Source: a virus | Length of the DNA: 64,000 nt | Virus record (IMG/VR): IMGVR_UViG_3300048851_000105 | Span: 1 to 64,000 of that record | Direction: 5' to 3' (one strand) | Shown: positions 1-64,000 of the stretch, in pieces | How positions within the stretch are numbered: the first letter of the stretch is position 1 | Layout: each line of letters opens with the position of its first letter | The notes under the pieces: generated by a model | What the model saw: only the letters and a program-made list of their open reading frames with translations | What the model was told of the DNA's origin: nothing | Databases searched by the model: none | Position numbers and translations under genes: made by a program

Positions 1-1
1 G

Positions 2-469
2 GGCGGCGGTGCTGTGCGCGGCGCTCGCTCGAACGTCGACAACATCCCGGCCATGCTCACGGCGGGCGAGGTCGTCGTCCGCAAGCAGGTCGTCGACAAG
101 GTCGGCATGCGGAATCTTCTCGACTTCAACCGCGGCGTGCTCTCCTACCAGGACCTCATGCTTCGCGCGATGGCCAACTCGAACCAGAACAAGAAGAAGG
201 GCTTCACCGGTGGCGGCTCTGGTCTCTCGTTCTTCTACGGAGGCGGCGTCGCTGGAGACTCGGAGTTCAAGGCTCCGCCTCCCGGTGGTGGCGCTACGCC
301 TCCGCCCTCGGCATTCTCGGGAGCGCCTGGAAGCGGCAACGGCGACATGAACTTCGGAGACATCAACATCTACAACCCCGTGGCGGAGACTTCCTCCGAG
401 TCGATCCCCCGGGCGATCCGTCGAACTGCCTCTCTCGGGGCATTCCGGAAGGAGGGCACTGGCTCATGA
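2..469 (+). CDS. Tape measure protein, C-terminal end (5-prime truncated by window)
   Basis: Frame open from window start; NVDNIPAMLTAGEVVV motif and Gly/Ser-rich tail typical of actinophage TMP C-termini; directly precedes Dit. Confidence 0.8.
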   Translation, partial: GGGAVRGARSNVDNIPAMLTAGEVVVRKQVVDKVGMRNLLDFNRGVLSYQDLMLRAMANSNQNKKKGFTGGGSGLSFFYGGGVAGDSEFKAPPPGGGATPPPSAFSGAPGSGNGDMNFGDINIYNPVAETSSESIPRAIRRTASLGAFRKEGTGS

Positions 470-3177
470 TCGAGCAGCGCACCGTCACCCACGAGTGGGA
501 GACCAGCCCCAACGCGAGTCGATCGATCCGTCGTGCCAACGGTCAGGTCGTCGGCACCAACCACATCATCAACCCCGCCGCGGGCGGCTCGTACGTTTCT
601 CTCACTCGGGCTGTAGCGTCCGATCGGCCTCTTGGCAGTCGTCCCAGGTCGTTCCGACTCCCCACCACGAGCAGCGCCTTCTCCGATTTCCCCATGCCTA
701 CGTCCGACAAGCCCGTAGCAGCCCCGGGCGAGACGTGGTGGGGACACGCACTGATTCAGGCGGACTCGACCGTCATCGGCACGCGAGGCGTTCGCCTCAA
801 CTGTCGATTCCTGGACGGCCCTAGCGGTGCGGTTCTGGGCTCTACCAATCAGATCATCTCCACGGCGCCTCAGGGCCTCTTCCGGCGCTGGACGGGAGCA
901 GCCAACGCTAGTGCTAGTGAGGAATATTCCGCGACTGCGAAGCGCACGAACCTGGCCCCCGGTGCTCGCGGGCAGGCGGGGGTGTCTTACGGTACCGGCG
1001 AGACGGTGACTCGCAACATCGCCACGCCTATGCCGAGCCCGAATGGCTCGACGACGGCACTTCGTGTTTCGTTCACCTCAGGACTCGGCAACGTCGGGTT
1101 CAAGATTTCGGGACTTCCCGTGCCGTCTCTGGGGTACGTGTTCATCAGTGCGTGGGTGTATGCGGAGACCGCCGCTCCTCCGTCGATGGCTGTGGCAATT
1201 TCTGGAGTGGCGGCCGGAGGCACGCTTCCTCTGGTTCAGGGCCAGTGGACTCGCATCTGGGGAGTCGTACGGCAGAACTCAGGAACGACCATGGACGCAG
1301 GCATGCGAGCCGCAGGTGGCACGCAGAACGTGGGCTCTTTCCTCGTCACCGACATTCAGATCGAAGTTGTGCCTGGCGCGGCCGTAGATTTGCCGTTGTA
1401 CCCATTCTTCGACGGAGACACCAAGACTCCGCTGAGCGGCAAGGTCCGGTCCTGGGCAGGTGCAGCCAACGCAAGTGCCTCCGTCGAGAGGGGGGCGGAC
1501 AATGTCACTCGTGTCAACTACGCCGTCGATGCCACAGGCGTCGTACATCCGGAGGCGGGCGGGGGATGGCTTCGATCGCGCTGGTGGGCACAAGGCACAG
1601 GCACGTACGCCAGCGTCACCGGCATCACAGATGGCCCTCTTCCGGGCATCACTGCATACGCTCGCAAGACGTGGAACACAGCCTCTACGTCGAGCGGCGA
1701 TACAGGTTTCGAGAATTCGAGGGGAAGTACGAATGGAGTGCCCGTATCGCCTGGCGAGGTCATCTCCATCTCTTCGTACCTGCGAGCGAGTGCGCCGCAC
1801 GGAGTCGCATCGATTCAGATCAAGTGGCTCGATGCGACCGGAGCGGCCATCAACTCCGCCTACATCTCGGGCCCGAACACGCCACTGGCAGCGAATGTGT
1901 GGACGAGACTTACCCTGACTGCCACGGCTCCCGCCCTTACTGCCTACTTGCACATCGTCTCCGACGTGGACGGTAGCGAGCCCTGGCCCGCGGGCTCCAC
2001 CCTCGACGGCACGGGCCTGCTCATCGAGCGATCCGCCACGGTTGGACCGTACTTCGACGGCAGTCTGCCTTCAGAGGAAACGATTGTTCTTCCCACAGGC
2101 ACGGACACGAACATCTACGAACTCCAGGTGGCTCTTACGGCTCCGGCAGGCACTAAGAACATCGACTTCGCCATCAGCCGATTGACCACGACGATCGCGC
2201 CAGACGGTGTCCTCGATGTTTTCTGGGCAACGGAACTCGCGCTCACGAAGATGGCTCCTGGGGTGACGCCGCTCTACTTCGACGGTGACTCGCCTCAGGC
2301 GGTGGACTACGTCAACGTCGAGCGCCCCGGCGCGCTCACTACGGACGAGTGGGTGGAGATCGACGGCATCCCGCTCAACACGCTCGCGTACAACATCACC
2401 ACGTGGGGAGGCGACCGCATCAGCCCTCCGGCCGTCCGCGGCGCCAACATCGTCGTGCCCGGCCGTCCCGGCCAGCAGTTCATGGCGAAGGAACTCGACG
2501 CCAACACCCAGACGCTCAACATGTGGGTCCAGGGCACGGACACGAGCGGGCGACAGACCGATCGCTCGCTCGCGAACGAGTTCGACAAGAACTGGCGCAT
2601 GCTCCGGAATCTTCTTTTCACGCCGCGGAAGCAGCGCCGGATGACCAAGCGCTGGTACGACCCGGTGAGTCGAGCCATCCGATCGGCCACGGGCCTCGTG
2701 TCCTACGGCGGCGGCCTGGAGCCGACCATGACCGGACGCGCCCGTGGGGTGTTCCAGGTGACGCTCGTCGTCGACGGCACCTTCTTCTACGAGACCCCCT
2801 ACGTCCTGCCGGTCTCGACCACGCAGCAGAAGACGTGGACGGTCAACGTCGATGGGGACTGGCGCACGACGGCGATCAAGGCCGAAATCCGCGGTCCTCG
2901 GGTCAATCCGAAGATCACCTTCATCGACCCCTCGGGCGCCGAAATCTGGTTCCAGTACAACGGCACGCTCGTGGCGGGCGAGTACATCGAGATCGACGTC
3001 GACAACTTCTCCGTCATGCTGACCTCGAACAACACGGTGCGCTCCGTGTCCGGCCGACTGTCCCACGGAGGGGACAAGTTCTGGGGCGCGCTCGAACCCG
3101 GCGAGAACAAGATCGTGCTCACCAGCAGTAACGGTGTCGGCGGCGCGATCGTCTCCTACCAGCAGGTATGGTTCTAG
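466..3177 (+). CDS. Distal tail protein (Dit) with N-terminal carbohydrate-binding-like repeats
   Basis: C-terminal EIDGIPLNTLAYNI...VRGANIVVPGRPG Dit-like domain; repeated W.GAANASAS and FDG motifs; ATGA overlap with TMP. Confidence 0.8.
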   Translation: MIEQRTVTHEWETSPNASRSIRRANGQVVGTNHIINPAAGGSYVSLTRAVASDRPLGSRPRSFRLPTTSSAFSDFPMPTSDKPVAAPGETWWGHALIQADSTVIGTRGVRLNCRFLDGPSGAVLGSTNQIISTAPQGLFRRWTGAANASASEEYSATAKRTNLAPGARGQAGVSYGTGETVTRNIATPMPSPNGSTTALRVSFTSGLGNVGFKISGLPVPSLGYVFISAWVYAETAAPPSMAVAISGVAAGGTLPLVQGQWTRIWGVVRQNSGTTMDAGMRAAGGTQNVGSFLVTDIQIEVVPGAAVDLPLYPFFDGDTKTPLSGKVRSWAGAANASASVERGADNVTRVNYAVDATGVVHPEAGGGWLRSRWWAQGTGTYASVTGITDGPLPGITAYARKTWNTASTSSGDTGFENSRGSTNGVPVSPGEVISISSYLRASAPHGVASIQIKWLDATGAAINSAYISGPNTPLAANVWTRLTLTATAPALTAYLHIVSDVDGSEPWPAGSTLDGTGLLIERSATVGPYFDGSLPSEETIVLPTGTDTNIYELQVALTAPAGTKNIDFAISRLTTTIAPDGVLDVFWATELALTKMAPGVTPLYFDGDSPQAVDYVNVERPGALTTDEWVEIDGIPLNTLAYNITTWGGDRISPPAVRGANIVVPGRPGQQFMAKELDANTQTLNMWVQGTDTSGRQTDRSLANEFDKNWRMLRNLLFTPRKQRRMTKRWYDPVSRAIRSATGLVSYGGGLEPTMTGRARGVFQVTLVVDGTFFYETPYVLPVSTTQQKTWTVNVDGDWRTTAIKAEIRGPRVNPKITFIDPSGAEIWFQYNGTLVAGEYIEIDVDNFSVMLTSNNTVRSVSGRLSHGGDKFWGALEPGENKIVLTSSNGVGGAIVSYQQVWF

Positions 3178-3179
3178 GG

Positions 3180-6100
3180 ATGAGCGACGACTACATGGAG
3201 GTCAGTGTCTACGGGCACGAGACTCCCACCGAGCGGATGGACTACGTCCCCAACGCGCTCAGTCCCAAGTTCCTCGAAGAGATCGTCGGCGAGGGAGCGG
3301 GCCAGTTCTCGCTCTCCCTGCTCGACAAGAAGTTCCTCTCGCAGACGTCCCTCCTCGACTACCGCAACGTGGTCAAGTTGTCGTGCGGCGGAGTCGTGCG
3401 CTCGGCCTTCATCATCGGCAACGACACTCCCGACTTCATCGACCAGGCCGAGAACGCCTCCAAGACGACCACCGTCTCCGGCAGCGGCCTGAAGTCTTGG
3501 CTGGAGGGTGCCACTGTCTTTCCCGAGGGAGGGCTGAAGCAGTCCTCCCCGGACAACCGCGTCTTCTCCTGGGCCTCGAAGCGGGGAGCCTGGTTCACCG
3601 CGTCGGAGTGGAAGGCCCCGGTCAAGGTCGAGCAGTATCACATGCAGCCCGACAAGACGAAGCCGGACCTGCGCTACGTCTACTCCCCTGCGGAGTGGCC
3701 GGATGCGCCTCAGGCGTGGTGGGTCTGGTCGCAACTGCCGACCTTCTCGACCGTGGGCGGCAAGCGCATGGGGTCCACGCCCCCGGGCAACGCGTACTTC
3801 CGCTACGAGTTCACGGTGGCCCCCGGCAACGAGGGAGACTACTCACTCTTCGCCGCGGCCGATAACGCCTTCGTGGCGTTCATCGACTCCGCGCTGGCGA
3901 TCGATGCCACAACCCCCGCAGGCATGACGCACCACCGCGAAACCGTGCGATACGACTTCACTCTCGAAGCGGGACCGCACGTGCTCGCGTTCCGAGTCAC
4001 GAACTTCCAGTCCACGTCCCCCAACAACCCGGCCGCTCTCATCGCTGCGCTCTTCAAGGCAGGGGACGCGGACGCTGGGGTGGCCGCCTCTATCGTCACA
4101 GTCACGGGCGCGGCGGGCTGGCTCGTCAACGGCTACCCCACATCTGAGCCTGGATGGACGATCGGCGAAATCTGGACCACCCTTCTCCAGGAGGCGAAGG
4201 ATCGAGGCATCCGGTTCCCGAACTGGGTGATCCCGAACTTCACTGCCGATCTCGACTCCAACGGCGTGCCGTGGGCCGAGCGGCTCCCGTTCTCGTTCAA
4301 CGTCGGTGACACCTACCTCGACGTCCTGCACGTCATGGAGGACCTCGCTGTCGAGTCGTGGGTCGACCCGGACACGTACGCGCTCAACATCGTCCAGAAG
4401 CGCGGCAAGAACAAGAGCGTCGTGACCGACACCGACGACGCCGTGACTCTCCGCGAGGGATGGAACCTCACCAAGGCGAGCAGCCAGGGCGAGGCCGATC
4501 TCACGAATACGCTCCTCATGAAGACGGAGGACGGCTGGGTAGTGGCCGAGCCGTCGAGCACGGCGTCGAAGACCAAGTACGGGCGCCTGGAGGGGTCGAT
4601 CAACACCAGCGTGAGCGGAGTGCTCTCGCGGAAGTTGGCCGACAAGGTCTTCCAGACCAAGGCCTCTCCAGAGGTGGGAACGACCTACGGCCTCATTCCT
4701 CGCCCCGGCGCGGAGCCCTTCAAGGACTTCGGCATCGGCGACTACGTGCTCGCGCCCAATGCGAAGGGCGCCGACGTCGAGCGCCGCGTCATGTCGATCG
4801 CGATCACCGGAGACATCGCGGGCAACCCGCTCTACGCCGTCGAGTTCGACACGATCTTCCAGACCAAGGAGGCCGAGTACGACCGGATGGCCAAGCGCGC
4901 GTCTGGCTCGGGACTCGGCGCTGGGTTCGTCAGCGCGGACGGCGCAGGCAAGGGCGGATCGGCCCCCTCTACGGGCACCGGCACGGGCTACAAGCCTGCC
5001 GCTCCTCGCGCACCTGAGAATCTCTCCGCTGAGTCGACAGGATTCTTCACGAACTCGGGAGCGGCGCGCTCCAAGGTGGTCTTCACGTGGGACGCGACCA
5101 TCGCGGACATCAACGGCGTCGGCATCACGACCATCGATCGCTACGAGGTCCTCGGCCGCGCCGCCGACACCACGGCGTTCCAGAGCCTGGGTGTCGTGTC
5201 CGGTGCGTTCACCACCCTCACCGTGACGAACCTCGCGTCCGACATCGACTGGCTCTTCGTGATTCGAGCCTCCGTCGACAGCACCCGCGTCTCGGAATAC
5301 TCCGACCCCGCGGTGCTGCACCACACGGCCGCTCCTGCCATGCTCATGCCCGCGCCGTCGAAGCCGACACTGACGAGCAAACTCGGCACGGTCACAGTGA
5401 TGTGGAACGGGCTCCTCGGCACGGGAGTGCCTCCCGTCCAGTTCGGCTACGTCTACGCGGAGTACCGCGTGAGTCCGGCGACTGCATGGACGCAGGAGGG
5501 AGCCATCTCCGGCAAGGGCGGCATCGTCGTCACCAACCTGGCCGTGGGCACCTCCTTCGAGGCTCGACTGCGCGCGATCGACAGCCTCGGCCGTGCGTCT
5601 GATCCTTCCGCCAGCACCACGATCGTGGTCAAGGGTGTGGACACGTCTGACCTCGGCCAGGACTTCCAGGACAGCCTCGACCAGATCGAGCAGAACTCCT
5701 CCGACGCACAGACGGCAGCGGGAGAGGCAGCAACTGCCGCTCAGGAGGCCCTGGAGGCCGCTCAGGAGGCCGCAGGCAATGCGGGAGGGGTTCTGTACCA
5801 GGAGGCCGTTCCCACGGCCGAGCAGCGCCGTTTCCTGTGGATCAGGAAGTCGGACAAGAAGGCGTTCGTCTGGGACGCTACTCTCGCCACGCCTGCCTGG
5901 GTGGAGTCGACGGACCCTCGCGTCATCACGGCCGCGACGAACGCAGCGAATGCACTCGATGCCGCCACGCGCGCCGAGAACACCGCGAACGCTGCGGCCG
6001 GTCAGGCAGGCCAGGCGCTTACGGCCGCCAACGGCAAGAACCGCGTCTGGTACCTGGCCACGCCTCCGGCAGGCACGGGTCACAAGATCGATGACACGTG

Positions 6101-8168
6101 GTTCGACACCGACGACGGCAACCGCATCTACAAGTGGGACGGCGACTCGTGGGAGGTCGTCCCGCTCGGCACGAACGCCATCGCGGACCTCGCGATCACG
6201 AACTCCAAGATCGGCAACCTCGACGCAGGCAAGATCACCACGGGCTTCCTCGACGCTGGACGCATCCAGTCGGCGTCGATCTCGTCGCGCATGCTCGCTG
6301 TCGGAGATTTCAAGAATTACCTGGAGGGCTCCGACTTCGAGGGAGATGCCGCCTCGATTCCGTGGACGAACATCCCGGACGCCAACGCGCTCCTCTCGGT
6401 GAACGTCAAGCACAACGGTGCCAAGAGCGTCCAGTTGCTTCCCACGGGCCCCTACCAGGCTCCTCCGGTCACCACGGTGACCACCATCCAGCGCAACATG
6501 TTCACCAACCCAGAGGCGCAGAACGACACGGTTGGATGGGCGAGCGTTGCAGGCAGGTTGCTCACACGAGGAAACCTCGCTACGGTGGACCGCTTCCAGG
6601 GAGCCCCTACCGCGGTCTGGTTCTACCCCGGCCTGAACACCGGCTCGGCTACTCGACTTCGCACCGTGCCGTTCGTTGTGCCCGGCTCCGTCGTGTCGTT
6701 CTCCCTCGGTCTTCGGATCAACATCACCAAGGCACTCACGATCGCAGTGACGTTCATGACGGCCTCGGGAGCAGCGGACGCGGGGGCCACTCGCTACCTC
6801 GCACCCACCGTGACGCAGAGCCCGAACGTGTGGCGCGCGTGGAAGATGGAGAACCTCCAGGTTCCTCCGGACGCCAACCGCATGGTCATCGAGATTTTCA
6901 CCCCCTCGGGCGGAGGCTGGGACAGCGACAACCGCTACATCATCGCCACGGCCGTCATGCTCAACGAGGGTTCAGCCGTCCTGCCGTACTTCAACGGCAA
7001 CTCGGCGAGCACCACCGTCGACAATGGCACAACCACCACGACAACGACTCATGCGTGGACAGGTACGGCAGGCAACTCGTCCTCGACGAAGACGATCGTC
7101 ACCGAGACCATCGGAGAGGCCCCCGAGCAGCCCAACCGACTCTACGCAGCGAGCGTGGACATCCCGGTCCAGGTGGACCAGACGTTCGTCCTCACAGCGT
7201 GGATTCGAGGCGCGAACCAGTACAACGGCGACGCCTCCGGGGCCTACCTGGAGATCAGAGACGCCGAGACCTTCACCTCACTGGGTCGTGTTCTGATTGG
7301 CCGCGCCGCGGTGCCTGCCGACTTTGTCTGGACGAAGGTGTCGTGCACGGTCAAGGTTCCGGCCGGGACGAACTTCATCCGGCCGCACATCCGCGTGAAT
7401 CACACCCGAGGATTCCTCTACATCGACGACATCGCGTTCAAGAATGGCGCTGGTGTGCTCATCGAGGATGGCGCGATCACGGCCCCACTCATCGCCGCCA
7501 ACGCGATCACGGCAGACAGCATCGCCGCAGGCGCCGTCCAGACTGAGCAACTCGACGCCTATGCGATCACGTCGAAGCACACCATCACGGGCGCGCTCAT
7601 CCGCACGGCTGAGTCTGGCGCCCGCACGGAGATGAACGCCTCGGGTCTCCGGGTCGTCGGGTCGGACAACACCGACCTCGTGCGCCTCGGCTTCAACCAG
7701 GCCACGGGTATGTCGATCAAGGACCCGAACACGGGCCTGCTCACGCCGCTGGCCAACATGGCCTTCGGCACCTCGTTCTTCTTCCGCACGGCCGGACTGG
7801 CGATCCCCACCACCGCGGCGGAGAACACGTGGAGCGCGTACGTCAACGAGACCTTCGGCGGGCAGTACAACGCTCCGTCGTCGCGCGCTCTCGTCATCTA
7901 CACGGCTCTGGCCGCCAACCAGACGGTGACGCAGAACTTCAACATCGGCGGTACGCTCGACTTCATCCCCTCGTCGAACAACCCGTCGTACGTCCGCTTG
8001 AAGGCAGACATGTGGGTCACGTGGACTTCGGGCATGTACATGGGCGTCATCTCCACCGTCCCCGGCGAGACGTACACCGTGCGCAACTCGTACCGGTCCC
8101 AGCGGACGTTCTCCGGAACGGGCACCCCGAGCGTGATCGACCGCGGTTGTGTCGTCATCCCGATGTAG
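3180..8168 (+). CDS. Large minor tail / central fibre protein (Tal/gpJ-like with FN3 and CBM-like domains)
   Basis: About 1660 aa after Dit; FN3-like segments (APENLSAES...VVFTWD...YEV; PSKPTLTS...YEARLRAID); IADLAITNSKIGNLDAGKITTG host-specificity-type repeats. Confidence 0.85.
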   Translation: MSDDYMEVSVYGHETPTERMDYVPNALSPKFLEEIVGEGAGQFSLSLLDKKFLSQTSLLDYRNVVKLSCGGVVRSAFIIGNDTPDFIDQAENASKTTTVSGSGLKSWLEGATVFPEGGLKQSSPDNRVFSWASKRGAWFTASEWKAPVKVEQYHMQPDKTKPDLRYVYSPAEWPDAPQAWWVWSQLPTFSTVGGKRMGSTPPGNAYFRYEFTVAPGNEGDYSLFAAADNAFVAFIDSALAIDATTPAGMTHHRETVRYDFTLEAGPHVLAFRVTNFQSTSPNNPAALIAALFKAGDADAGVAASIVTVTGAAGWLVNGYPTSEPGWTIGEIWTTLLQEAKDRGIRFPNWVIPNFTADLDSNGVPWAERLPFSFNVGDTYLDVLHVMEDLAVESWVDPDTYALNIVQKRGKNKSVVTDTDDAVTLREGWNLTKASSQGEADLTNTLLMKTEDGWVVAEPSSTASKTKYGRLEGSINTSVSGVLSRKLADKVFQTKASPEVGTTYGLIPRPGAEPFKDFGIGDYVLAPNAKGADVERRVMSIAITGDIAGNPLYAVEFDTIFQTKEAEYDRMAKRASGSGLGAGFVSADGAGKGGSAPSTGTGTGYKPAAPRAPENLSAESTGFFTNSGAARSKVVFTWDATIADINGVGITTIDRYEVLGRAADTTAFQSLGVVSGAFTTLTVTNLASDIDWLFVIRASVDSTRVSEYSDPAVLHHTAAPAMLMPAPSKPTLTSKLGTVTVMWNGLLGTGVPPVQFGYVYAEYRVSPATAWTQEGAISGKGGIVVTNLAVGTSFEARLRAIDSLGRASDPSASTTIVVKGVDTSDLGQDFQDSLDQIEQNSSDAQTAAGEAATAAQEALEAAQEAAGNAGGVLYQEAVPTAEQRRFLWIRKSDKKAFVWDATLATPAWVESTDPRVITAATNAANALDAATRAENTANAAAGQAGQALTAANGKNRVWYLATPPAGTGHKIDDTWFDTDDGNRIYKWDGDSWEVVPLGTNAIADLAITNSKIGNLDAGKITTGFLDAGRIQSASISSRMLAVGDFKNYLEGSDFEGDAASIPWTNIPDANALLSVNVKHNGAKSVQLLPTGPYQAPPVTTVTTIQRNMFTNPEAQNDTVGWASVAGRLLTRGNLATVDRFQGAPTAVWFYPGLNTGSATRLRTVPFVVPGSVVSFSLGLRINITKALTIAVTFMTASGAADAGATRYLAPTVTQSPNVWRAWKMENLQVPPDANRMVIEIFTPSGGGWDSDNRYIIATAVMLNEGSAVLPYFNGNSASTTVDNGTTTTTTTHAWTGTAGNSSSTKTIVTETIGEAPEQPNRLYAASVDIPVQVDQTFVLTAWIRGANQYNGDASGAYLEIRDAETFTSLGRVLIGRAAVPADFVWTKVSCTVKVPAGTNFIRPHIRVNHTRGFLYIDDIAFKNGAGVLIEDGAITAPLIAANAITADSIAAGAVQTEQLDAYAITSKHTITGALIRTAESGARTEMNASGLRVVGSDNTDLVRLGFNQATGMSIKDPNTGLLTPLANMAFGTSFFFRTAGLAIPTTAAENTWSAYVNETFGGQYNAPSSRALVIYTALAANQTVTQNFNIGGTLDFIPSSNNPSYVRLKADMWVTWTSGMYMGVISTVPGETYTVRNSYRSQRTFSGTGTPSVIDRGCVVIPM

Positions 8169-8183
8169 GAAGGAACACCGATC

Positions 8184-8477
8184 ATGAGCGTGGAAGTTGA
8201 GACCACTCGGCAGGGAATTCGCTACGCCGATGGCACGTACGACTGGAATGCAGGAGCCGCGTGGGGCGACCTCGCGGACGCAGGCACGCAGGAGGCCTTC
8301 TGTGCCAACTACGAGATGCGGATGCGCAGCCTCGGCGCAGAGCCGCGTCCGATCGAGTTCGTGCAGCAGGATGTCGTCACCACGTACGGCGAGGTCTCGA
8401 TCCTCGTCCCGATGTCCCCGACCGAAGAAGGAATCGATGACGGATCAGTCACAGACGCCACGCCAGATTCAGCCTGA
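8184..8477 (+). CDS. Small tail-region hypothetical protein
   Basis: SD (aggaagg) and normal codon usage after the fibre gene. Confidence 0.6.
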   Translation: MSVEVETTRQGIRYADGTYDWNAGAAWGDLADAGTQEAFCANYEMRMRSLGAEPRPIEFVQQDVVTTYGEVSILVPMSPTEEGIDDGSVTDATPDSA

Positions 8478-8682
8478 GGAGTATCCCAGCCTCCTCGCGA
8501 TGTATCAGCAGTGGTACGCCGACGAGCAGTTGAACCGAGCCGTCGTCGAGGTGAGGTTGCAGACGGAGCGAGAGCGCTCGGCGGGCCTGGAGATGGAACT
8601 CGCGCGAGCGAACGAGGAACTGCGCATCCTCCGGTCTGTCGTCGTCACGGAAGCCGAGACCGAGGTCGTTCAGGAACTCTGA
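8437..8682 (+). CDS. Small coiled-coil tail-region protein
   Basis: ATG 8437 after gaagaagga; helical heptad pattern. Confidence 0.55.
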   Translation: MTDQSQTPRQIQPEEYPSLLAMYQQWYADEQLNRAVVEVRLQTERERSAGLEMELARANEELRILRSVVVTEAETEVVQEL

Positions 8683-8713
8683 GACTTCGCACAGCGTACC
8701 CTGTTCGTGGGGT

Positions 8714-8772
8714 CTTCTGGCCAATGGTAGGGGGGACGACTTCTGCCAATGGTAGAGGGGACAGGGTAGGGG
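8714..8772 (+). repeat. Two imperfect 23-24 bp direct repeats CTTCTG(G)CCAATGGTAG(G/A)GGGGAC plus a third GGGTAGGGG
   Basis: Copies at 8714-8737 and 8740-8762 in the gap before the membrane/holin genes. Confidence 0.75.
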
Positions 8773-8779
8773 AATCGCT

Positions 8780-9364
8780 GTGAAGGAATCAAGAAACGAT
8801 GCTCGTATCGTTCCCCCGCTTCGGGGAGCCGATTACGCGCGCGCTGCGGCGTACCTGTCGCTGGTGGGATGGGGCATCGCGTTCCTTCTCTTCCCGCCGG
8901 TGGCATTCGTGTCCGCGCTCGACGCCGGGACCAGAGTCTTCTGGATCAGCGTCACCATCCTCGGAGCCATCGGCGCCTTCGTCGGGACTCTCACGCGACT
9001 CGACCTGAAGTTGGAACTGGGCTCGCTCTACCCTCTGGTGGCAGGCCCCGGCTTCTACGCTCTGAGTCAGGCCTACTACGTGTTCGTGCCGCAGTTGGAC
9101 GCCAACGGCAATCCGTCCGATCCCACCCAGAGGATCGCACTGACCTTCTTCGCGCTCTTCGCCTTCTTCCTCTCGCTGATGCAGTTGCTCGAACTGCGTC
9201 ACCGGCGCAAGCAGACGAGGCTGGCTCGCACCACATCGGAAGCGATCGAGACGCTCACGGAGGCGCAGCAGGCGCAGCCAGGGGCGTTCCCGGACGTGGA
9301 CCTGGACATCGAAAGGGGGCGCTCTCGTGCTGACGGAACTCCTGGTACTTCTCGTAGCCAGTAG
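8780..9364 (+). CDS. Multi-pass membrane protein (lysis-cassette associated)
   Basis: About four hydrophobic helices; basic C-terminal segment. Confidence 0.65.
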   Translation: MKESRNDARIVPPLRGADYARAAAYLSLVGWGIAFLLFPPVAFVSALDAGTRVFWISVTILGAIGAFVGTLTRLDLKLELGSLYPLVAGPGFYALSQAYYVFVPQLDANGNPSDPTQRIALTFFALFAFFLSLMQLLELRHRRKQTRLARTTSEAIETLTEAQQAQPGAFPDVDLDIERGRSRADGTPGTSRSQ

Positions 9365-9881
9365 TGCTACTCCAGCCCCTGCCCCCGCGGCCCCGGGGAA
9401 TCCGTTCGACCTGAACACCATCATCTCGGGCGGCACAGGCGCCACGATCATCGGCGCGCTGTGGTACATCGGCAAGTCGATCTTCGACCGTGCTCTGCCG
9501 TCTCGCTCTGACGCTCGGGCCTCGACCCAACTCGTGCTCGAAGGCCTGAACAGCATGGTCAAGGTCCTCCAGGAGGACAAGATCGCGGACAGCGAGAGGC
9601 TGGCCGCGAAGCAGAAGCGCATCGACGAACTGGAGTCGGCCGCGGATGTCGACTACGACCGTATCCGTGAACTCCGGGACGAGATACTCGACCTCCAGAC
9701 TCGCCTCAATCAGAAGGACCGACACATCACGACGCTGGTGCGGGAACTCCGCCGGTTCGGGGCCCAGGTGACTGGCCTCGACCTGGAGGACATCGAGATC
9801 ACGCACGAGACGCGCCGCATCCAGCAGTCCATCCCCGAACTGGACGAGCAGGACACCACGGGCCCCACGCCCGCTCGCTAG
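9327..9881 (+). CDS. Membrane-anchored coiled-coil protein (lysis-cassette associated)
   Basis: N-terminal TM segment followed by long heptad region. Confidence 0.65.
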   Translation: MLTELLVLLVASSATPAPAPAAPGNPFDLNTIISGGTGATIIGALWYIGKSIFDRALPSRSDARASTQLVLEGLNSMVKVLQEDKIADSERLAAKQKRIDELESAADVDYDRIRELRDEILDLQTRLNQKDRHITTLVRELRRFGAQVTGLDLEDIEITHETRRIQQSIPELDEQDTTGPTPAR

Positions 9882-9908
9882 AAGATTCCTCACGAAAGAA
9901 GATTCCTC

Positions 9909-10502
9909 ATGTCTCACGCACTCGAACGCAAGACGCCCTACCACGCGGTGTTCTCCGCTCCCTGGTGGAAGGCCGCTGGCGTCCGCGCCGGACGCACCGC
10001 CGTCATCGTCGCCAGCACCTACCTCCCGGCCGCATACACCGAAGCGGTGCCGTGGCTCGTCCTGCTCTCCGCTGGCCTCGTGGCGGGGCTCCTGTCGATC
10101 CTCACGAGCCTCGCCGGTCTCGCTGAGGTCAACTCGGTGAGCGTGCCCTGGTTCGTCGCGATCTTCATCCGCGTCGTCAAGACCGTGGCTCAGGCTCTCG
10201 GTGCTGGTGTGCTCGCGAACGTCGTCTTCATCCAGGACATCAACTGGGAGGCCGTGCTCGCCACCACCATCGCGTCCGGATTCGGCTCCCTCCTGCTCGG
10301 CGTTCTGAAGACCCTGCCCGAGACGCAGGACCCGGTCGCTCAGGCCGTCGTGCCCGTCGTCATCCGCGACTCGGAGACCGGCGAGCCCGTCACGGCCGCC
10401 GCGACTACGGTGAACGTCTTCCAAGCAGGGGATACCACCGCGGAGGGCATCGAGGCCGGTGCGGTCGATATCAAGAATCCCGGCGACCACACGCACGACT
10501 GA
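9909..10502 (+). CDS. Holin, r1t-like with two tandem units
   Basis: WKAAGVRAGRTAV and IRVVKTVAQAL...INWEAVLATTIAS...SLL repeats typical of actinophage r1t-type holins. Confidence 0.75.
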   Translation: MSHALERKTPYHAVFSAPWWKAAGVRAGRTAVIVASTYLPAAYTEAVPWLVLLSAGLVAGLLSILTSLAGLAEVNSVSVPWFVAIFIRVVKTVAQALGAGVLANVVFIQDINWEAVLATTIASGFGSLLLGVLKTLPETQDPVAQAVVPVVIRDSETGEPVTAAATTVNVFQAGDTTAEGIEAGAVDIKNPGDHTHD

Positions 10503-10556
10503 TCCGTGCACATCACGATCGAGCCGCCTGAGGCGGCAGAAGCAGAGGACTGAGAG

Positions 10557-10799
10557 ATGAAGTTGCTCGTCGGCACCACTCCCGTTCGCATTCCGGGCGA
10601 CCGCGCGCGCCCCGTCATCCAGAACCTGGGCCCCGGCACGGTCTACGTGGACACGGACGGCGACGTGAGTGCCGACGACGGCCTCATGCTCCTCCCCAAC
10701 GCGGTCTACGAATTCCCGACCCCCAGCGCCAACAGCAAGGGCATCTGGGTGGTCGCTGACCAGGCAGGCACGGATGTCCGTGTCGTCCGGATGGGCTGA
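10557..10799 (+). CDS. Small beta-rich fibre-associated protein
   Basis: RPVIQNLGPGTVYV...DGLMLLP pattern often found beside phage fibre genes. Confidence 0.55.
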   Translation: MKLLVGTTPVRIPGDRARPVIQNLGPGTVYVDTDGDVSADDGLMLLPNAVYEFPTPSANSKGIWVVADQAGTDVRVVRMG

Positions 10800-10802
10800 G
10801 TC

Positions 10803-11774
10803 ATGCCGTTCTATCCCCCTCCCGGCAGTGGCGAAGGCGGCAGCAGCACGCCGGGCACCCCCGGCCGTTCTGCGTACCAGATCGCCGTCGCCAACGGCTT
10901 CGTCGGCACCGAGCAGCAGTGGCTCGACTCGCTGGAGGGCCCGGCCGGAGACGACGCGTACGAGATCGCTGTAGCCGAGGGCTTCGTCGGAACCCGCGCG
11001 GCGTGGATTAACTCCCTGAAGGGGCAGCCAGGCCCCGCTCCGGTGTACTCGGCAACCTCCGCGACGTCGCTCGCGATCGGTACGGGCTCCAAGACGTTCG
11101 CGATCGATGCACCTACGTCGTTCGTCGTCGGCCAGTACGTCCGCGCCACCGTCACGGCGACCCCGGCCAACTACATGGGAGGCGTCATCACGGACGTCTC
11201 CTCGACGTCGATCACGCTGAACGTGATCGACACGGTAGGCACGGGAACAGTCGCGGGGTGGACACTCGCTCTCAGCGGCGGCCGCGGCTCCGCAGGCAGC
11301 ACCGGTGCCACGCCCTCCTTCTCCGGCACGTCGACGACGTCGCTGGCACTGAGCGCTGGGTCGAAGACCATCACGACCCAGTCCGGCAAGAACTGGGTCG
11401 TCGGCCAGCGCGTTCGTATCGCGTTCACGACTGACCCTGCCGGGTCCTGGATGGAGGGTGTCGTCACGGCATACGCCACAACGTCCCTCACGGTCGCTGT
11501 GGACCTCGTGAAGGGCTCCGGCACACAGGCAGCCTGGACGATCAGTCTCATCGGCGAGCCGGGCGCTGAGGGCTCACCAGGAGATAATGGTGCGGACGCA
11601 TACGAGGTAGCAGTGTCCGAAGGATTTGTCGGCACTCGCGCTCAGTGGCTCGACTCTCTGAACGGCACTCCTGGTGCAGATGCCGACCCCGCACTCGCTC
11701 TTGATGCCAGGACGATCAACTTCGGCGCCGTGCCTCCCTCCAACGGAGTCTGGCTGGAGAGGCCTGCTCCGTGA
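10803..11774 (+). CDS. Tail fibre / collagen-like minor structural protein
   Basis: Three AY(Q/E)(I/V)AV..GFVGT...W(L/I).SL.G repeats, Gly-X-Y linkers, two SATSLAIGTGSKTF-type modules. Confidence 0.75.
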   Translation: MPFYPPPGSGEGGSSTPGTPGRSAYQIAVANGFVGTEQQWLDSLEGPAGDDAYEIAVAEGFVGTRAAWINSLKGQPGPAPVYSATSATSLAIGTGSKTFAIDAPTSFVVGQYVRATVTATPANYMGGVITDVSSTSITLNVIDTVGTGTVAGWTLALSGGRGSAGSTGATPSFSGTSTTSLALSAGSKTITTQSGKNWVVGQRVRIAFTTDPAGSWMEGVVTAYATTSLTVAVDLVKGSGTQAAWTISLIGEPGAEGSPGDNGADAYEVAVSEGFVGTRAQWLDSLNGTPGADADPALALDARTINFGAVPPSNGVWLERPAP

Positions 11775-13819
11775 CCAAGCCATTCCGCCGCGGCATTGTC
11801 GGCGACGCGAACGGCGGGCTGGAGACTGTTCCGCTCGTCCTTCCTGAGCGCGTCAACGGCGACCTCATGCTCGCGTGGGTGCAGCAGTCGTCGAGCGGAA
11901 CGAACGTCACCGATGACGCGACGAAGGGGTGGTGGCGGCTCGCCGACATCATCATGGGCACGCGCCGCGTGTTCCTGTTCGGCCGCATCTACAACGCCGC
12001 TGATCTTGCGAGCGTCTACACCCTGACTCGCAACGGCGCGTCGAACGCGGTCTTCACCGTGTCGACGATCGGCGACCATGGCGTCGATGACCCATCGGAC
12101 CTCATCATCGGCTCCCCGTGGCGCCGCGCTGACAACGGCGGTGCGGTCAATCTCATCACGATGCTGTCGCTCACGACGCCCGGCGCGGACTGGCTCGCCC
12201 TCGGCTTCACCGGCGAGGCTACGACGTCCGTCAACACGTACTCGGTGACGACGAACGCAGGCTTCACGCTGTGGGGGCAGCGCGTCGCGACCGCGAACAT
12301 CGAGGAAGTCACGACGTGGTACAAGGAGATGCCCGCCGCGGGCGCCACGGGCTCTCACTCGATCACGTACACGGGCACGGGCGTCGCCAACGGCGCCGGT
12401 ATTCAGATCGGCATCCCTCCGGCAGCGGCCCCGGTCGCGCCTTCCACCGGCCAGATCGGCGCACGCCTTTCCGCCAGCCCATCCAACGATCGCCTCTCGA
12501 TCGGCGTCGACCGTCTCGGAGGCAGCGCGGTCACAGCGATTCTCCGCAACGCCGCAGGCACGGCCGAACTCGCGCGGCAGCCGATCTCGGCAGACGCTAC
12601 GTCGGGGTGGGGGAATGTGCAGTTCGCCAGCCTCACCCCTGGCGGCACCTACAAGGTCGACTTCGAGGTCGACGGCACACCTCAGACGGACGTGTTCCTC
12701 ACCTACCGGACGCAGCCCCTCGGGGTCCTGTCCTTCCTCGCCATCGCTGGGTCGTGTCAGTTCACCGCATCGAACCACCCTGTGTGGGACCGCATCCGAG
12801 AAGAGTCTCCTCTGTTCCTGGCCCACATGGGCGACATGCACTACGGCGACGCGACCGCGGCCGATTCCTGGCGGGGGTACATGGAGCAGTCGCTGACGGC
12901 GCCGAGGTTCCGGCAACTTCTCGAAACGGTGCCGATCAACTGGACGCCCGACAACCACGATCGGATCATCACGAACCCGACCGGCACCGGCGCGGGTCTC
13001 AATCTCGGTGAGACGGACGCGTTGACGATCTCCGAGTGGCGGAAGATGGCTGGCGACACTGGCTGGCCTACCCCGCTCACCCTCGGTCGGACGTGGGTCA
13101 CCGGCCGTGTGCGCTTCATCCAGACGGACGGCTGGGCAGTGCGAGATGATGGCGACGGCGACCCTGCGCCGCGTACGTTCCTCGGGGCCGCGCAGAAGCA
13201 GTGGTTCAAGGACACCCTAGACGCCGCAACGGAGCCCCTGATCGTGTGGTTCACTCAGTGGACGACACGGAACAACGCGAACGGTCGCTGGAACTCCTTC
13301 CCTGAAGAGACCACCGAGTTGGAGGCCTTCATCAACGCCCGCCCGGGCCTGAAGGCTCGCATGGTGCTCATCGGAGGCGACTCGCACTCGCTCCAGGCTG
13401 ACTCCGGCATCTCGACCAACACGGCACGTATGGCGAGCACGGGGTTCCGCTTCAAGGGGATGCCATCGCTCAACATGTCCGGCTTCAATCGCTCGTCGGA
13501 AACGGGCGACAGCGCTCCAGCGGGCGAGTGGAACATCGGCAACGAGTCGCTCCGCACTTCGGGGCAGCCTGAGGCAGACTGGGGCGGCTACTCCCGAATG
13601 CGCTTCGACGACCGAGGCGCCGGAGGCATCGACTTCCACTGGGACGCTGTCCGTGTGGGCCCGGACGGATCGACGATGGTCATGAAGTCGTTCGATGGTG
13701 TGTTCGGAGCCACGATCCCGCGTGCAATCGAGTTCGACGGCATCATGAAGAAGCCGCTGCGCACGATCGAGTACGTCGACGGGGTCCGGACCACTCTGAC
13801 GATGAAGGAGAAGAAGTAG
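11771..13819 (+). CDS. phoD: Tail-type N-terminal domain fused to PhoD-family alkaline phosphatase/phosphodiesterase
   Basis: PhoD ligand motifs GSC, HMGDMHYGD, PDNHD, GGDSH in order; LGAAQKQWFKDTL; no signal peptide. Confidence 0.85.
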   Translation: MTKPFRRGIVGDANGGLETVPLVLPERVNGDLMLAWVQQSSSGTNVTDDATKGWWRLADIIMGTRRVFLFGRIYNAADLASVYTLTRNGASNAVFTVSTIGDHGVDDPSDLIIGSPWRRADNGGAVNLITMLSLTTPGADWLALGFTGEATTSVNTYSVTTNAGFTLWGQRVATANIEEVTTWYKEMPAAGATGSHSITYTGTGVANGAGIQIGIPPAAAPVAPSTGQIGARLSASPSNDRLSIGVDRLGGSAVTAILRNAAGTAELARQPISADATSGWGNVQFASLTPGGTYKVDFEVDGTPQTDVFLTYRTQPLGVLSFLAIAGSCQFTASNHPVWDRIREESPLFLAHMGDMHYGDATAADSWRGYMEQSLTAPRFRQLLETVPINWTPDNHDRIITNPTGTGAGLNLGETDALTISEWRKMAGDTGWPTPLTLGRTWVTGRVRFIQTDGWAVRDDGDGDPAPRTFLGAAQKQWFKDTLDAATEPLIVWFTQWTTRNNANGRWNSFPEETTELEAFINARPGLKARMVLIGGDSHSLQADSGISTNTARMASTGFRFKGMPSLNMSGFNRSSETGDSAPAGEWNIGNESLRTSGQPEADWGGYSRMRFDDRGAGGIDFHWDAVRVGPDGSTMVMKSFDGVFGATIPRAIEFDGIMKKPLRTIEYVDGVRTTLTMKEKK

Positions 13820-13878
13820 GCCCGAATCTTGTTCGTCTAACGCCCCACTTTCCCATTTCGTGGGGTAGCATCCTGCTC

Positions 13879-14043
13879 ATGGCTCCCGCAGTGATCGACC
13901 AGTACAAGCCCCTCGTCGATCACTTCGTCGACGCCATCAAGTCCGACTTCCGGGTGATCGAGGCCATCGCCTCTCGTGCGACCTCGATCCAGGCAGCCCG
14001 CGGCCCCAAGCAACTGGCAGGGAGCGCCCTCACCGGCGAATAA
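13879..14043 (+). CDS. Hypothetical protein (54 aa)
   Basis: MAPAVIDQYKPLVDHF...; phage-like codon usage; below ORF-track cutoff. Confidence 0.5.
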   Translation: MAPAVIDQYKPLVDHFVDAIKSDFRVIEAIASRATSIQAARGPKQLAGSALTGE

Positions 14044-14048
14044 CAGGC
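14017..14048 (+). promoter_or_regulatory. Phage-sigma promoter motif copy 1 (GCAG-N16-CGAATAACAGGC)
   Basis: Matches 10-copy bipartite consensus; precedes SNF2 helicase. Confidence 0.6.
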
Positions 14049-14062
14049 AGGAGGGAATCTTC

Positions 14063-15697
14063 TTGCCACTAGCATTCGACGTCCGAGGCATGCCCGATGA
14101 GCGCAGGGAATCGCTCGCGTGGATGGCTCACGAGTCCAAAGACCGCCAACTGCCACGCCTGAGCGTTTGGAACTACGATCCCTGCCCCGTGCACGAGCGC
14201 GGCTGGTACGACGAACTCGGAGCCCAGCGTTTCAGCCCCAAGCCGGACTGCCGCAACTGCGCCATCATCCCTCGTGCTCACCAGCGCGTGGGAGCCCTGT
14301 GGCTCTACCTCCGCAAGAAGGGCCTCCTCGCGGACACCACGGGTGTCGGCAAGACCACACAGGCGGGCCTGCTCATCGCCATGATGATCGAGTCCGGCGA
14401 ACTCGACTTCGTCCGAGACCTCTCCCGAGGTGCCAAGGGCCGCGTGCTCGTCGTGCCCACCGCTCCCGCGCTCGCACAGTGGGAGGCGGAACTCCACCGC
14501 ATGATGCCGACCCTCAACATCGTGGTGGCGTCCGGCGGGATGTCCGCGGCTCAGCGCCGCCAGATGTACCTCACGCCGTGGCAGGTCCTGATCATGGGCC
14601 CGGAGATGTATCGCAACGATCACGAGAGGCTGAGGAATCTTCCCCTCGCTGCGCTCATCGTCGACGACGTGGACGCGCTCCGCAATCCGGACACCCAGAC
14701 CAGCGTCACGCTCGACAACCTCGGACGCCGGATCGATCGCTACATCATCATGAACGCCACCCCGCTCCAGAAGCGGCTGATGGAACTCCACGCCACCCTC
14801 GATGCGATCGGGGGCGAGCGCGCGCTCGGCGGCCGCGACACCTTCGAGCGGATGTACATCGATCGCCGGAACGGGCAACTCTCCTACCGCAGGCTGGACG
14901 AGGTCAAGCGGAACATGGCGCCTCTCGTGCTCCGGCGCACGGCCAGCGATCTCGACGACGTCGACATGCCGCGCATCCAGCCGCTCAACCACATGCTCGA
15001 TCTCTATCCGAGGCAGCGCGACAAGTACACCGAGTTGCAGCGAGGCGTCATCCGGCTCCTGAAGGAGAACAGGGAGCAGGTCAAGCGCGTCACGGCCGTC
15101 TCGAAACTCCACTACGGAGCCGCCATCTGCGCCGGGCTCGGCTCGCTGGGCGCCGACGACATCGAAGACGGCCCGGGCATGAGTGTGAAGCACGACTGGC
15201 TCATGGACCGGGTGAATGGCGAGTTCGAGGAGGACAAGATCGTCGTCTTCGCTCGGCTGAAGAACACGATTCGAGACCTCCAGTTCCGGCTGCGGGATCA
15301 GCGTGTCGGCTTCACCACCATCTGGGGAGAGGATTCCTCCAAGGAGGGACGACTGGCCGCCCAGAACCGCTTCCGGGACGATCCGAACTGCCGCGTGCTC
15401 ATCGGCACGAGCGCGATCGTGCGAAGCCTCAACCTCCAGGTCTCGCGGCGGCTCGTCAACATCGACATGATCATGAACCAGGCGCAGATGCACCAACTCG
15501 CAGGGCGCATTGCGCGCATCGGCTCGATGCACCGGACGGTCTACGTGCACAACCTGCTCACTGTCGACACCCAGGAGGAGCGCTACCTGCCCATGCTCGA
15601 ACGCGAGAGCGCGCTGGCCGGGCACATGTGGGGCGAGGAGTCCGAGTTGTTCGAGCAACTCAGTCCCATGGCGATGCTCCAACTGATCACAGGCTAG
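14063..15697 (+). CDS. SNF2-family (SF2) helicase
   Basis: LLADTTGVGKT, IVDDVD, IMNATP, FRDDPNCRVLIG, QLAGRIARIG motifs; TTG start chosen from GGAGG SD. Confidence 0.9.
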   Translation: MPLAFDVRGMPDERRESLAWMAHESKDRQLPRLSVWNYDPCPVHERGWYDELGAQRFSPKPDCRNCAIIPRAHQRVGALWLYLRKKGLLADTTGVGKTTQAGLLIAMMIESGELDFVRDLSRGAKGRVLVVPTAPALAQWEAELHRMMPTLNIVVASGGMSAAQRRQMYLTPWQVLIMGPEMYRNDHERLRNLPLAALIVDDVDALRNPDTQTSVTLDNLGRRIDRYIIMNATPLQKRLMELHATLDAIGGERALGGRDTFERMYIDRRNGQLSYRRLDEVKRNMAPLVLRRTASDLDDVDMPRIQPLNHMLDLYPRQRDKYTELQRGVIRLLKENREQVKRVTAVSKLHYGAAICAGLGSLGADDIEDGPGMSVKHDWLMDRVNGEFEEDKIVVFARLKNTIRDLQFRLRDQRVGFTTIWGEDSSKEGRLAAQNRFRDDPNCRVLIGTSAIVRSLNLQVSRRLVNIDMIMNQAQMHQLAGRIARIGSMHRTVYVHNLLTVDTQEERYLPMLERESALAGHMWGEESELFEQLSPMAMLQLITG

Positions 15698-15707
15698 GAC
15701 GCATATC

Positions 15708-16400
15708 ATGAATCCCATGCCGACTCCCCTGACACCGCGACAGCGGGAACTCGTCGCCTCGAACAAGGGGCTGGCTGAGAAAATCTCACACGACTACCTC
15801 CAGCGTGCTCCTGGACTGGAGATCGACGAGGTGGTCGCTGTCGCCTACCAGGGCCTCATCGACGCCGCGCTCCGATTCGATCCGTCCCGTGGCGTCCCCT
15901 TCGGCGGATTCGCTCGGCAGATCATCCACTTCGCCATCCAGATGTGGCAGCGAGACGAGGACTACCTCCAGCGCAACATCCGCACGGACTACAAGAAGAT
16001 GCTGGAGAGCGGCTACACCGAGCGCGGCGGCATTAGTCCCTCCCTCGTCGAGCGGACCGGACTCACGATGAAGCGCATGGTGACCGTGGTCCGGGCCGTC
16101 GCCGCGAAGCCCACGAGCAGCGAGCATCTCGTTGAGGCAGAGGCGGTGCTCGCCCACCCCGACGTCGATGTCGAATCTTCTGTCGTGGTCTCGGCCATCC
16201 AGGGCTCCGTGGCCACCGTCTACCAGAGCCTCCCCGGCGTACAGCAGATCATCGTCGCCATGGTCTACTTCCAGGGCCTCGAACTCCGCCAGGTGGCCGA
16301 GAATCTCGGCACCAGCGTCTCCTTCGTCCGACAGTCCCACAGCGAGGCGGTCTCTCTCCTTCACGAGGAGATGGTTCGACAGGCACGCATGCCGGATTGA
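15708..16400 (+). CDS. RNA polymerase sigma factor, FliA/WhiG/SigF-like
   Basis: Region 2 (VAYQGLIDAALRFDPSRGVPFGGFA) and region 4 (IVAMVYFQGLELRQVAENLGTSVSFVRQSH). Confidence 0.9.
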   Translation: MNPMPTPLTPRQRELVASNKGLAEKISHDYLQRAPGLEIDEVVAVAYQGLIDAALRFDPSRGVPFGGFARQIIHFAIQMWQRDEDYLQRNIRTDYKKMLESGYTERGGISPSLVERTGLTMKRMVTVVRAVAAKPTSSEHLVEAEAVLAHPDVDVESSVVVSAIQGSVATVYQSLPGVQQIIVAMVYFQGLELRQVAENLGTSVSFVRQSHSEAVSLLHEEMVRQARMPD

Positions 16401-16417
16401 GGCGTACCACAGGCATG
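16383..16417 (+). promoter_or_regulatory. Phage-sigma leaderless promoter copy 2 (GCAC-N16-CGTACCACAGGC-ATG)
   Basis: Exact consensus; ATG is the start of the next gene. Confidence 0.75.
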
Positions 16418-16660
16418 GCACTCAATCCTCCCCAGTACGACCTGACCTTGGAGCAGGCGCTCGCCCGGCTCGAAGCCGAGGTCGAGAAGAACCAGCAGCA
16501 GACCGACACCCCGCTCCTCCAGGGCATGACCCCGGACCAGGCGTACAACGTGGGGTACGAGACCTGCCTGCGAGACCTCCAGTCGCTGACCGGGCCCGAC
16601 CCCATGGAGTTCGGCGTCGTGACCTTCGAGTTCGAGAAGAAGGACGAGACCAATGGCTGA
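16415..16660 (+). CDS. Hypothetical protein
   Basis: Start set by leaderless motif; normal codon usage. Confidence 0.65.
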   Translation: MALNPPQYDLTLEQALARLEAEVEKNQQQTDTPLLQGMTPDQAYNVGYETCLRDLQSLTGPDPMEFGVVTFEFEKKDETNG

Positions 16661-17228
16661 GCGCGGAACACCGACTCCCCCCGAGCAGGTCGAGCCGCTG
16701 GACGCGGCCGTCGAGAACCTCCACAAGGACGTCGTGGTCGTCACCGACATCCGCGAACTCCAGACGCTCGCGCACGACAACGCGGTGGCGAAGGGCTTCC
16801 ACAACTACGGTCACGAACTCCGTCAGCGACTTCAGCATGCACAGGAGCGCCTGGAGTTCGTCGAGGGCGTTATGGATGACGACACCGTCGAGATGGTCCG
16901 CAGCGACGTCGCCTTCCTCGAAGGCTCCTGGACGCGCTACGTCGGCAACGCCATCGCGCTGATCATCGGAGAGGCGTCTGAGGCACACGAGGAGGCCCGC
17001 AAGGGTCGGGGCGTCAACGAGACGTACTACTCGATGAAGTACGACGCCAACACCGATCTCTCCACCGCCGTCGCGAAGCCGGAAGGCTTCGTCAGCGAAC
17101 TCGTCGACCTGCTCATCCGCACGCTCGACACGGCCGAGGAGTTCGGTATCGACCTGGCGGCCGAGACGGCGCTGAAGATGCGCTACAACGCCTCGCGTCC
17201 GGCCATGCACGGCGGGAAGGTGATGTGA
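16653..17228 (+). CDS. mazG: MazG-like NTP pyrophosphohydrolase
   Basis: LIIGEASEAHEEARK...ELVDLLIRTLD...KMRYNASRP...HGGK. Confidence 0.85.
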   Translation: MAERGTPTPPEQVEPLDAAVENLHKDVVVVTDIRELQTLAHDNAVAKGFHNYGHELRQRLQHAQERLEFVEGVMDDDTVEMVRSDVAFLEGSWTRYVGNAIALIIGEASEAHEEARKGRGVNETYYSMKYDANTDLSTAVAKPEGFVSELVDLLIRTLDTAEEFGIDLAAETALKMRYNASRPAMHGGKVM

Positions 17229-17480
17229 GTGCTCCCCAAGGGACACATCCCCAAGAACCAGTTCTCGCGCCCGTCCATCGACCTCACGCCGCACAACAAG
17301 GAGTGGCAGGACCTGCCCTGGTCTGAGGTGCGCGAGGGTGATCTCGTGGCTGACCACGGCCGCGTCGTCATGATCCAGCGAGTGGCGGCCAGTCGCCTCT
17401 TCCACTTCCCGGCACAACTGCATCAAGTCGCCGATACGGACACCGATACGGTCAGGGTCTTCGCGGAGAAGCGCTCGTGA
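17229..17480 (+). CDS. Hypothetical protein
   Basis: Abuts neighbours; SH3-like EVREGDLV pattern. Confidence 0.55.
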   Translation: MLPKGHIPKNQFSRPSIDLTPHNKEWQDLPWSEVREGDLVADHGRVVMIQRVAASRLFHFPAQLHQVADTDTDTVRVFAEKRS

Positions 17481-17659
17481 GCGTCGAGTGGAAGACCACC
17501 CCCATCGAGGAGGTCAAGGTCAACGACACCCTCCGCGGGCTCGGCGTCGTGCGCGAGGTCAACGACTTCGGCACCACGATCGTCATCACCACGGACGGCG
17601 GCGACTACCCGGCCAAGAAGGGCTTCGACTTCACGGCGGAGGTCTTGATCCGTGCCTGA
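17477..17659 (+). CDS. Hypothetical protein
   Basis: GTGA overlaps; resembles preceding ORF (EEVKVNDTL). Confidence 0.55.
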   Translation: MSVEWKTTPIEEVKVNDTLRGLGVVREVNDFGTTIVITTDGGDYPAKKGFDFTAEVLIRA

Positions 17660-19133
17660 CGCCCGCGAGCATGGCGCGTTCGTGCTCGGTGCGATCGTTC
17701 CCGGCCGTAGGGACCTCCTGGAGAAGGCCACCAGGGTCCTCACTACCGAGCACTTCGTCGCCACCGAGCAGCAGATGCTCTTCGGCCTGCTCACCCAGTA
17801 CCACGACCGAGTCGGAGGAGTCCTCACCCAGGGCGCCCTCGACGATCTCACCGCGCGCATCGACGTCGGCCGCGCCGCGATCTATCGGGAGGCCTACCTC
17901 GGCTACGCCGAATCTTCTGTCGGCGACGAGCAGTTCGAGTGGTCGCTCGATCAACTCCGTGAACTGGCCAGCGAGCGCGCGACGTCCGAGGCGATCGTCA
18001 ACGCCATGGAGATTCTCCGCACCGGCCAGGAGGTCGACGGAGAGCCACTGAAGGGCGCTGAGGACGCACGATCCTACCTCTCGCTTTCCCTGGGGCAGAT
18101 CGACCGCCAGATGACCATGCAGGCGGCCCCTGAGGGCGACGTGCGGGCCGAGGAGAAGGACATCCTGTCCGACTACCAGACCCGCAAGGAGATCGCTCTG
18201 AGCGGCGCCAGTCGCGGTGTGCTCTTCGGTGTCGACGCGCTCGACCAGAAGATCGGCGGGCTCCAGCGCGGCGAAGTCGTGCTCATCGCGGGCTACTCCT
18301 CGGACGGCAAGACGACCCTGCTCACTCAACTCGCGTGGTCTGCGGCGATCGAGCAGGGCAAGAACGTCGTCTTCTTCACCACGGAGACGCTGCGAGATCA
18401 GGTCCGCAGGAAGATTCTGGCCCGGCACTCGATGCTGGAGCAGTTCGGCCTGCACGCCACTGGCGGGATCAACTCCTACGACATCAAGAACGGCACGATC
18501 CCCGAGCCCCTCGAAGACAGATTTCGAGAAATCGTCTCTGACTTCACGAATAACCCCGACTACGGCACGGTCTACATCAAGCAGGTCCCGCGCGGTGCCA
18601 GCCTCACGTACCTGGAGCAGTCGCTCGCGAGCCTGGAGCGGAAGTTCGGGGTCGACCTCGTCTGCATGGACTACCTCGCCCTCCTCACCAGCGAGCGGAA
18701 GCGTGGCACCACCCGCGAGGAACTCGCCGCGATCATGAAGGACTCGAAGCAGATCGCGACGTCCTTCGGCGGCGGCAAGGGCGTGCCCCTCGTGAGCCCG
18801 TGGCAGGTCAGTCGCGCGGCTCGTGAGAAGGCAGCAGACGCAGGCAAGTACACCAGCGCCAGCCTCAGCGAGACGGCCGAGGCCACGAACACCGCGGACC
18901 TCATCGTGGGCCTGCTCGCGCCCATCGACAACAGCGAGCGTCGCGTGCAGGTCGACATGCAGATTCTGAAGAACCGCGACGGCCCTACGGCCAACGACTT
19001 GCGCGTGGACGTGGACTACGGCACCTCGTGGTTCCGCTCGCGCGCACTCCTCGGATCGGCTGCGACCATGCAGCCCGTCCACGCCTCCATGGCACCATCT
19101 TCGGGCGACCCGCTCGCAGACCTCATCGGCTGA
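17652..19133 (+). CDS. dnaB: DnaB-like replicative helicase
   Basis: LIAGYSSDGKTT Walker A, FFTTE, CMDYLALL, QVSR, KNRDGP. Confidence 0.9.
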   Translation: MPDAREHGAFVLGAIVPGRRDLLEKATRVLTTEHFVATEQQMLFGLLTQYHDRVGGVLTQGALDDLTARIDVGRAAIYREAYLGYAESSVGDEQFEWSLDQLRELASERATSEAIVNAMEILRTGQEVDGEPLKGAEDARSYLSLSLGQIDRQMTMQAAPEGDVRAEEKDILSDYQTRKEIALSGASRGVLFGVDALDQKIGGLQRGEVVLIAGYSSDGKTTLLTQLAWSAAIEQGKNVVFFTTETLRDQVRRKILARHSMLEQFGLHATGGINSYDIKNGTIPEPLEDRFREIVSDFTNNPDYGTVYIKQVPRGASLTYLEQSLASLERKFGVDLVCMDYLALLTSERKRGTTREELAAIMKDSKQIATSFGGGKGVPLVSPWQVSRAAREKAADAGKYTSASLSETAEATNTADLIVGLLAPIDNSERRVQVDMQILKNRDGPTANDLRVDVDYGTSWFRSRALLGSAATMQPVHASMAPSSGDPLADLIG

Positions 19134-19144
19134 AAGGAATCCTC

Positions 19145-19435
19145 ATGCTGAAGCCCACCATCGGAAACATCGTCGTCAGGCTCGACCCGGCGCCCGAGAT
19201 CGACCACGTCGGACTCCTTGTGCCGGACCAGGCCAAGGAGCCGAACGACATCGGCACCGTCGTGGCCGTCAGCGATGGCGTGCGCACCTCCAAGGGTGTC
19301 GTCGTCCCCCACGGCATCGACGTCGACGAGCGAGTCCTCCTCGCCGTCCGCTACGCCGGGGCCACCATCGAGCACGAGGGCGAGACGCTGGTCGTCCTCC
19401 CCGTGTCCGAGGTCGCCGCGATCGTGGGGTTCTGA
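19145..19435 (+). CDS. groES: GroES/Cpn10-like co-chaperonin
   Basis: LKPTIGNIVV...GLLVPDQAKE...GTVVAVSDG...RYAGATIEHEGETLVVL. Confidence 0.9.
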   Translation: MLKPTIGNIVVRLDPAPEIDHVGLLVPDQAKEPNDIGTVVAVSDGVRTSKGVVVPHGIDVDERVLLAVRYAGATIEHEGETLVVLPVSEVAAIVGF

Positions 19436-20154
19436 TGACCGACCTCATTCTCCACGAGGACGTCCACGTCGAACTCGTTCAGCATGCCGGAACGGACGCG
19501 GGCATCGCTCACGCTGCGCGCGTGAGTACGCTGGCCGATGTGGCGGCCAACTTCGACTCGCCGGAGACGCTGGAGGCGGACAACGGTCTCATCCGTTACC
19601 TCATGCGAGAGCGCCACGGCACTCCGTTCGAGCACAACTCGATCACGTTCCGAGTGCACGCGCCGATCATGGTCTTCCGCGAGTGGCACAGGCACCGCAT
19701 CCAGTCCTACAACGAGCAGAGCGGGCGCTACACAGTCTTCAAGCCGGAGTTCTACGTCCCTGGCAAGGACCGACCCCTCATCAACATCGGCAAGCCCGCG
19801 AGGCCGCAGATGGCACCGGCCGACCCGGAACTGCACGACTGGTTCGTCAACGACCTCATCGAGGGCTACGAGGCGCAGTGGGCTCGCTACGAGCGCGCGC
19901 TCGAACGAGGCATCACGACGGAGATGGCTCGCATGCACCTCCAGCCCAGCATCATGTCGTCCATGTACGCCACCGCCAACCTCCGCGCGTGGCTGCATTT
20001 CCTCGGACTCCGCACCCAGGACGACCGCGCCGCGCACGTGAGTCGGCCGCAGCGGGAGATCGTGATGGCGGCCGAGAAGGTCGAGGCGCACCTCAACGAC
20101 CTCTTCCCGGTCGCGATGGAACTGTTCAACCAGTTCGGCAGAGTCGCGCCCTAG
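19435..20154 (+). CDS. thyX: Flavin-dependent thymidylate synthase
   Basis: HGTPFEH, REWHRHR, SYNEQSGRY signature. Confidence 0.95.
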   Translation: MTDLILHEDVHVELVQHAGTDAGIAHAARVSTLADVAANFDSPETLEADNGLIRYLMRERHGTPFEHNSITFRVHAPIMVFREWHRHRIQSYNEQSGRYTVFKPEFYVPGKDRPLINIGKPARPQMAPADPELHDWFVNDLIEGYEAQWARYERALERGITTEMARMHLQPSIMSSMYATANLRAWLHFLGLRTQDDRAAHVSRPQREIVMAAEKVEAHLNDLFPVAMELFNQFGRVAP

Positions 20155-20160
20155 AGTCAC

Positions 20161-20177
20161 CGTTACTGTGGTAACAT
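20161..20177 (+). promoter_or_regulatory. Extended -10 (TGgTAACAT) overlapped by 16-bp operator CGTTAC-TGTG-GTAACA
   Basis: Intergenic after thyX; matches operator family. Confidence 0.65.
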
Positions 20178-20206
20178 GGTTGTATCCCATCGAGAGGAGA
20201 CCAATC

Positions 20207-20653
20207 GTGGCCACATGCGGATCATGCAAGCAGTCCGGGGTCGACGTCGCGCACGTCAAGGCCTGCTACGGCAGAGCACCTGAGGTGCAGAAGCCGACCC
20301 CGGACTACGATCCTCGGTTCGTCGCCGAGTACGTCCCGGACAGCGACTATGCTCTCCAGGCCCCGGATGGCACGTACGCGTTCTACCGCGTTCGTCGGCC
20401 GAAGAAGGGCAAGTGGCAGGGCTTCACGTTCGTCGATCGTCTCGTAGGCCACCCCGGTGGGTGGGCCACGTACCCCGTGAAGGGCGCCAGCAAGACCGGC
20501 GTTCTCCAGGGACTCGCCACCGACCCGAAGGCACACGCCCTGGCCTTCAGCCGCGAGCACGGCGTCTGTGCGTGCTGCGGCTCCCCGCTCTCCGACCCGG
20601 AGAGCATCGCCCGAGGCTTCGGCCCCATCTGCATCGAGAGGTTCGCCGCATGA
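20207..20653 (+). CDS. DUF6011-like Zn-finger protein
   Basis: CACCGSPLSDPESIARGFGPIC C-terminal motif. Confidence 0.75.
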   Translation: MATCGSCKQSGVDVAHVKACYGRAPEVQKPTPDYDPRFVAEYVPDSDYALQAPDGTYAFYRVRRPKKGKWQGFTFVDRLVGHPGGWATYPVKGASKTGVLQGLATDPKAHALAFSREHGVCACCGSPLSDPESIARGFGPICIERFAA

Positions 20654-21102
20654 CCACCCCATACAACAACACCGAGACATCGCAGCAGCGTGCGCAGGAA
20701 CTCGACGAGAGCGGGACAGCGGCTGAGCGAGAGCAGGACATCCTCGCATACATGGTGTCGCGCGGGGCCGCAGGATCGACCTCGAAGGAGTACGCAGTCG
20801 CACGTGGGTTCCGGGCGGATGGTGTCCCGTCTTGGGTCACGGGAGCATTCTCGACCCTGCACAAGGCTAGAAAAGTCACGCGACTGAAGGAACGGCGACC
20901 GAAGGGCCGTGGGGCGGCGTATGTGTACGTCGACAACAATCACGTCAACGGTCGGCCCGTCAAGGAATTCAAGTCCAACGAAGGCATCACGGACGAAGAC
21001 CGCGAGGCCTTCCGCTGGTACGTCGACATGATCGAGGATCGCGGCGATCGTGCCTCGGCCAACGGCCGCAACCTCGCGGATCGCCTGAAGCGGTTCCTGT
21101 GA
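20650..21102 (+). CDS. Putative winged-helix DNA-binding protein
   Basis: ILAYMVSRGAAGSTSKE...VTGAFSTLHKARKVTRL pattern. Confidence 0.5.
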   Translation: MTTPYNNTETSQQRAQELDESGTAAEREQDILAYMVSRGAAGSTSKEYAVARGFRADGVPSWVTGAFSTLHKARKVTRLKERRPKGRGAAYVYVDNNHVNGRPVKEFKSNEGITDEDREAFRWYVDMIEDRGDRASANGRNLADRLKRFL

Positions 21103-21236
21103 CCAGGCAGCGCGACATCGAGGGGGCTCTCTTCGGGAGCCCCCTCGGCGCCGTCGACATGATCGTGGGTATCGTGATCATGGCCGCAGCCCCCTTCCGG
21201 ATCGGCTACCTGCTTTTCAAGAAATGGAGGCGATGA
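21099..21236 (+). CDS. Small membrane protein
   Basis: One hydrophobic helix; overlapping start/stop codons. Confidence 0.5.
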   Translation: MTRQRDIEGALFGSPLGAVDMIVGIVIMAAAPFRIGYLLFKKWRR

Positions 21237-21484
21237 TGCCGCTGATGCGAGTCATCCATTCCTCGGAGCGAGAGGGCCGAGGCTCATTCCTCGGCCCAGA
21301 CACCACGCGCCGCACTCGCTGGTACGAACTCACTCTGGAGTGTGGACACGTGGTCGAGCGCACGATGAAGTACAAGCCCCGTACGGGCCGCAAGGCCAAC
21401 GGGTGGCACCCGAGGTCCATCGATGACGCGTTGCCGCCCCCACGGCGCGCACAGTGCTCGCAGAAGCACGAGGAGGCGTCATGA
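21233..21484 (+). CDS. Hypothetical protein
   Basis: ELTLECGH...C motif; ATGA overlaps. Confidence 0.55.
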   Translation: MMPLMRVIHSSEREGRGSFLGPDTTRRTRWYELTLECGHVVERTMKYKPRTGRKANGWHPRSIDDALPPPRRAQCSQKHEEAS

Positions 21485-21792
21485 GCCCCTGGGTCGCGTA
21501 CGCTCTCGGCCTCGTCACCCTGCCCGTGCTCGCGGCCATCTGGTCGTTCGTTCGGTGGGCCACTCGACCCGGCTACGGCCAGGAGGGGTGCTATGTCTGC
21601 GACCACGCCCCGGTGGCGAAGATCGGCGAGCATCGCATGATCACCATGCGAATCTGGAGTCTCTGGCACGACTACTTCTGGTCCTACCGGAAGTGGCACC
21701 GAGACGCGTGGGCAGCACACGAGTGGAATCCGAGGAATCGTCCAGATCGGGTTCCGACCACAGCGATCTTCCCAGAGAAGAGGAGCCGATGA
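21481..21792 (+). CDS. Membrane-anchored hypothetical protein
   Basis: N-terminal TM helix; CxxC. Confidence 0.55.
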   Translation: MSPWVAYALGLVTLPVLAAIWSFVRWATRPGYGQEGCYVCDHAPVAKIGEHRMITMRIWSLWHDYFWSYRKWHRDAWAAHEWNPRNRPDRVPTTAIFPEKRSR

Positions 21793-22457
21793 GCCGAATC
21801 ACCTGCGGGGCCCTAGTCAACGGGGAGTCCTGCGTCAAGACCAAGTTCCACCGTGGCGAGCACATCACGCAAAGCGGGAAGATTCGCTGGACGGCGGACG
21901 GCGAGCCGACCTGCCCGCTTTCGCCCTGCGTTCGAGCCCCCCATGACCCGGACGACTTCCACGACAACGGGTTCGACTACTCGTGGAGGGAGCCCATCGG
22001 CATCCAACGCGAGGTCTGGCGGAAGACGTGGCGCGCGCCCGACCTGGGTATCGTCGACGAGCCCATGGCTCTGTCGCTCCTGAAGTACCGGCCAGAGGAC
22101 GATCGCCAGCCGAGCGACGAGGAGAACCACAACCTCGTGTCCTCGCACGTGCGTGGGACGAAGAAGCACGCCCCGATCATCGACCTCGACTTCGCCCACC
22201 ACTACGTGGCCACCACGCAGGACGGGCATGCCCATCTCTACCTCGACGTCCCGATCTCGAAGTGGCGCTGGGTCGCGCTCATGACGGGGCTCTACCTGGG
22301 CGGCGTCATCGAGAAGGGCTACTTCATCTGGAGCCTGCGCCGTGGCGGCAACTTCGCACGGCGGCCGGGCGTGGCCAAGGAGACCGACCAGGAGCGCGTG
22401 ACGTACACCCACGGCATGTTTTTCCGCCTCCGCGAGTTCCGAGGGAAGAAGCGATGA
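21789..22457 (+). CDS. Hypothetical protein with two Cys/His micro-motifs
   Basis: SCVKTKFHRGEH and CVRAPHDPDDFH; HAPIIDLD domain. Confidence 0.65.
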   Translation: MSRITCGALVNGESCVKTKFHRGEHITQSGKIRWTADGEPTCPLSPCVRAPHDPDDFHDNGFDYSWREPIGIQREVWRKTWRAPDLGIVDEPMALSLLKYRPEDDRQPSDEENHNLVSSHVRGTKKHAPIIDLDFAHHYVATTQDGHAHLYLDVPISKWRWVALMTGLYLGGVIEKGYFIWSLRRGGNFARRPGVAKETDQERVTYTHGMFFRLREFRGKKR

Positions 22458-22585
22458 TCGAAGACCACCTCGCCCGTCCAGGGCCCCTGTACTGGGACTT
22501 CAAGTGCCTGGTGTGCGACGGTCTCGTGGACGATCACATCGGACTCTTCCGGTTCTGGTGGCGCCGAATCTGGAGGAAGCGATGA
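22454..22585 (+). CDS. Small CxxC protein
   Basis: ATGA overlap; KCLVCDG. Confidence 0.45.
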   Translation: MIEDHLARPGPLYWDFKCLVCDGLVDDHIGLFRFWWRRIWRKR

Positions 22586-22893
22586 AGAGCGTGCAGTGGG
22601 CGCCGGACGGCAACGCTGGCAACGGCATCCCGAGTGAGATCGTCCGCCTCCTCGCGACCGAGGACGGCAAGACGTTCGGCTACGGCTACGGCCCGGGCGT
22701 GAGCATGGTCTTCGGCAGCGAGCGTGGAAGCATCACCGTCAACGCCAAGCAGTGGGTGACGCGCTTCTCGGACGGTGAGATCGTCGTCACGGACTTCCAG
22801 CCGCACGAGCACCTGTGGGAGTCATGCACGTGCGGCGCTGAGGGCTGCGCTCGCGAGATGTGCGCCTGGTGCGAGGAGGTCCGTAGTGCTTGA
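22582..22893 (+). CDS. Hypothetical protein
   Basis: ATGA overlap; NAKQWVTRFSDGEI motif; Cys-rich tail. Confidence 0.55.
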   Translation: MKSVQWAPDGNAGNGIPSEIVRLLATEDGKTFGYGYGPGVSMVFGSERGSITVNAKQWVTRFSDGEIVVTDFQPHEHLWESCTCGAEGCAREMCAWCEEVRSA

Positions 22894-22917
22894 ACACTCA
22901 GACTCTTCTGTTACGGT
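22890..22917 (+). promoter_or_regulatory. SigA-type promoter TTGAAC-N16-TACGGT, probably leaderless to GTG 22925
   Basis: -35 and extended -10 (TGt) 7 nt before the start codon. Confidence 0.55.
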
Positions 22918-22924
22918 GTCTCCT

Positions 22925-23155
22925 GTGACTGAGAAGAGCCCGCTGACGCCGGACCAGAAGATTCTGGTCGATCGGATGCGCGCGCTCGCGGACGCCCGAG
23001 ACGACTACGACGACCCGAACGTCCGCTGCGGCACAGATGCGGTTCGGCTGGTCGCGGACATCCTCGAAGGCAAGAACGAGGGATGGGGCTGGCTCCCCTC
23101 TTGGCGCTGGAGTGAGTTCGGTGTCCCCGAACCGAGCGACGATGACGACCACTGA
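22925..23155 (+). CDS. Hypothetical protein
   Basis: GTG start after promoter; normal codon usage. Confidence 0.55.
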   Translation: MTEKSPLTPDQKILVDRMRALADARDDYDDPNVRCGTDAVRLVADILEGKNEGWGWLPSWRWSEFGVPEPSDDDDH

Positions 23156-23702
23156 CGAGCGCACGCCGTACCAGATCGCCAACGACATCACGACGATCTT
23201 CACGGCCATGCAGATGTGCGACATGGAGGTGCCGGACTTCGACTACGGCACCATGAAGGTCGACTGCCCGTTCGACGAGGAGCGCGCGTTCCGCGTGTAC
23301 GCCGCGACCAACTCGGCCTACTGCTTCGCCTGCTCGAAGAAGTACACCCCCGTGAGCCTCATCGCCGAGCACCGAGGCATTACGATCGAAGAAGCCGCCC
23401 GCACTCTCCTGGAGACTGCCGGGTGGACGCCCCCAACTCCGGACGCGAGATGGGATGCTCTCATGAGCGCATCCGTCGAGATCGACCGTCCGTCAGAAGC
23501 CGAAGCGCTGAAGATGTTCTGCGCCAGGATCGACCCGGAGTGGTCAACACGTCAGTTCGAGGAGCGCATCGCCGCTCTTCTGACGAAGTGTCTGGAGCCC
23601 TTGGACAAGGTGCACACCACTGAAGACCTCCACCTCTGGAGATCGACCACGCGACGCATCATGACGACTGCGCTGACCCCACAAGGAGCACCACATGGCT
23701 GA
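23142..23702 (+). CDS. Stand-alone primase-type zinc-binding domain protein
   Basis: KVDCPFD...AYCFAC...PVSLI....GITIEEAARTL (CHC2-like); no TOPRIM domain. Confidence 0.7.
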   Translation: MTTTDERTPYQIANDITTIFTAMQMCDMEVPDFDYGTMKVDCPFDEERAFRVYAATNSAYCFACSKKYTPVSLIAEHRGITIEEAARTLLETAGWTPPTPDARWDALMSASVEIDRPSEAEALKMFCARIDPEWSTRQFEERIAALLTKCLEPLDKVHTTEDLHLWRSTTRRIMTTALTPQGAPHG

Positions 23703-23970
23703 CGCCACCACCCCCAAGACCTCGACGAGCCTGAGCGACCTCGACATCCCCGTCCTCGACGGCTGGGTCCTCATCGCCGAGGCCGCCGAGATGCTCGGTG
23801 TGACGCGCCAGCACGCCTACCGTCTCGTGCGCAACGGCGACCTCACCAACGTCCGCCGACTCGGCACGAGTTCCTTCTACGTCGTCAAGACGGCCGACGT
23901 CGACAAGCGCATCAGCGACCTCGCCGAGCGCAAGGCCGAGCGCGCCGAGAAGGCCTCCGCACCGGCCTAG
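23695..23970 (+). CDS. Excisionase/MerR-like HTH DNA-binding protein
   Basis: LIAEAAEMLGVTRQHAYRLVRNGDL. Confidence 0.8.
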   Translation: MADATTPKTSTSLSDLDIPVLDGWVLIAEAAEMLGVTRQHAYRLVRNGDLTNVRRLGTSSFYVVKTADVDKRISDLAERKAERAEKASAPA

Positions 23971-24178
23971 TCACGGTGCCGTGCGACACGCCGCTCAGGA
24001 GAGGTTGCGTGTCGCGGACGGAGTGATACTCTCCTCAGATCGGGTGTACGTCACCCTCGTAACGGAGCCACACAACCACGCTCCAGAGAGGAACCGCACT
24101 GCATCCGAATCTTCTGCTCTGGGTCTGGTAGCATCGTCTCACCTTCGTTGTGTGAGGTGGCTGTCTTGACCCACAGCA

Positions 24179-24208
24179 GGGGCTCCCCGTCTTCGGATGG
24201 GGAGCCCC
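24179..24208 (+). terminator. 13-bp hairpin with cUUCGg tetraloop in leader of second sigma gene
   Basis: GGGGCTCCCCGTC-TTCG-GATGGGGAGCCCC; no long U tract, so role uncertain. Confidence 0.55.
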
Positions 24209-24238
24209 GACTTACATCCCCTCCAGGAAGGTCAAGAC

Positions 24239-24943
24239 ATGCGCACCACCACTCCCCCCGTTCAACTGAACGTCGAGGCTCCCGGCACTCTGAAGGCCGA
24301 GATCGACGTCCGGCAGTCGAGGATCACCGACCACTCCGTCCCGGAGTCGTTCACGGAACTCTACGATCGCTACTACGGCTACGTGGTCCGGCTCGTGAAG
24401 CGTCGCGGCATCGCCCACAGTGATGTGGAAGACGTGGCCCAGACGATCTTCGCCCACTTCTATCGTCGCGGATCGCTCGAATACTTCGACGCCGAGCGTG
24501 TGGATGTGCACGACGGCAGGGAGTACACCGCCAAGTTCACGACCTTCCTCTCTGGATTCGTCGTCACGTACCTCCAGCACCACCTGACAATGCAGGAACG
24601 CAATGAGAATCGCATGGTTCGCAGCGGCGGCCTCGACAGCCTGATGGAAGACCCCACGGAGGAGAACTCCTGGGTCAACACCCGCGGACCTCGCTACGAC
24701 GACGACCACAGTCGGGTCGAGTACGTCGAGTTCGTCGAGAACCTCCACGTCCGGCTCTCCAGCGTCAAGCCGCGCTCAGCACGCACCGTCTGCGACCTGC
24801 CCGTGTTCTTCGAGGCCATCCGGAAGCAGATCGAGGTCAACGGCAAGTACGACGCCGACGAACTCGCCGCCCAGTTCGGAGTCGCGAGGCGCACGATCCA
24901 TAACTGGCTGGGCCTGCTCCGGGCCGAGTTGAACGGTCTCTGA
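24239..24943 (+). CDS. ECF-like sigma factor
   Basis: FTELYDRYYGYVVRLV...DVEDVAQTIF...KFTTFL region 2; C-terminal HTH ADELAAQFGVARRTIHNWL. Confidence 0.75.
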   Translation: MRTTTPPVQLNVEAPGTLKAEIDVRQSRITDHSVPESFTELYDRYYGYVVRLVKRRGIAHSDVEDVAQTIFAHFYRRGSLEYFDAERVDVHDGREYTAKFTTFLSGFVVTYLQHHLTMQERNENRMVRSGGLDSLMEDPTEENSWVNTRGPRYDDDHSRVEYVEFVENLHVRLSSVKPRSARTVCDLPVFFEAIRKQIEVNGKYDADELAAQFGVARRTIHNWLGLLRAELNGL

Positions 24944-24946
24944 GCC

Positions 24947-25732
24947 GTGGTCATCGGACACGCCGACATCGTCGCTCGCGTCGAGGCGGAGAAGCCTCCG
25001 GTGTCCCTGTTCCTCGGCCCATCGTCAGTCGGCAAGTGGACAGTCGCGGAGTACCTCCGGGGCGTCTGGCGCGTCGACGAGGGCGACACCCTGAGGATCG
25101 ATCACCTCAACACCGCCACGGCCCGCATGGTGGTCCACTTCGCCTCCCACGCCCCCTCACGGGACCGCAGGCTCGCGATCATCCAACTCACGGACGCCGG
25201 AGCCCACGCGCTCCACATCCTCCTGAAGACGCTGGAGGAAGGGCTCGGCTCCACCGACTTCATCCTCATCGCCGAGGAGTCGCCCCTCGCCACGATCGCG
25301 AGCCGGGCATCCGTCTACCGCTTCGGGTTCCTCACCGAGCCCGAGGTCGCCGAGGTCCTCACCGGCCGCAACTTCCAGCCCGAGGACGCCGCGCAGTACG
25401 CGAGCATGTCCGGCGGCCAGGTCTCCCGGGCCCTCTCCGTGGTCAACAACCGCGACGTCAAGCAGGGCGTCATGCAGGCCGTGAAGGCGTTTCGAGAAAT
25501 GGACCCCATAGCGTTGGAATCCGCGTCGAAGGAGTGGACCGACGAGCACAGCACGCTCCTGGCGCAGTGGTGCAGAGAATCTCTCACAGGTCGCACTCGA
25601 ATCTTCTCGACCGAAGAAATCCTCGACTCGCGCCGTATCCCGTTCAAGGTCCTCCAGGCCCTGAATGCCAACGTCCGGCCGCGGCTCTTGCTGCGGTCGA
25701 ACCTGATGTCCGTACTTCGACAGGAGGCCTGA
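24947..25732 (+). CDS. holB: Clamp-loader delta-prime (HolB)-like protein
   Basis: LFLGPSSVGK, HILLKTLEE, TIASRA; degenerate Walker B. Confidence 0.75.
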   Translation: MVIGHADIVARVEAEKPPVSLFLGPSSVGKWTVAEYLRGVWRVDEGDTLRIDHLNTATARMVVHFASHAPSRDRRLAIIQLTDAGAHALHILLKTLEEGLGSTDFILIAEESPLATIASRASVYRFGFLTEPEVAEVLTGRNFQPEDAAQYASMSGGQVSRALSVVNNRDVKQGVMQAVKAFREMDPIALESASKEWTDEHSTLLAQWCRESLTGRTRIFSTEEILDSRRIPFKVLQALNANVRPRLLLRSNLMSVLRQEA

Positions 25733-25733
25733 G

Positions 25734-26189
25734 ATGGGCTACGCAGTCTACGAGGACCGAGCCGCAGCCGATCTCGACGTCGCTCGCTGGGCAGGCTATG
25801 GCGTCCCGGCCGTCTGCGACATGCCGGATTGCGAGACGAAGATCAATCGAGGCATGGGCTATCGGTGCGAGCACGTCTACAAGGAGGCGTTCTTCCGCAA
25901 GGGCGAGCGCGTCGACATCGAGGATGACTGGGACGAAGAGCGCGTCGAGGAGCACCCCGGATGTGAGTTGCATTTCTGCGAGGAGCACCTGTACGACCAC
26001 GACAAGCACGAGGGCGTCGAGCCCAAGCCGGACACGGACGAGTGGGTGGCGTGGATGCTCACCGATCCGTCGTGGGGGCAGTGGCGCCGGGAGAACAAGA
26101 TCGACCGGAACACCCTCTATCAGCAACTGGCCGCCAAGGGCATGACTCTCCGGGATGTCAAGACCCTGGCAGTGGAGGCAGACTCATGA
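25734..26189 (+). CDS. Hypothetical Cys/His-rich protein
   Basis: GYGVPAVCD...CELHFCEEH. Confidence 0.65.
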   Translation: MGYAVYEDRAAADLDVARWAGYGVPAVCDMPDCETKINRGMGYRCEHVYKEAFFRKGERVDIEDDWDEERVEEHPGCELHFCEEHLYDHDKHEGVEPKPDTDEWVAWMLTDPSWGQWRRENKIDRNTLYQQLAAKGMTLRDVKTLAVEADS

Positions 26190-26413
26190 CGCACGTCCAC
26201 CCAGACGATCTTCGCCAGCGCGATCTCGACGAGTACGAGGTCACGCAGACCTTCCTCGCCGTCTACATCGGCCAGTGCACGATGGACAACCAGCATCCGA
26301 TCCGGCGCAACACGCGCGTCGGCCGGGTGCGCATGATCTCGAACCCGCTCATCCCGATCCCGGGCGTAGCCTGCGCCGACTGCGTGAGGCTCATGCCCCG
26401 TGCCGTGAGATGA
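26186..26413 (+). CDS. Hypothetical protein
   Basis: ATGA overlap; CADC motif. Confidence 0.55.
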   Translation: MTHVHPDDLRQRDLDEYEVTQTFLAVYIGQCTMDNQHPIRRNTRVGRVRMISNPLIPIPGVACADCVRLMPRAVR

Positions 26414-26697
26414 CTCAGGAACTGGTGTCCCTCCTCCCCATCGAAGAGGACGAGGGCGAGATCGAGTGGCGCTGCGAGATGCGCTACGACGATCCTGAGG
26501 TGAGGTGCGAGAACGAGCCCACGTGGGTCGCAGCGTTCGCGTGCACCTGCATAGGCGCAGCCTGTGACGACCACAAGAGGCTCTACACGGAGCGTCTGCG
26601 GACGATGTCCTTCCTCGGCATGGTCACCGTCAACTGCGCCGTGCACGGACGTGTGCAGTCCACCACCGAACAAGCCGTGACCTGGAGCCTGCTATGA
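26410..26697 (+). CDS. Hypothetical Cys-rich protein
   Basis: ATGA overlap; several Cys pairs. Confidence 0.55.
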   Translation: MTQELVSLLPIEEDEGEIEWRCEMRYDDPEVRCENEPTWVAAFACTCIGAACDDHKRLYTERLRTMSFLGMVTVNCAVHGRVQSTTEQAVTWSLL

Positions 26698-26936
26698 GTA
26701 ATACTCTCGTCTTCGACATTACGAATGCCCGTCCGGGAGAGTCCCAGTTGGCCCTTCTGAGAGAGCATGGGTTTGAAATCGACATGTCGGACGAGCGCAT
26801 TCGGGTCTCTACTCCTGAAGGGGCAGTAGTTCATCGGGAGGCGAGGCCCCATCAGTTCGTCTACTGCGTGCACTTTTCCAATTCCCGCGCTCTCGTGTCG
26901 TTCGACGGAGACTCTTTGGTGCAGGGGAGCGAGTAA
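26694..26936 (+). CDS. Hypothetical protein (lower GC3)
   Basis: ATGA overlap; fills the gap to the delta-like gene. Confidence 0.45.
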   Translation: MSNTLVFDITNARPGESQLALLREHGFEIDMSDERIRVSTPEGAVVHREARPHQFVYCVHFSNSRALVSFDGDSLVQGSE

Positions 26937-26939
26937 AGA

Positions 26940-27923
26940 GTGACGACCTGGAGTCAGTGGTTCGTCGCGCAGCAGAAGGAGCCGAAGGCCAAGCAGGTCA
27001 CCTTCCTCTGCGGTTCCGAGCCGATCCTCATCGACGAGGTCGTGACCCACATCACGACTCTGCTCGGCGTCAGCCCGTGGAACTACGTCGCGCTCGTGGC
27101 CGGAGAAGATTCGGACCGTGTGCTCTGGGCCGAACTGGAGCGCCATCCGATCGATCAGTCCTTCCGGCTCGTCGTCGTGCGTGACGCCGAGAAGATCAAG
27201 GACAGGGACCGGATCGAGGCCTGGGCCAAGAACAAGGCGGCCAATCCGAAGACCTACCTCGTGCTCATCTCCAACGAGCAGCGCATCCCCACCGTCCCGG
27301 CCGAGAAGCGCGGCGAGAAGCCCTCTCCCGAGCCCCACGTGGCCGCTCTCGCGCGTCGGGGGCAGGTGATCGAGTGTCGGCCCTTCACGCAGGCCACAGC
27401 CCGTCACGCGATCACCTGGGTGCGTTCCAAGGTGCACATGCCGGAGAACGTCGCAGCCCACCTGCTCAACCGAGCGAACGGAGACCTGCGCCTGGTGCGG
27501 GACACGTGCGTGAAGTTGGCCGTGCTCGATGACTCCGTCTCGATCAGCGTCATCGACGCCATGCTCAGCCAGCGCCCGCGGATCGACTTCCGGGAGGCTC
27601 TGCTTCAGCGCCGCAAGAAGGACGCCCTGTTCTCCCTCACCCGACTGGCGCCGGAGGAGTACGGCCGCGTGCTCGGACAGATCGATGCCGATCTCGACCT
27701 GGCCGGGCTCGTCTACGACCTGACCAACCAGCACGCCACGCAGGGCGAGATCGTGCGCGCCGCGGGCAAGATGGCGTTCCTCGTGCCGCACATGCAGCCG
27801 ATTGCGAAGCACTACGACCCGAAGCGCCGGACGGCCCTCCGCAGGCTCCTCGCAGTAGCGGACGAAGCGGTCCGCGGCGGAGAGAGAATCGGAGTCATGG
27901 AGAGTTTGGTGGCACAGTGGTGA
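26940..27923 (+). CDS. holA: Clamp-loader delta (HolA)-like protein
   Basis: TFLCGSEPILID, RLVVVRDAEKI, LLNRANGDLRLVRDTCVKLA. Confidence 0.75.
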   Translation: MTTWSQWFVAQQKEPKAKQVTFLCGSEPILIDEVVTHITTLLGVSPWNYVALVAGEDSDRVLWAELERHPIDQSFRLVVVRDAEKIKDRDRIEAWAKNKAANPKTYLVLISNEQRIPTVPAEKRGEKPSPEPHVAALARRGQVIECRPFTQATARHAITWVRSKVHMPENVAAHLLNRANGDLRLVRDTCVKLAVLDDSVSISVIDAMLSQRPRIDFREALLQRRKKDALFSLTRLAPEEYGRVLGQIDADLDLAGLVYDLTNQHATQGEIVRAAGKMAFLVPHMQPIAKHYDPKRRTALRRLLAVADEAVRGGERIGVMESLVAQW

Positions 27924-27946
27924 TCGAGCCGCGAATCACAGGCATG
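27912..27946 (+). promoter_or_regulatory. Phage-sigma leaderless promoter copy 3 (GCAC-N16-CGAATCACAGGC-ATG)
   Basis: Consensus match upstream of the polymerase operon. Confidence 0.7.
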
Positions 27947-28342
27947 AGCGTGGTCGGAGACATCCTGGCAGAGCCGCAAGCCGTCATCCTGTACGAGAGG
28001 GAGGACGAAGAAGCCGTTCGTGAAGTCATGCGTGACGTCACGACCGAGATGGCCGTCCAGATGGCTGTGTCCGATCCGCTCTTGTCGAGCCTCGTCGTCA
28101 TCGACAACGAGTCTCAAATCGAGAAATGGCCGGGGTGGCTGGACATCATCGTTCCGAGTGAGATCGATTCGTTGACCTTGCACTCTTCCCAGACGGTGGT
28201 GAGCCTGAGTCCTGCGTTCCTGCGGCGGCGACACTCGCTTGATCTCAGCCGCCTCGGCCGTTTCTACGCCATGACTCCAGACGCCGCGCTCGCCGAGCGC
28301 ATCAGCGTCGACACGATCATCCACCTGGAGAACGCAGCGTGA
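27944..28342 (+). CDS. Hypothetical protein
   Basis: Start set by motif; GTGA overlap with polymerase. Confidence 0.55.
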   Translation: MSVVGDILAEPQAVILYEREDEEAVREVMRDVTTEMAVQMAVSDPLLSSLVVIDNESQIEKWPGWLDIIVPSEIDSLTLHSSQTVVSLSPAFLRRRHSLDLSRLGRFYAMTPDAALAERISVDTIIHLENAA

Positions 28343-31300
28343 GCACCCGCAACTACGGCGTCGTCCGAACCGCACGAGAGTTCCTCACCCACGCACGCAG
28401 GCTGATGCAGACCCCGGAGATTCCGGTCGGGTTCGACATCGAGGCCGGTTACCGAGGCGAGGACAAGGACGGCGTCTCGCTCCTCCCCCACCACCCCGAC
28501 TGGCTCCTGGTCTCCTTCCAGTTCACCAACGGCCGCGACTGGGCCCGCATGGTGCCGATCGCTTTCGACGACACCTCGAAGAACGTGGACGACGTCGTCG
28601 CGACCGCCCGAATCTTGTGGCGGCTGGTCAACACCTGCAAGATCGTCCCCCACAACGCGAACTACGAACTCACCGGCGTCAGCCGCTGGTTCATGGAGAC
28701 GCTCGCGGATGACCCGATCGTGGGCGAGGAAGTCCGCGCCGTCGACGGATTCTTCCCGATCTTCACGGACTCGTACATCGAGGCCAAGATGCTCAACCAG
28801 TACGACCCGCTGCGCGTCGGCGCCGGTCTGAAGGGCCTGTCGAAGCACGTGCTCGGGCAGGAGATGACGGAGTTCCGCTCGCTCTTCCCCGACGAGGACA
28901 CGGACATGGGCCCGGCGACGAAGAAGTCGCGCCTGAAGTACATCCGCTTCAACACCCGCAACCCCGATAGCCCCCGGATCATCGACTACTCGTGCGAGGA
29001 CGCCACGGCGGCCTGGGAACTCAGCGACAAGCACCTCCCGGCGCTGAAGGACTCCGAGATGTGGATGATGTACCAGATCGAGATGCGCCTGCTCCCGATC
29101 CTCGTCGACATGGAGTACGAGGCGCTCGTGCTCGACTGGCCCGAGATTCATCGCCGCGCGGAGGAGATCAAGCGGTTCGGCGAACTCTACAACGAGGAGA
29201 TTCAGCAGGAGTTCGCCAAGCGCACCGGCCGCGCCACGCCTGTGCTCCTGTCGAGCCCGAAGCAGTTGGCCGACGTCCTGTTCAAGGACCCCGCCGAGGG
29301 CGGCCTCGGTCTGCCGGTCAAGAAGCGCTCGGACAAGACGCAGCAGCCGAGCACGGGCAACGACGCGCTCCGCGTCATCGCGCAGAAGGACGCGATCATC
29401 CGAGACATCCTCACCTGGCGACGCGTGAGCAAGTTGTACGGCTCCTACCTCAACAAGTACGACACCCAGTTGAACTACGCGGGCAACGGCCGTGCATACC
29501 CGAACCACAACCAGATCGGCGCAGGCACCGGCCGCATGTCGGTCGACGGCGTCCCCTACCAGCAGTGGCCGAAGCCGTACCACTTCGAGTTGAAGGACGG
29601 CACGTCGTTCGACCTCAACTTCCGTGACCTGCTCGTCTCGCCCGAGGGCTTCCGCATCGTCGGCTTCGACTACAGCCAGATCGAGTTGCGCATTCTGGCA
29701 GGCCAGGCGGGCGAGGACACCATGATCCAGGCCTTCAAGGACGGGGTGGACATTCACCGCGCCACGGCCGCGACCATGCTCCGTCGTCCGCTGGAGGACA
29801 TCGACAAGAAGCAGCGTGGCGTCGGCAAGACCTCGAACTTCGCCGTGGTCTACCAGTCCGGCGCTGAGAACATCGCCGACATGCTCACCGCCCAGGGGTC
29901 GCCCACGACCACCGAAGAGGCCGAGCAGATGCTGAAGGACTACTTCGCAGCGTTCCCCAAGTTGCGCGCCTACATGGACAAGTTGGTCACGGACGGCTCC
30001 AGCCAGCACTACATCATGACGCCGTTCGGCCGGAAGTTCACCATCTGGGAGTACAAGGACTCCCGGCAGTGGATTCGCGCCAAGGGCGATCGTCTGTGCG
30101 TCAACGCCCCCATCCAGGGTGGCGCGGCCGACTACATGAAGATCGGGCTCGTGCGGGCCTACAACGCCATCAAGAAGGCTGAGAAGGAGGGGCGCATCCC
30201 CCCGAAGAGCATCCGCCTGGTCATGAGCGTGCACGACGCGCTGGAGTTCTACGTGCACGAGTCCGTGGACACCCAGACGGTCATCGACCTGCTCGACCCC
30301 ATGGTGGCGTTCGATCACCCTGCGCTCGGAGGCGTGCCGATCCGCGCGGACTGGCACGAGGGACACCGCTGGGGACACGTCGTCGAGGTCCAGCGCGACG
30401 AGAGCGGCAAGATCACGGGTTACGTGAACGAGGACGACGATCAGGTCTTCGAGAACGTCGAGGACGCCTACGCCCGTGGGCTCGTGCTCGACGAGGAGAA
30501 GATGGCCAAGTACGCCCAGAAGATCGCCGACCGGCTCGCCCAGCAGCAGGGAGAGCAGCAGGCCGCGGCCGTCCAGGACAGCGACGACTTCGCAGACCTG
30601 CCTCACCCGTTCATCGCCGACTCGACCGAACTCTTCTGCGCCATCTGCGGGCAGGATGAGGATTCCACCAACCTGCACGATCTCGCGCTCGCCGAGGACA
30701 CCCAGAGCCTCCCCGGGCCTAGTCAGCCGGAGCCTCACCCGGGGCCCCCGTCCGACCCCGTGCCTGGTCAGGAGGAGAAGCCCAACACCGAGGAGGACCT
30801 CTTCGCGGAGATCGACGCCCTCATCGGGGTAGCGGATCAGGTCGTCCACGACCCCGAGCCTCCCATGGCGCTCGCGGAAGAAGATTCGGCGTTCACGGCA
30901 CTGGCCAAGGAGCAGGGCGAACTCCCCGGTCCGACCGTGCTCGATGCCATCGACGACGCTGTCGTTGAGGCGAAGGCGGCCGAGGCGCGCGAGCGCTTCC
31001 TGTCCGGCTCCACTACGGGCGGTCTCGACCACCAGCAGTTGAAGAGCGAGTTCTACCTGCGCTACCACAAGGAGGCCGAGCCGTTCGAGAGCCCGAGCGC
31101 GTGGCTGAAGCGTATCGGCGTCTCAGAGGACGAGGCTCGCGACGACGCGGACGCTCCCGAGTGGGCGCACACGCCCATGGAGCCGAAGACCGCACAGGAG
31201 GTGGATCAGGTCTGGGTGCTCACCGTCACCGAGATGCCCGATGAGGACCTCTACGAGGTCATGATGTCGTGGCTGAAGAAGATGGACGGCTACGTGCTTT

Positions 31301-31440
31301 CGCGAGTTATCCTCAGCACGCCCGAGGGGGACGTCGAACTGGGTGAGTTCGCGGTCGGCGCGGACAACCAGCACAAGGTCTCTCGTCTCGTGCACGGTCA
31401 GTTCGACATGGCGACTCGACCGAAGCGGGTGAACGCATGA
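28339..31440 (+). CDS. polA: Family A DNA polymerase with 3-5 exonuclease and about 350-aa C-terminal extension
   Basis: GFDIEA exo I; TGRMS, DYSQIELRILA, KTSNFAVVY, NAPIQGGAADYMK, VHDALEF. Confidence 0.93.
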   Translation: MSTRNYGVVRTAREFLTHARRLMQTPEIPVGFDIEAGYRGEDKDGVSLLPHHPDWLLVSFQFTNGRDWARMVPIAFDDTSKNVDDVVATARILWRLVNTCKIVPHNANYELTGVSRWFMETLADDPIVGEEVRAVDGFFPIFTDSYIEAKMLNQYDPLRVGAGLKGLSKHVLGQEMTEFRSLFPDEDTDMGPATKKSRLKYIRFNTRNPDSPRIIDYSCEDATAAWELSDKHLPALKDSEMWMMYQIEMRLLPILVDMEYEALVLDWPEIHRRAEEIKRFGELYNEEIQQEFAKRTGRATPVLLSSPKQLADVLFKDPAEGGLGLPVKKRSDKTQQPSTGNDALRVIAQKDAIIRDILTWRRVSKLYGSYLNKYDTQLNYAGNGRAYPNHNQIGAGTGRMSVDGVPYQQWPKPYHFELKDGTSFDLNFRDLLVSPEGFRIVGFDYSQIELRILAGQAGEDTMIQAFKDGVDIHRATAATMLRRPLEDIDKKQRGVGKTSNFAVVYQSGAENIADMLTAQGSPTTTEEAEQMLKDYFAAFPKLRAYMDKLVTDGSSQHYIMTPFGRKFTIWEYKDSRQWIRAKGDRLCVNAPIQGGAADYMKIGLVRAYNAIKKAEKEGRIPPKSIRLVMSVHDALEFYVHESVDTQTVIDLLDPMVAFDHPALGGVPIRADWHEGHRWGHVVEVQRDESGKITGYVNEDDDQVFENVEDAYARGLVLDEEKMAKYAQKIADRLAQQQGEQQAAAVQDSDDFADLPHPFIADSTELFCAICGQDEDSTNLHDLALAEDTQSLPGPSQPEPHPGPPSDPVPGQEEKPNTEEDLFAEIDALIGVADQVVHDPEPPMALAEEDSAFTALAKEQGELPGPTVLDAIDDAVVEAKAAEARERFLSGSTTGGLDHQQLKSEFYLRYHKEAEPFESPSAWLKRIGVSEDEARDDADAPEWAHTPMEPKTAQEVDQVWVLTVTEMPDEDLYEVMMSWLKKMDGYVLSRVILSTPEGDVELGEFAVGADNQHKVSRLVHGQFDMATRPKRVNA

Positions 31441-31961
31441 CGATCGTCGACAACCCCGAACTCGACCAGTACGAGGTCCCGCTGCGTAGGGCTGAGCGGA
31501 CTGCGCTCGCCTGGCGCGACGAGGCTCTCGCGCTCCGCCGAGGCATCGGTCCCGAGGTCCTGGAGGTCGAGACCGGCGCAGAGGCTCTCCTGGCCATCAG
31601 GAGGGTCGTAGCCGCCCAGGACCGGGTAGATGCCCTCTTGGAGGATTCCAGGGCTCTCATGGGCCGTATGCGCCGTGCCAGGGACGACACACGCGCTGCG
31701 GCGGAGGAGCAGGTGGACGCCGCCATCGCCAACGAGGCGGGGCGCCGGATCGAGTACCAGGGCGCGGCCGATCGTCGCGCAGCAGCCAACGTGGCGGCCG
31801 TGGAGCAGCGCCGCGCGCAGCGTCTCCTCGACCGTGCGTACGACACGCTGAAGGAGGCGTACGACTCGATCAGCGCCTCCCGCTGGCAACTGAACACCCT
31901 TCGCGAAGACCTGAGGTCGACCCTCAACGTCTTCCGATTCGAGAACTCGTTGGATCGATAG
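31437..31961 (+). CDS. Helical protein, possibly a UvsY-like recombination mediator
   Basis: All-helical; AYDSISASRWQLNTLRE...FRFE end resembles UvsY; sits before SSB and RecA. Confidence 0.4.
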   Translation: MTIVDNPELDQYEVPLRRAERTALAWRDEALALRRGIGPEVLEVETGAEALLAIRRVVAAQDRVDALLEDSRALMGRMRRARDDTRAAAEEQVDAAIANEAGRRIEYQGAADRRAAANVAAVEQRRAQRLLDRAYDTLKEAYDSISASRWQLNTLREDLRSTLNVFRFENSLDR

Positions 31962-31993
31962 GTCCAATGTCAGAGGCACCCAGTAGGGTGACC

Positions 31994-32016
31994 TTGAAAC
32001 CGTGACTCCGGTCAGC
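31994..32016 (+). promoter_or_regulatory. TTGAAA followed by operator-like CGTGAC-TCCG-GTCAGC
   Basis: Intergenic before SSB; degenerate member of the operator family. Confidence 0.4.
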
Positions 32017-32056
32017 AATCCGCAGGACCGCGTCACCCACATGAGAGAAGAAGAAC

Positions 32057-33154
32057 ATGCCTGAAATCGACTACGGCAAGGCCAACGCCAAGGTCTCGAA
32101 GATCAACTACGACTACCCCAAGTTGAAGTTGGGCAAGGACGAGAAGGCACGCATCGTGCTCATCGAGAAGAGCCCGGTCTTCGAGTGGGTGCACGAACTC
32201 CGGCGTCCCAAGATCGTCGACGGCGTCCCCCAGATGGAGACGAAGCAGCGCCGCGACAAGACCGAGTACCAGGACCACGTCATGGACTTCCTCTCGAAGC
32301 CCATCTGCCTCGGTGACGCGGGCACGCTCGACAACGACGGCCTCGACCCGAAGAACTGCCCGGTCTGCGCGCTCGCCAAGCGCAACCCGGATGCCACCAA
32401 GGCTCCGGTCCGTCGCTTCGCCACGCACGTCATCCGCTACCAGACGCGCGGCGGCACGTATGACATCACCAACCCGTTCAGCGTCGAGGTGCTCGTGTGG
32501 TCGTTCACCGAGCGCATGTTCGCCCAGATCAGCGAGTTCCGCGAGGACTGGGGCGACCTGCGTGCGAAGGACCTCAACCTGCTGTGCACGAACCAGACCT
32601 TCCAGAACTACGACATCAACGTCGCGTCGAAGACCGAGTACCTCACGGACGACGCGCGTACGCAGATCGTGAAGGCCGCGTACGCGAACAACCGCATCGA
32701 GGACCTCACGATCGCCTGCGGTCGGCAGACGGAGGAGCGCTGGCTCCTCTCGGACATCCAGAAGATCGAGGAGGCGTGGGCCGAGGTCAGCGCGATCAAG
32801 CGGGGCTCGCCGTCGACCACGTCGCTCATGGACGACCTCGGCGCCATCGCACAGCAGGACGGCCAGTGGGCCGCGCAGGCGCCCGCCGCCGACGAGCCCG
32901 CGTCCAGTGCACCGGCTCAGGCCGTGCAGCAGGCTCAGAAGCCCGCTCCTGCGGCGTCTTCGACCGACCTCGACGCTATGTTCGACGGCATCGACACGGC
33001 TCCGGCTCGTGAGAAGATCACGGACGAGCCCGCGGCCGAGGAGATCACTCCGGAAGCGCCCGCGCCCGAGGCACCGAAGTCCGCTCCCGCCGCCCCTGCT
33101 CCGGCAGCCGCGGCGAACGTGACCGACGACCTCGACGCCCTGCTCGGCGCGTAA
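32057..33154 (+). CDS. T4 gp32-like single-stranded DNA-binding protein
   Basis: HELR...PICLG...CPVC core, Ala/Pro linker, acidic tail DDLDALLGA. Confidence 0.75.
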   Translation: MPEIDYGKANAKVSKINYDYPKLKLGKDEKARIVLIEKSPVFEWVHELRRPKIVDGVPQMETKQRRDKTEYQDHVMDFLSKPICLGDAGTLDNDGLDPKNCPVCALAKRNPDATKAPVRRFATHVIRYQTRGGTYDITNPFSVEVLVWSFTERMFAQISEFREDWGDLRAKDLNLLCTNQTFQNYDINVASKTEYLTDDARTQIVKAAYANNRIEDLTIACGRQTEERWLLSDIQKIEEAWAEVSAIKRGSPSTTSLMDDLGAIAQQDGQWAAQAPAADEPASSAPAQAVQQAQKPAPAASSTDLDAMFDGIDTAPAREKITDEPAAEEITPEAPAPEAPKSAPAAPAPAAAANVTDDLDALLGA

Positions 33155-33753
33155 TGCGCGCGCTCGTCGGGGACCTGGCCGCCACCTTCTCTGCGTTCCA
33201 GATCAGGGATGGCAGCCAGGTCCTCGTCGAGTGGGACACCCGGGGGGAGACTCCCTTCGGCACGGCCAAGAAGATTCGGCGGATGGCCGACGAGTACGCG
33301 GTCGACCTGATCTTGCTGGAGACCGTCCCGCAGCGGGTCAAGTTCCATATCGACCGCATCTTTCGGCTCCAGGGCATCATCTTCGCCTACCTGCACCCGT
33401 ACTTCGAGGGCGACCGAATCTTCTTGGTGTTCCCGCAGACGTGGCAGAAGCATTACCCAGGCGTAGGGAGCATTCCCAAGGGCGTGGACGTCCCGAAGGC
33501 CCATCGAGACGCGTGGAGGGCTGAGGAGGCCCGGAAGCACGCACTGGCTCGCGGTTACGCGCCGCCCGACCTCGTCGAGCAGTACATCGCGAGCCTCCCA
33601 GAGGGGGCGAGGGTGCTGAAGAAGCACACTGACCCTCTCGCCAAGAGCATGACGGACTACGTCGATGCCTTCCTCATCGGGGACTGGCTCTACTCAATCG
33701 GCACCGTTGACGAACTGAGGCGTACCACAGGCGTACAGCCTCCCATGATCTAG
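33154..33753 (+). CDS. ruvC: RuvC-like Holliday junction resolvase
   Basis: LVGDLA, ILLETV, FPQTWQK, DYVDAFLIG. Confidence 0.65.
   Translation: MRALVGDLAATFSAFQIRDGSQVLVEWDTRGETPFGTAKKIRRMADEYAVDLILLETVPQRVKFHIDRIFRLQGIIFAYLHPYFEGDRIFLVFPQTWQKHYPGVGSIPKGVDVPKAHRDAWRAEEARKHALARGYAPPDLVEQYIASLPEGARVLKKHTDPLAKSMTDYVDAFLIGDWLYSIGTVDELRRTTGVQPPMI
33701..33732 (+). promoter_or_regulatory. Phage-sigma promoter copy 4 (GCAC-N16-CGTACCACAGGC), leadered
   Basis: Exact consensus inside the end of ruvC; upstream of the recA operon. Confidence 0.7.
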
Positions 33754-33767
33754 AGAGAAGATTCCTC

Positions 33768-34073
33768 ATGTCCGACGAGAAGAAGGTCCGCATCGTTCCG
33801 CCCGAGCAGGTCGTGCCCGACTACTTCCAGCCGTACTCGCAGGTGGAGCACGGCTACCGCAACCCCAACGGCGGTGAAATCTGGGGACCTGCCTACGTCG
33901 GCAACACGGTTGTCTCCCTCGCGGACGCGGCCGGACGCGGCCGGTTCCTGGATCATCGGCGCCGCGAGGTGGAGCGTCTCGGCGTGCTCTGGGACGCCAA
34001 GAAGATGGCTCCGGTGTTCATCCAGCGGACGCGAACGGTGACGTTCGACGAGCCGACCGAGGTGGAGGAGTGA
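33768..34073 (+). CDS. Hypothetical protein
   Basis: AGAAGATTCCTCATG start context. Confidence 0.6.
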   Translation: MSDEKKVRIVPPEQVVPDYFQPYSQVEHGYRNPNGGEIWGPAYVGNTVVSLADAAGRGRFLDHRRREVERLGVLWDAKKMAPVFIQRTRTVTFDEPTEVEE

Positions 34074-35332
34074 GCCCGGCAGCCAAGGCAGTGGCGAAGG
34101 CCAAGCCGGACGAACTCGACGCGCTCTTCGACAAGGCCGAGGCGAAGTACGGCTCCCCGGTCGGCACGCTCGACGCGATCGGCTCGGATGCCCAGTTCAT
34201 CTCGACGGGCAACATGTCCTTCGACCTCGCGCTCGGCGGCGGCTTCCCCATGGGGCGCCTCGTGGAACTGGCCGGGCCTCCCTCGTGTGGCAAGACCACG
34301 CTCGCGAGCATGGCCGTCGCGATCCTCCAGCAGATCATCCTCTCCGGGGGCGACCCCTCGCGAGGCATCAAGCCAGACGACGTCATCCTCTACCTCGACT
34401 TCGAGAACGCCGTCGACAAGCAGTACATGCGCAAACTCGGCATCGACACGAAGGACCGCAGCCTGCGCTTCACCCAGCCTGACTTCCTCGAAGACGGCGC
34501 CGCGCTCACGCTCGCAGCGATCCGCACCGGCCGCGTTCGCATGGTGGTGGTCGACTCCGTCGCGGCCATGAACCCCCGCGCGGTCGCGGAGGCAGAGGTC
34601 GGCAAGCCGCTCCCCGCGATCATGGCGAAGATTCTGACGCCGTGGGCGACCACGCTCCAGAACGAGGCCAAGGAGAACAACTGCCTGGTCATCTTCATCA
34701 ACCACCAGAAGGAGGTCATGGAGATGGGCGGCGGCAGCAAGCCGGGCGTGAAGGTCTACAACACCCCCGGCGGCTCGGCGCTGAAGTATTTCCAGTCGCA
34801 GCGGCTCTCCTTCCGTCAGGGCACGAAGAACTACACCGACTACAAGGACCCCGTGCTGAAGGAGACCGAGCGCCGGGTGACCAGCATCGACATCCGCATG
34901 ACGGTCGAGAAGAACAAGGTGGCCCCGCCCTACCGCAAGGCGCTCGCGCGCGTGCGAGAGAACCGTGGCTTCGACAACTTCTGGTCGGCCATGTCGATCC
35001 TGCTCGCGCACCGTCTCGTCGTCGGCGAGGCCGGAGGCATGTTCTACTTCCACCGCCTCGCGGAGCACGGGCTCGTCGAGGACTGGATGACGATGAGCGC
35101 GGCGAAGGCCAAGACCGAGCCACGCCCCTACATCCGCGGCCTCGACAACGTCTACGCCATGGCGGACACCCACCCCGAGTGGCGCGAGCGCGTCATCATG
35201 TTCACCGAGGGCATCCTCCCCGACATCATCAAGACGGACGAGGACATGGACGTGGCGGCGCCGATCGAAGAGGCCGACGAGACCACGACCGCAGCGCTCG
35301 CCGAGTTCGACGCCATCGAGGACGGCTCCTGA
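34070..35332 (+). CDS. recA: RecA/UvsX recombinase
   Basis: ISTGNMSFDLALGGGFPMGRLVELAGPPSCGKTT, VVDSVAA, IFINH, TPGGSALKY, EKNKVAPP. Confidence 0.95.
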   Translation: MSPAAKAVAKAKPDELDALFDKAEAKYGSPVGTLDAIGSDAQFISTGNMSFDLALGGGFPMGRLVELAGPPSCGKTTLASMAVAILQQIILSGGDPSRGIKPDDVILYLDFENAVDKQYMRKLGIDTKDRSLRFTQPDFLEDGAALTLAAIRTGRVRMVVVDSVAAMNPRAVAEAEVGKPLPAIMAKILTPWATTLQNEAKENNCLVIFINHQKEVMEMGGGSKPGVKVYNTPGGSALKYFQSQRLSFRQGTKNYTDYKDPVLKETERRVTSIDIRMTVEKNKVAPPYRKALARVRENRGFDNFWSAMSILLAHRLVVGEAGGMFYFHRLAEHGLVEDWMTMSAAKAKTEPRPYIRGLDNVYAMADTHPEWRERVIMFTEGILPDIIKTDEDMDVAAPIEEADETTTAALAEFDAIEDGS

Positions 35333-35446
35333 GATGAGCGTGGATCAGATCGCCGCTTCGACTTCACCGGGTGCGGACTGTGCATGCTGCGCTATCCGGA
35401 TGACTACGACTACTCCGAAGATTTCTCGAATTCTTGATCTCGTAGC

Positions 35447-35460
35447 CATTTCATGAAATG
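35447..35460. promoter_or_regulatory. Palindrome CATTTC-AT-GAAATG
   Basis: One of four intergenic copies. Confidence 0.6.
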
Positions 35461-35499
35461 ATCGCTTCAGGTCAAGCACACACGAACGAAGGAGATTCC

Positions 35500-36660
35500 A
35501 TGACCATCACCGTCGAGCAGATGCGGGAGAAGTTGATCCCGATCGGCGATCTCGTCGACCGCCTCGGGACCACCGAGCCGCTCAGCACGCAGGACATCAA
35601 CAACGAGACGCCCGTCCGGTTCCGTCTCCAGCCCGGCTGGGAGACGGACCTCGAAGCGACGTCGGACACCGCGCCGGTCAACGCCTTCATCACAGTCGCC
35701 GGGCAGGAGCGCCAACTCACCAAGGAGGCCGCGCTCCAGGCCACCAGCCAGGTCGGCGTTCCCATGGCGCTCGTGAAGAAGACCCCGGGCTCGCTCATCG
35801 AGCCGATCCTCAACCACTTCTGGGACTCGGGTCTCGGAGGCACGGAGTACAAGGCCCTGTCGGTCGGCGACACCGTGTCGGCGTTCACGAAGGCCACGAT
35901 CACCCCGTTCTCGAACCTCGAACTGGTCGAGCGCATCACGTCGGCCGTCGAGAAGCGCTACGGCGCCAGCGCTCGCGTGTTCGCGGACTACAAGTTCTCG
36001 CACACGCTCCAGTCGACCGACGTCCGGCTCATCCTCCCCGACATCCAGGAGACCATCCGGGACAGCGGCATGGGCGACGTGCCGGACAGCAGCGAGGACA
36101 TCTGGCTCGGTGGCATGCACCTGCACAACTCCCTCGTGGGCAAGGGCCAGACGACGATCGAGCCCTACCTGTTCCGCTGGTGGTGCACGAACGGCTGCAC
36201 GACCGAGCGCCGTGCCGGGATGGTCCACAGCCGCCTCGGCAACGCGGGCCAGGACGCCGAGGGCGCATACGCGTGGGCGGCCACGGCCGTCGACGAGGTG
36301 CTCGGCGGCATGGAGGCCGAGTTCGAGTCCGTGCAGGCCCTCACGAGCCTCTCGGTGGCGGGCAACACCGCGGACGTCCTCGCGGACATCTTCGGCCGCT
36401 ACGACCTCCCCGTGTCCCAGCGTGACGCGATCCGCGAGAACGTCGAGAACCTCACCGGTCCCCTGACGCTCTACTCGATCATGCAGTCCATCACGCAGGT
36501 GGCCAACGATCCCAACCTCGACCAGCGTCGCGCCGATCGCCTCATGCGCATCGGCGGCGCGATCCCGAGCACGGAGTTCGACCCGCTGAAGGCCCGAATC
36601 TTCCGTGAGGGTCAGTCCAACCCGTCCGGCCCCAACCCCTACGAGATTCAGCCTCTCTAG
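35500..36660 (+). CDS. DUF932-like protein
   Basis: LHNSLVG...PYLFRWWCTNG motif. Confidence 0.65.
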   Translation: MTITVEQMREKLIPIGDLVDRLGTTEPLSTQDINNETPVRFRLQPGWETDLEATSDTAPVNAFITVAGQERQLTKEAALQATSQVGVPMALVKKTPGSLIEPILNHFWDSGLGGTEYKALSVGDTVSAFTKATITPFSNLELVERITSAVEKRYGASARVFADYKFSHTLQSTDVRLILPDIQETIRDSGMGDVPDSSEDIWLGGMHLHNSLVGKGQTTIEPYLFRWWCTNGCTTERRAGMVHSRLGNAGQDAEGAYAWAATAVDEVLGGMEAEFESVQALTSLSVAGNTADVLADIFGRYDLPVSQRDAIRENVENLTGPLTLYSIMQSITQVANDPNLDQRRADRLMRIGGAIPSTEFDPLKARIFREGQSNPSGPNPYEIQPL

Positions 36661-36744
36661 GGCCCACAGACGCCAGGGCCGCGTGCTTCTTCCCCGTCGC
36701 ACGCGGCCCTGGTCCATACCCACCAGAGTCCCCAGGAGGACCGT

Positions 36745-37350
36745 ATGACCGTGCAGTTCCAGGCTCCCAAGCCACACGCCCTGTTCTGGATCGACATCGA
36801 GGCCACAGCCCTGTCGAAGAAGAACGACTTCAGCGACGTGCATCCCCTCGAATTGGCCGTCATCGTGACGGACTTCGACCTCGAACCCATGGCGGGCTAC
36901 GAAGCCGTCATCACGCCCACAGCGGAGACAGTGGCCTCCCTGCGCCGGAACCCTCAGGCGCTGGAGATGCACCGCGCCAACGGGCTCGTGGCGGCGCTGA
37001 AGGGCACCACAGAGACCGTGGAGGAGGTCGAGCAGAACCTCATCCAGATGCTGAAGACGAAGACCGCCCTCCAGCCGGGTGAGTTCATGATCGCGGGCTC
37101 CGGCGTCGCCCGCTACGACTACGGTCTCCTCGACAAGTGGATGCCCGCGCTCACCTCGTGGTTCGCCTACTACCCCTTCGACATCGGCGTCATGCGCCGG
37201 ACCGCCAAGATTCTCTCCGGCGGCCGACAGATCGTCGAGCCGAACACGGCGTCGTATGGCGACGAGAAGTTGCACCGTGCTCGTGCCGACGTCGAAGCCC
37301 ACCTGGCCGAAGCGCGCCAGTGGCAGGACTGGTTCCGGAGGGCGTCATGA
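36745..37350 (+). CDS. orn: Oligoribonuclease (DEDDh)
   Basis: LFWIDIEAT, ELAVIVTDFDL, MHRANGL, HRARADV. Confidence 0.85.
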   Translation: MTVQFQAPKPHALFWIDIEATALSKKNDFSDVHPLELAVIVTDFDLEPMAGYEAVITPTAETVASLRRNPQALEMHRANGLVAALKGTTETVEEVEQNLIQMLKTKTALQPGEFMIAGSGVARYDYGLLDKWMPALTSWFAYYPFDIGVMRRTAKILSGGRQIVEPNTASYGDEKLHRARADVEAHLAEARQWQDWFRRAS

Positions 37351-37448
37351 GAGCCTCACATGTGGTGTTCCTCGCCAGCATGGTCACGATGGCCGCCGCG
37401 CTCGCCGGGCTCTGCCTCTACATCACCGTGGAGCGCTGGACGTTCTGA
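37347..37448 (+). CDS. Small membrane peptide
   Basis: Single TM helix; ATGA overlap. Confidence 0.4.
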   Translation: MRASHVVFLASMVTMAAALAGLCLYITVERWTF

Positions 37449-37467
37449 TTCCGCAGGGGTCATGGTA

Positions 37468-37497
37468 TTGACACCGTGACCCCTGTAACGGTATCGT
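37468..37497 (+). promoter_or_regulatory. SigA-type promoter TTGACA-N18-TATCGT with operator CGTGAC-CCCT-GTAACG in the spacer
   Basis: Consensus -35; operator at 37475-37490. Confidence 0.7.
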
Positions 37498-37529
37498 CGG
37501 GAGTGGTCAAGACAGAGAGGATTCCTCGT

Positions 37530-37736
37530 ATGGACTCCAACAAATCATCGCGTGCCAGTCAGGCGCGCATCACGTATCTTGCGCTCGCCATCGCCGCTCT
37601 GCTCGGCGCCGCCCTCCATGTCGAGAGCGGAGACGCCGGTCGGGTGATCCTGCTCATGGTGCTCGCAGCCGGGTTCGTCGCGCTCGCCGTTCGAGCGGGT
37701 CAGGTCGCACGTCGGGAGGACGACCGTGGCGAGTAG
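37530..37736 (+). CDS. Two-TM membrane protein
   Basis: Two hydrophobic helices. Confidence 0.55.
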   Translation: MDSNKSSRASQARITYLALAIAALLGAALHVESGDAGRVILLMVLAAGFVALAVRAGQVARREDDRGE

Positions 37737-37896
37737 CGTCCTTTCCCAGATCGCTGAGGACTTCGCCGAGCAGAAGGTGATCACCTCCAACGTGCGAGGC
37801 ACCGATCCCGATCTCCTCCGCAGCCTGTGGAAGGCCAACGCCCTGGAGGTACTCGCTTTCGCAGTGCCACGCCTCGGCATCGAGGAGGGATCGTGA
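37726..37896 (+). CDS. Hypothetical protein (56 aa)
   Basis: GGAGGA SD, GTG start; below ORF-track cutoff. Confidence 0.5.
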   Translation: MASSVLSQIAEDFAEQKVITSNVRGTDPDLLRSLWKANALEVLAFAVPRLGIEEGS

Positions 37897-38159
37897 AGAG
37901 TCCCATCTCGTCGAAGACGACGAAGATTCTCCTCGACGGGCTCCGTCTCCAGGAGTGCTCCGTGCGGCCCACCACCAACGGCTGGCACATCCTCTTCCCG
38001 AACGGCGCGGGCACGTCGCTGCACCGCACCCTGTCCGACTGGCGGGCACTGAAGAACTTCCGCTCGATCGTGCGACAGCAGGGTCTCGTGTGGCCGCTCG
38101 ACAAAGAAGAGTTCAGCCAACTTGCACAGAAGTCCCGCAGGGGCGTACAACAGGCATGA
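37893..38159 (+). CDS. Orphan HicA-like (dsRBD-fold) protein
   Basis: VRPTTNGWHILFPNG...HRTLSDWRALKNFRSIVRQQG; no HicB neighbour. Confidence 0.55.
   Translation: MKSPISSKTTKILLDGLRLQECSVRPTTNGWHILFPNGAGTSLHRTLSDWRALKNFRSIVRQQGLVWPLDKEEFSQLAQKSRRGVQQA
38124..38158 (+). promoter_or_regulatory. Phage-sigma promoter copy 5 (GCAC-N16-CGTACAACAGGC-ATG)
   Basis: Consensus match; the ATG opens only 19 codons and a structured RNA follows. Confidence 0.7.
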
Positions 38160-38378
38160 CGTCGCAGTGCTTCCCCCCTGTCACACGACGTCAGGAGGCC
38201 CCTCACTCCCCCTGAGGGGCCTCCACCCACAGACTCGGGACGTCACCCTGGAGGGGGACGTCCCGAGGGCAGAGAGCGGAGACCTGGGGGCTTTCGCAAT
38301 GACCTGCCGGGGGCCGGAGAGGTTCGCTGTAATCGCATCGGGTGCGAGCAGCGACAGGGACTCTACGGCCCCCAACTC
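38156..38378 (+). ncRNA. Putative 6C-like small RNA, about 220 nt
   Basis: Consecutive stems of 8, 12 and 11 bp, first two with C-rich loops, then a GGGGCCG/CGGCCCC-closed domain. Confidence 0.6.
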
Positions 38379-38379
38379 C

Positions 38380-38393
38380 CATTTCTCGAAATG
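38380..38393. promoter_or_regulatory. Palindrome CATTTC-TC-GAAATG
   Basis: 2 nt upstream of -35 TGGACA. Confidence 0.6.
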
Positions 38394-38395
38394 AC

Positions 38396-38459
38396 TGGAC
38401 ACGACACCGTGACAGGTGTAACGTAGTTCATGTCAGAGAGTCCGCTTCTGGAAGGAGCA
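38396..38459 (+). promoter_or_regulatory. SigA-type promoter TGGACA-N17-TAACGT with operator and conserved CCGCTTCTGGAAGGAGCA leader
   Basis: Operator 38408-38423; leader 38442-38459. Confidence 0.7.
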
Positions 38460-38463
38460 CCCC

Positions 38464-38640
38464 GTGCCGATCATCAAACAGCGATCCCGCAATCGCTTCG
38501 CCGCCCCTCTTCGAGAGAAGACGGTGGACGAACTCCTGTGGGCCATCCGCAACGGCCGCGGTGACGCAGCCGAGGCCGCTCAGGTCCTGCGGGCTCTGGG
38601 CTGGACGGACGAGCAGATCGCCGTGCAGGTGCAGCGATGA
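38464..38640 (+). CDS. Hypothetical protein (58 aa)
   Basis: AAGGAG SD, GTG start. Confidence 0.55.
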   Translation: MPIIKQRSRNRFAAPLREKTVDELLWAIRNGRGDAAEAAQVLRALGWTDEQIAVQVQR

Positions 38641-38996
38641 GCCCCGCACGTCAGGTCGTGAAGGCGCCGTCCTGGATGACGGGTGATCCCTTCCAGGGCC
38701 ACCTCGTCGAAGTCGAGGCTCGCCCCGATCCCGGCATCTACGAGTCTGCCTACGACGTCTACATCGACGGCCGCAAGATCGCCCGCGTCGTCAGCGACCA
38801 CGTCGAATCCAACGTCCCCGCCGGACGTGGAGGAATGCTTCGCCGCGTTATCGGCCACCCGAAGAAGTGGTGGATCGATTTCGTGTACCACAACCCCAGC
38901 CACGAGGCAGTGCGCGGCCACCGACTGAAGACCGACACGCGCGCCCAGACCGTCGTCCGCGTTTTCCGCAACCACTTCGACCCCAAGGAGTCCTGA
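38637..38996 (+). CDS. Hypothetical protein
   Basis: ATGA overlap. Confidence 0.6.
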   Translation: MSPARQVVKAPSWMTGDPFQGHLVEVEARPDPGIYESAYDVYIDGRKIARVVSDHVESNVPAGRGGMLRRVIGHPKKWWIDFVYHNPSHEAVRGHRLKTDTRAQTVVRVFRNHFDPKES

Positions 38997-38999
38997 ACC

Positions 39000-39491
39000 A
39001 TGGCACGAGAACTGAAGGTCTATTCCTTCATCGGAAGTCGCGGCAGGATCGTCCGCGAGTGGCTCGGAGAGGAGTTCCGAGGACACGACCAGTCCCACGA
39101 GGTCATCGCGGCCCACTCGGCCGCTGAAGCCGTTCGGATCATCGCGCAGAGCGAGCGCTACCGCGGCATCAAGCGACCGAATCAGTTGCACAACTTCGGC
39201 GAGACGTGGAACGACAGTGACACGCAAACGGCTATGGCAGAGCCGCTCACCCTCCTCTGGGCGCCACTCTCGGAGGCTGGACTGGGAGACTTCTTCCGTC
39301 GCATTGATCTCACTCCGTCCGGCCAGGCTGAGCCTCGACTCAATCCGCTCTACATCGAAGACCCCGAGGAGCGAGCGGCTGCGATGAGCGCGAAGCGCCG
39401 CGCTGATAGCGAGGCCTACCGTGCTCGCGAGGCCGAGAAGATCGCACAGGAACGTCGCGATCGAATGGAGGCGGCCCGCAATGCCCGCTGA
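39000..39491 (+). CDS. Hypothetical protein
   Basis: Normal codon usage. Confidence 0.6.
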   Translation: MARELKVYSFIGSRGRIVREWLGEEFRGHDQSHEVIAAHSAAEAVRIIAQSERYRGIKRPNQLHNFGETWNDSDTQTAMAEPLTLLWAPLSEAGLGDFFRRIDLTPSGQAEPRLNPLYIEDPEERAAAMSAKRRADSEAYRAREAEKIAQERRDRMEAARNAR

Positions 39492-39888
39492 GACCCCCGA
39501 CTTCAGCAAGGCCCTCCCAGGCGAGTGGCTGGTCAAGAAGACGTCCCGCTTCCCCGCCGTGTACAACCGCGTGCAGGTCGTGCGGCTCACCAAGACACAG
39601 ATCATCGTCAAGGGCAAGCGCGACGTCGAGCAACGCTTTCGTCTCGACGGGAGCGAGGTCAACAAGCGCTCACGCTGGGACCTGCCTGACTGCCTGCTCT
39701 GGCCCTCCGACATGGAGGCGCGGGAGGGTCGGCACCGCCAGGGCATGGCTCGCTACAAGGTCGAGGTGATCAAGTACGCCGAGCAGTTCGCCGCGCAGCC
39801 CACGGCCTGGAACGCCACAGAGTTGAAGAGGATCGTCGGCGAGATGGCCGCGTACAACGAGCAGAACAATCCTCACCCGGAACCCTAG
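39481..39888 (+). CDS. Hypothetical protein
   Basis: VVRLTKTQIIV...QRFRLDG motif. Confidence 0.6.
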   Translation: MPAETPDFSKALPGEWLVKKTSRFPAVYNRVQVVRLTKTQIIVKGKRDVEQRFRLDGSEVNKRSRWDLPDCLLWPSDMEAREGRHRQGMARYKVEVIKYAEQFAAQPTAWNATELKRIVGEMAAYNEQNNPHPEP

Positions 39889-39914
39889 ACACGGCACCGT
39901 CACTCGTGTAACAT
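39886..39914 (+). promoter_or_regulatory. SigA-type promoter TAGACA-N17-TAACAT with operator CGTCAC-TCGT-GTAACA
   Basis: Operator 39898-39913. Confidence 0.7.
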
Positions 39915-39919
39915 TAGTG

Positions 39920-39995
39920 ATGTGGCCGCGGGTGTCCTGTCTCCGCTAATCCACCTCATGAGCCCCTGGTCTTCCCTGACTGGGGGCTCTTCCAA
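39920..39995 (+). ncRNA. Short two-hairpin RNA or leader with pyrimidine-rich loops
   Basis: GCGG/CCGC stem, then 12-bp stem 39960-39989 with TTCCCT loop. Confidence 0.4.
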
Positions 39996-40000
39996 TGCTG

Positions 40001-40035
40001 GCATCGTGGGTAAATGGGGGCGTATCACAGGCATG
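40001..40035 (+). promoter_or_regulatory. Phage-sigma leaderless promoter copy 6 (GCAT-N16-CGTATCACAGGC-ATG)
   Basis: Consensus match. Confidence 0.75.
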
Positions 40036-40344
40036 AGCCTCCGACCCGTGTACGTCATCGACGACCAGAAGCGGGTCACTCTGGGCTCTCTGGCCGAGCC
40101 GGGCGCCTACTTCGACGTGGAGGTCGACGACGGCTCGCTCGTGCTCCAGCCGAGCCCACACGGCCGCGTGAAGGTGGACGCACGCCGGAGACTCGCTCTG
40201 GGCCGGAAGGCAGCAGCGGGTGCGATGTTCCGCGCGGACGTGTACGCTGACGGCAGGATCGTTCTGGCACCTCTGTTGCTGATCGATCCGAGCACGATGT
40301 CGCCGGAACTTCTGGCTGAGGTTAGGGCTCACATCATTTCATGA
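40033..40344 (+). CDS. Tandem AbrB/MraZ-like DNA-binding protein 1
   Basis: Two swapped-hairpin units: VIDDQKRVTL...LVLQP and KVDARRRLAL...IVLAP. Confidence 0.7.
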   Translation: MSLRPVYVIDDQKRVTLGSLAEPGAYFDVEVDDGSLVLQPSPHGRVKVDARRRLALGRKAAAGAMFRADVYADGRIVLAPLLLIDPSTMSPELLAEVRAHIIS

Positions 40345-40348
40345 AATG
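40335..40348. promoter_or_regulatory. Palindrome CATTTC-AT-GAAATG (16-bp perfect with flanks)
   Basis: Overlaps the AbrB-1 stop codon, upstream of an HTH gene. Confidence 0.6.
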
Positions 40349-40413
40349 AGTGATGTGATGCAGGGTAGTAAGGTTTGTGTGACCTGCACGCCACACAGCA
40401 CCCTGGAGAAAAA

Positions 40414-40638
40414 ATGCCCCGCCATCCTGAGTCCGGTATCGTCTTCACCCTGGCCGTCGAAACGGTGCGAGATGCCGTCGCCAACAGCGAGACCAAGAAG
40501 CAGGCCTACGTCGACAGCCTGGCCGCTCGTGACGATGTCATCCGTGACGCAGCGAAGTACCTGCCCTACCCGAGGCTGATGGAGATCACCGGCCTCGGAC
40601 GCGAGACACTCAGTCGCATCGTCAACAGGCGCAAGTGA
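40414..40638 (+). CDS. HTH DNA-binding protein
   Basis: LPYPRLMEITGLGRETLSRIV. Confidence 0.7.
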   Translation: MPRHPESGIVFTLAVETVRDAVANSETKKQAYVDSLAARDDVIRDAAKYLPYPRLMEITGLGRETLSRIVNRRK

Positions 40639-40663
40639 CGATCCGACGCGTATCACAGGCATG
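40629..40663 (+). promoter_or_regulatory. Phage-sigma leaderless promoter copy 7 (GCGC-N16-CGTATCACAGGC-ATG)
   Basis: One mismatch in upstream box; ATG starts the SbcC-like gene. Confidence 0.7.
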
Positions 40664-41710
40664 CTGAACGCAATCGAGGTCAGGCACTTCCAGAGCCTCC
40701 ACCATGTCGCGCTGGAACTGGCGCCCTTCACGGTCATCGTGGGGCCCTCCTCCAGCGGCAAGAGCGCGCTCGGGCGTGCCGTGCGCATGCTCACCTCCAA
40801 CGCTCGCGGATCGTCCTTCATCACCCACGGGGAGACCGTGTGCACAGTGTCGGCTACGACCGAGCATGGCCAGGTCACCCTGCGCAAGGGCAAGGAAGAT
40901 TCCTACGTCGTCGTGCCCTCCGATCCCGAGCAGACGCAGCGCACCTTCACCAAGTTGGGTGGCGCCGTGCCGGAGGAGGTCAGCACCTTCCTGGGCATCC
41001 CGCCGAAGGACGCCATCAACTACGCCGGGCAGTTCGACCGGCCGTACCTCCTCGACGACACGGGCAATGAGGTCGCACGCACGCTGGGCGAACTGACCAA
41101 CGTCACGATGGTCTTCGAGGCCGCACGCGAGAGCCGCCGAGCAGGACTCGCGCAGTCCTCCACCCTGAAGACCCGGCGCAGTGACCTCGCGGCCGACGAG
41201 GCGCGCGTCGACGAGTACCGCGGGCTGAAGGGTCAGCGCGAGGCTCTGGACCGAGCCGAGACAGCGATCTCGGAGGCAGGCCGCATCCGTGCACGCATCG
41301 AGCGACTCACACACCTCACGACCTCCCTGGCGTCCGCAGGAGCCGCGCTGAGGGCCATCGAGGACCTGCCCGCCGTACCGGACATCCAACGCGTGCGAGA
41401 GGCGCAGAAGGTCGCACAGCGCCTCGCACGTCTCCGCGACCTCGTGGCTGGGCTGAAGCCTCTCCCGCAGGTGCCAGCCGCTCCGCCGAGCGCGGACGCA
41501 GCCCGAGCGATCGTGGCTCGCATCGATCGCTTCCAGACTCTTCGCGAGCAGATGCTCGCTACCGAGGAGATCGCCAGTGCAGCGGACGACGCCTGGCAGG
41601 CAGCCATGGAGGCTCGTGCTGACGCGGAAGCCGATCGGCTCCGAATCTTGTCTGAGGCGGGCACCTGCCCGACCTGTGGTCAGAACACCAAACACCTGGA
41701 GCACGCATGA
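40661..41710 (+). CDS. sbcC: SbcC/Rad50/gp46-like ATPase
   Basis: FTVIVGPSSSGKSAL, coiled coil, C-terminal CPTCGQ zinc hook. Confidence 0.8.
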   Translation: MLNAIEVRHFQSLHHVALELAPFTVIVGPSSSGKSALGRAVRMLTSNARGSSFITHGETVCTVSATTEHGQVTLRKGKEDSYVVVPSDPEQTQRTFTKLGGAVPEEVSTFLGIPPKDAINYAGQFDRPYLLDDTGNEVARTLGELTNVTMVFEAARESRRAGLAQSSTLKTRRSDLAADEARVDEYRGLKGQREALDRAETAISEAGRIRARIERLTHLTTSLASAGAALRAIEDLPAVPDIQRVREAQKVAQRLARLRDLVAGLKPLPQVPAAPPSADAARAIVARIDRFQTLREQMLATEEIASAADDAWQAAMEARADAEADRLRILSEAGTCPTCGQNTKHLEHA

Positions 41711-42090
41711 CCAGCATCAACGACATGCCATGGAACGGAAAGCCCGTGATCGAGAGACTCGCCGAAGAAGGAATCCTCATCCCGGCCCCTGAGCCCGTGA
41801 AGCGCCCCTGGCGCTCCCACTGGCCCTACGCCGTGTTCGGCTTCCTGTTCTCCTGTCTCATCGCTTCCTGGTACATCAGGCAGGACCACGACCTCATCGT
41901 CATGGCGATCATCGGCATCGCGCTGTTCGTGATGGGAGCGGTCACGCAGCGTGTGGCAGGCAACACCATCATCGCCATGGCCAAGGAGCGTGCGCGCCGA
42001 CAGGACGAGCAGGTGCGAGCCATCGCACAAGCCGCCATGGAATTCCGCAGAGAGAACGGCCGCTGGCCGGGAGAGGACCACACATCATGA
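41707..42090 (+). CDS. Two-TM membrane protein
   Basis: Two hydrophobic helices. Confidence 0.6.
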   Translation: MTSINDMPWNGKPVIERLAEEGILIPAPEPVKRPWRSHWPYAVFGFLFSCLIASWYIRQDHDLIVMAIIGIALFVMGAVTQRVAGNTIIAMAKERARRQDEQVRAIAQAAMEFRRENGRWPGEDHTS

Positions 42091-42359
42091 CCATCCTGGA
42101 GACCGTGATCCGGAACCAGAGCCCCACCTACAACTTGGCCATGCCCGACCTCCTGGAGTTGCTGAAGGAGGTCGAGGAACTGGCGCCACTCGTGCACGTC
42201 GAACTCACGATCGAGACCAGCATCCAGGTCTCTCGCGCTATGGTGATCGACGGTCGGACCGTGGGCGGCACCTCTAGCGTCCAGGCCTCCGTTCGCGCAT
42301 GCTTCGCGTCCACCGGGCACAACTGGGACATCCTCGCCGAGGCGGTGCTGAACGCATGA
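42087..42359 (+). CDS. Hypothetical protein
   Basis: ATGA overlaps. Confidence 0.55.
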   Translation: MTILETVIRNQSPTYNLAMPDLLELLKEVEELAPLVHVELTIETSIQVSRAMVIDGRTVGGTSSVQASVRACFASTGHNWDILAEAVLNA

Positions 42360-43087
42360 GCGAGCCGAGTCTCCCCATCGTCGGCATCGGTGGGCTGAAG
42401 GAGAGCGGCAAGGACGCGTTCGCGAGCCGCCTGGTGCGGGCGCACGGCTACCGCATACGAGGGATGAGCAACGTCCTCGACGAGATGCTCTTGGCCGTCA
42501 ACCCGCACATCGTCATCCGAGAGGGCGAGCCCGCGTTCGACATCCCCACCGGCGCCGACGTCGAGGGCAGAACAGCCGCGGTCGTGCAGTATCGAGACCT
42601 GCGCGCCTACATCTCGTACGACGAGTCCAAGAAGATTCGGGACGTACGCGAGCGCCTTCAGGGTCTAGGCACCGAGGGCGGCCGGGAACTCATCGACGAG
42701 CAGGTGTGGGTCGACCTGGCCAAGCAGAGCGCTGGTCGCATCGCAGACCGCAACTGGGACGAGGGCTACCCCACCGTCATCACGGGCATCCGCTACCCCA
42801 ACGAGTGGGAGATGATCCAGAAGCGGAACGGCGTGCTCATCTGGGTCGACCGGCCCGAGATCACCGAGCGCCACCGGATCGCACAGGCCAAGGGCGACTC
42901 GACCGCGCTGCACTCCAGTGAGAACACCCTCACCGCCGACGACTTCGACATCGTGATCACGAACGATCACGACCTGGAGCACCTGTATGACGAGGCGGAC
43001 GTGTTCGTCTCCGAGGCCCGAGGGGCACAGCAGTCGCTGGAGTTCCTCGCACGTGCGCTGACCAACTACGACCCGGAAGACATCTGA
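42356..43087 (+). CDS. Deoxynucleoside monophosphate kinase
   Basis: IVGIGGLKESGKD, LQGLGTEGGRE, VITGIRYPNE, HSSE. Confidence 0.85.
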   Translation: MSEPSLPIVGIGGLKESGKDAFASRLVRAHGYRIRGMSNVLDEMLLAVNPHIVIREGEPAFDIPTGADVEGRTAAVVQYRDLRAYISYDESKKIRDVRERLQGLGTEGGRELIDEQVWVDLAKQSAGRIADRNWDEGYPTVITGIRYPNEWEMIQKRNGVLIWVDRPEITERHRIAQAKGDSTALHSSENTLTADDFDIVITNDHDLEHLYDEADVFVSEARGAQQSLEFLARALTNYDPEDI

Positions 43088-43281
43088 TGGCCAACGCACC
43101 TACCTGGACGATCGCAGGTACGCTCACCATCGAGTCCGGCAGCACCTACGAGGACGGCACGTCTATTCAGGCCACGCTCGTGCTTCGAGCAGAGAGCGCT
43201 GTGGCGGCCATCGTGGCCTTCAAGGACTCACTGACGTGCGGCGCGGACTACGCCATCACGTCCGTCGTACAGGCACGCTGA
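43087..43281 (+). CDS. Hypothetical protein
   Basis: TGATG overlap. Confidence 0.5.
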   Translation: MANAPTWTIAGTLTIESGSTYEDGTSIQATLVLRAESAVAAIVAFKDSLTCGADYAITSVVQAR

Positions 43282-43307
43282 GCGCGGAGAGGCGTACCAC
43301 AGGCATG
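43273..43307 (+). promoter_or_regulatory. Phage-sigma leaderless promoter copy 8 (GCAC-N16-CGTACCACAGGC-ATG)
   Basis: Exact consensus. Confidence 0.75.
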
Positions 43308-43634
43308 ACTGAGCAGATCACTGACACCACAATCGAGAGCCGCCCCGGCGACCTCTACCGCATCGAGGAGCCCGACTTTTCGTTCTTCGTCCGCGAGTGG
43401 CGGGAGGCCGACCCGAGCGCGCCGGTCATCATGTTCTCGATGATCGACAAGAGTCACGAGCCCCCCATCTTCGCTCGTGAGAAGCGAGTGGTGGGAATCC
43501 GTGACGGCAACGTCGACGGCGATCGAGCGAACGCCCTGAGCCGAGCCGCTCTCGTGCTTCACGTGGCTCTGCTCTACCGCGGCGTGACTCAGGACGTCGC
43601 GAGCAGTCGAGCGCAGGAGGTGCTCGCTCTCTGA
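43305..43634 (+). CDS. Hypothetical protein
   Basis: Start set by motif. Confidence 0.6.
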   Translation: MTEQITDTTIESRPGDLYRIEEPDFSFFVREWREADPSAPVIMFSMIDKSHEPPIFAREKRVVGIRDGNVDGDRANALSRAALVLHVALLYRGVTQDVASSRAQEVLAL

Positions 43635-43981
43635 TGGACGCCATCACACGGCCCAACGGCAAGGTCTACCGGCCGCGCAAGCCTCCCGTGGCGCAGACCC
43701 TCTGGTACGAGGACGAGGGCATACACGCAGTCCTCGTGTTCGGCACTCATGATCCTGTCGTCGCACGTCCACTCGCCGAGGCAGCCGTGCAGGCCGCGGT
43801 CGACGAGTTCTACAGCGGCATCGCCGTTTCGTTCACCGACATCGAGGCACCGCGCCTGGTCTGGTACGGCACACAGATCGCTGGCACGAACGACGATGGC
43901 TCTCTTCGCGTCACGTACGGTCCCGATGCCGAGCGCGGCCGACCCGCTGTGCTCTGGGACGTGCACGAGGAGGATGCGTAG
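43634..43981 (+). CDS. Hypothetical protein
   Basis: ITRPNGKVYRPRK motif. Confidence 0.6.
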   Translation: MDAITRPNGKVYRPRKPPVAQTLWYEDEGIHAVLVFGTHDPVVARPLAEAAVQAAVDEFYSGIAVSFTDIEAPRLVWYGTQIAGTNDDGSLRVTYGPDAERGRPAVLWDVHEEDA

Positions 43982-44214
43982 TGAGCGACCTCGACGACCT
44001 CATCATCGACGCGTTCGAGGAGCGCACGCCCTACCCCGAGCCCGTGTTCCGTACGGTCAGTGAGGCATGGGGCATTGATCGACACGGCTACATCAACGCG
44101 TACAGCGATCAGAGCACCCCGATCTTCTTCGACATCGTCCAGAGCCATAACGATGCCGTGATGTCCCGACTGGTCGAGGAGTTCGGCGTCGAGAACGAGC
44201 CGAGGACGTGGTGA
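43981..44214 (+). CDS. Hypothetical protein
   Basis: Abutting starts and stops. Confidence 0.55.
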   Translation: MSDLDDLIIDAFEERTPYPEPVFRTVSEAWGIDRHGYINAYSDQSTPIFFDIVQSHNDAVMSRLVEEFGVENEPRTW

Positions 44215-45266
44215 CCTACACCGACCAGAGCATCATGCTCATCGGCGACCTGCACTTCAGGGACACGCCCCCGCGCAACGCCACGGACACGTACGTCGAC
44301 GACCTCTTCGACCTCCTCGACTGGACGATCGACTATGCCGTCGACAACAAGATTCGGACGATCGTGTGGGCCGGGGATATCTTCGACCACAAGCAGCCGA
44401 GCCGCACTAGCCATGCGCTCGTGCTCCGTCTCGTGTCACGTGTGAAGGAGATCATCGCCGCGGGTATCGAACTCATCATCGTCGTCGGCAACCACGACAT
44501 CTCGAATGACGTGGTCGAGAGCGCGTTCACCAAGCAGCCGCTCGCTCTCCTCTACGCCGCGGGCGCCAAGGCTCTCGATGGCTGGCACGACACGCTCCCC
44601 CTCTACGGCATCCCGTGGCAGCAGCGCTGGCACGCGCCCGGCGTCCTCGACACCGTGTTCGAGCGTTACCGCACAGCGTTGGGCCGAGACGAGACCGACA
44701 CGCCTGGCGTATCGAGCATGGAGGAGTCACCCGAGCAGACACTCGTGGTCACGCACGCGAGCATCTTCCCCGATGACCTGCACCGAGACATCATGTACGA
44801 GGCCTTCAGCGCCTCTGAGGTGGCCGAGGCCATGTCCGGAGCAGGGAACCTCTACCACGGGCACATCCACGACGACCACGGCGTCTACGAGGCCGGTGGA
44901 GTGCAGTTCTGCAATCCCGGCGCCCTGAGCCGAGGCAGTGCGAGCGAGAGCAACATCACGCGCACCATCCACCTCGCCGTCTGGACACCACCGCGGACGT
45001 ACGACGCTGACGGCTGGACGGATGGCGGCTTCGACATCGTCGACATCCCGATCGCCAAGAGCGCCGAGGAGACGTTCCGACTGGAGAGCGTGCGCGAGCA
45101 CCAGAGCAACCAGAAGACGCTGGAGCGGTTCCTCGCCGGGCTGGGCTCCACCGTGTTGGACATCACCGACCGACACGCCGTCGTCCGTCACATCCGTGAG
45201 AGGCAGGACATCAGCCCTCGTGTCCGTGAGAGAGCCATCGAGATGCTGGAGGCGCAGGATGCGTAA
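44208..45266 (+). CDS. sbcD: SbcD/Mre11/gp47-like metallophosphoesterase nuclease
   Basis: IGDLH, AGDIFD, VGNHD, GHIH, NPGALSR. Confidence 0.85.
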   Translation: MVTYTDQSIMLIGDLHFRDTPPRNATDTYVDDLFDLLDWTIDYAVDNKIRTIVWAGDIFDHKQPSRTSHALVLRLVSRVKEIIAAGIELIIVVGNHDISNDVVESAFTKQPLALLYAAGAKALDGWHDTLPLYGIPWQQRWHAPGVLDTVFERYRTALGRDETDTPGVSSMEESPEQTLVVTHASIFPDDLHRDIMYEAFSASEVAEAMSGAGNLYHGHIHDDHGVYEAGGVQFCNPGALSRGSASESNITRTIHLAVWTPPRTYDADGWTDGGFDIVDIPIAKSAEETFRLESVREHQSNQKTLERFLAGLGSTVLDITDRHAVVRHIRERQDISPRVRERAIEMLEAQDA

Positions 45267-45630
45267 CCACCGAGACGACGCCGTCAACTGGTTCGCGCGC
45301 ATGGACGGCGTCGTGCACGCAGCCGAGCAGGCTCTACAGAAGCACGGCGCGGATTCTCCTCAGTATCGAGCCACCCTCGCCCACTGGACGGAACTTCAGT
45401 GGGAAGAGCCTCCTATCCCGCGGAACGTCATCTGGCAGACGTTCCGAGCCGAAGAGGAGCCCCGACACGGACTGACCTCGATCACGTTCACAGCCAAGCG
45501 TGTGTTCGGCTACTGGCATCTGCCCGGGCGCGGCTTCCTGAAGCACGAGCAGCACGTTCGAGACCTGTGGGCGGCGCTGGCAGCGCGAGAGTTCGAGAAG
45601 GACCGAGAGAGACGAGAGCAGCGCGCATGA
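45259..45630 (+). CDS. Hypothetical protein
   Basis: Normal codon usage. Confidence 0.55.
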   Translation: MRNHRDDAVNWFARMDGVVHAAEQALQKHGADSPQYRATLAHWTELQWEEPPIPRNVIWQTFRAEEEPRHGLTSITFTAKRVFGYWHLPGRGFLKHEQHVRDLWAALAAREFEKDRERREQRA

Positions 45631-46166
45631 CGTACGACATGAACAACCCCGACCCCGCCAAGTCGATTACGTGGGTTGCTGATGGTGATGGCTACCGGCA
45701 ACTCACCTGGCAGGAGAAGTGCGAGCAGTTGGAGGCCGAGAACCGGCGCCTCCAGGGCTTCGCTCGCATGATCCGAGACCTGAGTCGCAACGAGTACGGA
45801 CGGCATGAGGGTGATGCCGACTTCAACGACCCCACGGGAATCAGCCAGGGGAATCCTCACATCGGTGTGGGTGAGGTGTTCGGCTACTCGATCGGTGGTC
45901 ATCGTCGAGCGTACGCACGGCCGATTCGAGAACTCGAAGGCGACCCCGAGGCGTGGATCGTCGAGGCTACCGACCCAGCACCGCGCTCCGCTGACAGCGT
46001 GGAGATCGTCACCCTCCACCGGGAGCAGCGCGTGGACGTGCCAGGAGATGGGTTCCTCTACGCCGAGGAGGCGACAGGGAGCCGGATCACGATCTTCGTG
46101 AAGGGCAGACCGCTCGTGTTCAACACGCGCCCGGGTACCGTCACCGTGAGGTACGAAAGTGAGTGA
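45627..46166 (+). CDS. Hypothetical protein
   Basis: NEYGRHEGD...SQGNP motif. Confidence 0.6.
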   Translation: MTYDMNNPDPAKSITWVADGDGYRQLTWQEKCEQLEAENRRLQGFARMIRDLSRNEYGRHEGDADFNDPTGISQGNPHIGVGEVFGYSIGGHRRAYARPIRELEGDPEAWIVEATDPAPRSADSVEIVTLHREQRVDVPGDGFLYAEEATGSRITIFVKGRPLVFNTRPGTVTVRYESE

Positions 46167-46440
46167 CGAGGCGCCGCTCATCATCGCCCCAGGCGACGTC
46201 AAGATGACGCGTGAGGCTCTCGCGATGGCGCAGCATCTCCTGAACCACGACGGGCAGCACACGCGCGCAGATCGGCTACAGCACCTCATCGACGAGTGCG
46301 ATCGTCACCGGCCGCTGGGCAGCGATGGCAAGCACGGGAACCTCCACACCTCCACGTGTGGGTGCGAGGACGTCGAGCCTCAGGTGAAGACCACTCCGTG
46401 CCGTTGCGGACACGACCACGATGGGCCTCATCTCTTCTGA
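46159..46440 (+). CDS. Hypothetical protein
   Basis: HRPLGSDGKHGNLHTSTCGC motif. Confidence 0.6.
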   Translation: MSDEAPLIIAPGDVKMTREALAMAQHLLNHDGQHTRADRLQHLIDECDRHRPLGSDGKHGNLHTSTCGCEDVEPQVKTTPCRCGHDHDGPHLF

Positions 46441-46441
46441 G

Positions 46442-46476
46442 GCACAGCCGACCGTTACAGGCGTACCACAGGCATG
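46442..46476 (+). promoter_or_regulatory. Phage-sigma leaderless promoter copy 9 (GCAC-N16-CGTACCACAGGC-ATG)
   Basis: Exact consensus. Confidence 0.75.
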
Positions 46477-47377
46477 ACTGTTCAAAGCATGCTCAACGAC
46501 GTCGTCGGTTGGGAGGAGGGGCCGAACGGGCGCACCGTCACGGTGTATGCGCGCGTTTCTGGAAACCGAATCTTCTTCTCTCGCGACGAGGCCATGGTCT
46601 ACCCCGAGCCCGGCACAATCATCCGCGCGTTCCCCTCCACCTATCTGGTCCTAGGACTGGAGCGGATGGTCAACGCTGACGTCCTCCACGTCGAGAAGGT
46701 GATGCCTCGTGGCTAAGGTCCCCGATCCATTGCCGCAGCACTCGCAGGCGGCCCGCGACGAGGCGTACAAGCGCTACCACGACGACGTGAGCGACGAGAC
46801 AGGCGCGAGCATCGACGACTACGGCTACAGCGAGACAGCACGGTCAGCGTTCCTCGCGGGAGTGCAGTGGCAGGCCGAGCGCGTGCGGGCTCTCAGTCAG
46901 AAGCGGGACAGGCTTTGGCTGAAGGTCAACGACCTTGTCGCCGCGGGCCCGGACAACATGGAGGAATACCGCGCGACCTGGGCTGAGTGGATCGCAGCCT
47001 CCAACGCACTCGACGAGGCGCAGCGTGGCTAGGTTCACCGACCCTCGCGCGATCGTTCTGCTCATGGCTAGGGAGATCGACCCGCAGCCCGAGGCGCCTG
47101 AGGACGAGGAGTACATCACCGAGTGGGTCCCCGACCACACGTGCGGGGGTCACGGCGATCCAGGGTGCGCGGCATGCTGGGTGCAGACCTACGACGACAC
47201 CGTCGAACGGCAGAACAAGATTCGGAGCACCTGAGCATGGAAGCAGTAGCCATCGCAGCCGTCACCGTCGTCCTCGTGGCGTTCGGCATCTGGCTGGACA
47301 ACCTCAGTCGACGCGTGCAGGCACTCGAACGGGCAGCAGAGCACGACGACGAGACCGAGAAGGAGAATCCCTCATGA
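46474..47377 (+). other. Four small hypothetical genes (46474-46716, 46709-47032, 47025-47234, 47237-47377)
   Basis: Overlapping or abutting + strand ORFs with phage codon usage. Confidence 0.55.
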
Positions 47378-48633
47378 GACCGATCGAGGTGTACGCCCTG
47401 GCGATCACGATCCTCCTGGGTATCAGCATCATCATGGGCATGCGCGGCGTCATCGGCAGACGATGCAGCGCACGGACCTACTACCGAGCGTGGAGCAAGA
47501 CCCTCAGGTGTGAGAAGTTCCACAAGCACGAGGGACCCCACCGATCCGGTCGATGCGAGTGGTCCGCAGACATCAAGGTAGACGCGCGGCCGCCGTTGGC
47601 AATCGCGCCGGGTGTCCCCGCTCATCTCCTGAAGAACACCGAGCCCGCCGAGCAGCCGATCGATCCGAACAACACGATCACGGCCAGGCTGAAGCGCATC
47701 GAGACAGCGGTCAACGACACGCTCACCCACATCACGAAGGCGGCACCCAGGCTTTTGGACGACGAGCCTGGAGCGCCCAAGAGCATGTCCAAGCGCCTCT
47801 CCCCGGACGAGGTGGCCGAGTGGGCGGTGAAGCGCTGGAACAACAGGCACTCCATTGGCACTCGCGTGCACCTGAAGTCCGAGCCGCCGACGCCGAGGCG
47901 CACACAGTCCAGGGCCTACGTCGATCCCACGGGCAGTGCTCTGGTCCGCGTCTCGAACATCGCCGTGCCGGTCGACATCGACGACCTCATCGTGATCGAG
48001 AAGCGAGAGGAGCCGGAGAAGTTGTCGCAGCAGGAGGACGCCAAGCGCTGGAATGAGAAGTTCCCCATCGGCACCCCCGTGCGGATGGAGTCTGACCCGC
48101 ACACGGTCAGGCGCACGACCACGCTGGCTCACGTCGCTCTGAGCGGACGAGCAGTCGTGCACATCACGGACTACCCCCACGCCGTGATGGTTCGACGACT
48201 GTGGGTCCAGCGTGAGCAGCCGGAGCCCTACCGGCCGTCCCCGTTCGCGGCCAGAGTGCTGAAGGCCAAGCGGGAGGGCACGCCCCCGGCCTATGCGCGT
48301 TTCATGAATCGAACGCCCAATCCCTCACAGGGACAGGCAGGGACTCTGTTCATCCCACCAGGCCTCGTGACCGCGCACGCTCACAACCCAGCCACGGAGG
48401 ACCCGCGCTACTTCGACGGGACCACGCCTCCCGTCGTCAAGCCGTGGTACGACCAGAGCATCGTCCGTGCCAACCACGAGGCAATCAAGAAGATTCTGGC
48501 CGAGGGTCCCCTCCGTCCCGAGATCGACCAGTGCACCAGCACCCTGGGTAAGAACCAGAGGTGCGTCAAGCCAGCAGGCCACTTCGACCACAGGCACAGG
48601 GCAGCAGAGGGATGGGAGTGGACAGAGGTATGA
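47374..48633 (+). CDS. Mosaic protein: TM anchor, two Cys/His micro-motifs and two WN..(H/F).IGT.V repeats
   Basis: WNNRHSIGTRVHL and WNEKFPIGTPVRM repeats; CEKFHKHEGPH and CVKPAGHFDHRH. Confidence 0.7.
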   Translation: MRPIEVYALAITILLGISIIMGMRGVIGRRCSARTYYRAWSKTLRCEKFHKHEGPHRSGRCEWSADIKVDARPPLAIAPGVPAHLLKNTEPAEQPIDPNNTITARLKRIETAVNDTLTHITKAAPRLLDDEPGAPKSMSKRLSPDEVAEWAVKRWNNRHSIGTRVHLKSEPPTPRRTQSRAYVDPTGSALVRVSNIAVPVDIDDLIVIEKREEPEKLSQQEDAKRWNEKFPIGTPVRMESDPHTVRRTTTLAHVALSGRAVVHITDYPHAVMVRRLWVQREQPEPYRPSPFAARVLKAKREGTPPAYARFMNRTPNPSQGQAGTLFIPPGLVTAHAHNPATEDPRYFDGTTPPVVKPWYDQSIVRANHEAIKKILAEGPLRPEIDQCTSTLGKNQRCVKPAGHFDHRHRAAEGWEWTEV

Positions 48634-49739
48634 GCATCAGAACCCTATTAGGGCAACTCTCTCCATTTTCCCATCGTCCCCATTTACCCATGATCACCCC
48701 TGCCGACTCAGTAGCAGCGATTGAGAGGCAGTTCGGCCTACCCCAGCGGCAGCCTCACTCGATTCATGAAATGCAGCCAGCCCTACCCACCCCGGGACCT
48801 CATCCCAGGTGGTTCACCTCCCCGGGTGACTTCTCCGTCATCACTCCCCACAGCACCTATCGCCGCAAGCAGTGGACCACCCACGATGAGTCCACGTGCC
48901 AGGTAGACCACAGCATCCCTCTCCAGCCCACCCATACCGTACGGACGGGAGACTACGGGGTCTCTGTGCCAGCAGCAGAGTTCTCCCCGGGGGCAGAGGG
49001 GATCACGGAGTTCATCGAGATGCTCGCCGAGCGGGACCTCACGGTGGACATGGAGCCCCAGCAGATCGAAGAGAGACTCAGACAGGAGCAGACCCATGGC
49101 GGACCCCACACCCAAGCCGATCGAGGAGATGACCACACGGGAGGTCATCCAGATGATCCGGGACGGGAAGAAGCGACTGGAGGAGAACGGCGCAGCGAAC
49201 CGAGAGCCCTGGGAGCAGCAGCCGGGGGAGGACCTGTCGCTGTATCTGGTGAGGCTCAGGATGAACGCGGGGTACTGGGCCAGTGGGCCGTACAGGATGC
49301 AGCCGGACCGGGAGAGCATGCCCGACGAGGTGGCAGCGATCCTGAGCCCCGGGGTGATCGTGGTGGGGCCCAAGCGTCCCTGAGAGGGCACAACAGCCCC
49401 AGCCACACAGGCGCGTCCCTGAGAGGGCACAACAGCCCCGATCATGATCGAGCGCCCCTCACAGGGCAGAACCGGTCCGAATACAGGCAGCGGCAAGACA
49501 GCACCCCCGCAGAAAAAGTCGAGGCGCATGCCGTCGTCGACATGCAGAAGGTGTGGGACCTGAGCCAGCCCGGCTTCACGAGATTGACCACAGCAGCCCG
49601 GGCGGTGTGCTGGGAGCACCCTCAGACGGATCGGCTCATCGCCCCCTGGCAGGGAGAGCCTCACCTCATCCGCGAGAGCCCGGCCTACGTCCTCGCAGCG
49701 CTGGACGCGATCGAGCACGACTGGGAGAAGCACTCATGA
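48630..49739 (+). CDS. Long ORF with atypical codon usage enclosing a nested gene; extent uncertain
   Basis: Plausible coding at about 48980-49095 and 49540-49739, poor in between. Confidence 0.35.
   Translation: MSIRTLLGQLSPFSHRPHLPMITPADSVAAIERQFGLPQRQPHSIHEMQPALPTPGPHPRWFTSPGDFSVITPHSTYRRKQWTTHDESTCQVDHSIPLQPTHTVRTGDYGVSVPAAEFSPGAEGITEFIEMLAERDLTVDMEPQQIEERLRQEQTHGGPHTQADRGDDHTGGHPDDPGREEATGGERRSEPRALGAAAGGGPVAVSGEAQDERGVLGQWAVQDAAGPGEHARRGGSDPEPRGDRGGAQASLRGHNSPSHTGASLRGHNSPDHDRAPLTGQNRSEYRQRQDSTPAEKVEAHAVVDMQKVWDLSQPGFTRLTTAARAVCWEHPQTDRLIAPWQGEPHLIRESPAYVLAALDAIEHDWEKHS
49096..49383 (+). CDS. Hypothetical protein nested in the +1 frame of the 48630 ORF
   Basis: AGGAG SD, strong GC3 codon usage. 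Confidence 0.65.
   Translation: MADPTPKPIEEMTTREVIQMIRDGKKRLEENGAANREPWEQQPGEDLSLYLVRLRMNAGYWASGPYRMQPDRESMPDEVAAILSPGVIVVGPKRP
49374..49475 (+). repeat. 39-bp period tandem repeat (two identical 27-bp cores plus one degenerate copy)
   Basis: GCGTCCCTGAGAGGGCACAACAGCCCC at 49374 and 49413; degenerate copy at 49452. Confidence 0.85.
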
Positions 49740-50268
49740 GCAGGCCGGACTTCGACGAATCCGTGATCGACCCCGAGGCAGCAGGAGAACCGCACATGAT
49801 CGAGACCATCGTCCTCGTAGGCACCGGCGCTCTGTGCGCGCTCGCCGGATTCGTCATCGGATCACTCACCAGCGGGCGCAGGCGATGAGAAGCCTCAGGA
49901 GCGACTACGAGGGCTTGGGGTGGGTCAGCGTACCCGAGAGTGCGGAAATCGTCTCAGACAGGCCCACAGAGCCTCCCACGTGGGGATTCACCCACCGGAC
50001 GCCCCGCAGTCGATACGTCGAGTGCATCGTGTGCGGCAGATCGGGCGCAGGGTGGACCACAGCGACACTGACGCCTCCCGTGCCGCTTCCGCAGACCGGG
50101 TTCTACCGCTGGCAGCGGAAGTGCATGGTCGAGCACACCTGGGAGTGCGCGTGCGGAATCTTCTTCCCGAGTCAGCAGGCGCTCGCCGTCCATGTGGTCA
50201 AGAACTGGCAGTACCACAAGCCCGGACACGGCCGGATGGATCGAGTCGGCAACAAGAAGCATGGGTAA
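49736..50268 (+). other. Two small genes (49736-49888 membrane peptide; 49885-50268 with CxxC and C2H2-like motif)
   Basis: ATGA overlaps; CACG...LAVHVVKNW. Confidence 0.5.
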
Positions 50269-50297
50269 ATGGGGAGTTCCCTAACAGGGCAGATGTG

Positions 50298-50313
50298 TGT
50301 TACAGTAGACACG
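50298..50313 (+). promoter_or_regulatory. Extended -10 TGtTACAGT with operator TGTTAC-AGTA-GACACG
   Basis: Same core as 51416 and 53816. Confidence 0.7.
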
Positions 50314-50610
50314 TACCAACGGCCAGCCGGTCGAGCGGAGAGTCGTCCATGGACAGGGCGGTGAGATCACCAAAATCCGGAGACCGTTGGGAACGTCCAG
50401 AGGAAGGGCCCTAGGCCGCTGAGCGTCCCGTGACGGGCTCTTCCTCGCCCCCTTACCCAGAGGCCTCAGGGCTGGAGAACTCGCGGACTTGATTGGCCGC
50501 TAATGACGTCTCCGTCCTGAGGCCTCTGCTTTGCCCTCTGAGGGAACTCTCCATTGTGGGGACTTCCCTCAGAGGGCACCCTTATGTGGGTATCCCTGCT
50601 AGGGTAAGCG
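50314..50610 (+). ncRNA. Highly paired RNA or long structured leader, about 300 nt
   Basis: Stems of 12 bp (50400-50411/50435-50446), 13 bp (50458-50470/50516-50528) and 15 bp (50532-50546/50564-50578). Confidence 0.6.
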
Positions 50611-50611
50611 C

Positions 50612-50926
50612 ATGCAACGAGAGATCAGCCGCATCGACGGCCGTAGACGAATCAAGGTTCCCGACCTGGCGCCGGGCACGCGCGTACGCACAGCAGAGGC
50701 CAATGGCCGCATGGCCGTCGTGCCTGACGAGGCCGGGCCCCTCCGTGCCGACTCCCAGAGCCGCATCACCATCCCCATCGGCAGCAGTGTGGGCATCCCC
50801 GGAGATCACCTCACTGTCGAGCAGCGCCCCAACGGGTTCGTCCTTCAGCGCGCGATCGTGGTCACGTTCCAGGACATCGGCCCGGAACTCTGGGCTACCC
50901 TCACAGGGCAGAGCGAGCAGGAGTGA
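50612..50926 (+). CDS. Tandem AbrB/MraZ-like DNA-binding protein 2
   Basis: RIDGRRRIKVP...MAVVP and RADSQSRITIP...FVLQR. Confidence 0.7.
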   Translation: MQREISRIDGRRRIKVPDLAPGTRVRTAEANGRMAVVPDEAGPLRADSQSRITIPIGSSVGIPGDHLTVEQRPNGFVLQRAIVVTFQDIGPELWATLTGQSEQE

Positions 50927-50929
50927 CCC

Positions 50930-51105
50930 CCTACCCTGTTAGGGTAAACACGTGCACCTCAGGCAGGCGCGCAGGATCGTGACCGGCCTGTCTGAGAACA
51001 GATGCTCACTGCGACAGATAGTGGGGCGGCGTAAGCCCTGAGGTGCACCTCTGTCGTCGGCGCCAATGGTCGATTCTCGAATTCGGCGAGCGCCACGACA
51101 GGCCT
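50930..51105 (-). ncRNA. Structured RNA of about 175 nt downstream of the tRNA-like RNA
   Basis: 12-bp stem 50952-50963/51037-51048 enclosing a branched domain; 7+5 bp stem 51051-51063/51090-51101; terminal hairpin 50932-50946; strand inferred from the promoter. Confidence 0.5.
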
Positions 51106-51118
51106 GGGAGGGGGAGCA

Positions 51119-51222
51119 TGCCGGGCGGTGGGATTTGAACCCACGGAGCGCTACGCGAGCGCTCACCGTATCCCGGCGCGATCGTCCGGGGGCTCACCTT
51201 AGGCCGCTCAGACACGCCCGGC
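51119..51222 (-). tRNA. Class II (Ser/Leu-type) tRNA-like RNA with non-canonical anticodon arm
   Basis: Acceptor GCCGGGCG/CGCCCGGC, D loop GAGCGGCCTAA, 7-bp variable stem, T arm GTGGG-TTCAAAT-CCCAC; about 29-nt anticodon region; no CCA. Confidence 0.7.
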
Positions 51223-51346
51223 ATGCGACCCCGAGTGTAGCAGGGGGGGGGGAGGGTTCCCCGCGCAGGGTGGGCCTGTCAGACCCCTCATCGCTGGTTC
51301 ACCGTCCGGACTCGGGGCCGGAATCCCTGCTAGGACCTCCTCTCTA

Positions 51347-51378
51347 CGTTACTATTGTAACACGTCACTGGTGTAACA
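51347..51378 (-). promoter_or_regulatory. Leftward extended -10 promoter (TGtTACAAT) under two tandem operators
   Basis: CGTTAC-TATT-GTAACA and CGTCAC-TGGT-GTAACA; the only leftward promoter seen. Confidence 0.7.
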
Positions 51379-51395
51379 CCTAATCCTGAGCAGAG

Positions 51396-51431
51396 TAGAG
51401 GTTTCCTCTGTAACCTGTTACAGTAGACACG
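51396..51431 (+). promoter_or_regulatory. Rightward early-type promoter/operator cassette
   Basis: TAGAGG-N17-TACAGT; near-identical to 53796-53831. Confidence 0.75.
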
Positions 51432-51451
51432 TACCGAGGAAAGGACACCCC

Positions 51452-52327
51452 ATGGCCTACTGGAACGGCGACGAGCCGGAGCCCGTGAAACCCCACCCCG
51501 TCTACCAAGGCGGCCCGTGCCCTGAGTGCGGCGCCCCTCGCGGCCACCAGAACCCCTGGTGCTACTCGTACGATCTGACCTGAGAGGACAGACCAATGAA
51601 GCGTTTCGCCGTCATCAATACCGAGACGGGCAATCTGAGCCCGCAGTCGTTCGACAGCCAGGCTGAAGCCGAGGCCGTCCGCGACGAGTGGAATGCCGCC
51701 TACAAGCCGCAGTTCCAGACCAACGAGGTCGTCGAGTTCGTCATCCTCCCCCGCAAGGCGGCCTGACCATGGCAATCACACTGGAGATTCTCCGAGCCGC
51801 CATCATCAAGGAGGACATCTGCCCCGTGGAGGAGTTCGACGATCTCATCGCCGACATCCGCACGCAGGCCCACGAAGGCGGCATCGACGCCGCACATGCC
51901 GGGTTCTGAACGCGCCGCGGCCGACCTCCCCCCCCCGATCGACGAGAGAGAAGATTCCTCATGACCATCCACAACGATCCCTACGCCGACCTCCCCGAGG
52001 GTATCCCCACGGGGGACTACCTCGATCGCAGCGGAGGCGAGCCCCTCATCGTCGGCGGCCCGTACGACGCAGAGATGGCCGAGCGAGCCGCGATCCAGGC
52101 GGATGCTGAGAACGAGCGCGATGGGTACCGTGACTGACACCGTCCTGTTCTTCATGGTCGAAGGACCGTTCGACGGCGAGACGCGCATGCTCCCCAAGGA
52201 CGTCTCGCACCTTCAAGTGACGCGCATGACGCAGGAGGGGCACCTCACCCTGTCCGGGCTGTATCTCCCCGCAGTGCGGATGCCGTCCGGAGATCGGGCC
52301 ATGCTGTGGCTAGCGGACGAGGATTAG
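51452..52327 (+). other. Five small genes (51452-51583, 51596-51766, 51769-51909, 51961-52137, 52121-52327)
   Basis: SD-led short ORFs after the 51396 promoter. Confidence 0.55.
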
Positions 52328-52361
52328 AGAAATCCTCCAGTCACGTGTTACACTAGACACG
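52325..52361 (+). promoter_or_regulatory. Early-type promoter/operator cassette (TGtTACACT)
   Basis: Operator TGTTAC-ACTA-GACACG at 52346-52361. Confidence 0.7.
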
Positions 52362-52381
52362 TAAGGAAGAGGAGGCCCCAA

Positions 52382-53798
52382 ATGGTCCAGGTAGCAGAAG
52401 CCCCAGTCGTCAAGATGGTCCACCACTGCCGCGAGTGCGGCAAGGAACTGGCCTACGTGCCCTTCTACGGCCCCGAATACGGTCACATGATGCCTCACGA
52501 CCTGCCCGCCGAGTTCGTCCACGCAGACGGCCCCCAAGGCCACCCCGCTGAGCCCCGCGCCTATTGCCGCGAATGCCAGATCGAGGGTGTCGGCGCCTGC
52601 CAGCACTGGGGAGCAGGACCGTGGCACTGACCGGAGGCATGCGGGTCCACTACAGCGACCGCGCCGACACGGTCACCCGCTACGGGATGACCTCCATGGC
52701 TCAGGTGATCCTGGCCATCCACGACGACGAATCTTCTGTCGTCGGCTACAGCCTCGAAGGAAGGGACTACTGATGGACACGTTCAAGCCCGGCGAGAAGG
52801 TCCGCATCGGCAAGGGCATCCGCGAGTGGGAGGTCGTCAACGACTTTCGCGATCGGGATATCCCCCTCGTGGTTCTCCGCACCCACGCTGTGCGCCGCAT
52901 GACGCGCACCCTGCTCGGGGACAGGCAGATCGCCCGTCTGGGGAGGGTCCAGTGACCATGAGCATCACCGAGGCGCCTGTCCTCCTGACGATCGCCAGCG
53001 GCGGGCACTGGATTCCTGTCCCTCGATCGACTCTCCTCGCAGCCGTGCGTACTGCCAACGCGATCGACACGCGCCCCTCGACCTTCGACCGCGCGCCCCG
53101 CTTCTGGGTGCCCGTCAAGCGCTACCGTGTCGCCCAGGAGGCCGGGAAGGTGCATGTCACGAGCGAGGGCAAGACGCTCTACACGAGCGACACCCATGCG
53201 GAAGCGTGGGCATGGCTGAGCGCAGGAGGAGTGCTGTGAGCGACCCCACACCCACCCCCCTGGAAATCATCCAGAAGTCACTGGACCGGGCGCCGTCAAA
53301 CGCGCGTACCGCACGGCGCATCCTGATCGACCTGGAGCGCGCGGGCTACGTCGTCCGCGAGCAGGCGCCTACGCCCCTGAATGAGCGCATCGTCCTCATC
53401 GGCCGGGACATGCGCGAGTGGTTCACCGCGAAGTCCGACGCGATCCTGGACCGCATCCAGACGAGCACGACTCAGGACGTCATGCTCTACCACGACGCAG
53501 TTGGCGTTCTCGTGGCCGCACGCCAACTGGTGGAACTGACGGCTCAGGGCACCCTGGAGGGGGAACTCACCCCCGAGCAGCAGCGTGCCCTCTCAGGGGA
53601 GCGCGAGGTGACCGGGTGAGCAGGCGGCGCCGAACCCCCGCAGAGATGGCCGTCGTCCACCTGGGGCGCGCTCTGAGTAGCCTCATCCGCAGCGGGCTAG
53701 GCGAATCGTCTCCCCAGTACACGAAGGCCATTCGACTGGTCGCTGAAGCGAGCGATGCTCTCCTGGACGCGATCGAGAGCGGCGAGCCTGAGGACTAG
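52382..53798 (+). other. Six small genes (52382-52630, about 52639-52773, 52773-52955, 52952-53239, 53236-53619, 53616-53798)
   Basis: Translationally coupled short ORFs. Confidence 0.55.
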
Positions 53799-53859
53799 AG
53801 GTTTCCTCTGTCACGTGTTACAGTAGACACGTACCGATTCTCCGCTTCTGGAAGGAGCA
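53796..53859 (+). promoter_or_regulatory. Early-type promoter/operator cassette plus CCGCTTCTGGAAGGAGCA leader
   Basis: Operator 53816-53831; leader 53842-53859. Confidence 0.75.
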
Positions 53860-53863
53860 CCCC

Positions 53864-55404
53864 GTGGTCACCACGATGGACAAGTTCATGGACTACCGCG
53901 TCTCGCCGTACAGCGACAAGCCGAAGCAGGACGTCGAGGTTCTGGACGAGCCGTTCCACTGCCGGGCCGATGGGGAAGTCATCACCCTGATCCAGAGCAG
54001 CAACTACGACCCCTCCAAGTGGGTCCACGAAGCCGGGGTCGACTGCACGAGCCCCTGGCCCCGTCCCAAGTGCGCCTACTGCGGCACCGACGAGGTCGGA
54101 GTCGTCGTCGATCGGCAGCACGCCTACCACGACGCCCGTGAGTGCAGCCGCTGCGGTGGCGTCACTGGCTTCGCGATCGGAGACTGAGCCATGGCCACCG
54201 ACTTCAGCGTCAAGACGCAGGCAGCCGCCTTCCAGGACGGTTACCAGCGTGCACTGGGCGACATCGCAGCAGCCTTCGAGAGCGGCGGCTACCATGCCGC
54301 TCTCGAATGGATTGCCAACAACCACACCCAGAAGGGGGCCTGAGATGGCCGCACACCACGACCACGAGCGATGGATGCTCCAGGAGAGCGCCCAGGGAGG
54401 CCTCTACTGCGCCCCCTGCGGGCAGCACATCCCCTTCCGCACCCCCGAGCAGGTTCGGCGCCTGGAGACGCTCAGAGCCCACGAGGAGGGCCTCTCCGAG
54501 GACATCGCCACCTACCGCGCCGAGGGACGGGACCGCAGCGAACTCATCGCCCTTCGGAATGAGGTCCGCGCCGAGATGCGCGACATCGAGAACAACACGG
54601 CCGTCCAGGAAGGGACCCCCGCATGACCGGGACACAGCGCCGCATCGAGACCCTTCGCGCGCATCAGGTCCTCGACGACTACGCCACCGAGGACGAGCGT
54701 CAGAGTGACCTTGTCGAACTGCGTGCTCTGGAGCGCCAGCAGGCGATCGTGATGGACGGCCAGTCCGTCCCGCTCCCCGAGGCCGCCGAGCGCATCATGT
54801 ACTGGGCCATCAACGAGGGCCCGCATCGACAGAGCACGTTCGAGGAGTGGCTCGAAGCCGAGCGCGCGAGGGCGTGGGAAGCGGGCTACCAGCAAGGGCA
54901 TCGACTCGGCCGCAACCTCAACCCCCACGCACCGAAGAAGGTCCGCTGATGAACGTCTGTTCCGAGTGTCACGTCCTCGACGGTCACAAGTTCTCCTGCT
55001 CCCAGCGCCCTGGCAAGGGGGCCCGCATCCCTGTGCAGCGCGTCAAGTGCCCGACTCAGGGACCACACGCCCCTCATGCGTGGCGCATCTCTCCTGAGGT
55101 CTCGCAGCACTGCGTCGGTGTGCCCCCTCAGGCGGGCCTCCTGACAGACGACGAGAAGATGGTCGCCGATCTCCTCCTGACGACCCAGCATGAGATCGAG
55201 CGGAAGCAGTCCGAGCGCATTACGTCCCTCCGGCCCAACGATCCGGGCTTCGATCACGAGGCATGGGAGCGCGAGCACCCCTTCCCTGGGTCGGTCACTG
55301 ATGCACAGGCCCGTGCGGTAGCAGCGTTGCTCCAGAGGGAGCGCGCGAAGGCATGGGAGGGCGGCCGTACGACCGACATCCCCAACCCCTACAAGGAGGC
55401 TTGA
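53864..55404 (+). other. Five small genes (53864-54187, about 54191-54343, 54345-54626, 54623-54949, 54949-55404)
   Basis: Coupled ORFs; the last two carry ERA(R/K)AWE.G...NP(Y/H) motifs. Confidence 0.55.
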
Positions 55405-55407
55405 CCC

Positions 55408-55821
55408 GTGACGAACACCGAGAAGATTCGGGCCGCCTACATCCGGTCGTTCGCTAGTCACGCGGTTCTGGAGACCGCAGCAGCGAAGCAGTTCGACGAG
55501 TGGCTTCAGCGCGAGCGTGCGAGGGCATGGGAGGAGGGCAAGGACGAGGCTCTGGGCGCCGGAGATCGGGATGCTCTGATCAATCCCTACGACCCTCCCA
55601 GGGAAGCCTCTCCTGTGGACCTCGACCTGCCTGAGGGTGGGCTCGCTGTCGGCACAGTCGTCTCGTACTACCGTGATCCCTCCATCCGCGGGAAGGTGAG
55701 TCTCGCGCAGGTTTCCGGTGACCACTGGGCCTATGCAGTGGCCTGGGACTACGCCCCCGAGCGCTCCACAGGCTGGTACACCCGCTCCATGCTTCGACCC
55801 GAGACCGAACAGAAGGACTGA
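55408..55821 (+). CDS. Paralogue-family protein (FDEWL..ERARAWEEG...NPY) with SH3-like C-terminus
   Basis: Motif shared with neighbours. Confidence 0.65.
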   Translation: MTNTEKIRAAYIRSFASHAVLETAAAKQFDEWLQRERARAWEEGKDEALGAGDRDALINPYDPPREASPVDLDLPEGGLAVGTVVSYYRDPSIRGKVSLAQVSGDHWAYAVAWDYAPERSTGWYTRSMLRPETEQKD

Positions 55822-55823
55822 CC

Positions 55824-56132
55824 ATGGCACGCATCGAGCCCGACTACACCCCCACCACTGAGGAGGTGAAGGACGCCTATGGACTGGGCGGCGACGGCGC
55901 TGACTTCAAGGCCGAATACTGGGCCCGCAGAGAGGCGTTCGATCGCTGGCTGGCTGCGCACGACGCCGAGAAGGACGCGGAGATCGCGCGCCTGTCGCAG
56001 CGGCCGACCGTCGAAGAGGTGGCGCGGTCGGTGGGTTGGCAACATCCCCGAGTCCCCCATGACGAACTGAGGTCGATCGTGTCTGCCGTGCTCGCCCTGT
56101 TCCCCACCCCCAAGGAGACCCCCCGTGGCTGA
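55824..56132 (+). CDS. Paralogue-family protein (PTTEEV...FDRWLAAHDAE)
   Basis: DNA-level similarity to the next gene. Confidence 0.7.
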   Translation: MARIEPDYTPTTEEVKDAYGLGGDGADFKAEYWARREAFDRWLAAHDAEKDAEIARLSQRPTVEEVARSVGWQHPRVPHDELRSIVSAVLALFPTPKETPRG

Positions 56133-56655
56133 GCACACCCCCACCACCGAAGAGGTCCGGCAGCGGTACGCCTACGACGAGTGGACAGACCCACAGGAGA
56201 GCGACTACGCAGCGTTCGACCGCTGGCTGGCCGCCCACGACGCCGAGGTACTGCGCGACGGAGGCTTGGTCCGTGTCGAGACCGCCGAGAAGTACCGCCA
56301 GCGGTGGGAGGATGCCCAGGCTGAGGTGCGTCGCCTGTCCCAGCGGCCCGCCATCGAAGAAGTCGTGCGAAGGCTTTGGACCGAGAACGCGAGCCTGACC
56401 AACATGCAGGCACGGAACCTCGTCGAGGACGTGCTCGCCCTGTTCCCCGCACCCAGGGAGACCGCCGATGAGCGCACTCGTTGCCTGTCCGTTCATCGGG
56501 GTGTGCAGTGTCAGGGGTACTGGGAGCACCACCTGGACGAGACCACCCACTTCCATCAGGGTGACGAGGAGTACGGCGGCCCCAGCCACAACCACCACTG
56601 GGAGGGCCCGTCCTGGCGCTCTCTCCGCACCCGCTTGGAGGAGACCCATGCCTGA
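56125..56655 (+). CDS. Paralogue-family protein (PTTEEV...FDRWLAAHDAE) with C-terminal Cys/His motif
   Basis: Tandem duplicate of the 55824 gene plus added module. Confidence 0.7.
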   Translation: MAEHTPTTEEVRQRYAYDEWTDPQESDYAAFDRWLAAHDAEVLRDGGLVRVETAEKYRQRWEDAQAEVRRLSQRPAIEEVVRRLWTENASLTNMQARNLVEDVLALFPAPRETADERTRCLSVHRGVQCQGYWEHHLDETTHFHQGDEEYGGPSHNHHWEGPSWRSLRTRLEETHA

Positions 56656-57064
56656 GCACGTCCCTACGAGGGAAGAGATCGAGACCGCGTACGCCGGGGG
56701 GTGGAGCGAGGACTCGATCCCTGGCAAGAACGCCCGTGAGGAGTTCGCCGCCTGGCTGGCCGATCACGACGCTCAGGTCTTGGACATCGCTCGCCGCCCC
56801 CGCATGATCGCCGCCGAGAGAGAGGCCAACGCCGCCGATGAGAAGACCGTGATCCGGGACGTCAACGGCGACGTCTTCGAGAAGGTCTCAGGCCGAGGCT
56901 GGGAGATGACAGGAGAGTCCGGACGCTGGGGGCCGACCTGGATCAAGTACCCCGCCACTGTGCTCTGGGCGCCGCTCTACGGCCGCATGGAGGTGGCACC
57001 CGTCGATCTCCAGCAGCACCCCACACAACCCCGTCCTGAGGGCTACCAGGGAAGCCCCGCGTGA
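56648..57064 (+). CDS. Paralogue-family protein (PTREEI...FAAWLADHDAQ)
   Basis: Same N-terminal module, different C-terminus. Confidence 0.7.
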   Translation: MPEHVPTREEIETAYAGGWSEDSIPGKNAREEFAAWLADHDAQVLDIARRPRMIAAEREANAADEKTVIRDVNGDVFEKVSGRGWEMTGESGRWGPTWIKYPATVLWAPLYGRMEVAPVDLQQHPTQPRPEGYQGSPA

Positions 57065-57315
57065 CCGAGCCCCTGAGCCCCCTCGACAGGGAGGTGAGCG
57101 ATGGCACGCGCTACCTCCTCTGGCCGGACGCCGAGATCGCCTGGCGCTGTCATTGGTGCAGGCTGGTCTACTCCGACCCGAAGGCGCACTTCCGCTCCTA
57201 TCCCCAGTGCCGATCATGACGTGTCCATCGTGCGGGGGTTCTGTGGCCCCTGAGAGCCTCTACAACGGCTCAGGGACACCTGTGGCCACCGTCGACAGAT
57301 GCGTGCGCTGTGGGC

Positions 57316-57350
57316 GCATGGAAGCCCGCTGAGGGCGTATCACAGGCATG
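57316..57350 (+). promoter_or_regulatory. Phage-sigma leaderless promoter copy 10 (GCAT-N16-CGTATCACAGGC-ATG)
   Basis: Consensus match. Confidence 0.75.
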
Positions 57351-57545
57351 ACGAGCAAGAAGACGACGGAAACGGCCTACCTTCTGGGCATGAAGCCGAA
57401 CTCCCGCACGGGGTTCTATCACGTTCACTCCGCCTCGTACGAGTGCGGGATGGCCTATCGAGGACACGACGAACTCTGGTGGCCGTGCTCACGCCTGGTG
57501 AATCACGAGGGGCCGTGCGGGTACGAGGACAACACGGCGTACTGA
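57348..57545 (+). CDS. Small Cys/His protein
   Basis: CSRLVNHEGPC motif; start set by motif. Confidence 0.6.
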   Translation: MTSKKTTETAYLLGMKPNSRTGFYHVHSASYECGMAYRGHDELWWPCSRLVNHEGPCGYEDNTAY

Positions 57546-57550
57546 GTTTC

Positions 57551-57583
57551 TCGATTTCTCTGTAACGTGTTACAGTAGTAACG
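57551..57583 (+). promoter_or_regulatory. Early-type promoter/operator cassette (TGtTACAGT)
   Basis: Operator TGTTAC-AGTA-GTAACG at 57568-57583. Confidence 0.7.
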
Positions 57584-57597
57584 TATCCAGAGAGAGG

Positions 57598-60082
57598 ATG
57601 GACCCCATGGCTTCCATGACCTGCCCCGGATCGGGCTCCCAGCCCGTCGTCCCCGCCAACGTCAACATCGGCGAGAACGACAAGGGCCTGGCGTCGACCT
57701 GGCCCCACTACCGCGGCCTGTGTGGCCACTGCAACGGCTTCTACGCCCCCAACAGGGACGGCAGCCTGCGCAAGCACGTGTTCTACAGCGGCCCCAGCAC
57801 GGAGTACGAGGCCGAGCACCGGAATGCCTGGTTCGCCCAGCACGGCGTGAAGGAGGTGGCCTGAGATGGCTCTCAAAGGACTGAAGCCCAGCGCCGAGCA
57901 GGTCAAGCGCGTGCGGCAGAAGCAGCGCACCGAGAACACCCTGGCCATCGAGGCCCTGAAGCGCGGTGACGCCGAGGGCTTCCACCGCCACGCCGACGAG
58001 GCCGCTGTGTGCGCCTCGTGGATCAGGACGTACGTCTGATGGACATCACGTTCCAGCCGTCGAGGTTCTCCCACCGCATCTTCGGGGTCTTCATCGACGG
58101 TAAGCCCGTCGGCATCGTCCGAAAGACCGGACACGTACTGTGGCGCGCTCGCGTCTCAGTCCCCAACATGATCGGAATCGGTGTCGGCTACGGCCTCACA
58201 CCCAGAGCAGCGGTCGAGGCCGCGTGGAAGAAGGTGACCCAGTGAGCATCGATGAACTGCCCGACATCCTGGAGCGCGAGGCCCAGAAGCACTCGACCCA
58301 CGTCGCCAACGGCACTTCACTGGGCGGGGAAAGCCCAGCCTGGAACGAGGGCGCTGCGGCCGGACTGCGAGCCGCAGCGTCCCTGGTGCGTGGCGTCATC
58401 GCCGAGCGCGACAAGTCTCAGACCCCAGCCGAGCACGCCGCTGAGGCGTTCCTCACAGGACGCGTTCCCTCCACACACCCCGATCCTGGCTACACACACG
58501 CCGACCTCGCTCTCGACGAGTGGGAGGAGAAGTCATGAGGAAGTACACACGCGGGCAGCGGGTCCGCATCATCTCCACCGGAGAGGTGGGGATCGTCGAC
58601 TACGTCGGCGACGACAGCAGAGCCGTCCGCCCCTACTGCGTCCGCCTCGACGGCCGCACTCCCTGGCATGCCGAGGATGAGTTGGAGGCCATCGAGGTGG
58701 CTCGCACTCTCCTGTACGAGGACCTCCCCCGCAGCGAGGCGGTGCAGTACCAGATGGCCGTCGAAGCCGCCTGGGCCGACCTCGCCATGGCAGAGGCCCG
58801 ACACGGCCGCGTCGCCACTCCCGCCCAGATCATTCAAGCCGTTCTGTCGGCACTCCCCGCGATCTTCCCCATCGAGAAGGAACTCCAGTGACCAAGACAT
58901 TCACCGCCCGCACGGCGCGCAAAGCCCCGACCGACACCAAGGGGTCGGTCATCACGGTCTACGCAGAGGGGCGCCAGCAGACGGTGCCGTGGGACTACAA
59001 CGCCGACGATCCCCACCGCGCGGCCGTCCTGGTCATGTTCCCAGGCGCCACCCTGAAGCACCGCGGCACCACCACGTACGGCCACCTCTACGTGGTCACG
59101 ATCGAGCCCGAGAGGAAGACGTCATGACCGACATCGACGCCCCGTTCTACGACACGCACCTGCGCGACCACCCCACGACGCTCACAGGCTCTGTGACGCC
59201 GGGGGTGAACGTCGACCCCATCGACGTCTCCGCAGGGCTCCAGATGGCCGCCACGATCGGCTACAGCGACTGGCAGGCGCAGATGGTGGCCGAGCACGCG
59301 CTCCTCCGCTGGAAGCGCGGCGAGGAGACCAGCGGGCAGCGCCTCTGGCTGAGCGAGTACCCCAACGACCTCACGTCCTGGACCATGATCCTGGCCGCCG
59401 CGCAGGCAGGAGCGACGAACCCCTCTGACTGGGATGAGCAGCGAGAAGATGAAGCGAATCGTCGTCTCGACCAAGACACGGCAGGAGCACCGCTGTGAGC
59501 ACGTACTGGTACTTCGAGTGCATGGAGCACGACCCGCCCCTTCGGAGCGATGAGGAGTTCACCCAGCACACCAACGACGCCTCGTTCGAGCGCGCTGTCG
59601 CCCTGGCATGGATGAGGCCGCTCGTCGAAGACCCCGAGGTATTCGGAAGTGTCGCTGCGGACTACTTCGAGAGGAATGCTCACGCCTTCCTGGTCAAGCA
59701 CCCGCACTGCCGCGTCGAGATGGTCTCCGAGTACGGCGTTCGCCAGGCACTGGAGGATCACACGTGGACCCTCTCTGGGCCTGTGCGGGTGAAGACGCCC
59801 GAGCAAATCGCCAACGACTACATCGGGACCATCCCCGGCATGGCGCCGACCGATACGGCCGTGAACCTCAGGATGGACGTCGACAATCTGCGCGCGGCGA
59901 TCGTCAGCGCGATCGAGGCCGACAGGAAGCAGCGAGATGCCGCCATCGCTGAGGTGCTGCGCATGCCCGACCGACACGAGGCCGTCCCCGTCGAGGAGCC
60001 CCAGCGCCGACACGACTACCTGCGGGGCTACCGCGCGTTCCGTGACGAGGTCCGCGCCATCCTGGGGGGCGACCCCAGGTGA
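57598..60082 (+). other. Run of small genes (57598-57864 CPGSG Zn ribbon; 58009-58245; 58242-58538; 58535-58891; 58888-59127; 59124-59498; 59495-60082)
   Basis: Coupled ORFs with phage codon usage. Confidence 0.55.
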
Positions 60083-60236
60083 CACATCAGCGTGTGCGTA
60101 GTAGGCAGATCACCTACCTGAACGGCTACGACAGAGACGTCGAGGCTATCCGTGTGGAGCGCTGGCACAAGGGCGAGTGGAAGTTCCTGTTCGTCCGCGT
60201 CGCCCCCGAGTGGGATGTTCTGACAAGGAGACGATC

Positions 60237-60548
60237 GTGACTGAGTACGTGCCTACCACCGAAGACGCGCTGCGCGAGTTGCGATACGCCGCCACTCACT
60301 TCGACGCCATGATGCCCCCCGAGGGCTTCAACGCAGCGCTTGCCGCACACGATGCCGAGGTGCTGCGCCCCTTCCGCGATGAACTCGCGACACAGGGACT
60401 TCCTGAGACCGCCACCCTCGCCGACCTGATTCGACACCACCGCGGCAACGCAGCGGCGGCTGCGGCATTCGACTCACTGGCTCAGCAGCAGCCGAAGGGG
60501 AAGTGGGTATTCGACGGCGACGTGGACGTCTGGGTGCCGGAGCAGTGA
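60237..60548 (+). CDS. Paralogue-family protein (YVPTTED...FNAALAAHDAE)
   Basis: Shares the N-terminal module with the 55824-57064 genes. Confidence 0.65.
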   Translation: MTEYVPTTEDALRELRYAATHFDAMMPPEGFNAALAAHDAEVLRPFRDELATQGLPETATLADLIRHHRGNAAAAAAFDSLAQQQPKGKWVFDGDVDVWVPEQ

Positions 60549-60690
60549 CGGCTTGCGAGGGCTGCGGGCACGGCGAGAACTCCCACCGCTACATGGCCGG
60601 AATCCTGGGGTTCTGCGAAGAGGGTCGGTGCTCCTGCCCCTTCTACACGATCACTCTGCCCGACCCCGGCGATTTCGGAGGGATGAGCAC

Positions 60691-61314
60691 GTGAAGTTGG
60701 TGGTCTGCGACCCTGACGAGCCCACCCCTGAGGAGAAGCGCCGGGAGGAGTGGGATCGGAAGCACCCTCGCTGCGGCGAGTGTGGGCAGTTCCTCCGCAG
60801 GCGCAAACCCCGACACCCGGACGCGCTTAACTTCGGCCTGCGCGAGGACGAGTGGATCGGGCATCACTTCCAGGACTACTGGGGAGAGTGGGACCATGTC
60901 TGACCCCGTCAACCTGTCCGACTACCGCAACCAGAAGATCGTCGAGTCGTTCCCCGAGGGTTCGGTCGGTGCCATTCTGAGAGACCTGCGTGCGTCACAG
61001 GGGCGCACGCTCTACGTCGTTCCCGAGGAGGAGCAATGAGTGAGCGCGCTCAGCCGAACCGGCGCCGGTGCCTGACGACGGGTTGCAACCCCGTGCTGCA
61101 CGGTGACGACCAGGCCGCAGCACACACGGCCGAGACGGGGCACCGCACGGCAGCGTGGCCGGTGCGCTCCGCCGAGGGGAAGCGCCGGGCGCGCGCGCGG
61201 AACCGGACAGGCTACTACGACCGCTACAACGTCGGCGCCAAGTCCCCCGAAGCGCGTGGACTTCGACGCGGCGGGGACGGCTTCGGCGAGTGGGACGGCC
61301 ACAAGACCGATTAG
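60691..61314 (+). other. Three small genes (60691-60903, 60896-61039, 61036-61314)
   Basis: Coupled ORFs. Confidence 0.5.
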
Positions 61315-61367
61315 GAGAAATCCTCTGTATCGGTTACACTGGTAACGTACCGCTTCTGGAAGGAGCA
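61313..61367 (+). promoter_or_regulatory. Early-type promoter/operator cassette plus CCGCTTCTGGAAGGAGCA leader
   Basis: Operator GGTTAC-ACTG-GTAACG 61332-61347; leader 61350-61367. Confidence 0.7.
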
Positions 61368-61371
61368 TCTC

Positions 61372-62665
61372 ATGGCCGCCAAGCCTCGCATCTTCGCTAG
61401 CACTCCACACGGCAAGGTCGTGAATCCCATTCTCCGCGAACTGCGCGAGAAGAAGCGGGACGTCTACGATCTCCTGATGGACCTGGATTCCATGTGGGCC
61501 GACCAGTTCAGCGATGCCCAGGTCTGGCACGCACGCGAGGTTCTCTCACTCTTGGGCTCGCTCCGAACCGTCAAGGGGGCGTCGTGAACTACGCGATCGG
61601 CGTCTGTGCCCTGATCCTGGCCTACGTGCTCGCAGCGTGCGCTCTGGTCTCCGTGGTCGGCGCCGCCTTCCGCGGCACATTCCCGGCCGAGGAGGTCGCG
61701 TCCGTGGTTCCCCTGGCCGTCATGGCCGCTCTCGTCTGGGGTGCAGGACGCGCCCTGACACACACGAAGGAGTCGGCCGAGTGAGCAAGCAGATCGAGTC
61801 CATCCGCATCTGGACGGACGCGGACTGGCATGTGCACATTCGCCTGCGGTCCGATATGCGGAACACTCCGCAGAAGTTGCAGCGCTTTGCGCGCAGCCTC
61901 ATCGTCGATCATGTCGCCCGAGCCGAGCAGCAACTCGGAGAGCGTCTGGTTGTCGCAGCCAGGCGCGTCACCCAGAGCATCTATGTCCCCATCACCCCGG
62001 CGATCGTCCACGAGGACGGCACTGTGGAGTTCATCGAAGGAGCCCGCCCATGACCACCTCACAGCCCGTAGCAGCCCGTCTGACGCCCAAACACGGCTGG
62101 AACATCGACCAGCACCAGGACGGCACGTTCACGTGCTCACGAGGCGATGTGTCGCTTCGCGTGACGGTCATTCACGACTCCGTGCACTTCCAGGACGCTC
62201 GCCCCGGCACGGTGAACGCAGACCAGTACACCTACCTCGCCGAGCAGATCGGGGAGATGCAGAACCAGCAGATGATCACCGCCGCCATGCAGGAGAAGAT
62301 TTGATGGTCGAATCAACTGAGCGTCGTCGCGAGCGTGCACGACTGAAGGCGCGGCTCTTTCCTCACATCTACGGCACAGACCCCGTCCGCCGAGAGGCCG
62401 CCACCAAGGCCATTCAGAACTTCGACGCTGAGACGCGGGAGAAGGGTCTGTGAATCCGGAGACGATCCCCGAGATGCAGGTGCACGGCTGGCTCATCGAT
62501 CACGCAGGCGCCGACACGTTCCGAGCCACCAAAGGCGACGTGACCGTCAGCATCGAGTACGAGGACCCGACCACGTTCGTGCACACCCCGGACGTCATGC
62601 CTGCGGATGAGCGAGCGACTGTGGAGGACGCCATCGTCAACACCTGGCCAATCGAGTCATGGTGA
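61372..62665 (+). other. Six small genes (61372-61587, 61584-61784 membrane, 61781-62053, 62050-62304, 62304-62453, 62450-62665)
   Basis: Coupled ORFs; 62050 and 62450 share a (W).ID....(G/D)TF...(R/K)GDV(S/T) motif. Confidence 0.55.
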
Positions 62666-63024
62666 GAGGCTTCGACGTCCCCTTCGGCTGGGAGGACGAG
62701 CACCTGCGGATGCCCCGTCCTGTTCCACATCGGCGTGTGCGCTTCATGGAGTACGTCGAGTCGGTCACTGAGGACGGCCGCCGCAACGTGGCCATGCGCG
62801 CGCTCGTGGTGCCCAACGTCGCGGTCCTTCAGTGGGAGGTCGTCAGCGGCGAGATCGACTACGTGCGCGTGTACGCCCCGTACCAGCGTCAAGGCATCGC
62901 GACTCGGCTGTGGTGCGCGGCGAATCTTCTTCAGCCGGTGCTGCACTCGGCCTGGAGGAGCACGGACGGGGACGCCTGGGCTCGCGCAGTCGGCGGCGAC
63001 CTGCCGAAGAACGAGTGGCACTGA
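62659..63024 (+). CDS. GNAT-family acetyltransferase
   Basis: IDYVRVYAPYQRQGIATRL motif A; DGDAWARA end. Confidence 0.8.
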   Translation: MVRGFDVPFGWEDEHLRMPRPVPHRRVRFMEYVESVTEDGRRNVAMRALVVPNVAVLQWEVVSGEIDYVRVYAPYQRQGIATRLWCAANLLQPVLHSAWRSTDGDAWARAVGGDLPKNEWH

Positions 63025-63026
63025 AC

Positions 63027-63073
63027 CATTTCTTGAAATGAGTGTAGACACCGTGACTACTGTCACGTATACT
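63027..63073 (+). promoter_or_regulatory. CATTTC-TT-GAAATG palindrome, then TAGACA-N17-TATACT promoter with perfect operator CGTGAC-TACT-GTCACG; leaderless to hicA
   Basis: -35 63045-63050, operator 63052-63067, -10 63068-63073, GTG 63080. Confidence 0.8.
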
Positions 63074-63079
63074 GAATTC

Positions 63080-63286
63080 GTGAGACAGTTCAGCGCCCAA
63101 GACATCGTTCGGGCCTTGCGCAAGCGAGGCGCCGAGTTGGTCCGTCAGAAGGGCAGCCACGCGACCTACCGCGTCGGCAACTGCCAGGCCACGGTCGCCA
63201 TGCACAAGGGTGACGTGCCTCGTGGAACTGTCCGAGCGATCGAGCGGGCCTTCGAGCCCGAGTTGGGTGAAGGGTGGTTGAAGTGA
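63080..63286 (+). CDS. hicA: HicA-family mRNA interferase toxin
   Basis: IVRALRKRGAELVRQKGSHATY...TVAMHKGDVPRGTVRAIER. Confidence 0.9.
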   Translation: MRQFSAQDIVRALRKRGAELVRQKGSHATYRVGNCQATVAMHKGDVPRGTVRAIERAFEPELGEGWLK

Positions 63287-63603
63287 GAATTACTCAGGCA
63301 GACCTGGACATGAGTCGGTACTTCGACGCGAAGGTCACGAGAGAGGGCGAGCGCTATCTCGCCGCCGTCGACGAGTGCAACGCGTTCACGTACGCCGACT
63401 CGGTCACGGAACTCCGCGCCAACGTGATGGAGGCCGTCGAGGCCGCCACGGGCGTTGCTCCTCTCCACGTGAGCCTCCAGTACCAGTGGACGGACGACTC
63501 CGGCGAGGTCTACGGCATCACGGAAGAGAACGAGCAGGTCGCTCGCACGGTTCTCTACCACCAGGGCGCCGACTACGCCTCTCTCCGGCCGGTGACCTCG
63601 TGA
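63283..63603 (+). CDS. hicB: HicB-like antitoxin (RNase H-like domain only)
   Basis: VTREGERYLAAVDECNAFTYADSVTELRANVMEAV; GTGA overlap with hicA. Confidence 0.75.
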   Translation: MRITQADLDMSRYFDAKVTREGERYLAAVDECNAFTYADSVTELRANVMEAVEAATGVAPLHVSLQYQWTDDSGEVYGITEENEQVARTVLYHQGADYASLRPVTS

Positions 63604-64000
63604 CCGCCGAGGAGGTCGAGCAGAAGGCTCTCGACGCCACGGCCGACAAGATTCTGCGGGACCTCGAAGGCTTCCTCCAGAGCGCCTACTCGATCTACGA
63701 CGTCGCCAAGGCGATCCCGCATCCCTACGACGCGATCGGCGACATGGGCCAGCGGTTCCTGCACGACTTCCGCGGCTTCGCCTTCACTCTGGAGACGTAC
63801 GTCGAGAGCACCCGACCCAAGCCTGAGCCCGAAGTGCCTGAGATCGAGTGGGAGTACGGCTTCTACGACACCGACGACCACCAGAGTCCGGCACGCGTGT
63901 ACTGGTCGACATTCGGCGGCCCCGTCGGGTTCGACACACCGGAGTCCGCAGCGGGCACCGCCAGCAAGAGCGTGACAGGCCAGGCCGTCATCGTTCGCCG
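63600..64000 (+). CDS. Hypothetical protein, 3-prime truncated by window
   Basis: GTGA overlap with hicB; frame open to window end. Confidence 0.45.
   Translation, partial: MTAEEVEQKALDATADKILRDLEGFLQSAYSIYDVAKAIPHPYDAIGDMGQRFLHDFRGFAFTLETYVESTRPKPEPEVPEIEWEYGFYDTDDHQSPARVYWSTFGGPVGFDTPESAAGTASKSVTGQAVIVR

Follow-up and report, generated by a model that had tools for sequence, protein, structure and literature searches.

A short asymmetric word dispersed on both strands of large actinobacterial phage genomes: a candidate docking site for a DNA-binding protein

The window, a stretch of 64,000 nucleotides from a 125,651-bp phage genome (G000), runs through tail, holin, helicase, clamp-loader-like and DNA polymerase genes and is scattered with the 9-mer GAATCTTCT (Table 1). 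All 23 copies of the original prediction were found at their coordinates and on their strands (12 +, 11 -), against 0.23 ± 0.47 (maximum 2) expected from dinucleotide-preserving shuffles; the G+C content, predicted at about 67%, is 64.8%. The whole genome holds 39 unique copies, 24 on the + strand and 15 on the - strand (the raw record count is 40, two of which are a single site duplicated by a 127-bp assembly overlap). Judged by sequence, the 9-mer represents, in this genome, a longer word of 10-12 bp that is both degenerate and asymmetric, RAWTCTTSTY (23 in the window vs. 0.47 expected), which is spelt RAWTCTTSTY on its T-rich strand and aAASAAGAWTYsG on its A-rich strand. In this actinobacterial phage genome, it recurs about once per 2-3 kb on both strands, mostly within genes (45 of 55 copies, and similarly in relatives). 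Nothing more is conserved within 40 nt on either side, and we rejected the idea that the copies are parts of a longer repeat element since their flanks are unrelated. Details that had been predicted were also borne out: E-S-S-V is spelt GAA TCT TCT GTC in three genes (at 16173, 17910, and 52729), three gene starts (9909, 33768, and 51961) carry AGAAGATTCCTCATG, and the first of these, which belongs to a gene matching holin family phrog_443 (E 2e-13), is preceded by a tandem pair of copies 17 bp apart.

Table 1. Copies of the 9-mer GAATCTTCT (exact) and of variant spellings in the window
Element	Position	Strand	Context
exact	112..120	+	gene 14-469, CGG AAT CTT, R-N-L
exact	2607..2615	+	tail gene 466-3177, CGG AAT CTT
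exact, first of tandem pair	9880..9888	-	overlaps stop TAG of gene 9327-9881
exact, second of tandem pair	9897..9905	-	3 nt before holin ATG at 9909
variant GAATCTTGTT	13824..13833	+	intergenic
exact	14055..14063	+	intergenic, upstream of helicase gene
exact	16173..16181	+	GAA TCT TCT (E-S-S), sigma-like gene 15708-16400; G004 has same word at same site
exact	17910..17918	+	GAA TCT TCT, DnaB-like helicase gene
exact	22956..22964	-	sense AAG ATT CTG (K-I-L); class forced by RGATCY avoidance
exact	24107..24115	+	intergenic 23970-24239
exact	25599..25607	+	CGA ATC TTC (R-I-F), clamp-loader-like gene
exact	27104..27112	-	sense GGA GAA GAT TCG; rare codons identical at homologous site in G001, G002, G011 (shifted word in G011)
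variant GAATCTTGT	28610..28618	+	DNA polymerase gene
exact	30879..30887	-	sense GAA GAT TCG, DNA polymerase gene
exact	33269..33277	-	sense AAG ATT CGG (K-I-R)
exact	33416..33424	+	CGA ATC TTC (R-I-F), same gene as 33269
exact	33756..33764	-	3 nt before ATG 33768, start-associated
variant GAATCTTGTC	41643..41652	+	
exact	42630..42638	-	dNMP-kinase gene; G004 has AAGAAGAATC at same site
variant GAATCTTGTT	44346..44355	-	
exact	46568..46576	+	CGA ATC TTC
variant GAATCTTGTT	47214..47223	-	14 nt before next gene start
exact	48488..48496	-	sense AAG ATT CTG
exact	50156..50164	+	small ORF 50125-50268
exact	51949..51957	-	3 nt before ATG 51961, start-associated
exact	52729..52737	+	GAA TCT TCT GTC
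exact	55421..55429	-	sense AAG ATT CGG
variant AAATCTTCTC	62293..62302	-	immediately before gene start 62304
exact	62922..62930	+	GCG AAT CTT
variant GAATCTTGTC	63645..63654	-	

Restriction-site avoidance can imitate part of a motif signal, and any claim of function first requires that the two be disentangled. The genome lacks AGCT, CTYRAG, CTGCAG, and GCCGGC altogether and has one RGATCY site in 125 kb, an avoidance that had been predicted. Because AGATCC is forbidden, all 22 Lys-Ile-(C...) triplets are spelt AAG ATT C, and about 20 of the 66 AAGATTC cores (about a third) are a free by-product of RGATCY avoidance. Avoidance accounts for this class only, as the original prediction held, and not for GAA TCT TCT and similar cases; other reading frames carry the word as well. 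A codon-preserving shuffle had been put forward as the test that could refute selection. Synonymous shuffling within genes, with the avoided sites forbidden, gave 17.6 ± 1.6 copies (maximum 23, a total that includes 8 fixed intergenic copies) against the 39 observed. Plain synonymous shuffles of relatives that keep RGATCY gave 18.0 vs. 50 observed in G001, 41 vs. 118 in G004, and 21.5 vs. 57 in G005, and genomes having 143-267 RGATCY sites contain the word. These shortfalls demonstrate DNA-level selection on the word that overrides codon bias, and we rejected a pure RGATCY/AGCT-avoidance artefact as the whole explanation on the strength of the avoidance-aware shuffles and the RGATCY-keeping relatives.

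Effects on coding are visible at the level of individual peptides. Of 17 [RG]-I-F tripeptides, 13 use xGA ATC TTC, and of 14 N-L-L tripeptides, 9 use AAT CTT CTx; each tripeptide occurs at about twice its composition-predicted frequency. In G001 and G004, ATT or AAT is favored (66-80%) only following AAG and not following other xAG codons. One could still dispense with a reader and ascribe the excess solely to site avoidance combined with a codon or mutation bias that depends on context: the Lys-Ile triplets behave accordingly, GAATCT is GGATCT changed by one transition, T-ending Ile and Asn codons are generally preferred before C, and in actinobacterial chromosomes, too, the word outnumbers its reversed control. 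We consider this very improbable given the shuffles and the RGATCY-keeping genomes described above, a specificity that spans 10-12 positions and several reading frames, the skew of amino-acid usage towards the word, and the lack of the dispersed word in Magritte and G011, which are syntenic and of equal G+C.

We also took a comparative approach. The genome represents a clade of ~125-kb phages that are unidirectionally transcribed, probably lytic, and Actinobacteria-infecting; a search of the genome for a tyrosine integrase gave no match. Among nine related ~125-kb genomes with mutual protein identity of only ~45%, the word exceeds the expectation of an order-3 Markov model about 3-12-fold (2.6-11.6 for RAWTCTTST), and word-carrying phages hold 39-118 copies each. 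Its versions differ by lineage (GAATCTTCTT, GATTCTTGTT, AAATCTTGTT, and AATTCTTCTT), with flanking positions that drift slowly across the clade. G011 has a shifted variant, GA[AT]GATTCTGAG, with 19 copies on the + strand and 1 on the - strand. Two lineages have few or no dispersed copies, one of them being the cultured Microbacterium phage Magritte, which is also the nearest GenBank phage (48% polymerase identity), none being closer by DNA similarity.

Conservation of individual sites in relatives, on which the prediction had been made to depend, is partial. Between genomes at ~45% amino-acid identity, 11 of 141 site pairs coincide vs. 1.5 expected. Two genomes with a nucleotide identity of 74%, which have totals of 50 and 48 copies, share 15 of 34 sites (~44%). 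Ten of those 34 sites are identical, compared with 12.7% for random 9-mers. This level of retention indicates that density is selected while individual sites turn over. An alignment placed GGA GAA GAT TCx at a homologous position in three genomes, and one homologous site is flipped in orientation between genomes. Spacing is roughly uniform, with a CV of 0.76-0.95 for five of the six genomes compared and of 1.21 for G002 (P 0.02-0.15 for four of the six); a regular periodic spacing was rejected since the sites are barely more even than random. Selection in this clade maintains the word at a density of about one copy per 1-2.5 kb, on one strand or the other.

The sense strand of G000 shows 29 T-rich and 26 A-rich copies. 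The even orientation split that had been predicted thus applies to this genome and is not general, since in most relatives A-rich sense copies outnumber T-rich ones 2-4-fold, roughly matching coding ease. Both strands are enriched in all genomes (15-20-fold for T-rich-on-sense and 5-10-fold for A-rich-on-sense copies), and orientations are interspersed with no polarity or origin-related switch along any genome. Together with the flipped homologous site, the enrichment of both strands and their interspersion point to reading in double-stranded form.

A reading in single-stranded form would be required if the word were a start site for the phage primase or another replication or recombination component at roughly Okazaki spacing. 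The primase would be the zinc-ribbon protein encoded at 23121-23702, working with the DnaB-like helicase, and both strands would be kept because recombination-dependent replication sends forks both ways. The phage encodes a suitable set of proteins (helicase, primase zinc ribbon, polymerase, clamp-loader-like proteins, and a UvsX/RecA-like recombinase), the sites fall evenly at one per 2-5 kb per strand with density conserved rather than position, and low-count lineages retain the same core genes, as expected if specificity and not gene content had changed. Known DnaG- and T7-type primases, however, recognize 3-5 nt and not 10-12. The strand ratio moreover tracks coding ease and not replication polarity, the start-associated copies and the holin tandem pair are left over, and two sublineages manage without the dispersed word, so we regard this signal as quite unlikely. 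A broader version, to which we give a little more credence while still finding it rather unlikely, is that the word is a density-dependent 'self' signal owned by the phage and read by its own replication or recombination machinery. One conceivable reader is a primase or helicase-associated zinc-ribbon protein whose recognition site, at 10-12 nt, would be unusually long; the genome would then be tiled on both strands, and lineages whose reader has changed in specificity would lose or shift the word.

Some copies occupy a specific position relative to genes. Across genomes, 45 of 239 A-rich-on-sense copies (19%) lie 0-15 nt before a start codon vs. 2.4% for random positions. The sequence GA(A/G)AGAAGATTCCTC(AC)ATG occurs at starts four times in G000, and GGAGAAGAATCATG occurs about 11 times in G002. 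These copies, the predominance of A-rich sense strands in most relatives, and the start-associated sequences known from Microbacterium and Mycobacterium phages (PMC7302621) would suit a signal in RNA, in which the A-rich ASAAGAWUY of the mRNA acts as a start-associated, ribosome-binding or regulatory element and the intragenic copies are secondary. Yet enrichment of T-rich-on-sense copies is higher still (29 vs. 1.5 expected in G000 and 40 vs. 2.6 in G004) and these are placed randomly relative to starts, the other 81% of A-rich copies lie away from starts, and the register to the ATG varies by genome, the gap being 0 in G002 but 3-5 in G000. An RNA signal is therefore unlikely to be the primary function. 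The word is absent upstream of the holin orthologues in G001, G003, and G005, so gene-specific regulation at the holin is not conserved. A promoter for phage sigma factors was likewise rejected: the word has no -35-like partner, and intergenic orientations are equally enriched apart from the start-associated copies.

The original prediction of a selected protein-binding or modification site held with respect to selection at the DNA level, and fared less well with respect to modification. A methyltransferase or other modifying enzyme could use the word to tag phage DNA, and the word is indeed asymmetric and dispersed and, in G000, G001, G002, and G004, includes GAWTC, which falls within the GANTC methylation sites. 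A profile search of the genome gave no match to N6_N4, D12, or C5 methyltransferases (PF01555, PF02086, and PF00145), the variants in G003 and G005 (AAATCTT and AATTCTT) lack GAWTC, and targets of modifying enzymes are normally not enriched. The genome relies instead on wholesale avoidance, with at least five restriction sites avoided completely, which counts against a protective modification. We consider such a mark extremely unlikely. Nothing in the analysis points to a packaging signal, which had been offered as another option, and the genome has no match to ParB_N (PF02195), a protein that would suggest clamp sites of the ParB/KorB type.

A word kept against codon preference implies that something reads it. 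Our preferred explanation, plausible though short of probable, is that a DNA-binding protein specific to this clade docks on the word as a monomer. This candidate reader, probably phage-encoded, would bind double-stranded DNA sequence-specifically, recognizing AAGAAGATTCGG duplexes, and its action across the genome would depend on dose or density, in a role such as global transcription control or chromosome organization. Where copies fall on ribosome-binding regions, as the tandem pair does at the holin start, they may additionally serve as local operators. Candidates in G000 include a 91-aa HTH_17 protein (23695-23970), two sigma-like proteins, the primase zinc-ribbon protein, and a DUF6011 protein, all of which are core or near-core genes that are found in low-count genomes too. 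With G000 and G001 proteins as queries, no gene was found that every high-count genome has and that Magritte, G011, and G012 lack, and neither Lsr2-like nor other DNA-binding proteins of Magritte tracked the word. Docking is also spoken against by the lack of the word upstream of the holin orthologues in relatives, and a lytic phage has no explained need for 40-120 intragenic sites in two orientations. If the word is read by a protein, these large actinobacterial phages would share, across a whole clade, a genome-wide recognition layer that skews the choice of codons and amino acids alike; we found no description of such a layer in these phages in the literature searched. Lineages in which the word differs, is shifted, or is scarce or absent are natural experiments, through which a reader could be found by covariation or by simple binding assays.

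Known systems offer several points of comparison. In Chi-rich phages, a short genome-wide word lies in coding sequence and density rather than position is selected (PMC12315714), as is the case here. Such turnover, the absence of a word-tracking phage gene, and the agreement of WTCTTS with five of six positions of the strong mycobacterial topoisomerase I site C(G/T)CTT(C/G), C/G ambiguity included (PMC6379724), would fit a site that recruits or deflects a host enzyme, for example a Chi-like site for AdnAB/RecBCD or an actinobacterial topoisomerase I site. The topoisomerase site shares the core TCTT(C/G) and the host phylum, but its first position is C where the present word has A/T, and the cytosine required at -4 from the cleaved bond (PMC6101483) is missing; within the window, the canonical hexamer shows no enrichment (171 vs. 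152 ± 12). Chi belongs to the host, in whose chromosome it is abundant and polar (PMC12315714), whereas the present word is non-polar and, in four actinobacterial chromosomes of 2-9 Mb that may not be those of the hosts, rare (2-40 copies each). The interspersed orientations thus support the earlier view that the word is not Chi-like in this genome. Unlike the Chi-rich case, these phages carry their own recombination module. Magritte lacks the word although its restriction-avoidance profile is that of G001 and G006c17. A host factor is distinctly improbable.

The start-associated sequences (SAS) of Microbacterium and Mycobacterium phages (PMC7302621) resemble a subset of copies, which lie directly 5' of starts in the ribosome-binding position and are conserved far above ordinary ribosome-binding sites. 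The hosts are of the same phylum, and the related Magritte infects Microbacterium. In the literature, SAS and the EC, EG, and EI motifs have been characterized as intergenic, gene-oriented, and present in 5-12 copies (PMC7302621), whereas the present word also occurs 40-100 times in coding sequence in both orientations and, with nearly all T-rich copies found elsewhere, is not confined to gene starts.

The stoperators of Cluster A mycobacteriophages, bound by a monomeric repressor of the L5 gp71 type, are asymmetric 13-bp sites with more than 20 dispersed copies (PMC9283540). L5 sites occupy promoters and short intergenic spaces, and the present word lies mostly in genes and on both strands; with 45 of 55 copies intragenic and the near-even strand split, it is not stoperator-like in this genome, as had been argued. 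It differs also in that individual sites turn over while density is kept. The G011 variant alone is partly intergenic and, like stoperators, oriented with transcription. The likeness otherwise lies in an asymmetric word of ~10-12 bp in 39-118 dispersed copies, and the lack of a partner half-site implies a monomeric reader, as in the L5 system.

We found that the AT-rich 9-mer dispersed through this phage genome (G000; AAGAAGATTCGG in duplex form) is one version of a word that is real, selected, clade-wide, compact and asymmetric, and that is read regardless of orientation. The 23 copies claimed for the window by the original prediction were all recovered, each at its reported position; dinucleotide shuffles gave 0.23. 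Genome-wide there are 39 unique copies (24 on the + strand, 15 on the - strand), with flanks unrelated to each other. Nested core counts, which include the untrimmed 127-bp overlap of the record ends, were 74 for AAGATT, 67 for AAGATTC, 56 for GAAGATTC, 40 for AGAAGATTC and 23 for AAGAAGATTC. Conserved flanking extended one or two bases at most beyond the word when +/-40 nt were examined, and the A-rich-strand consensus is aAGAAGATTCgG.

The window covers the first 64 kb of an IMG/VR virus record that is 125,778 bp long. The record's ends overlap by 127 bp, a circular-assembly signature that gives a unique length of 125,651 bp. G+C is 64.8%, and the + strand holds 211-214 of about 220 genes (codon-bias gene calls). 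The genome encodes tail proteins, a helicase, a DnaB-like helicase, a family-A DNA polymerase, a UvsX/RecA-like recombinase, ThyX, two sigma-70-like proteins, a DnaG-type zinc-ribbon protein, clamp-loader-like proteins, a dNMP kinase, Mre11/SMC-like proteins and a holin; no tyrosine integrase was found in it. There were no DNA-level matches among GenBank phages, the closest of which is the syntenic Microbacterium phage Magritte (polymerase identity 48%). ARAGORN detected no tRNA genes in G000, 2-3 in the relatives G003 and G004, and 19-32 in G001, G002, G005 and Magritte.

Avoidance of restriction-type sites was evaluated as a source of the word. AGCT is absent from the genome (about 400 expected), as are AGATCT, GGATCC, CTCGAG and CTCAAG (= CTYRAG), CTGCAG, GCCGGC and GAGCTC from both window and genome, and AGATCC occurs once, at position 115609. 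With AGATCC and AGATCT forbidden, Lys-Ile is written AAG ATT whenever the next codon begins with C (22 of 22), which bears out the remark that RGATCY avoidance yields some AAG ATT C cases and covers 22 of the 27 AAGATTC cores that are A-rich on the sense strand. The companion claim, that avoidance leaves GAA TCT TCT unexplained, also held, with E-S-S spelt this way in 4 of 11 cases. Similarly, [RG]-I-F is xGA ATC TTC in 13 of 17 cases, despite CGC and GGC being favoured codons, and N-L-L is AAT CTT CTx in 9 of 14. Even within the Lys-Ile class, 9 of 22 preceding codons have AG as their last two bases, an excess of about threefold over the approximately 12% estimated from amino-acid composition. 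The [RG]-I-F and N-L-L tripeptides themselves occur at about double the frequency expected from composition, which means that the word also bends protein sequence. The codon-preserving shuffle proposed with the prediction, run synonymously within genes with the avoided sites also forbidden, gave 17.6 +/- 1.6 copies (maximum 23, the mean including 8 intergenic copies that cannot move) against the 39 observed; on the + strand alone, 24 were observed vs 6.5. Restriction avoidance thus fails as a full explanation on both the tripeptide spellings and the avoidance-aware shuffle, and we regard a pure by-product as very improbable. In every genome analysed, Ile and Asn codons that end in T (ATT/AAT) mostly precede C-initial codons, also away from the word, a general context bias that inflates naive expectations. 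Avoidance profiles differ per relative (GTCGAC, for example, occurs 140 times in G000 vs 0-2 in most relatives) and could help in inferring hosts.

Fifteen IMG/VR loci carry polymerases 45-55% identical to that of G000, and 11 related genomes or large fragments were assembled for comparison. One of these, a 126,252-bp contig (G006:C17, loci L141-L147; G+C 61%), was binned, apparently wrongly, under the label uncultured Cellvibrionaceae in a metagenome. It is clearly a phage of the same clade, and matches to it at 47% identity were obtained with 68 G000 proteins. G001, G004 and G005 retain hundreds of AGCT and RGATCY sites, yet in each of them a word of this family is enriched. The top 10-mers (copies in brackets) were GAATCTTCTT (23) in G000; GAATCTTCTC (11) and AAATCTTCTC (7) in G001; GATTCTTCTC (14) in G002; AAATCTTGTT (19) and AAATCTTCTT (16) in G003; GATTCTTCTT (24), GATTCTTGTT (19) and GAATCTTGTT (17) in G004; AATTCTTCTT (13) and AATTCTTGTT (11) in G005; and GAATCTTCTC (8) and GAATCTTCTT (8) in the G006 contig. 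The degenerate form RAWTCTTST occurs 48-118 times per genome in the seven full-length high-count genomes and at 2.6-11.6 times the order-3 Markov expectation in all nine enriched genomes. For genomes without RGATCY avoidance we used plain synonymous shuffles with intergenic copies kept fixed, and observed 50 vs 18.0 copies in G001, 118 vs 41 in G004 and 57 vs 21.5 in G005. In G001 and G004, ATT/AAT was picked 66-80% of the time only with AAG before and C next, and not after other xAG codons, which indicates specificity for the word rather than for GATC-type sites.

On the sense strand, the T-rich form is enriched 15-20-fold and the A-rich form 5-10-fold. In raw counts, A-rich copies outnumber T-rich ones 2-4:1 in most relatives, against 26:29 in G000; these ratios roughly follow the ease of encoding each strand (xAS AAG AWT Y). 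Sites are evenly spread over every genome region (in five of six genomes the CV of their spacing is 0.76-0.95), with orientations interspersed and no polarity switch along the genomes. We consider replisome signals an unlikely reading. Of 141 site pairs compared between genomes that share about 45% amino-acid identity, 11 coincide vs 1.5 expected, one pair being flipped in orientation. A conserved G-E-D-S in a clamp-loader-like gene uses the rare codons GGA GAA GAT TCx in G000, G001 and G002, and the position is spelt or encoded otherwise in Magritte, G004 and G005 (alignment A1); a second conserved site is GAA TCT TCT in a sigma-like gene that G000 and G004 share. G001 and the G006 contig have 74% nucleotide identity; of the 34 sites aligned between them, 15 keep the word and 10 are identical, compared with an identical fraction of 12.7% for random 9-mers, and totals stay steady at 50 and 48. 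This turnover with steady totals means that selection is mainly on enough copies, with moderate constraint per copy.

Copies that are A-rich on the sense strand favour gene starts, with 19% lying 0-15 nt before a start codon vs 2.4% of random positions; T-rich copies have no such bias. GA(A/G)AGAAGATTCCTC(AC)ATG occurs at four G000 genes, among them the holin gene, where a 13-nt direct repeat of the start-associated word takes up the 27-nt gap upstream; GGAGAAGAATCATG is found about 11 times in G002. These G000 and G002 copies are similar to start-associated sequences of Microbacterium and Mycobacterium phages (PMC7302621). The word-to-ATG register varies between genomes, and the word is absent before the holin orthologues of G001, G003 and G005. 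RNA or translation signals are doubtful as the primary function.

The pattern is best fitted, tentatively, by a putative monomeric protein that would bind double-stranded DNA and act genome-wide, with some copies perhaps used as local operators. No gene was found whose presence tracks word abundance. Several proteins have DNA-binding potential (see table), the two sigma-like proteins being candidates likewise, and every candidate is also present in low-count genomes.

Coordinates of candidate readers and other features in G000
Feature	Position	Remark
'Direct terminal repeat'	1-127 = 125652-125778	Exactly 127 bp, matching k=127 assembly overlap
Sigma-70-like gene 1	15708-16400	
DUF6011 protein	20207-20653	Candidate, DNA-binding potential
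Primase zinc ribbon	23121-23702	Candidate, DNA-binding potential
HTH_17/excisionase-like protein, 91 aa	23695-23970	Candidate, DNA-binding potential
Sigma-70-like gene 2	24239-24943	Match to region 2 only; adjoins clamp-loader-like genes
Clamp-loader-like gene	24947-25732	
Clamp-loader-like gene	26940-27923	

No ParB_N domain was found in the genome, and a ParB-type reading was rejected. N6_N4, D12 and C5 methyltransferase domains are absent as well, which argues against the word as a modification site, an extremely unlikely reading. The word is scarce in four actinobacterial chromosomes (2-40 copies per 2-9 Mb) and is thus not a Chi-like host word there; host-factor sites in general appear improbable. 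The core of the word is similar to C(G/T)CTT(C/G), the site of topoisomerase I in mycobacteria (PMC6379724), but the C required by that enzyme is missing (PMC6101483), and the canonical hexamer shows no enrichment.

The arrangement of sigma-like and clamp-loader-like genes in G000 is reminiscent of late transcription in T4 (gp55 plus clamp). Other words are strongly enriched in the window (e.g., 14040-14095) and genome-wide, namely ATCACAGGCATG (9 copies), GCCAATGGTA/ACCATTGGC (7-9), TTCTCGAAA/TTCGAGAAA (11), GTAACGTA (8) and AGGAATCCTC (12, some at gene starts), and relatives carry GCAATTGCAA-type palindromes or CGATAGTA words. They probably serve as promoters or operators for the phage sigma factors.

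The clade word is sparse in Magritte, G011 and G012 (0.2-0.7 copies per 10 kb vs 2.8-8.9 in the others). These three nest among high-count genomes in a quick tree of eight concatenated proteins, implying at least two changes. G011 (loci L148-L153) instead carries GA[AT]GATTCTGAG 20 times, 19 on the gene strand and 1 on the other, with many copies intergenic. In its small-gene region at 74-100 kb, copies are frequently found 20-150 nt upstream of a gene (e.g., L152:4459, 6966). At the clamp-loader-like site, the G011 word aligns base for base with GGAGAAGATTC of G001 and G002, and is thus a shifted, oriented descendant of the clade word. Going by its orientation and placement, this word is stoperator- or promoter-like, and it resembles the stoperators of Cluster A phages (PMC9283540).

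Follow-up and report, generated by a model that had tools for sequence, protein, structure and literature searches.

A near-invariant two-box motif against the start codons of DNA-replication operons in a 126-kb phage, a candidate middle promoter with leaderless starts

Results

The motif copies and their genes

The window is the whole stretch of DNA analysed, 64,000 nucleotides covering positions 1 to 64,000 of virus record IMGVR_UViG_3300048851_000105. It holds ten copies of a two-box motif and both of the ORFs with a sigma-70 region 2 in the genome (exactly two), as follows.

14012-14048, plus strand: motif copy 1, leadered (-35 box AACTGGCAG, core GGCGAATAACAGGC), predicted +1 at A14049, which opens an AGGAGG Shine-Dalgarno sequence; target, the SNF2 helicase (Pfam SNF2) with a TTG start at 14063
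15708-16400, plus strand: sigma-1, FliA/WhiG-like (group 3), Pfam regions 2 and 4
16378-16417, plus strand: motif copy 2, fused to ATG 16415 of an 81-aa ORF, followed by MazG-like, DnaB and ThyX genes
24239-24943, plus strand: sigma-2, divergent ECF-type (group 4), weak Pfam and NCBIfam matches from region 2 to region 4
27907-27946, plus strand: motif copy 3, fused to ATG 27944 of a 132-aa ORF, followed by a family A DNA polymerase (28339-31440)
33696-33732, plus strand: motif copy 4, leadered, wholly inside an upstream ORF ending at 33753, predicted +1 at G33733 and a 35-nt leader to ATG 33768, followed by RecA (34070-35332)
38119-38158, plus strand: motif copy 5, wholly inside the upstream ORF, with an ATGA overlap
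39996-40035, plus strand: motif copy 6, fused to ATG 40033 of a 103-aa ORF
40624-40663, plus strand: motif copy 7, fused to ATG 40661 of a 349-aa SMC/SbcC-like ATPase
43268-43307, plus strand: motif copy 8, fused to ATG 43305 of a 109-aa ORF
46437-46476, plus strand: motif copy 9, fused to ATG 46474 of an 80-aa ORF
57311-57350, plus strand: motif copy 10, fused to ATG 57348 of a 65-aa ORF, fully intergenic

Annotation agreed with the gene functions named in the original prediction (SNF2 helicase, DnaB, ThyX, family A polymerase, RecA and SMC/SbcC-like ATPase) and placed an Mre11-like phosphoesterase (44208-45266) in the copy 8 operon. A host-type leaderless promoter, TAGCAT followed by 7 nt and ATG, was found at 13866-13881, and a small ORF (13879-14043) ends in a TAA stop that falls within the -10 box of copy 1. 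The -35 box and spacer of copy 2 lie within the 3' end of the sigma-1 gene and its 14-nt core makes up the entire intergenic gap. Directly after copy 5 come a 19-codon ORF and some 245 nt of RNA with strong structure (fold z-score -5.65), and copy 6 has a host-type promoter about 110 nt to its 5' side.

Definition and geometry of the motif

The ten copies of CGWAYMACAGGC in the window were all found where the original prediction had placed them, all on the plus strand, with 0.06 expected and none of 100 shuffles reaching ten. The shorter form ACAGGCATG occurred 8 times in the window against 0.34 expected, and allowing two mismatches added matches at chance level only. The count of ten understates the family, as a weight matrix scanned over the complete 125,778-bp genome identified 18 sites, 16 on the plus and 2 on the minus strand. 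These scored 24-38 and the next best match 7.8, with no intermediates, and all 18 were co-oriented with the downstream gene.

The full motif is wACwGGCAC-N14-GGCGTAYCACAGGC, in which the upstream box (wACwGGCAC at -37..-29) is wider than the GCAY first described. G-32 was present in 16 of 17 copies and C-31 in 17 of 17; because sites for this tally were picked by the core alone, the upstream box at its fixed distance is independent of the selection. The spacer from GCAC to CGTA was exactly 16 nt in 18/18 copies, with CGAA replacing CGTA in four. Alignment likewise reproduced the invariant 16 nt between upstream box and CGWA reported for the ten window copies, the variant boxes GCAG at 14017 and GCGC at 40629, and the two preceding bases (GG in 8 copies, CG in 2). 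The contiguous invariant run was 14 to 17 bases, and the word ACAGGCA is both the -35 consensus at -36..-30 and the invariant block that touches the start site at -6..+1. A sigma-28/FliA-type promoter was rejected as a description of the motif, which has GGCGTAYC (T for A-11) and ACWGGCAC, with no CGA core and no TAAA.

In 14 of the 18 copies an ATG stood directly 3' of the motif, a fixed 8 nt after CGTA, leaving no space for a Shine-Dalgarno sequence between them. Thirteen of these ATGs open a good ORF (58-349 aa, GC3 0.79-0.93) and one heads the structured RNA. In 11 of 17 copies the ATG was followed by A. The four leadered copies (14037, 33721, 75154 and, on the minus strand, 90862) kept GGCGWAYMACAGGC without the ATG, ACAGGC included, and their leaders carried a Shine-Dalgarno sequence (AGGAGG, AAGGAGG) downstream of the motif. 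Because these copies keep the motif without an ATG and have a Shine-Dalgarno sequence of their own, the motif does not appear to be a translation signal, which favors the promoter reading of the original prediction. The SAS/ESAS elements of actinobacteriophages were also rejected as a match, as the motif touches the ATG and the leadered copies hold a separate Shine-Dalgarno sequence downstream. As had been noted for several copies, some lie in upstream genes: five genome-wide (33721, 38144, 71866, 75154 and 85090) are entirely within the preceding ORF. Three of the five overlap the preceding stop as ATGA, ending the upstream proteins in ...GVQQA, ...GESQA and ...SVSQA.

Conservation in related phages

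Five relatives were compared, Microbacterium phage Magritte, the IMG/VR contigs G002, G003 and G004, and the genome G001. GGCGTAYMA was kept in four of the five (Magritte and the three contigs), and the distance from CGTA to the start codon, ATG or GTG, was fixed at 8 or 9 nt (8 nt in G004, 9 nt in G003 and G002). About 18 copies of GGCGTAYMAC-N4-ATG occur in Magritte, most of them at start codons called independently in its annotation, and orthologous sites precede its helicase, polymerase and RecA operons. The N-terminus of the SNF2 helicase aligned with Magritte gp46, the orthologue of copy 3 is Magritte site 57286 upstream of gp68 and the polymerase, and that of copy 4 is site 62612, also leadered, before gp74 and RecA. 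The conserved -10 box and fixed start codon support a promoter starting at the start codon and are consistent with the +1 originally proposed at the A of the ATG.

The same four relatives differed in the -35 box and in the last 4-6 nt. The -35 box was ACWGGCAC here versus GTTGATC in Magritte, which G004 shares. The bases at the ACAGGC position were YCAC in Magritte, GGKC-like in G004 and GTAGGT in G003; as ACAGGC is invariant only in this lineage, it is no general requirement of the promoter class. The original prediction had suggested that a cofactor may read this stretch.

A sigma-2 homologue and the motif occurred together in five of five genomes (this phage and the four relatives). G001, which is 99% complete, has sigma-1 and neither a sigma-2 homologue nor a strand-biased GGCGTA motif; its CCGATAG occurred 15 times on the plus versus 4 times on the minus strand, and its helicase and sigma-1 operon has a host-type promoter only.

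The two phage sigma factors and the late motif

The best solved relatives of sigma-1 were FliA structures (6pmi, 9wsf and 1rp3), matched over the full length with E values of 1e-19 to 1e-14, and sigma-1 conserves the FliA residues R84, R91, R94 and R98. By position it is predicted to be transcribed from motif copy 1 and from the upstream host-type leaderless promoter. Sigma-2 gave no Pfam call above threshold and a profile match to RpoE (2q1z). Its AlphaFold2 model had a mean pLDDT of 71, and the top Foldseek matches were all ECF sigmas, the best being sigma E, a Mycobacterium tuberculosis sigma chain (9m9e), sigma L, AlgU, sigma H and SigW; region 2 superposed on 4lup with a TM score of 0.70. 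As modelled, sigma-2 appears to be a group 4 sigma with only domains 2 and 4, available to the phage as the cognate factor. Upstream of its gene we found an extended -10-like element at about 24125-24133, TGGTAGCAT, as well as a 5' hairpin at 24180-24208; none of the 18 genome sites immediately precedes the gene. Its recognition helix is nearly identical in this phage (RRTIHNWL) and Magritte (RTTIHNWL) despite the differing -35 boxes. The sigma-1 helix differs more than that of sigma-2 between these two phages, and Magritte and G004 have the same -35 box with widely different sigma-1 regions 4.2.

A second motif, TCTGCCAATGGTAG, was found at the virion genes. Its -10 form is GCCAATGG here (GCCAAT) versus GCCGAT in 5/5 relatives, and in this phage, Magritte and G004 the ATG comes 7 nt after the octamer; in G003 and G001 the distance is 8 nt. 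This late motif matches the sigma-28 element (-15)GCCGATAA(-8) (PMC12784957), and its GCCAATGG/GCCGAT carries the sigma-28-type -10 feature. FliA D81 contacts G-12. The equivalent sigma-1 residue is D wherever the late motif has G, and M here with A, a covariation that represents a single event. From these sequence features the late motif more likely fits sigma-1 than the start-fused motif does.

Discussion

Most likely this 126-kb phage of high-GC Gram-positive bacteria sets a near-invariant two-box promoter against the ATG of its DNA-replication operons. Where transcription starts, whether it needs a phage sigma and which of the two sigmas serves are inferred from the motif, its geometry and conservation, the protein folds and the phyletic pattern. 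The architecture GGCAC-N16-CGTA looks ECF-like, and on balance we read the motif as a middle-class promoter with a leaderless start, read more probably by sigma-2. The original prediction favored a phage sigma, naming the one at 15708 before that at 24239; a phage sigma is still preferred, with the order of the two probably reversed.

According to this model, host core RNA polymerase would carry a phage sigma, more probably the ECF-type one (24239-24943), with domain 4 on the -35 box wACwGGCAC and domain 2 on the -10 box GGCGTAYC. The first transcribed base would be the A of the adjoining ATG, 8 nt after CGTA, making 14 of 18 transcripts leaderless (13 encoding proteins, one the structured RNA). 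ACAGGC is proposed to be a lineage-specific discriminator fixing the start site, because a leaderless message requires its AUG exactly at the 5' end. The motif operons would supply the helicase, DnaB/ThyX, the polymerase, RecA, SbcC/Mre11-like proteins and many small genes; this regulon of replication and recombination genes suggests a middle class, as first proposed. Among the operons headed by the motif is that of the FliA-like sigma (15708), the most likely reader of the late TCTGCCAATGGTAG promoters of virion genes. The likely order would be host sigma A, then the ECF-like sigma with the start-fused motif, then the FliA-like sigma with the late motif.

Some observations count against sigma-2. 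The absence case is one genome, the -35 box has AC and not the ECF AAC, and GGCGTA loosely resembles the sigma-28 octamer (G-CG). The sigma-2 recognition helix is nearly constant against a changed -35 box, and the greater divergence of the sigma-1 helix would suit sigma-1 as the reader. Autoregulation is usual for ECF sigmas, and there is no motif copy at the sigma-2 gene.

Less likely, though the strongest competitor, is the same promoter and leaderless start read by the FliA-like sigma (15708), which would activate itself through copy 14037 while the ECF-like protein reads the late motif. Sigma-1 lies directly downstream of copy 1, where a positive loop could be set off from the host-type promoter upstream; GGCGTAYC and GCCGATAA have G-CG in common, about equally far from +1, and the region 4.2 helix diverges from that of Magritte, as do the -35 boxes. 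However, T occupies the flipped -11 position, where sigma-28 uses A, the late motif is far closer to sigma-28 and covaries with the D81 equivalent, G001 has sigma-1 without the motif, and Magritte and G004 combine a common -35 box with widely different regions 4.2.

A host factor is an improbable reader, whether an alternative sigma of ECF type or sigma A that a phage factor on the ACAGGCA repeats redirects. CGTA with a 16-nt spacer is common among cellular ECF promoters and a separate DNA-binding protein could read ACAGGCA at both of its positions, but the -35 box varies by phage lineage, with Magritte's host genus probably shared or close, and the motif co-occurs with the phage sigma-2 gene. 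The motif also lacks a TANNNT hexamer spaced for use by sigma A, and it is missed by a generic sigma-70 scan. Equally doubtful is a proposal on the start itself, in which the ACAGGCA copies, 30 bp apart on the same helix face, would be clamped by a phage factor or a second sigma contact to give an exact start. If true, the clamped pair would fix the start to the nucleotide needed for a 5'-terminal AUG, and we know of no such start-site-fixing device described for sigma-dependent promoters.

A translation-start signal or RNA processing site at gene starts is very improbable: the motif abuts start codons and A follows the ATG in 11/17 copies, but four copies have no adjoining start codon, there is neither Shine-Dalgarno space nor complementarity, a second box sits at a fixed 16 nt upstream, and conservation across lineages is in the -10-like GGCGTAYMA and not in the bases touching the ATG. 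A promoter for a phage single-subunit RNA polymerase is hardly credible: the 14 to 17 contiguous invariant bases resemble T7-type promoters and a 1968-aa head-module ORF lacks a family match, but the layout is bipartite with a fixed spacer, two sigma genes explain the data without such an enzyme, the two largest ORFs gave no polymerase matches, and PF00940 was unmatched in the genome, as in the control genomes.

The preferred reading, a middle promoter more probably served by sigma-2, gives a compact testable model of the temporal programme in an actinobacterial phage, with three promoter classes (host-type, ECF-style and sigma-28-style) and two phage sigmas of different groups. Each class includes promoters placed to start on a start codon. 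If confirmed, it would offer orthogonal sigma/promoter pairs for high-GC Gram-positive hosts and a natural system for how a promoter fixes the start to one nucleotide in leaderless translation. The motif also serves annotation: it fixes the true starts of at least 13 genes in this phage and corrects several of Magritte's.

Comparison with known systems

Sigma W promoters have an N16 spacing, and the two ECF boxes generally lie some 16-17 nt apart. ECF promoters carry ..AAC at -35 and CGT at -10 with close adherence to consensus, and Bacillus subtilis sigma W uses a TGAAAC -35 and a CGTA -10 element (PMC5758882). The phage motif is alike in its two boxes, -35 ending in AC, 16-nt spacer, CGTA -10 and near-invariant copies, and the phage encodes an ECF-fold sigma. 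It differs in that the -35 is GGCAC and not AAC, start codons are fused to +1, and the sigma is phage-encoded and highly diverged, with an insertion and neither an autoregulatory copy nor an anti-sigma seen.

Sigma-28 (FliA/WhiG) promoters are TAAA-N15/16-GCCGATAA, with a CGA core and a flipped A-11 (PMC12784957, PMC12871210). Like the motif, they have an extended -10 of 8 nt that contains a CG core and lies 6-7 nt from +1, and a FliA-like sigma is present in the phage, whereas the motif has CGT and not CGA and lacks TAAA; the sigma-28-like motif is the late one. Leaderless sigma A promoters of Actinomycetota have TANNNT about 7 nt before the ATG. They likewise place the start codon at the transcription start without a Shine-Dalgarno sequence, but the -10 here is GGCGTAYC and not TANNNT, and a private -35 box appears to be required.

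The SAS/ESAS of Cluster K and EF actinobacteriophages are complementary to the 16S rRNA 3' end, and the SAS occupies the ribosome-binding site, 3-8 nt ahead of the start. In Cluster EC, sigma-encoding Microbacterium phages have an 18-bp motif 21-30 nt upstream of starts (PMC7302621). These too are private motifs in many co-oriented copies near starts, in genomes some of which encode a sigma, whereas the motif here abuts the ATG with promoter geometry.

Known phage sigma cascades include SPO1 gp28 then gp33/34, T4 gp55, phiEco32 gp36 and phage 7-11 (PMC13401047, PMC4331800). By analogy, phage sigmas here would redirect host core polymerase to private near-invariant promoters in temporal order, with the late sigma gene within a middle operon. 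The hosts and sigma families (ECF-like and FliA-like) differ, and the mRNAs would be mostly leaderless. It is a new clean example of a known phage strategy.

Motif copies and geometry

The predicted M-class promoter, the motif under study here, consists of a wACwGGCAC -35 box, a GGCGTAYC -10 box and ACAGGC against ATG. Its core CGWAYMACAGGC was found 10 times in the window, all on the + strand, as compared to 0.06 expected, and ACAGGCATG was found 8 times as compared to 0.34 expected. Relaxing the core search to 2 mismatches in the window added matches at chance level only. Alignment of the copies bore out the original prediction that the GCAY box and CGWA are separated by exactly 16 nt in each copy, that the upstream box varies as GCAG and GCGC, and that CGWA is preceded by GG in eight copies and by CG in the other two.

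The window spans the first half of a phage genome that is complete at 125,778 bp (64.8% GC). A weight matrix derived from the motif copies and scanned genome-wide returned exactly 18 sites with scores of 24-38, the next best scoring 7.8. Sixteen sites are on the + strand and 2 on the - strand, every copy is co-oriented with its downstream gene, and all 18 fall within the 14-93 kb interval, which is the genome's non-structural part. In the column profile the -35 box occupies -37..-29 (G-32 in 16/17 and C-31 in 17/17 copies), the core GGCGTAYCACAGGC occupies -14..-1 and ATG occupies +1..+3, followed by A at +4 in 11/17.

Leaderless and leadered copies

Coding potential downstream of the motif was evaluated using our own GC3-based gene calls for this genome. 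ATG directly follows the motif in 14 of the 18 copies, and 13 of these fused ATGs open ORFs of 58-349 aa with a GC3 of 0.79-0.93. The remaining fused ATG (copy 38144, which is copy 5 of the window; copies are named by core position) opens 19 codons only, and the ~245 nt that follow are predicted to form a strongly structured RNA (z = -5.65). The predicted RNA from promoter copy 5 (window 38156-38400) has an MFE of -129.5 kcal/mol, C-rich loops and no Rfam match; Rfam detected no known RNA family and ARAGORN no tRNA or tmRNA in the window. The other 4 of 18 copies are leadered, with the start codon further downstream, and keep the whole motif:

Copy 14037: adjoins AGGAGG; SNF2 helicase start TTG at 14063, N-terminus aligning with Magritte gp46
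Copy 33721: 35-nt leader, ahead of the gene preceding recA
Copy 75154: 20-nt leader with AAGGAGG
Copy 90862: - strand, 32-nt leader

Several copies had been predicted to lie within the upstream gene, and 5 were indeed wholly inside the preceding ORF, 3 of them overlapping its stop as ATGA. These overlaps with the fused start codon are at window 38157-38159 and genome 71879-71881 and 85103-85105, and as a consequence the last five residues of the three upstream genes (G/S-V/E-Q/S-Q-A) are dictated by the promoter core.

The downstream genes named in the original prediction (SNF2 helicase, DnaB/ThyX, polymerase, RecA and SbcC-like) were recovered. The genes apparently driven by the motif are the helicase with sigma-1, DnaB/ThyX, the family A polymerase and RecA, and further an SMC/SbcC-like ATPase, an Mre11-like phosphoesterase, a dNMP kinase and many small ORFs.

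Conservation in relatives

Among cultured phages the nearest is Microbacterium phage Magritte, which is syntenic with this phage (polymerase 48% identical, sigma 31% identical). Magritte carries ~18 GGCGTAYMAC-N4-ATG copies on the gene strand, mostly at starts that its annotators picked independently, among them the positions orthologous to the helicase (GTG), polymerase and recA (leadered) sites. It differs from this phage in its -35 box, GTTGATC, and in the four bases ahead of ATG, YCAC. Four near-complete IMG/VR relatives (G001, G002, G003 and G004) were compared as whole sequences. GGCGTAYMA is kept in G004, with ATG or GTG 8 nt after CGTA, and in G003 and G002, with ATG 9 nt after CGTA; the near-complete genome of G001 contained no such motif. 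Searching the phage collection for near-identical DNA gave no match to this genome, and two IMG/VR scans, one by sigma-1 protein pattern and one by exact motif, gave a single match, an unrelated 44% GC contig. Closer relatives were found in Logan (P0002-P0010, sigma-1 50-69% identical); the genome comparison covers Magritte and G001-G004.

The -10-like box is shared between lineages, the -35 box is lineage-specific, and the start codon follows at a short, constant distance that leaves no space for a Shine-Dalgarno. This combination points to a promoter with its +1 at the start codon. A translational or processing signal is one alternative, and the leadered copies, which keep the motif, speak against it.

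At five Magritte motif copies (OR553905 80712, 106125, 115898, 127234 and 133181) the annotation either places the start 15-31 nt away from the fused ATG or calls no gene. The Magritte annotations at these sites may need revision.

The two phage sigma factors

Exactly two ORFs in the genome have a sigma-70 region 2. The first, gp15708 (sigma-1, 15708..16400 +), matches FliA structures along its entire length (6pmi, E = 3.6e-19), and the FliA DNA-contact residues R84, R91, R94 and R98 show no variation across its family. FliA D81 contacts G-12, and its equivalent is D in every relative with a CCGAT late motif and M in this phage, where the motif is CCAAT. The second, gp24239 (sigma-2, 24239..24943 +), has weak sequence matches only, and all top structural matches of its AlphaFold2 model (mean pLDDT 71) were ECF sigmas. 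A role for gp24239 as a region-2-only gp55-like sigma for the one-box late motif was dropped because a C-terminal domain 4 was found.

Upstream of the sigma-2 gene (window 24100-24240) there is an extended -10-like box, TGGTAGCAT, and a GC-rich hairpin at 24180-24208 just ahead of the Shine-Dalgarno. A hairpin and the word AAGTTGACCGCTT are kept at the same place in relatives, which suggests that sigma-2 synthesis is regulated through its 5' UTR.

Which sigma reads the motif

By sequence the motif has ECF-like architecture: its -35 ends in AC and is followed, after a 16-nt spacer, by CGTA. The sigma W promoter likewise has a 16-nt spacer (N16) and CGTA, and its -35, TGAAAC, also ends in AC. 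TGAAAC and CGTA are the sigma W consensus elements (PMC5758882). Homologues of gp24239 are present in all five motif-bearing genomes and absent from G001, which retains the FliA-like sigma together with 15 CCGATAG sites that show a strand bias, and has only a host-type promoter at its helicase and sigma-1 operon.

Several observations count against gp24239 as the reader: the absence case is one genome (G001), the recognition helix is nearly identical here and in Magritte yet the -35 boxes differ, and GGCGTA loosely resembles the sigma-28 octamer. Covariation between recognition helix and -35 box was ambiguous. The promoter preceding each sigma gene was rejected as a discriminator, as host-type -10 boxes are upstream of both genes. 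The motif is probably a phage-sigma promoter giving leaderless transcripts; the fuller statement, with gp24239 as its reader, is somewhat favored.

ACAGGC is invariant in this lineage only, and ACAGGCA occurs in the column profile both at -36..-30, matching the -35 consensus, and at -6..+1. Our working view is that ACAGGC would be a discriminator fixing the start site; it could possibly be read a second time by a protein.

Probable late promoters

A second class, TCTGCCAATGGTAG, occurs only in the virion-gene region and only on the + strand:

Window 8720-8733, +: late motif
Window 8745-8758, +: late motif
Genome 97462, 101130, 112860, 113400 and 120157, +: late motif

At genome 112860, 7 nt separate the octamer GCCAATGG from a downstream ATG. 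The counterparts in relatives are GCCGAT-type versions: CCGATATCCCTG in Magritte, CCGATACTCC in G004, GGCCGATCTTC in G003 and CCGATAGTA in G001 and G002. ATG comes 7 nt after the octamer at several sites in Magritte and G004, as compared to 8 nt in G003 and G001. The predicted late motif matches the sigma-28 element (-15)GCCGATAA(-8) (PMC12784957), and the FliA-like sigma probably reads TCTGCCAATGGTAG as a class of late promoters.

The head-gene module contains a 1968-aa ORF (genome 106687-112593, outside the window) with no Pfam match and one weak PHROG match only, the matched family having no known function. In Magritte the same place is occupied by gp17 (1991 aa, hypothetical).

Host-type promoters and repeated elements

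Host-type promoters have the form TTGACA-like-N17-TAACGT and are overlapped, across spacer and -10 box, by a 16-bp palindrome, YGTKAC-N4-GWMACR:

Window 20161, 37475, 38408, 50298, 51347, 51416, 52346, 53816, 57568 and 63052: palindrome copies
Genome 75145 (outside the window): palindrome copy overlapping the -10 box of an M-class promoter

An analogous element, GTTAGCGCGTGACGTGCA, is present in Magritte and G004. Several host-type promoters are followed by the conserved leader GCTTCTGGAAGGAGCACCCCGTG, and the 23-nt leader GCTTCTGGAAGGAGCACCCCGTG/ATG has 5 copies (window 38444, 53844 and 61352; genome 65281 and 70413). This Shine-Dalgarno leader is highly conserved and resembles start-associated sequences.

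A TANNNT box, TAGCAT, lies 7 nt ahead of a leaderless ATG at 13879 (window 13866-13881) that opens a 54-aa ORF (GC3 0.82) whose TAA stop is inside the -10 box of copy 1 (window 13866-14043). The same layout is found in Magritte (TAATAT, 7 nt, ATG; gp45, stop in GGCGTATAA) and G001 (TATGCT, 7 nt, ATG), and the small proteins of the three phages have no detectable similarity. Some 40 occurrences of an AT-rich 9-mer, GAATCTTCT, or of its complement are dispersed over the genome in both orientations (e.g. 14055-14063, 24106-14); the related words AAGATTCGGAGC, AAGATTCTGAG and AAATCTTCTT are over-represented in relatives. Generic scans for sigma-70 promoters and terminators did no better than chance, and operon limits could not be drawn from them.

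Proposed order of expression and comparison with known systems

The order of expression is likely three-step. Host sigma A would transcribe the early genes, including both sigma genes at low level. The ECF-like sigma would then read the M-class motif, turning on the replication and recombination genes as well as the operon of helicase and FliA-like sigma, and the FliA-like sigma would in turn serve the late promoters.

Phage sigma cascades are classical, as in SPO1, T4, phiEco32 and 7-11. Actinophages, including sigma-encoding Microbacterium phage clusters, are reported to carry repeated start-linked motifs, with no function assigned to them (PMC7302621). In the literature searched there was no account of this motif or of transcription in this phage group. 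The present case would be a variation on this known theme: an ECF-like and a FliA-like phage sigma paired with promoters apparently built for leaderless messages.

Follow-up and report, generated by a model that had tools for sequence, protein, structure and literature searches.

Known polymerase–clamp loader systems

DNA polymerases of families A and C are unrelated, and the family C polymerase Pol III alpha has a C-terminal domain (CTD) on which tau, a clamp-loader subunit, docks. This domain has been described as a tau-binding element that is absent from the non-replicative DnaE2 (PMC3919608). In E. coli, a flexible linker and a short C-terminal peptide of tau touch the alpha CTD, as far as the work of Jergic et al. 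(2007) is summarized in PMC4703070. The tau subunits of E. coli and Taq engage the CTD in unlike ways and share no homology (PMC4703070), so the partner of a given CTD is not readable from homology.

Combinations of PolA with a bacterial-type clamp and clamp loader have been recorded in phages. For phages Ma-LMM01 and RSL1, sets of PolA, polIII-beta and polIII-gamma were predicted (Kazlauskas and Venclovas 2011, PMC3201878), and the phage beta-type clamp was proposed to make the family A polymerase processive (PMC3201878). A set of PolA, clamp and loader is also already annotated in Streptococcus phage Dp-1 (HQ268735), which has DnaN (gp10), DnaX (gp17), gp18, HolA (gp19), DnaB (gp67) and DNA polymerase I (gp71). 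Replisomes that join PolA to a clamp loader seem to be widespread among phages, as 43 out of 45 sampled phage contigs with a DnaX relative also carry PolA. We found no paper on a DnaE-type domain carried by a PolA.

Replication genes of the phage

The window analyzed here is a stretch of 64,000 nt (positions 1 to 64,000 of IMG/VR virus record IMGVR_UViG_3300048851_000105), and our searches were extended to the complete phage genome, which is 125,778 bp (125.8 kb) long, has direct terminal repeats and is 100% complete. Its hosts are likely high-GC bacteria of the phylum Actinomycetota. The replication genes comprise PolA, a beta clamp, DnaX, delta, delta-prime, a DnaB-type helicase, a primase and an SSB (Table 1). 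PolA is the sole recognizable replicative polymerase of the genome: PF00476 has a single match genome-wide (the family A PolA), and searches with PF07733 and PF00136 across the complete genome gave no match, i.e. no DnaE and no PolB. The CHC2 protein occupies the syntenic place of a protein annotated as primase in Microbacterium phage Magritte (OR553905), and the SSB-like protein has its counterpart in Magritte gp72, for which the annotation is single-stranded DNA binding protein.

Table 1. Features of the replication genes and their neighbors (positions as in the record)
Feature	Position	Strand	Basis or remark
DnaB-like replicative helicase	17652..19133	+	PF03796, 93 bits
Primase-type CHC2 zinc-ribbon protein	23037..23702	+	PF01807, 22 bits, below cut-off
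Delta-prime-like clamp-loader subunit, 261 aa	24947..25732	+	phrog_5846, family profile, synteny
Three small ORFs between delta-prime and delta	25734-26189, 26155-26697, 26694-26936	+	unknown-function PHROGs only
Delta-like (HolA-type) clamp-loader subunit, 327 aa	26940..27923	+	profile and predicted fold
141-aa ORF of unknown function	27917..28342	+	stop overlaps PolA start
Family A DNA polymerase (PolA), 1033 aa	28339..31440	+	PF00476
PolA 3'-5' exonuclease region	28432..29004	+	motifs read from translation
PolA polymerase domain	29194..30375	+	PF00476, motifs A-C
PolA acidic Pro-rich linker, ~235 aa, residues ~716-950	30484..31188	+	composition
PolA beta-alpha-beta-beta-alpha-beta CTD, ~75 aa, residues ~955-1029 of 1033	31201..31425	+	fold and profile
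174-aa helical protein	31437..31961	+	conserved, translationally coupled to PolA
SSB-like protein	32057..33154	+	42% identity to Magritte gp72
Beta sliding clamp (DnaN), 392 aa from probable start	87975-89153	-	three DnaN domains
DnaX-type AAA+ ATPase, gamma-sized, 362 aa	94510-95598	+	outside the 64-kb window

A sequence-only reading of the window had placed HolB-like and HolA-like genes ahead of PolA; the two ORFs are there, and their profiles match delta-prime and delta. The delta-prime-like protein matches phrog_5846 ('clamp loader'; 2.7e-9) and reaches 22 bits with PF13177, under the cut-off of 27, and its family profile matches gamma/tau, RFC and delta-prime chains in PDB (4e-16 to 2e-6). 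It has an AAA+ fold with a degenerate Walker A; the acidic pair of its Walker B is D-A, with no catalytic Glu, and it keeps an arginine finger, the Arg of the SRC-type motif (which reads S-R-A). The gene is syntenic in all relatives. By its motifs, this protein would be a clamp-loader delta-prime (HolB) whose ATP site is inactive, an assignment that we consider supported. Also supported is the assignment of the delta-like protein as clamp-loader delta (HolA). This protein has no Pfam or PHROG match; its family profile aligns with B. subtilis delta (3zh9_B) over the full length (E 1.4e-7, residues 9-321), and its AF2 model (pLDDT 85) has 3zh9 as best Foldseek match (2.7e-12), followed by clamp-loader subunits only.

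The stretch between these two genes (25734..26936) differs among relatives, and the 141-aa ORF, for which Pfam and PHROG searches gave no family match, is present in two relatives only. The gene for the 174-aa protein, in contrast, is found downstream of PolA in all relatives; the protein has a helical model in the Atlas and a weak UvsY lead, and it is probably a recombination mediator, outside the clamp-loader link.

A Pol III-type domain at the end of PolA

Judged from its translation, PolA fits a family A polymerase with 3'-5' exonuclease motifs. PF00476 matches residues 286-679 with 254 bits (cut-off 34.3), and residues 1-715 share 48% identity with Magritte gp69. Exo I, II and III-like motifs are at residues 32-37, 105-111 and 217-222, and polymerase motifs A and B at residues 444-451 and 493-505. 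Motif C (residues 631-636) reads H-D-A rather than H-D-E, and does so family-wide.

PolA had been described as running about 350 aa past its core through an acidic, Pro-rich linker, and this description holds: the extension measures ~300-350 aa, and the linker contains 22.6% D+E and 9.4% P. The TEEDLF and CAICG...H motifs pointed out in the linker are present (as a D-L-F-containing acidic motif at residues 817-828, positions 30787-30822, and a CAICG-type motif at residues 767-772) but are not conserved in relatives. The linker as a whole is poorly conserved in our PolA alignment, with the exception of a P-x-W-x-H just upstream of the CTD (P-x-W-x-H-T-P, residues 940-946, positions 31156-31176), and AF2 gives a pLDDT of ~50 for the modeled part of it.

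The terminal segment that had been likened to the DnaE CTD is found exactly at 31210-31398, and the likeness is borne out. The CTD is modeled with a pLDDT of 81-89, and the five best VIA-align entries are all Pol III alpha CTDs (2hpi, Z 9.0; 3e0d, 8.8; 4iqj, 8.0; 5fku, 7.2; 5fkv, 6.3), the next fold having a Z of 4.4-4.6. The rmsd to alpha CTDs is 2.2-2.5 Å over 72-75 residues; the matched regions are residues 1078-1160 in E. coli (the same in the 5fku chain), where the CTD spans residues 1079-1160 (5FKU/5FKV), and 1127-1206 in Taq (1127-1205 of the 2hpi chain, 2.3 Å over 73 residues). The best four Foldseek matches are likewise all Pol III alpha. When 154 PolA CTDs were compared by hhalign with the C-termini of E. 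coli DnaE1 and 76 other, mostly actinobacterial DnaE1 proteins, the alignment (Prob 82.8, P 9.4e-6, 69 columns) was in register to the DnaE1 C-terminus, with a score of 36.0 against at most 14.0 for the controls (the reversed alignment and 30 shuffled ones). Sequence identity is low, 5-18% to alpha CTDs and ~16% to DnaE1 CTDs. PF20914 (DNA_pol_IIIA_C) matches nothing in the genome at E <= 10; this model is insensitive, as it passed its own cut-off in only one out of 14 control genomes. A direct search of the E. coli genome with the CTD profile found nothing. Finally, PolA ends in this domain, as DnaE does in its CTD, but with the disordered linker ahead of it in place of the HhH and OB domains of DnaE. 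Three independent tests (fold, profile-profile comparison and terminal position in a replicase) concur and support homology of the PolA CTD with the CTD by which Pol III alpha (DnaE1) binds tau.

Conservation of the CTD extends to Magritte and to each of the 15 IMG/VR relatives, and it is seen across 163 clusters, from which the eight long members tested are all PolA. In most relatives PolA ends in a conserved hydrophobic tail, which could plug into the clamp; this tail is missing in the PolA of our phage.

Clamp, DnaX and the DnaX tail

The sequence-only reading also held that neither DnaX nor a sliding clamp was visible, which is true for the window and false for the genome: both genes lie outside the 64 kb, so the impression was an artifact of the window edge. 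The reading took the phage to be without its own clamp and loader ATPase and named their presence elsewhere in the genome as evidence against it; a search of the rest of the genome found both. The clamp gene product fits a beta sliding clamp with the three DnaN domains in one chain, as judged from its matches to PF00712 (29.3 bits) and PF02768 (33.8 bits), both above the cut-offs, and PF02767 (25.6 bits, just under the cut-off of 27). DnaX, delta, delta-prime and beta are all encoded in five out of five near-complete relatives checked. Since the phage encodes all four, its delta and delta-prime do not need to be swapped into host DnaX complexes, as had been suggested.

The phage DnaX has only ~37 aa beyond the collar, and tau domains IV and V were not found in it (PF12170, no match at E <= 10). 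Its end consists of the collar, a Pro-rich linker of 20-30 aa and a conserved amphipathic terminal peptide common to this phage and five relatives. The peptide somewhat resembles a clamp-binding motif. On 43 phage contigs, DnaX and PolA occur together; DnaX is extended by 26-45 aa in each of the 20 contigs whose PolA bears the CTD, and by no more than 16 aa in each of the 23 with a PolA that does not. The CTD-bearing contigs form one clade in the DnaX tree (one change, SH-aLRT 98); the co-occurrence therefore reflects a single evolutionary event and is not statistical proof.

Proposed replisome and alternative readings

We propose that PolA replaces DnaE in a phage replisome of the Pol III-holoenzyme style and that the CTD tethers PolA to the phage DnaX, a reading to which we give about an even chance. 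The proofreading family A polymerase would be the catalytic subunit in place of DnaE; its CTD, on the long flexible acidic linker, would tether it to the phage clamp loader, and the likeliest ligand would be the conserved amphipathic peptide at the end of DnaX. DnaX with this peptide would act as a 'mini-tau', and the clamp loader would both load the phage clamp and hold PolA at the fork in the way that tau holds alpha. The DnaX extension is the only feature we found that tracks the CTD, which speaks for the tether. Several observations count against it: the co-occurrence goes back to one evolutionary event; the tau subunits of E. coli and Taq bind the CTD in unlike ways; the CTD fold is a common ferredoxin-like one, of low identity and without a PF20914 match; the PolA of this phage is without the C-terminal tail of its family; and the DnaX peptide somewhat resembles a clamp-binding motif.

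The CTD may instead have been reused as a general tether to another phage part (the beta clamp, the DnaB-like helicase, the primase or SSB), which we regard as unlikely. B. subtilis DnaE3, of the same domain architecture, is retained at the fork via the SSB tail and not tau (PMC3919608), the CTD partner differs between E. coli and Taq (PMC4703070), and the P-x-W-x-H upstream of the CTD together with the PolA tail in relatives would amount to several docking elements; however, no specific signal was found for beta clamp, helicase, primase or SSB, and the DnaX extension alone tracks the CTD.

Docking of PolA on host tau, and through it on the host helicase or clamp loader, with phage delta and delta-prime entering host DnaX complexes, seems quite improbable to us. 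It would agree with the nearest sequence relatives of the CTD being DnaE1 C-termini (in a comparison set mostly from Actinomycetota), with the conserved peptide that ends Actinomycetales tau and has no similar peptide in the phage proteome, and with a phage DnaX that is without tau domains IV and V. But the phage and all five near-complete relatives have their own DnaX, delta, delta-prime and beta, so that no host subunit is needed, and host docking is less economical because the phage DnaX itself ends in a conserved peptide found together with the CTD. Nor does an identity of ~16% to DnaE1 CTDs point to a domain that mimics one given host. We are very doubtful of a more specific version, in which the CTD copies the docking domain of host DnaE1 at the molecular level and captures host tau early in infection; if true, the phage polymerase would be pulled onto host helicase–tau assemblies and/or host Pol III displaced, combining replisome hijack with host shut-off.

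Convergence, in which the CTD would be a generic ferredoxin/ACT-like module that serves some other purpose (ligand sensing, dimerization or DNA binding), is highly unlikely. In its favor, the beta-alpha-beta-beta-alpha-beta fold is very common, Z of 7-9 is possible for common arrangements, and neither PF20914 nor the profile run directly against the E. coli genome gave a match. Against it, the five best entries represent one domain of one protein family, taken from two bacteria that are far apart; the gap to any other ferredoxin-like fold is ~2 Z units or more; the profile-profile match is independent and has clean controls; the domain ends a replicase, the place that its counterpart has in DnaE; and the genomic context is that of a clamp loader.

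Under the proposed tether to DnaX, the CTD and the DnaX terminal peptide make a concrete testable pair. That a Pol I-type enzyme carries the docking domain of Pol III indicates that modules for docking in the replisome can pass from one polymerase to another without homology between the two, and it suggests that the conserved design element is the link from clamp loader to polymerase and not the catalytic core.

Comparison with known systems

The PolA CTD shares its fold, terminal position and profile similarity with the Pol III alpha CTD (5FKU/5FKV; 2HPI/3E0D/4IQJ; PF20914), but it is carried by a family A and not a family C polymerase, and it follows a disordered linker of ~235 aa instead of HhH and OB domains. 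The phage DnaX would represent the C-terminal layout of E. coli tau in miniature, including a predicted contact with the CTD, as far as that layout is summarized in PMC4703070; unlike E. coli tau, it is without domains IV and V, and its tail has no sequence similarity to known tau tails.

As in Dp-1, a bacterial-type clamp and a multi-subunit clamp loader are phage-encoded and PolA is the polymerase. The Dp-1 PolA (779 aa), however, stops at the polymerase domain without a CTD, and the Dp-1 DnaX stops at the collar without a tail; with both absent, Dp-1 is consistent with the pattern of CTD and DnaX tail. Only one loader subunit was found in Ma-LMM01 and RSL1, whereas our phage has delta and delta-prime too, plus a predicted dedicated docking domain on PolA.

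Magritte, which infects Microbacterium foliorum, is the only isolated relative found. It shares the gene order, the PolA CTD (34% identity over 86 aa), DnaX, delta, delta-prime and the clamp, and its PolA retains the C-terminal tail that is missing in our phage. In the Magritte record, 'ASCE ATPase' is the only label given to four proteins that our comparison identifies as the clamp and the three clamp-loader subunits, which corrects this public annotation.

Gene layout and the polymerase

The complete phage genome has 125,778 bp, with direct terminal repeats and ∼65% G+C, and the window covers its first 64 kb. An ORF check confirmed the coordinates of the sequence-only reading; the two clamp loader-like genes and PolA all lie on the plus strand (see the table). 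By megablast, DNA of this region has no match among 50,697 phage records. Other replication or recombination genes in the window include a DnaB-like helicase, a primase-type zinc ribbon, an SSB-like gene, RecA and a DEDD exonuclease. The last is of the DEDD/RNase_T type (23.4 bits, slightly under the cut-off) and may serve either in proofreading, like epsilon, or in recombination; an exonuclease is annotated at the syntenic place in Microbacterium phage Magritte (OR553905), the only isolated relative found. There are also two sigma-70-family genes, one of them directly upstream of the delta-prime-like gene, a position kept in relatives.

Features of the phage genome discussed in the text (coordinates from the start of the record; the last three lie outside the window)
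Feature	Coordinates	Strand	Length
Sigma-70-family gene	15708-16400		
Sigma-70-family gene	24197-24943		
Delta-prime-like gene	24947-25732	+	261 aa
Three small ORFs		+	
Delta-like gene	26940-27923	+	327 aa
ORF between delta-like gene and PolA		+	141 aa
PolA	28339-31440	+	1033 aa
PolA motif C	30229-30246		
P-x-W-x-H-(S/T)-P motif of PolA	31156-31176		
All-helical ORF	31437-31961		174 aa
DEDD/RNase_T-type exonuclease	36745-37350		
Beta clamp	87975-89153	-	392 aa (likely)
Longest clamp ORF	87975-89501	-	508 aa
DnaX-type ATPase	94510-95598		362 aa

The 1033-aa protein is a family A polymerase (PF00476 at residues 286-679, 254 bits) with intact exonuclease motifs and intact motifs A and B. It is the sole match in the genome to any replicative polymerase family, and family-model searches of the complete genome detected neither DnaE nor PolB. 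Motif C reads H-D-A and not the usual H-D-E, a departure shared by nearly the whole family: H-D-A is also found in Magritte and in nine out of 10 IMG/VR relatives examined (the tenth, L013, has H-D-S). The alignment to the Magritte PolA, gp69 (48% identity), puts the end of the polymerase core at about residue 715. Residues ∼716-950 are rich in acidic residues and proline (22.6% D+E, 9.4% Pro) and show no conservation among relatives: the Cys-containing and D-L-F motifs that had been singled out in this linker are both present, but they sit in its variable part. A P-x-W-x-H-(S/T)-P motif just upstream of the C-terminal domain, with acidic residues before it, is kept in most relatives and may be a second docking element.

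A DnaE-like C-terminal domain

The last ∼75 residues of PolA (residues ∼955-1029, hereafter the CTD) are kept in every relative: in Magritte (34% identity over 86 aa) and in 15 out of 15 IMG/VR loci. The CTD occurs once in the phage genome. A profile search of 1.84 billion representatives returned 163 clusters, about 11 of which, giant proteins full of repeats that the profile hits in numerous short segments, were treated as false positives; the long CTD-bearing members that we scanned were all PolA (8/8), several with inteins. Inteins (LAGLIDADG or Hint domains) lie within the polymerase domain of the metagenomic members P0004, P0021, P0036, P0040, P0057 and P0058. Simpler searches found little: a word-index search with PolA residues 740-1033 recovered the query itself only, a tblastn search of the phage collection with a typical CTD recovered Magritte alone, and a BFVD fold search gave nothing significant except one uncultured-phage polymerase (probability 0.72).

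The sequence-only reading had likened this ending to the C-terminal domain of DnaE, and structure prediction and profile comparison both bear this out. The AF2 model of the CTD (pLDDT 81-89) has a beta-alpha-beta-beta-alpha-beta order, and its four best PDB matches by Foldseek are all Pol III alpha chains. VIA-align, which is independent of Foldseek and was run against 48,161 chains, ranks Taq alpha first (2hpi, chain residues 1127-1205; Z 9.0, rmsd 2.3 Å over 73 residues) and E. coli alpha second (5fku, chain residues 1078-1160; Z 7.2), with rank 3 at only 4.6; a second structural comparison adds 3e0d (8.8), 4iqj (8.0) and 5fkv (6.3), the next fold scoring 4.4. The tau-binding domain of E. 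coli alpha comprises residues 1079-1160 (PMC4703070). We also compared the CTD by hhalign with 76 DnaE1 C-termini, mostly from Actinomycetota and gathered by motif scan, plus that of E. coli: the match (P 9.4e-6 over 69 columns) is in register and ends at the DnaE1 C-terminus, and it scores 36.0 vs at most 14.0 for the controls (the reversed alignment and 30 column-shuffled ones). The Pfam model of the alpha CTD (PF20914) had no match in the phage genome, and the CTD profile found nothing at E <= 10 in the E. coli K-12 chromosome; both negatives fit the poor conservation for which this domain is known (PMC3919608). By its predicted fold and its profile, then, the C-terminal domain of PolA is DnaE-CTD-like.

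Clamp loader subunits and clamp

The HolB-like and HolA-like assignments of the two upstream genes stand as well. The 261-aa protein matches phrog_5846 (2.7e-9), and a profile built from 11 of its orthologues matches gamma/tau, RFC and delta-prime chains (4e-16 to 2e-6). It has a Walker B motif without the catalytic Glu and retains the arginine-finger motif, the pattern expected of delta-prime; it is a clamp-loader AAA+ subunit. For the 327-aa protein, which has no Pfam or PHROG match, the family profile gives a full-length match to Bacillus subtilis delta (3zh9, E 1.4e-7), also the best Foldseek match (2.7e-12) of its AF2 model (pLDDT 85). Searching PDB by phmmer with the single delta and delta-prime sequences gave nothing useful, so family profiles were needed.

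Outside the window the genome encodes a beta clamp, complete in its three DnaN domains, and a DnaX-type ATPase (PF13177 at 70 bits, with an AAA domain and a DnaX lid); both are also present in Magritte and in the four near-complete IMG/VR relatives checked. The sequence-only reading was thus largely right in what it observed, but its interpretation, 'no tau or beta', was wrong for the genome as a whole; with a phage-encoded clamp and loader ATPase, the very finding that it had named as refuting, its proposal that the phage swaps its own delta and delta-prime into host DnaX complexes falls. In the longest clamp ORF the first ∼115 residues are Arg-rich and non-coding-looking; the likely start is at 89153, and the resulting length agrees with relatives. 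In Magritte DnaX, delta-prime, delta and the beta-clamp homologue (gp4, gp62, gp67 and gp247 of OR553905.1) are all labelled merely 'ASCE ATPase'; a sliding clamp is not an ATPase.

Beyond the CTD, most PolA proteins of the family (L006-L020, P0004-P0153) have a conserved tail that reads V-D, three residues, L, two residues, G, a hydrophobic residue, any residue, and L or F as the last residue, which is hydrophobic. In its placement the tail resembles C-terminal clamp-binding peptides, and it could be a peptide of this kind. The tail is missing in the phage under study and in a few other members, and no alternative frame at the 3' end of the PolA gene encodes it. One relative has a tail to which an acidic D-L-F motif at residues 817-828 of the linker bears some likeness, though a speculative one.

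Candidate partners of the CTD

We propose that the CTD would tether PolA to the phage clamp loader, the likeliest ligand being the C-terminal peptide of the phage DnaX. Tau domains IV and V are absent from this DnaX, and PF12170 (tau domain V) has no match in the genome. The phage DnaX and those of five relatives nevertheless extend past the collar, with a Pro-rich linker of 20-30 aa followed by a conserved amphipathic peptide at the C-terminus. This is the layout of tau in miniature; in tau, it is the ∼23 C-terminal residues that contact the alpha CTD (PMC4703070). The observations on this gamma-sized DnaX cover the complete genome (G000) and loci L143-L147 and L196-L240; in more distant DnaX members the tail is a variant with L-L-G or L-G-G at its end, which recalls the tau tails of actinobacteria.

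The tail and the CTD occur together. We retrieved 80 phage loci that carry DnaX relatives and searched 45 long contigs. Of these, 43 encode PolA, as do all those with a completeness of at least 90% (32 out of 32), and the CTD profile matches 20, every time in the PolA frame. Where PolA bears the CTD (20 out of 20 contigs), the DnaX extension past the collar measures 26-45 aa; where it does not (23 out of 23), the extension never exceeds 16 aa, a pattern with which Streptococcus phage Dp-1 agrees. In the DnaX tree, however, the 20 CTD-bearing contigs form one clade (one change, SH-aLRT 98), so the co-occurrence counts as one evolutionary event and not as independent replication; after that event, CTD and DnaX tail have been kept without loss across deep divergence.

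The CTD could instead bind host tau. In Actinomycetales tau proteins (L164-L193; 650-1200 aa), which contain long linkers of low complexity, the C-terminus is a conserved peptide of the L-V-G-x-P-V-V-E-x-L-L-G-G-x-V-I type, probably the DnaE1-binding element. A regular-expression search of all six phage frames for a peptide like this host tail gave wrong-frame matches only, so host tau is a possible but less economical partner than the phage DnaX. The 174-aa ORF, whose start overlaps the PolA stop, was dropped as a tau-like partner: its conserved product is all-helical and, given a weak UvsY lead and its SSB-like and RecA neighbours, may be a recombination mediator.

Comparison with known systems

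In our literature search, no publication turned up on a DnaE CTD in a family A polymerase, nor any biochemical study of PolA with a bacterial-type clamp and loader in phages. The docking hypothesis for the CTD is specific and testable. The combination of PolA, clamp and loader is itself already known: as in the phage studied here, PolA and a bacterial-type clamp and loader are annotated in Streptococcus phage Dp-1, and the same arrangement has been predicted for Ma-LMM01 and RSL1 (PMC3201878).

Follow-up and report, generated by a model that had tools for sequence, protein, structure and literature searches.

A phage promoter copy opens onto a strongly structured non-coding RNA region with 6C-like architecture in the genome of a probable actinophage

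In a phage genome of high G+C content, a copy of a phage-specific promoter is followed directly by two adjacent hairpins with C-rich loops and by two further structures. We regard this stretch as a promoter-fed, strongly structured non-coding RNA region. Judged from its sequence, its architecture resembles that of 6C, but it is not demonstrably a 6C family member. An initial annotation had interpreted the same stretch as a phage-encoded small RNA of the 6C kind that would serve a takeover of host translation, and our analysis supports that interpretation in part. The reading to which we lean, tentatively and without going so far as to call it probable, is that a short, stable RNA is transcribed from the phage promoter and that its C-rich loops would pair with G-rich ribosome-binding sites in the way that those of 6C do.

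The window (the whole stretch of DNA that was analyzed) comes from an IMG/VR virus record of 125,778 bp that carries direct terminal repeats, and covers its first 64 kb. Its G+C content is 64-66%, and nearly all genes in the window appear to lie on the + strand. The host of the phage is probably an actinobacterium, as the nearest named relative is Microbacterium phage Magritte, with 55% amino-acid identity in the SbcC-like gene. The features discussed below are listed in Table 1. The 88-aa gene that precedes the hairpins has one homologue, which is 69% identical and covers only 55% of the query. On the other side, the host-type promoter in front of the 58-aa gene (38464-38640) is associated with an operator and lies at about 38408. 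The leader found there, CCGCTTCTGGAAGGAGCACCCCGTG, has three copies before start codons (38442-38473, 53842-53873 and 61350-61381), and a family of host-type promoters with operator, GTTACAGTAGACACGTA, has five copies at 50292-57585. An AT-rich motif, AGAAGATTCCTCA, is located directly 5' of an ATG start at 33750-33770 and again at positions 74289-74312 of the genome (L012, 1290-1313), and may be a translation signal other than the Shine-Dalgarno (SD) sequence. Runs of G5 and C5 are about 3.5- to 4-fold rarer in the whole genome than composition predicts (94 observed versus 392 expected, and 146 versus 516, respectively); six such runs are clustered within 38172-38373.

Table 1. Features in and around the hairpin region, in coordinates of the window
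Feature	Position	Strand	Description
Phage ECF-type sigma factor gene	15708-16400	+	Sigma70_r2 33.1 bits, Sigma70_r4_2 27.2 bits
Comparator hairpin	36673-36712	+	14-bp perfect stem, C-rich loop UUCUUCCCCGUC, 13 nt after a stop codon; terminator-like; z -6.4
RNase T-like exonuclease gene	36745		Neighbor of the hairpin region
88-aa gene upstream of the hairpins	37893-38159	+	Last codons carry the promoter; TGA overlaps ATG (ATGA)
ECF-type phage-specific promoter copy	38124-38158	+	TGCAC-N16-CGTA...CAGGCATG; predicted transcript start, A at 38156
Possible 19-codon frame	38156-38215	+	MTSQCFPPVTRRQEAPHSP, then stop; opened by the promoter's ATG; two C runs encode Pro-Pro and Pro-stop
Hairpin 1	38157-38193	+	8-bp outer stem 38157-38164/38186-38193 (UGACGUCG/CGACGUCA) and short inner helix; loop holds CUUCCCCCC
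Hairpin 2	38194-38224	+	Stem 38194-38205/38213-38224, 12 perfect pairs; loop CUCCCCC; no U tail
Hairpin 3	38234-38267	+	Stem 38234-38244/38257-38267, 11 perfect pairs, extended by an apical CCC/GGG helix
Long interrupted hairpin	38309-38373	+	Closed by GGGGGCCG/CGGCCCCC
Host-type promoter region, repeated leader and downstream gene	38400-38640	+	Leader CCGCTTCTGGAAGGAGCACCCCGTG; 58-aa gene at 38464-38640
SbcC-like ATPase gene	40661		Neighbor of the hairpin region

The presence of a promoter copy directly before the hairpins, reported in the initial annotation, was confirmed. When the motif GGCAC-N16-GGCGTAYCACAGGCATG was searched, 10 matches were found in the window (0.4 expected) and 16 in the whole genome (none for the reversed control), while Magritte, G001 and G002 yielded no match. 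The spacing of GGCAC...CGTA has the look of an ECF-type promoter, and the best copy of the motif (16379-16417) is located directly 3' of the phage gene for an ECF-type sigma factor. A second, weaker sigma-like gene is found at 24197-24943 (r2, 23 bits). An ORF of 58-349 aa begins at the terminal ATG in 13 copies; these are leaderless genes. When the 13 ORF-leading copies were used to train a weight matrix, the copy that precedes the hairpins scored 38.7 bits, which falls within the range of the training copies (37.3-46.8); the best unrelated site scored 27. It is the sole high-scoring copy among 14 without an ORF of that size behind it. Because the +1 position is fixed by the leaderless copies, the predicted start can be placed one base before hairpin 1. 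The elements are arranged in the order ECF-type promoter, hairpins, host-type promoter with operator and gene 38464, and this order is wrong for an ECF-type promoter meant to drive 38464. Another promoter copy, at 33719, which lacks the ATG, was considered as the start of a second small RNA and rejected: a short leader and a normal gene follow, and the fold has a z of 0.2.

Examination of coding potential agreed with the earlier statement that the region holds no credible ORF. A frame of 90 codons (38122-38394) was rejected as a gene, as its GC3 is 0.70-0.80 versus 0.85-0.95 in the flanking genes, and a search among 5.8 billion proteins returned neither a homologue nor a self-hit; the neighboring gene returned its own entry. 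We take 38160-38463 as non-coding on the basis of its sequence, with a qualification that the initial annotation did not mention: the possible 19-codon frame that begins at 38156.

The existence of this small frame admits an explanation of a different kind. The RNA would start with AUG, the 19 codons would be translated, and a ribosome moving or stalled on them would melt hairpins 1 and 2 and set the read-through to downstream genes. The other promoter copies are leaderless genes, and hence RNAs with a 5'-terminal AUG are evidently translated in the host. The Pro-Pro and Pro-stop codons of the frame fall in the two loops, its stop codon is part of the 3' arm of hairpin 2, and the ATG at +1, kept here, is absent from a copy that drives a non-coding RNA in a relative (G127, see below). 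An attenuator of this sort seems improbable to us, however: the UG of the AUG is buried in the 8-bp stem, overlap with the stop codon TGA of the 88-aa gene dictates the ATG as well, and runs of C encode proline in any frame.

The stems and loops described in the initial annotation were all found at the positions given there, and folding of the hairpin region is far beyond chance. The 251 nt between 38150 and 38400 fold with -131.6 kcal/mol (z -5.2). Folding is strong in the 77-nt 6C-like module (38156-38232; -40.4 kcal/mol, z -7.8), in hairpin 3 (-29.0 kcal/mol, z -4.9) and in the long hairpin at 38309-38373 (-41.7 kcal/mol, z -4.5), and unremarkable at 38268-38310 (-15.1 kcal/mol, z -0.8). 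As the stems are perfect palindromes, the minus strand folds almost equally well (z -4.3). The assignment of the structures to one strand therefore rests on the promoter and on the general orientation of the genes.

The same perfect Watson-Crick pairing on both strands would also suit an element that acts as DNA, either a cluster of protein-binding palindromes or a replication-related site, with a coincidental resemblance to 6C. The sequence GACGTC occurs four times, and the genes around the hairpin region concern DNA metabolism. Yet the loops are asymmetric, with the C-rich side on the transcribed strand, a promoter stands directly in front of the hairpins, and the region shows no shift in composition. 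We consider a DNA-level element very improbable.

The relatedness of the region to known RNA families was examined using Rfam. At gathering thresholds, no family was detected in the whole window. Under permissive settings, 6C (RF01066) was the sole notable match: it lies on the + strand at 38158-38230 and covers model positions 1-75 of 75. The likeness to 6C that had been claimed thus has in its favor a full-length match to a single family, but the score of 32 bits stays below the gathering score of 47, and true 6C RNAs score 37-92 bits. The E value of the match is 0.031 when 801 nt are searched with all families, and 0.0012 when the whole genome is searched with the 6C family alone.

For calibration, 121 genomes of Actinomycetes (roughly 480 Mb) were searched with RF01066; the unpublished genomes G025, G030 and G037 are counted in these tallies and were left out of the 6C alignment. 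The best match per genome varied continuously from 92 down to about 37 bits, with 69 of the 121 genomes above threshold. Secondary matches of at least 32 bits were only about 10 in roughly 480 Mb, a number that represents a lower bound of the background rate as this search used stricter filters. A covariance model built from an alignment of 64 true 6C RNAs, named R1, scored the phage element at 35.0 bits (E 0.0016 in 128 kb). On relatives of the phage, R1 gave 22 bits or less, and the 6C model gave 17 bits or less on Magritte, G001, G002, G003 and G004.

Comparison with 6C (known as B11 in mycobacteria) reveals a common architecture. Both consist of two adjacent GC-rich hairpins with C-rich loops that span about 73 nt, and a single unpaired base precedes hairpin 1. 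In both cases, hairpin 2 has a GGCCCC/GGGGCC core and a YUCCCCC loop. A common action may be expected by analogy, namely pairing of the loops with G-rich ribosome-binding sites. There are also differences. In the 64 aligned RNAs, both loops of true 6C contain C6-C8 and hairpin 2 (GRCCCCCGC/GCGGGGGYC) hardly varies, while the phage element has C6 in loop 1 and C5 in loop 2. The conserved 6C stem is absent from hairpin 2 of the phage (GGAGGCCCCUCA/UGAGGGGCCUCC), where only the core is common and the remaining pairs, including the inner ones, differ in both arms of the stem. The stem of hairpin 1 differs as well, its loop is larger and partly paired, and its fit to the 6C hairpin 1 is poor: the model alignments contain 3-4 non-canonical pairs. 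No linker separates the two phage hairpins, and about 150 nt of further structure follow at the 3' side. The genomic context differs too: true 6C is an actinobacterial chromosomal gene with conserved synteny near Ms1 and a promoter for the housekeeping sigma factor (PMC6582537, PMC5014011), and the phage element is found outside such chromosomal synteny, in a 125.8-kb phage genome and behind a phage ECF-type promoter.

Similar hairpins were then sought in other viruses. The pattern of the canonical 6C hairpin 2, to which hairpin 2 of the phage does not conform, matched 68 IMG/VR contigs; 12 of them reached 34-49 bits with R1, and none passed the Rfam threshold. On these contigs and their parent genomes, RF01066 gave scores of 44.4 (L141), 36.6, 33.1, 29.2 and 28.3 bits. 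Most such matches are single long GGCCCCC/GGGGGCC hairpins with C-rich loops, located after stop codons or between convergent genes, and by their sequence and position they look like C-loop hairpins placed as terminators. The most 6C-like viral element in the survey is the one of L141, a 15-kb contig, in which three consecutive C-loop hairpins are found right after a gene (7400-7510, minus strand); its 44.4 bits compare with a threshold of 47. A 45-kb contig, L147, carries a two-hairpin element at 2051-2119 that scores 48.9 bits with R1. Its hairpin 2 is identical to that of the phage element in the outer nine pairs (GGAGGCCCC/GGGGCCUCC) and in the CUCCCCC loop motif.

Because viral contigs score 28-44 bits with terminator-like hairpins, a sub-threshold 6C score in a GC-rich phage is a mark of a ‘C-loop hairpin’ and not of a ‘6C homologue’. 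Hence, the description of the region as 6C-like is sound with regard to architecture and full-length match, and loses weight on two counts, the score below threshold and the similar scores obtained from hairpins of the terminator kind.

These observations bring in the possibility that the hairpins form a cluster of terminators or insulators. They would keep transcription of the upstream operon at 37476-38159 from reaching the host-type promoter with its operator, the C-rich loops would be a local style of terminators devoid of a U tail, and the ECF-type promoter would be either leaky, providing a long structured leader for 38464 onwards, or of little consequence. Common traits of such U-tail-less (I-shaped) terminators in actinobacteria and actinophages are a long perfect GC stem, a C-rich loop, the lack of a U tract and location at the end of an operon. 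The phage region agrees with this placement, as the stop codon of the 88-aa gene marks the start of hairpin 1 and the stem of hairpin 2 is perfect along its 12 pairs. A hairpin of the same kind is found at 36673 in this phage, right after another stop codon, and others in the IMG/VR contigs L148, L164, L167, L168 and L104; the hairpins of other phage contigs that score with the 6C model are likewise placed like terminators. The idea that C-rich stem-loops are alternative terminators is quoted by Mai et al. As a side observation, the 9-mer CCCACAGAC that precedes the hairpin at 36673-36712 also follows hairpin 2, at 38226.

What a terminator cluster leaves unexplained is a full-strength promoter immediately upstream, with its +1 at the foot of hairpin 1, and the need for four consecutive structures. 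U-tail-less terminators differ in this respect from the phage region, where two tandem C-loop hairpins are placed directly behind a start site and two more structures follow. Furthermore, the other strong intergenic hairpins of the phage, including those that resemble terminators, have mostly loops of the UUCG type. C-rich loops are restricted to the hairpin at 36673, to hairpins 1 and 2 and to one hairpin inside a gene, which has a 14-bp stem and is located at genome position 74051. Two adjacent C-rich loops are therefore not the default of this phage. On balance, we view a terminator cluster as the foremost alternative, although a rather unlikely one.

A relative with a genome of 135 kb, G127, has the promoter family and the SbcC-like gene in common with the phage. 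It harbors, at a position comparable to that of the phage hairpins, just one C-loop hairpin about 2.4 kb upstream of the SbcC-like gene; no promoter stands in front of this hairpin, which comes after a stop codon and is followed by a host-type promoter. The leaderless promoter family of G127 (L169-L180) has the sequence GNGTATMACGGNCATG and a different upstream box. One copy without ATG, L180, precedes a non-coding, tRNA-like stretch, and the promoter family therefore drives RNA genes. Among the tRNA-like pieces, the T arm and 3' acceptor end come first and the 5' acceptor and D arm come after them, and the whole may be a permuted or split tRNA; ARAGORN called no tRNA in this stretch.

Searches for closer relatives of the hairpin region were negative. 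BLAST of the region against GenBank phages gave no match, exact copies of hairpin 2 were absent from IMG/VR, and neither a loop-anchored pattern nor the downstream protein had a match in JGI metagenomes. In the reverse direction, two true 6C RNAs had no BLAST match among 50,697 GenBank phage records. When flanking and nearby proteins were used as queries for syntenic relatives, only distant kin were retrieved, with 44-55% identity in the SbcC-like gene, and none of the small flanking genes is conserved in them.

The reading that we tentatively prefer, a short RNA acting through its C-rich loops, can be outlined as follows. The phage ECF-type sigma factor would recognize the promoter copy at 38124-38158, and we infer that this promoter fires. 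Transcription would proceed from about 38156 straight into hairpins 1 and 2 and would end either at hairpin 2, which is likely to be the terminator of the short RNA, or at a next hairpin. A stable RNA of about 70-220 nt would result, and its two C-rich loops (CUUCCCCCC and CUCCCCC) would be exposed. By analogy with 6C/B11, they would base-pair with G-rich segments in the ribosome-binding regions of certain mRNAs, from the host or from the phage, and thereby cause repression. The same hairpins would also stop transcription that arrives from upstream genes. In 6C/B11, either C-rich loop pairs with G-rich ribosome-binding sites and represses translation without a chaperone, and overexpression arrests growth (PMC6486639, PMC10470900); the background offered in the initial annotation, pairing with G-rich sites and growth inhibition upon overexpression, is correct according to the same papers.

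Candidate targets were sought in silico within the phage. Only a handful of G5 runs are found just upstream of phage start codons. The best complement of loop 1 in the phage genome covers the SD sequence and the start of the gene at 71426, with a predicted duplex of -29.9 kcal/mol at 71406-71435. This site is not an outlier, as three others lie near -29.9 kcal/mol. The SD and GTG start region of this 151-154-aa gene (GGGGGUGGAAGCAGUG; L162, 607-640; genome 71406-71439) may be considered a candidate target.

A more ambitious proposal was made in the initial annotation, namely that SD sites are blocked globally while leaderless phage mRNAs are spared, resulting in a takeover of host translation. 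This proposal is purely conjectural and, as stated, unlikely, because most phage genes use SD sites. In a variant, the phage RNA would be a mimic of host 6C that floods the cell with C-rich loops. It would repress the targets of host 6C (G-rich ribosome-binding sites, for instance that of dnaB) and arrest host replication and division in the middle of the infection, and the leaderless lead genes of the phage would escape. We find this scenario improbable.

Trans-acting small RNAs encoded by phages and prophages are known in enterobacteria, DicF being an example. These RNAs depend on Hfq and belong to Gram-negative hosts. RNAs of the DicF type and the RNA proposed here would have in common that a mobile element supplies a short base-pairing RNA able to repress mRNAs of the host and to block growth or division; in sequence and structure, however, they are unrelated. 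Our literature searches retrieved no phage-borne 6C-like RNA and no example of a trans-acting small RNA in an actinophage, and trans-acting small RNAs from phages of Actinobacteria are essentially undescribed.

The recurrence of C-loop hairpins that score 28-44 bits in GC-rich phage contigs is a warning against calling sub-threshold 6C matches homologues. At the same time, the survey hints at a possible regulatory potential of the C-loop terminator hairpins of phages themselves. If the RNA is made and acts through its loops, the phage would have either copied or convergently imitated a host regulator that stops growth when overexpressed, and would provide a clean system to study chaperone-independent pairing between C-rich loops and runs of G.
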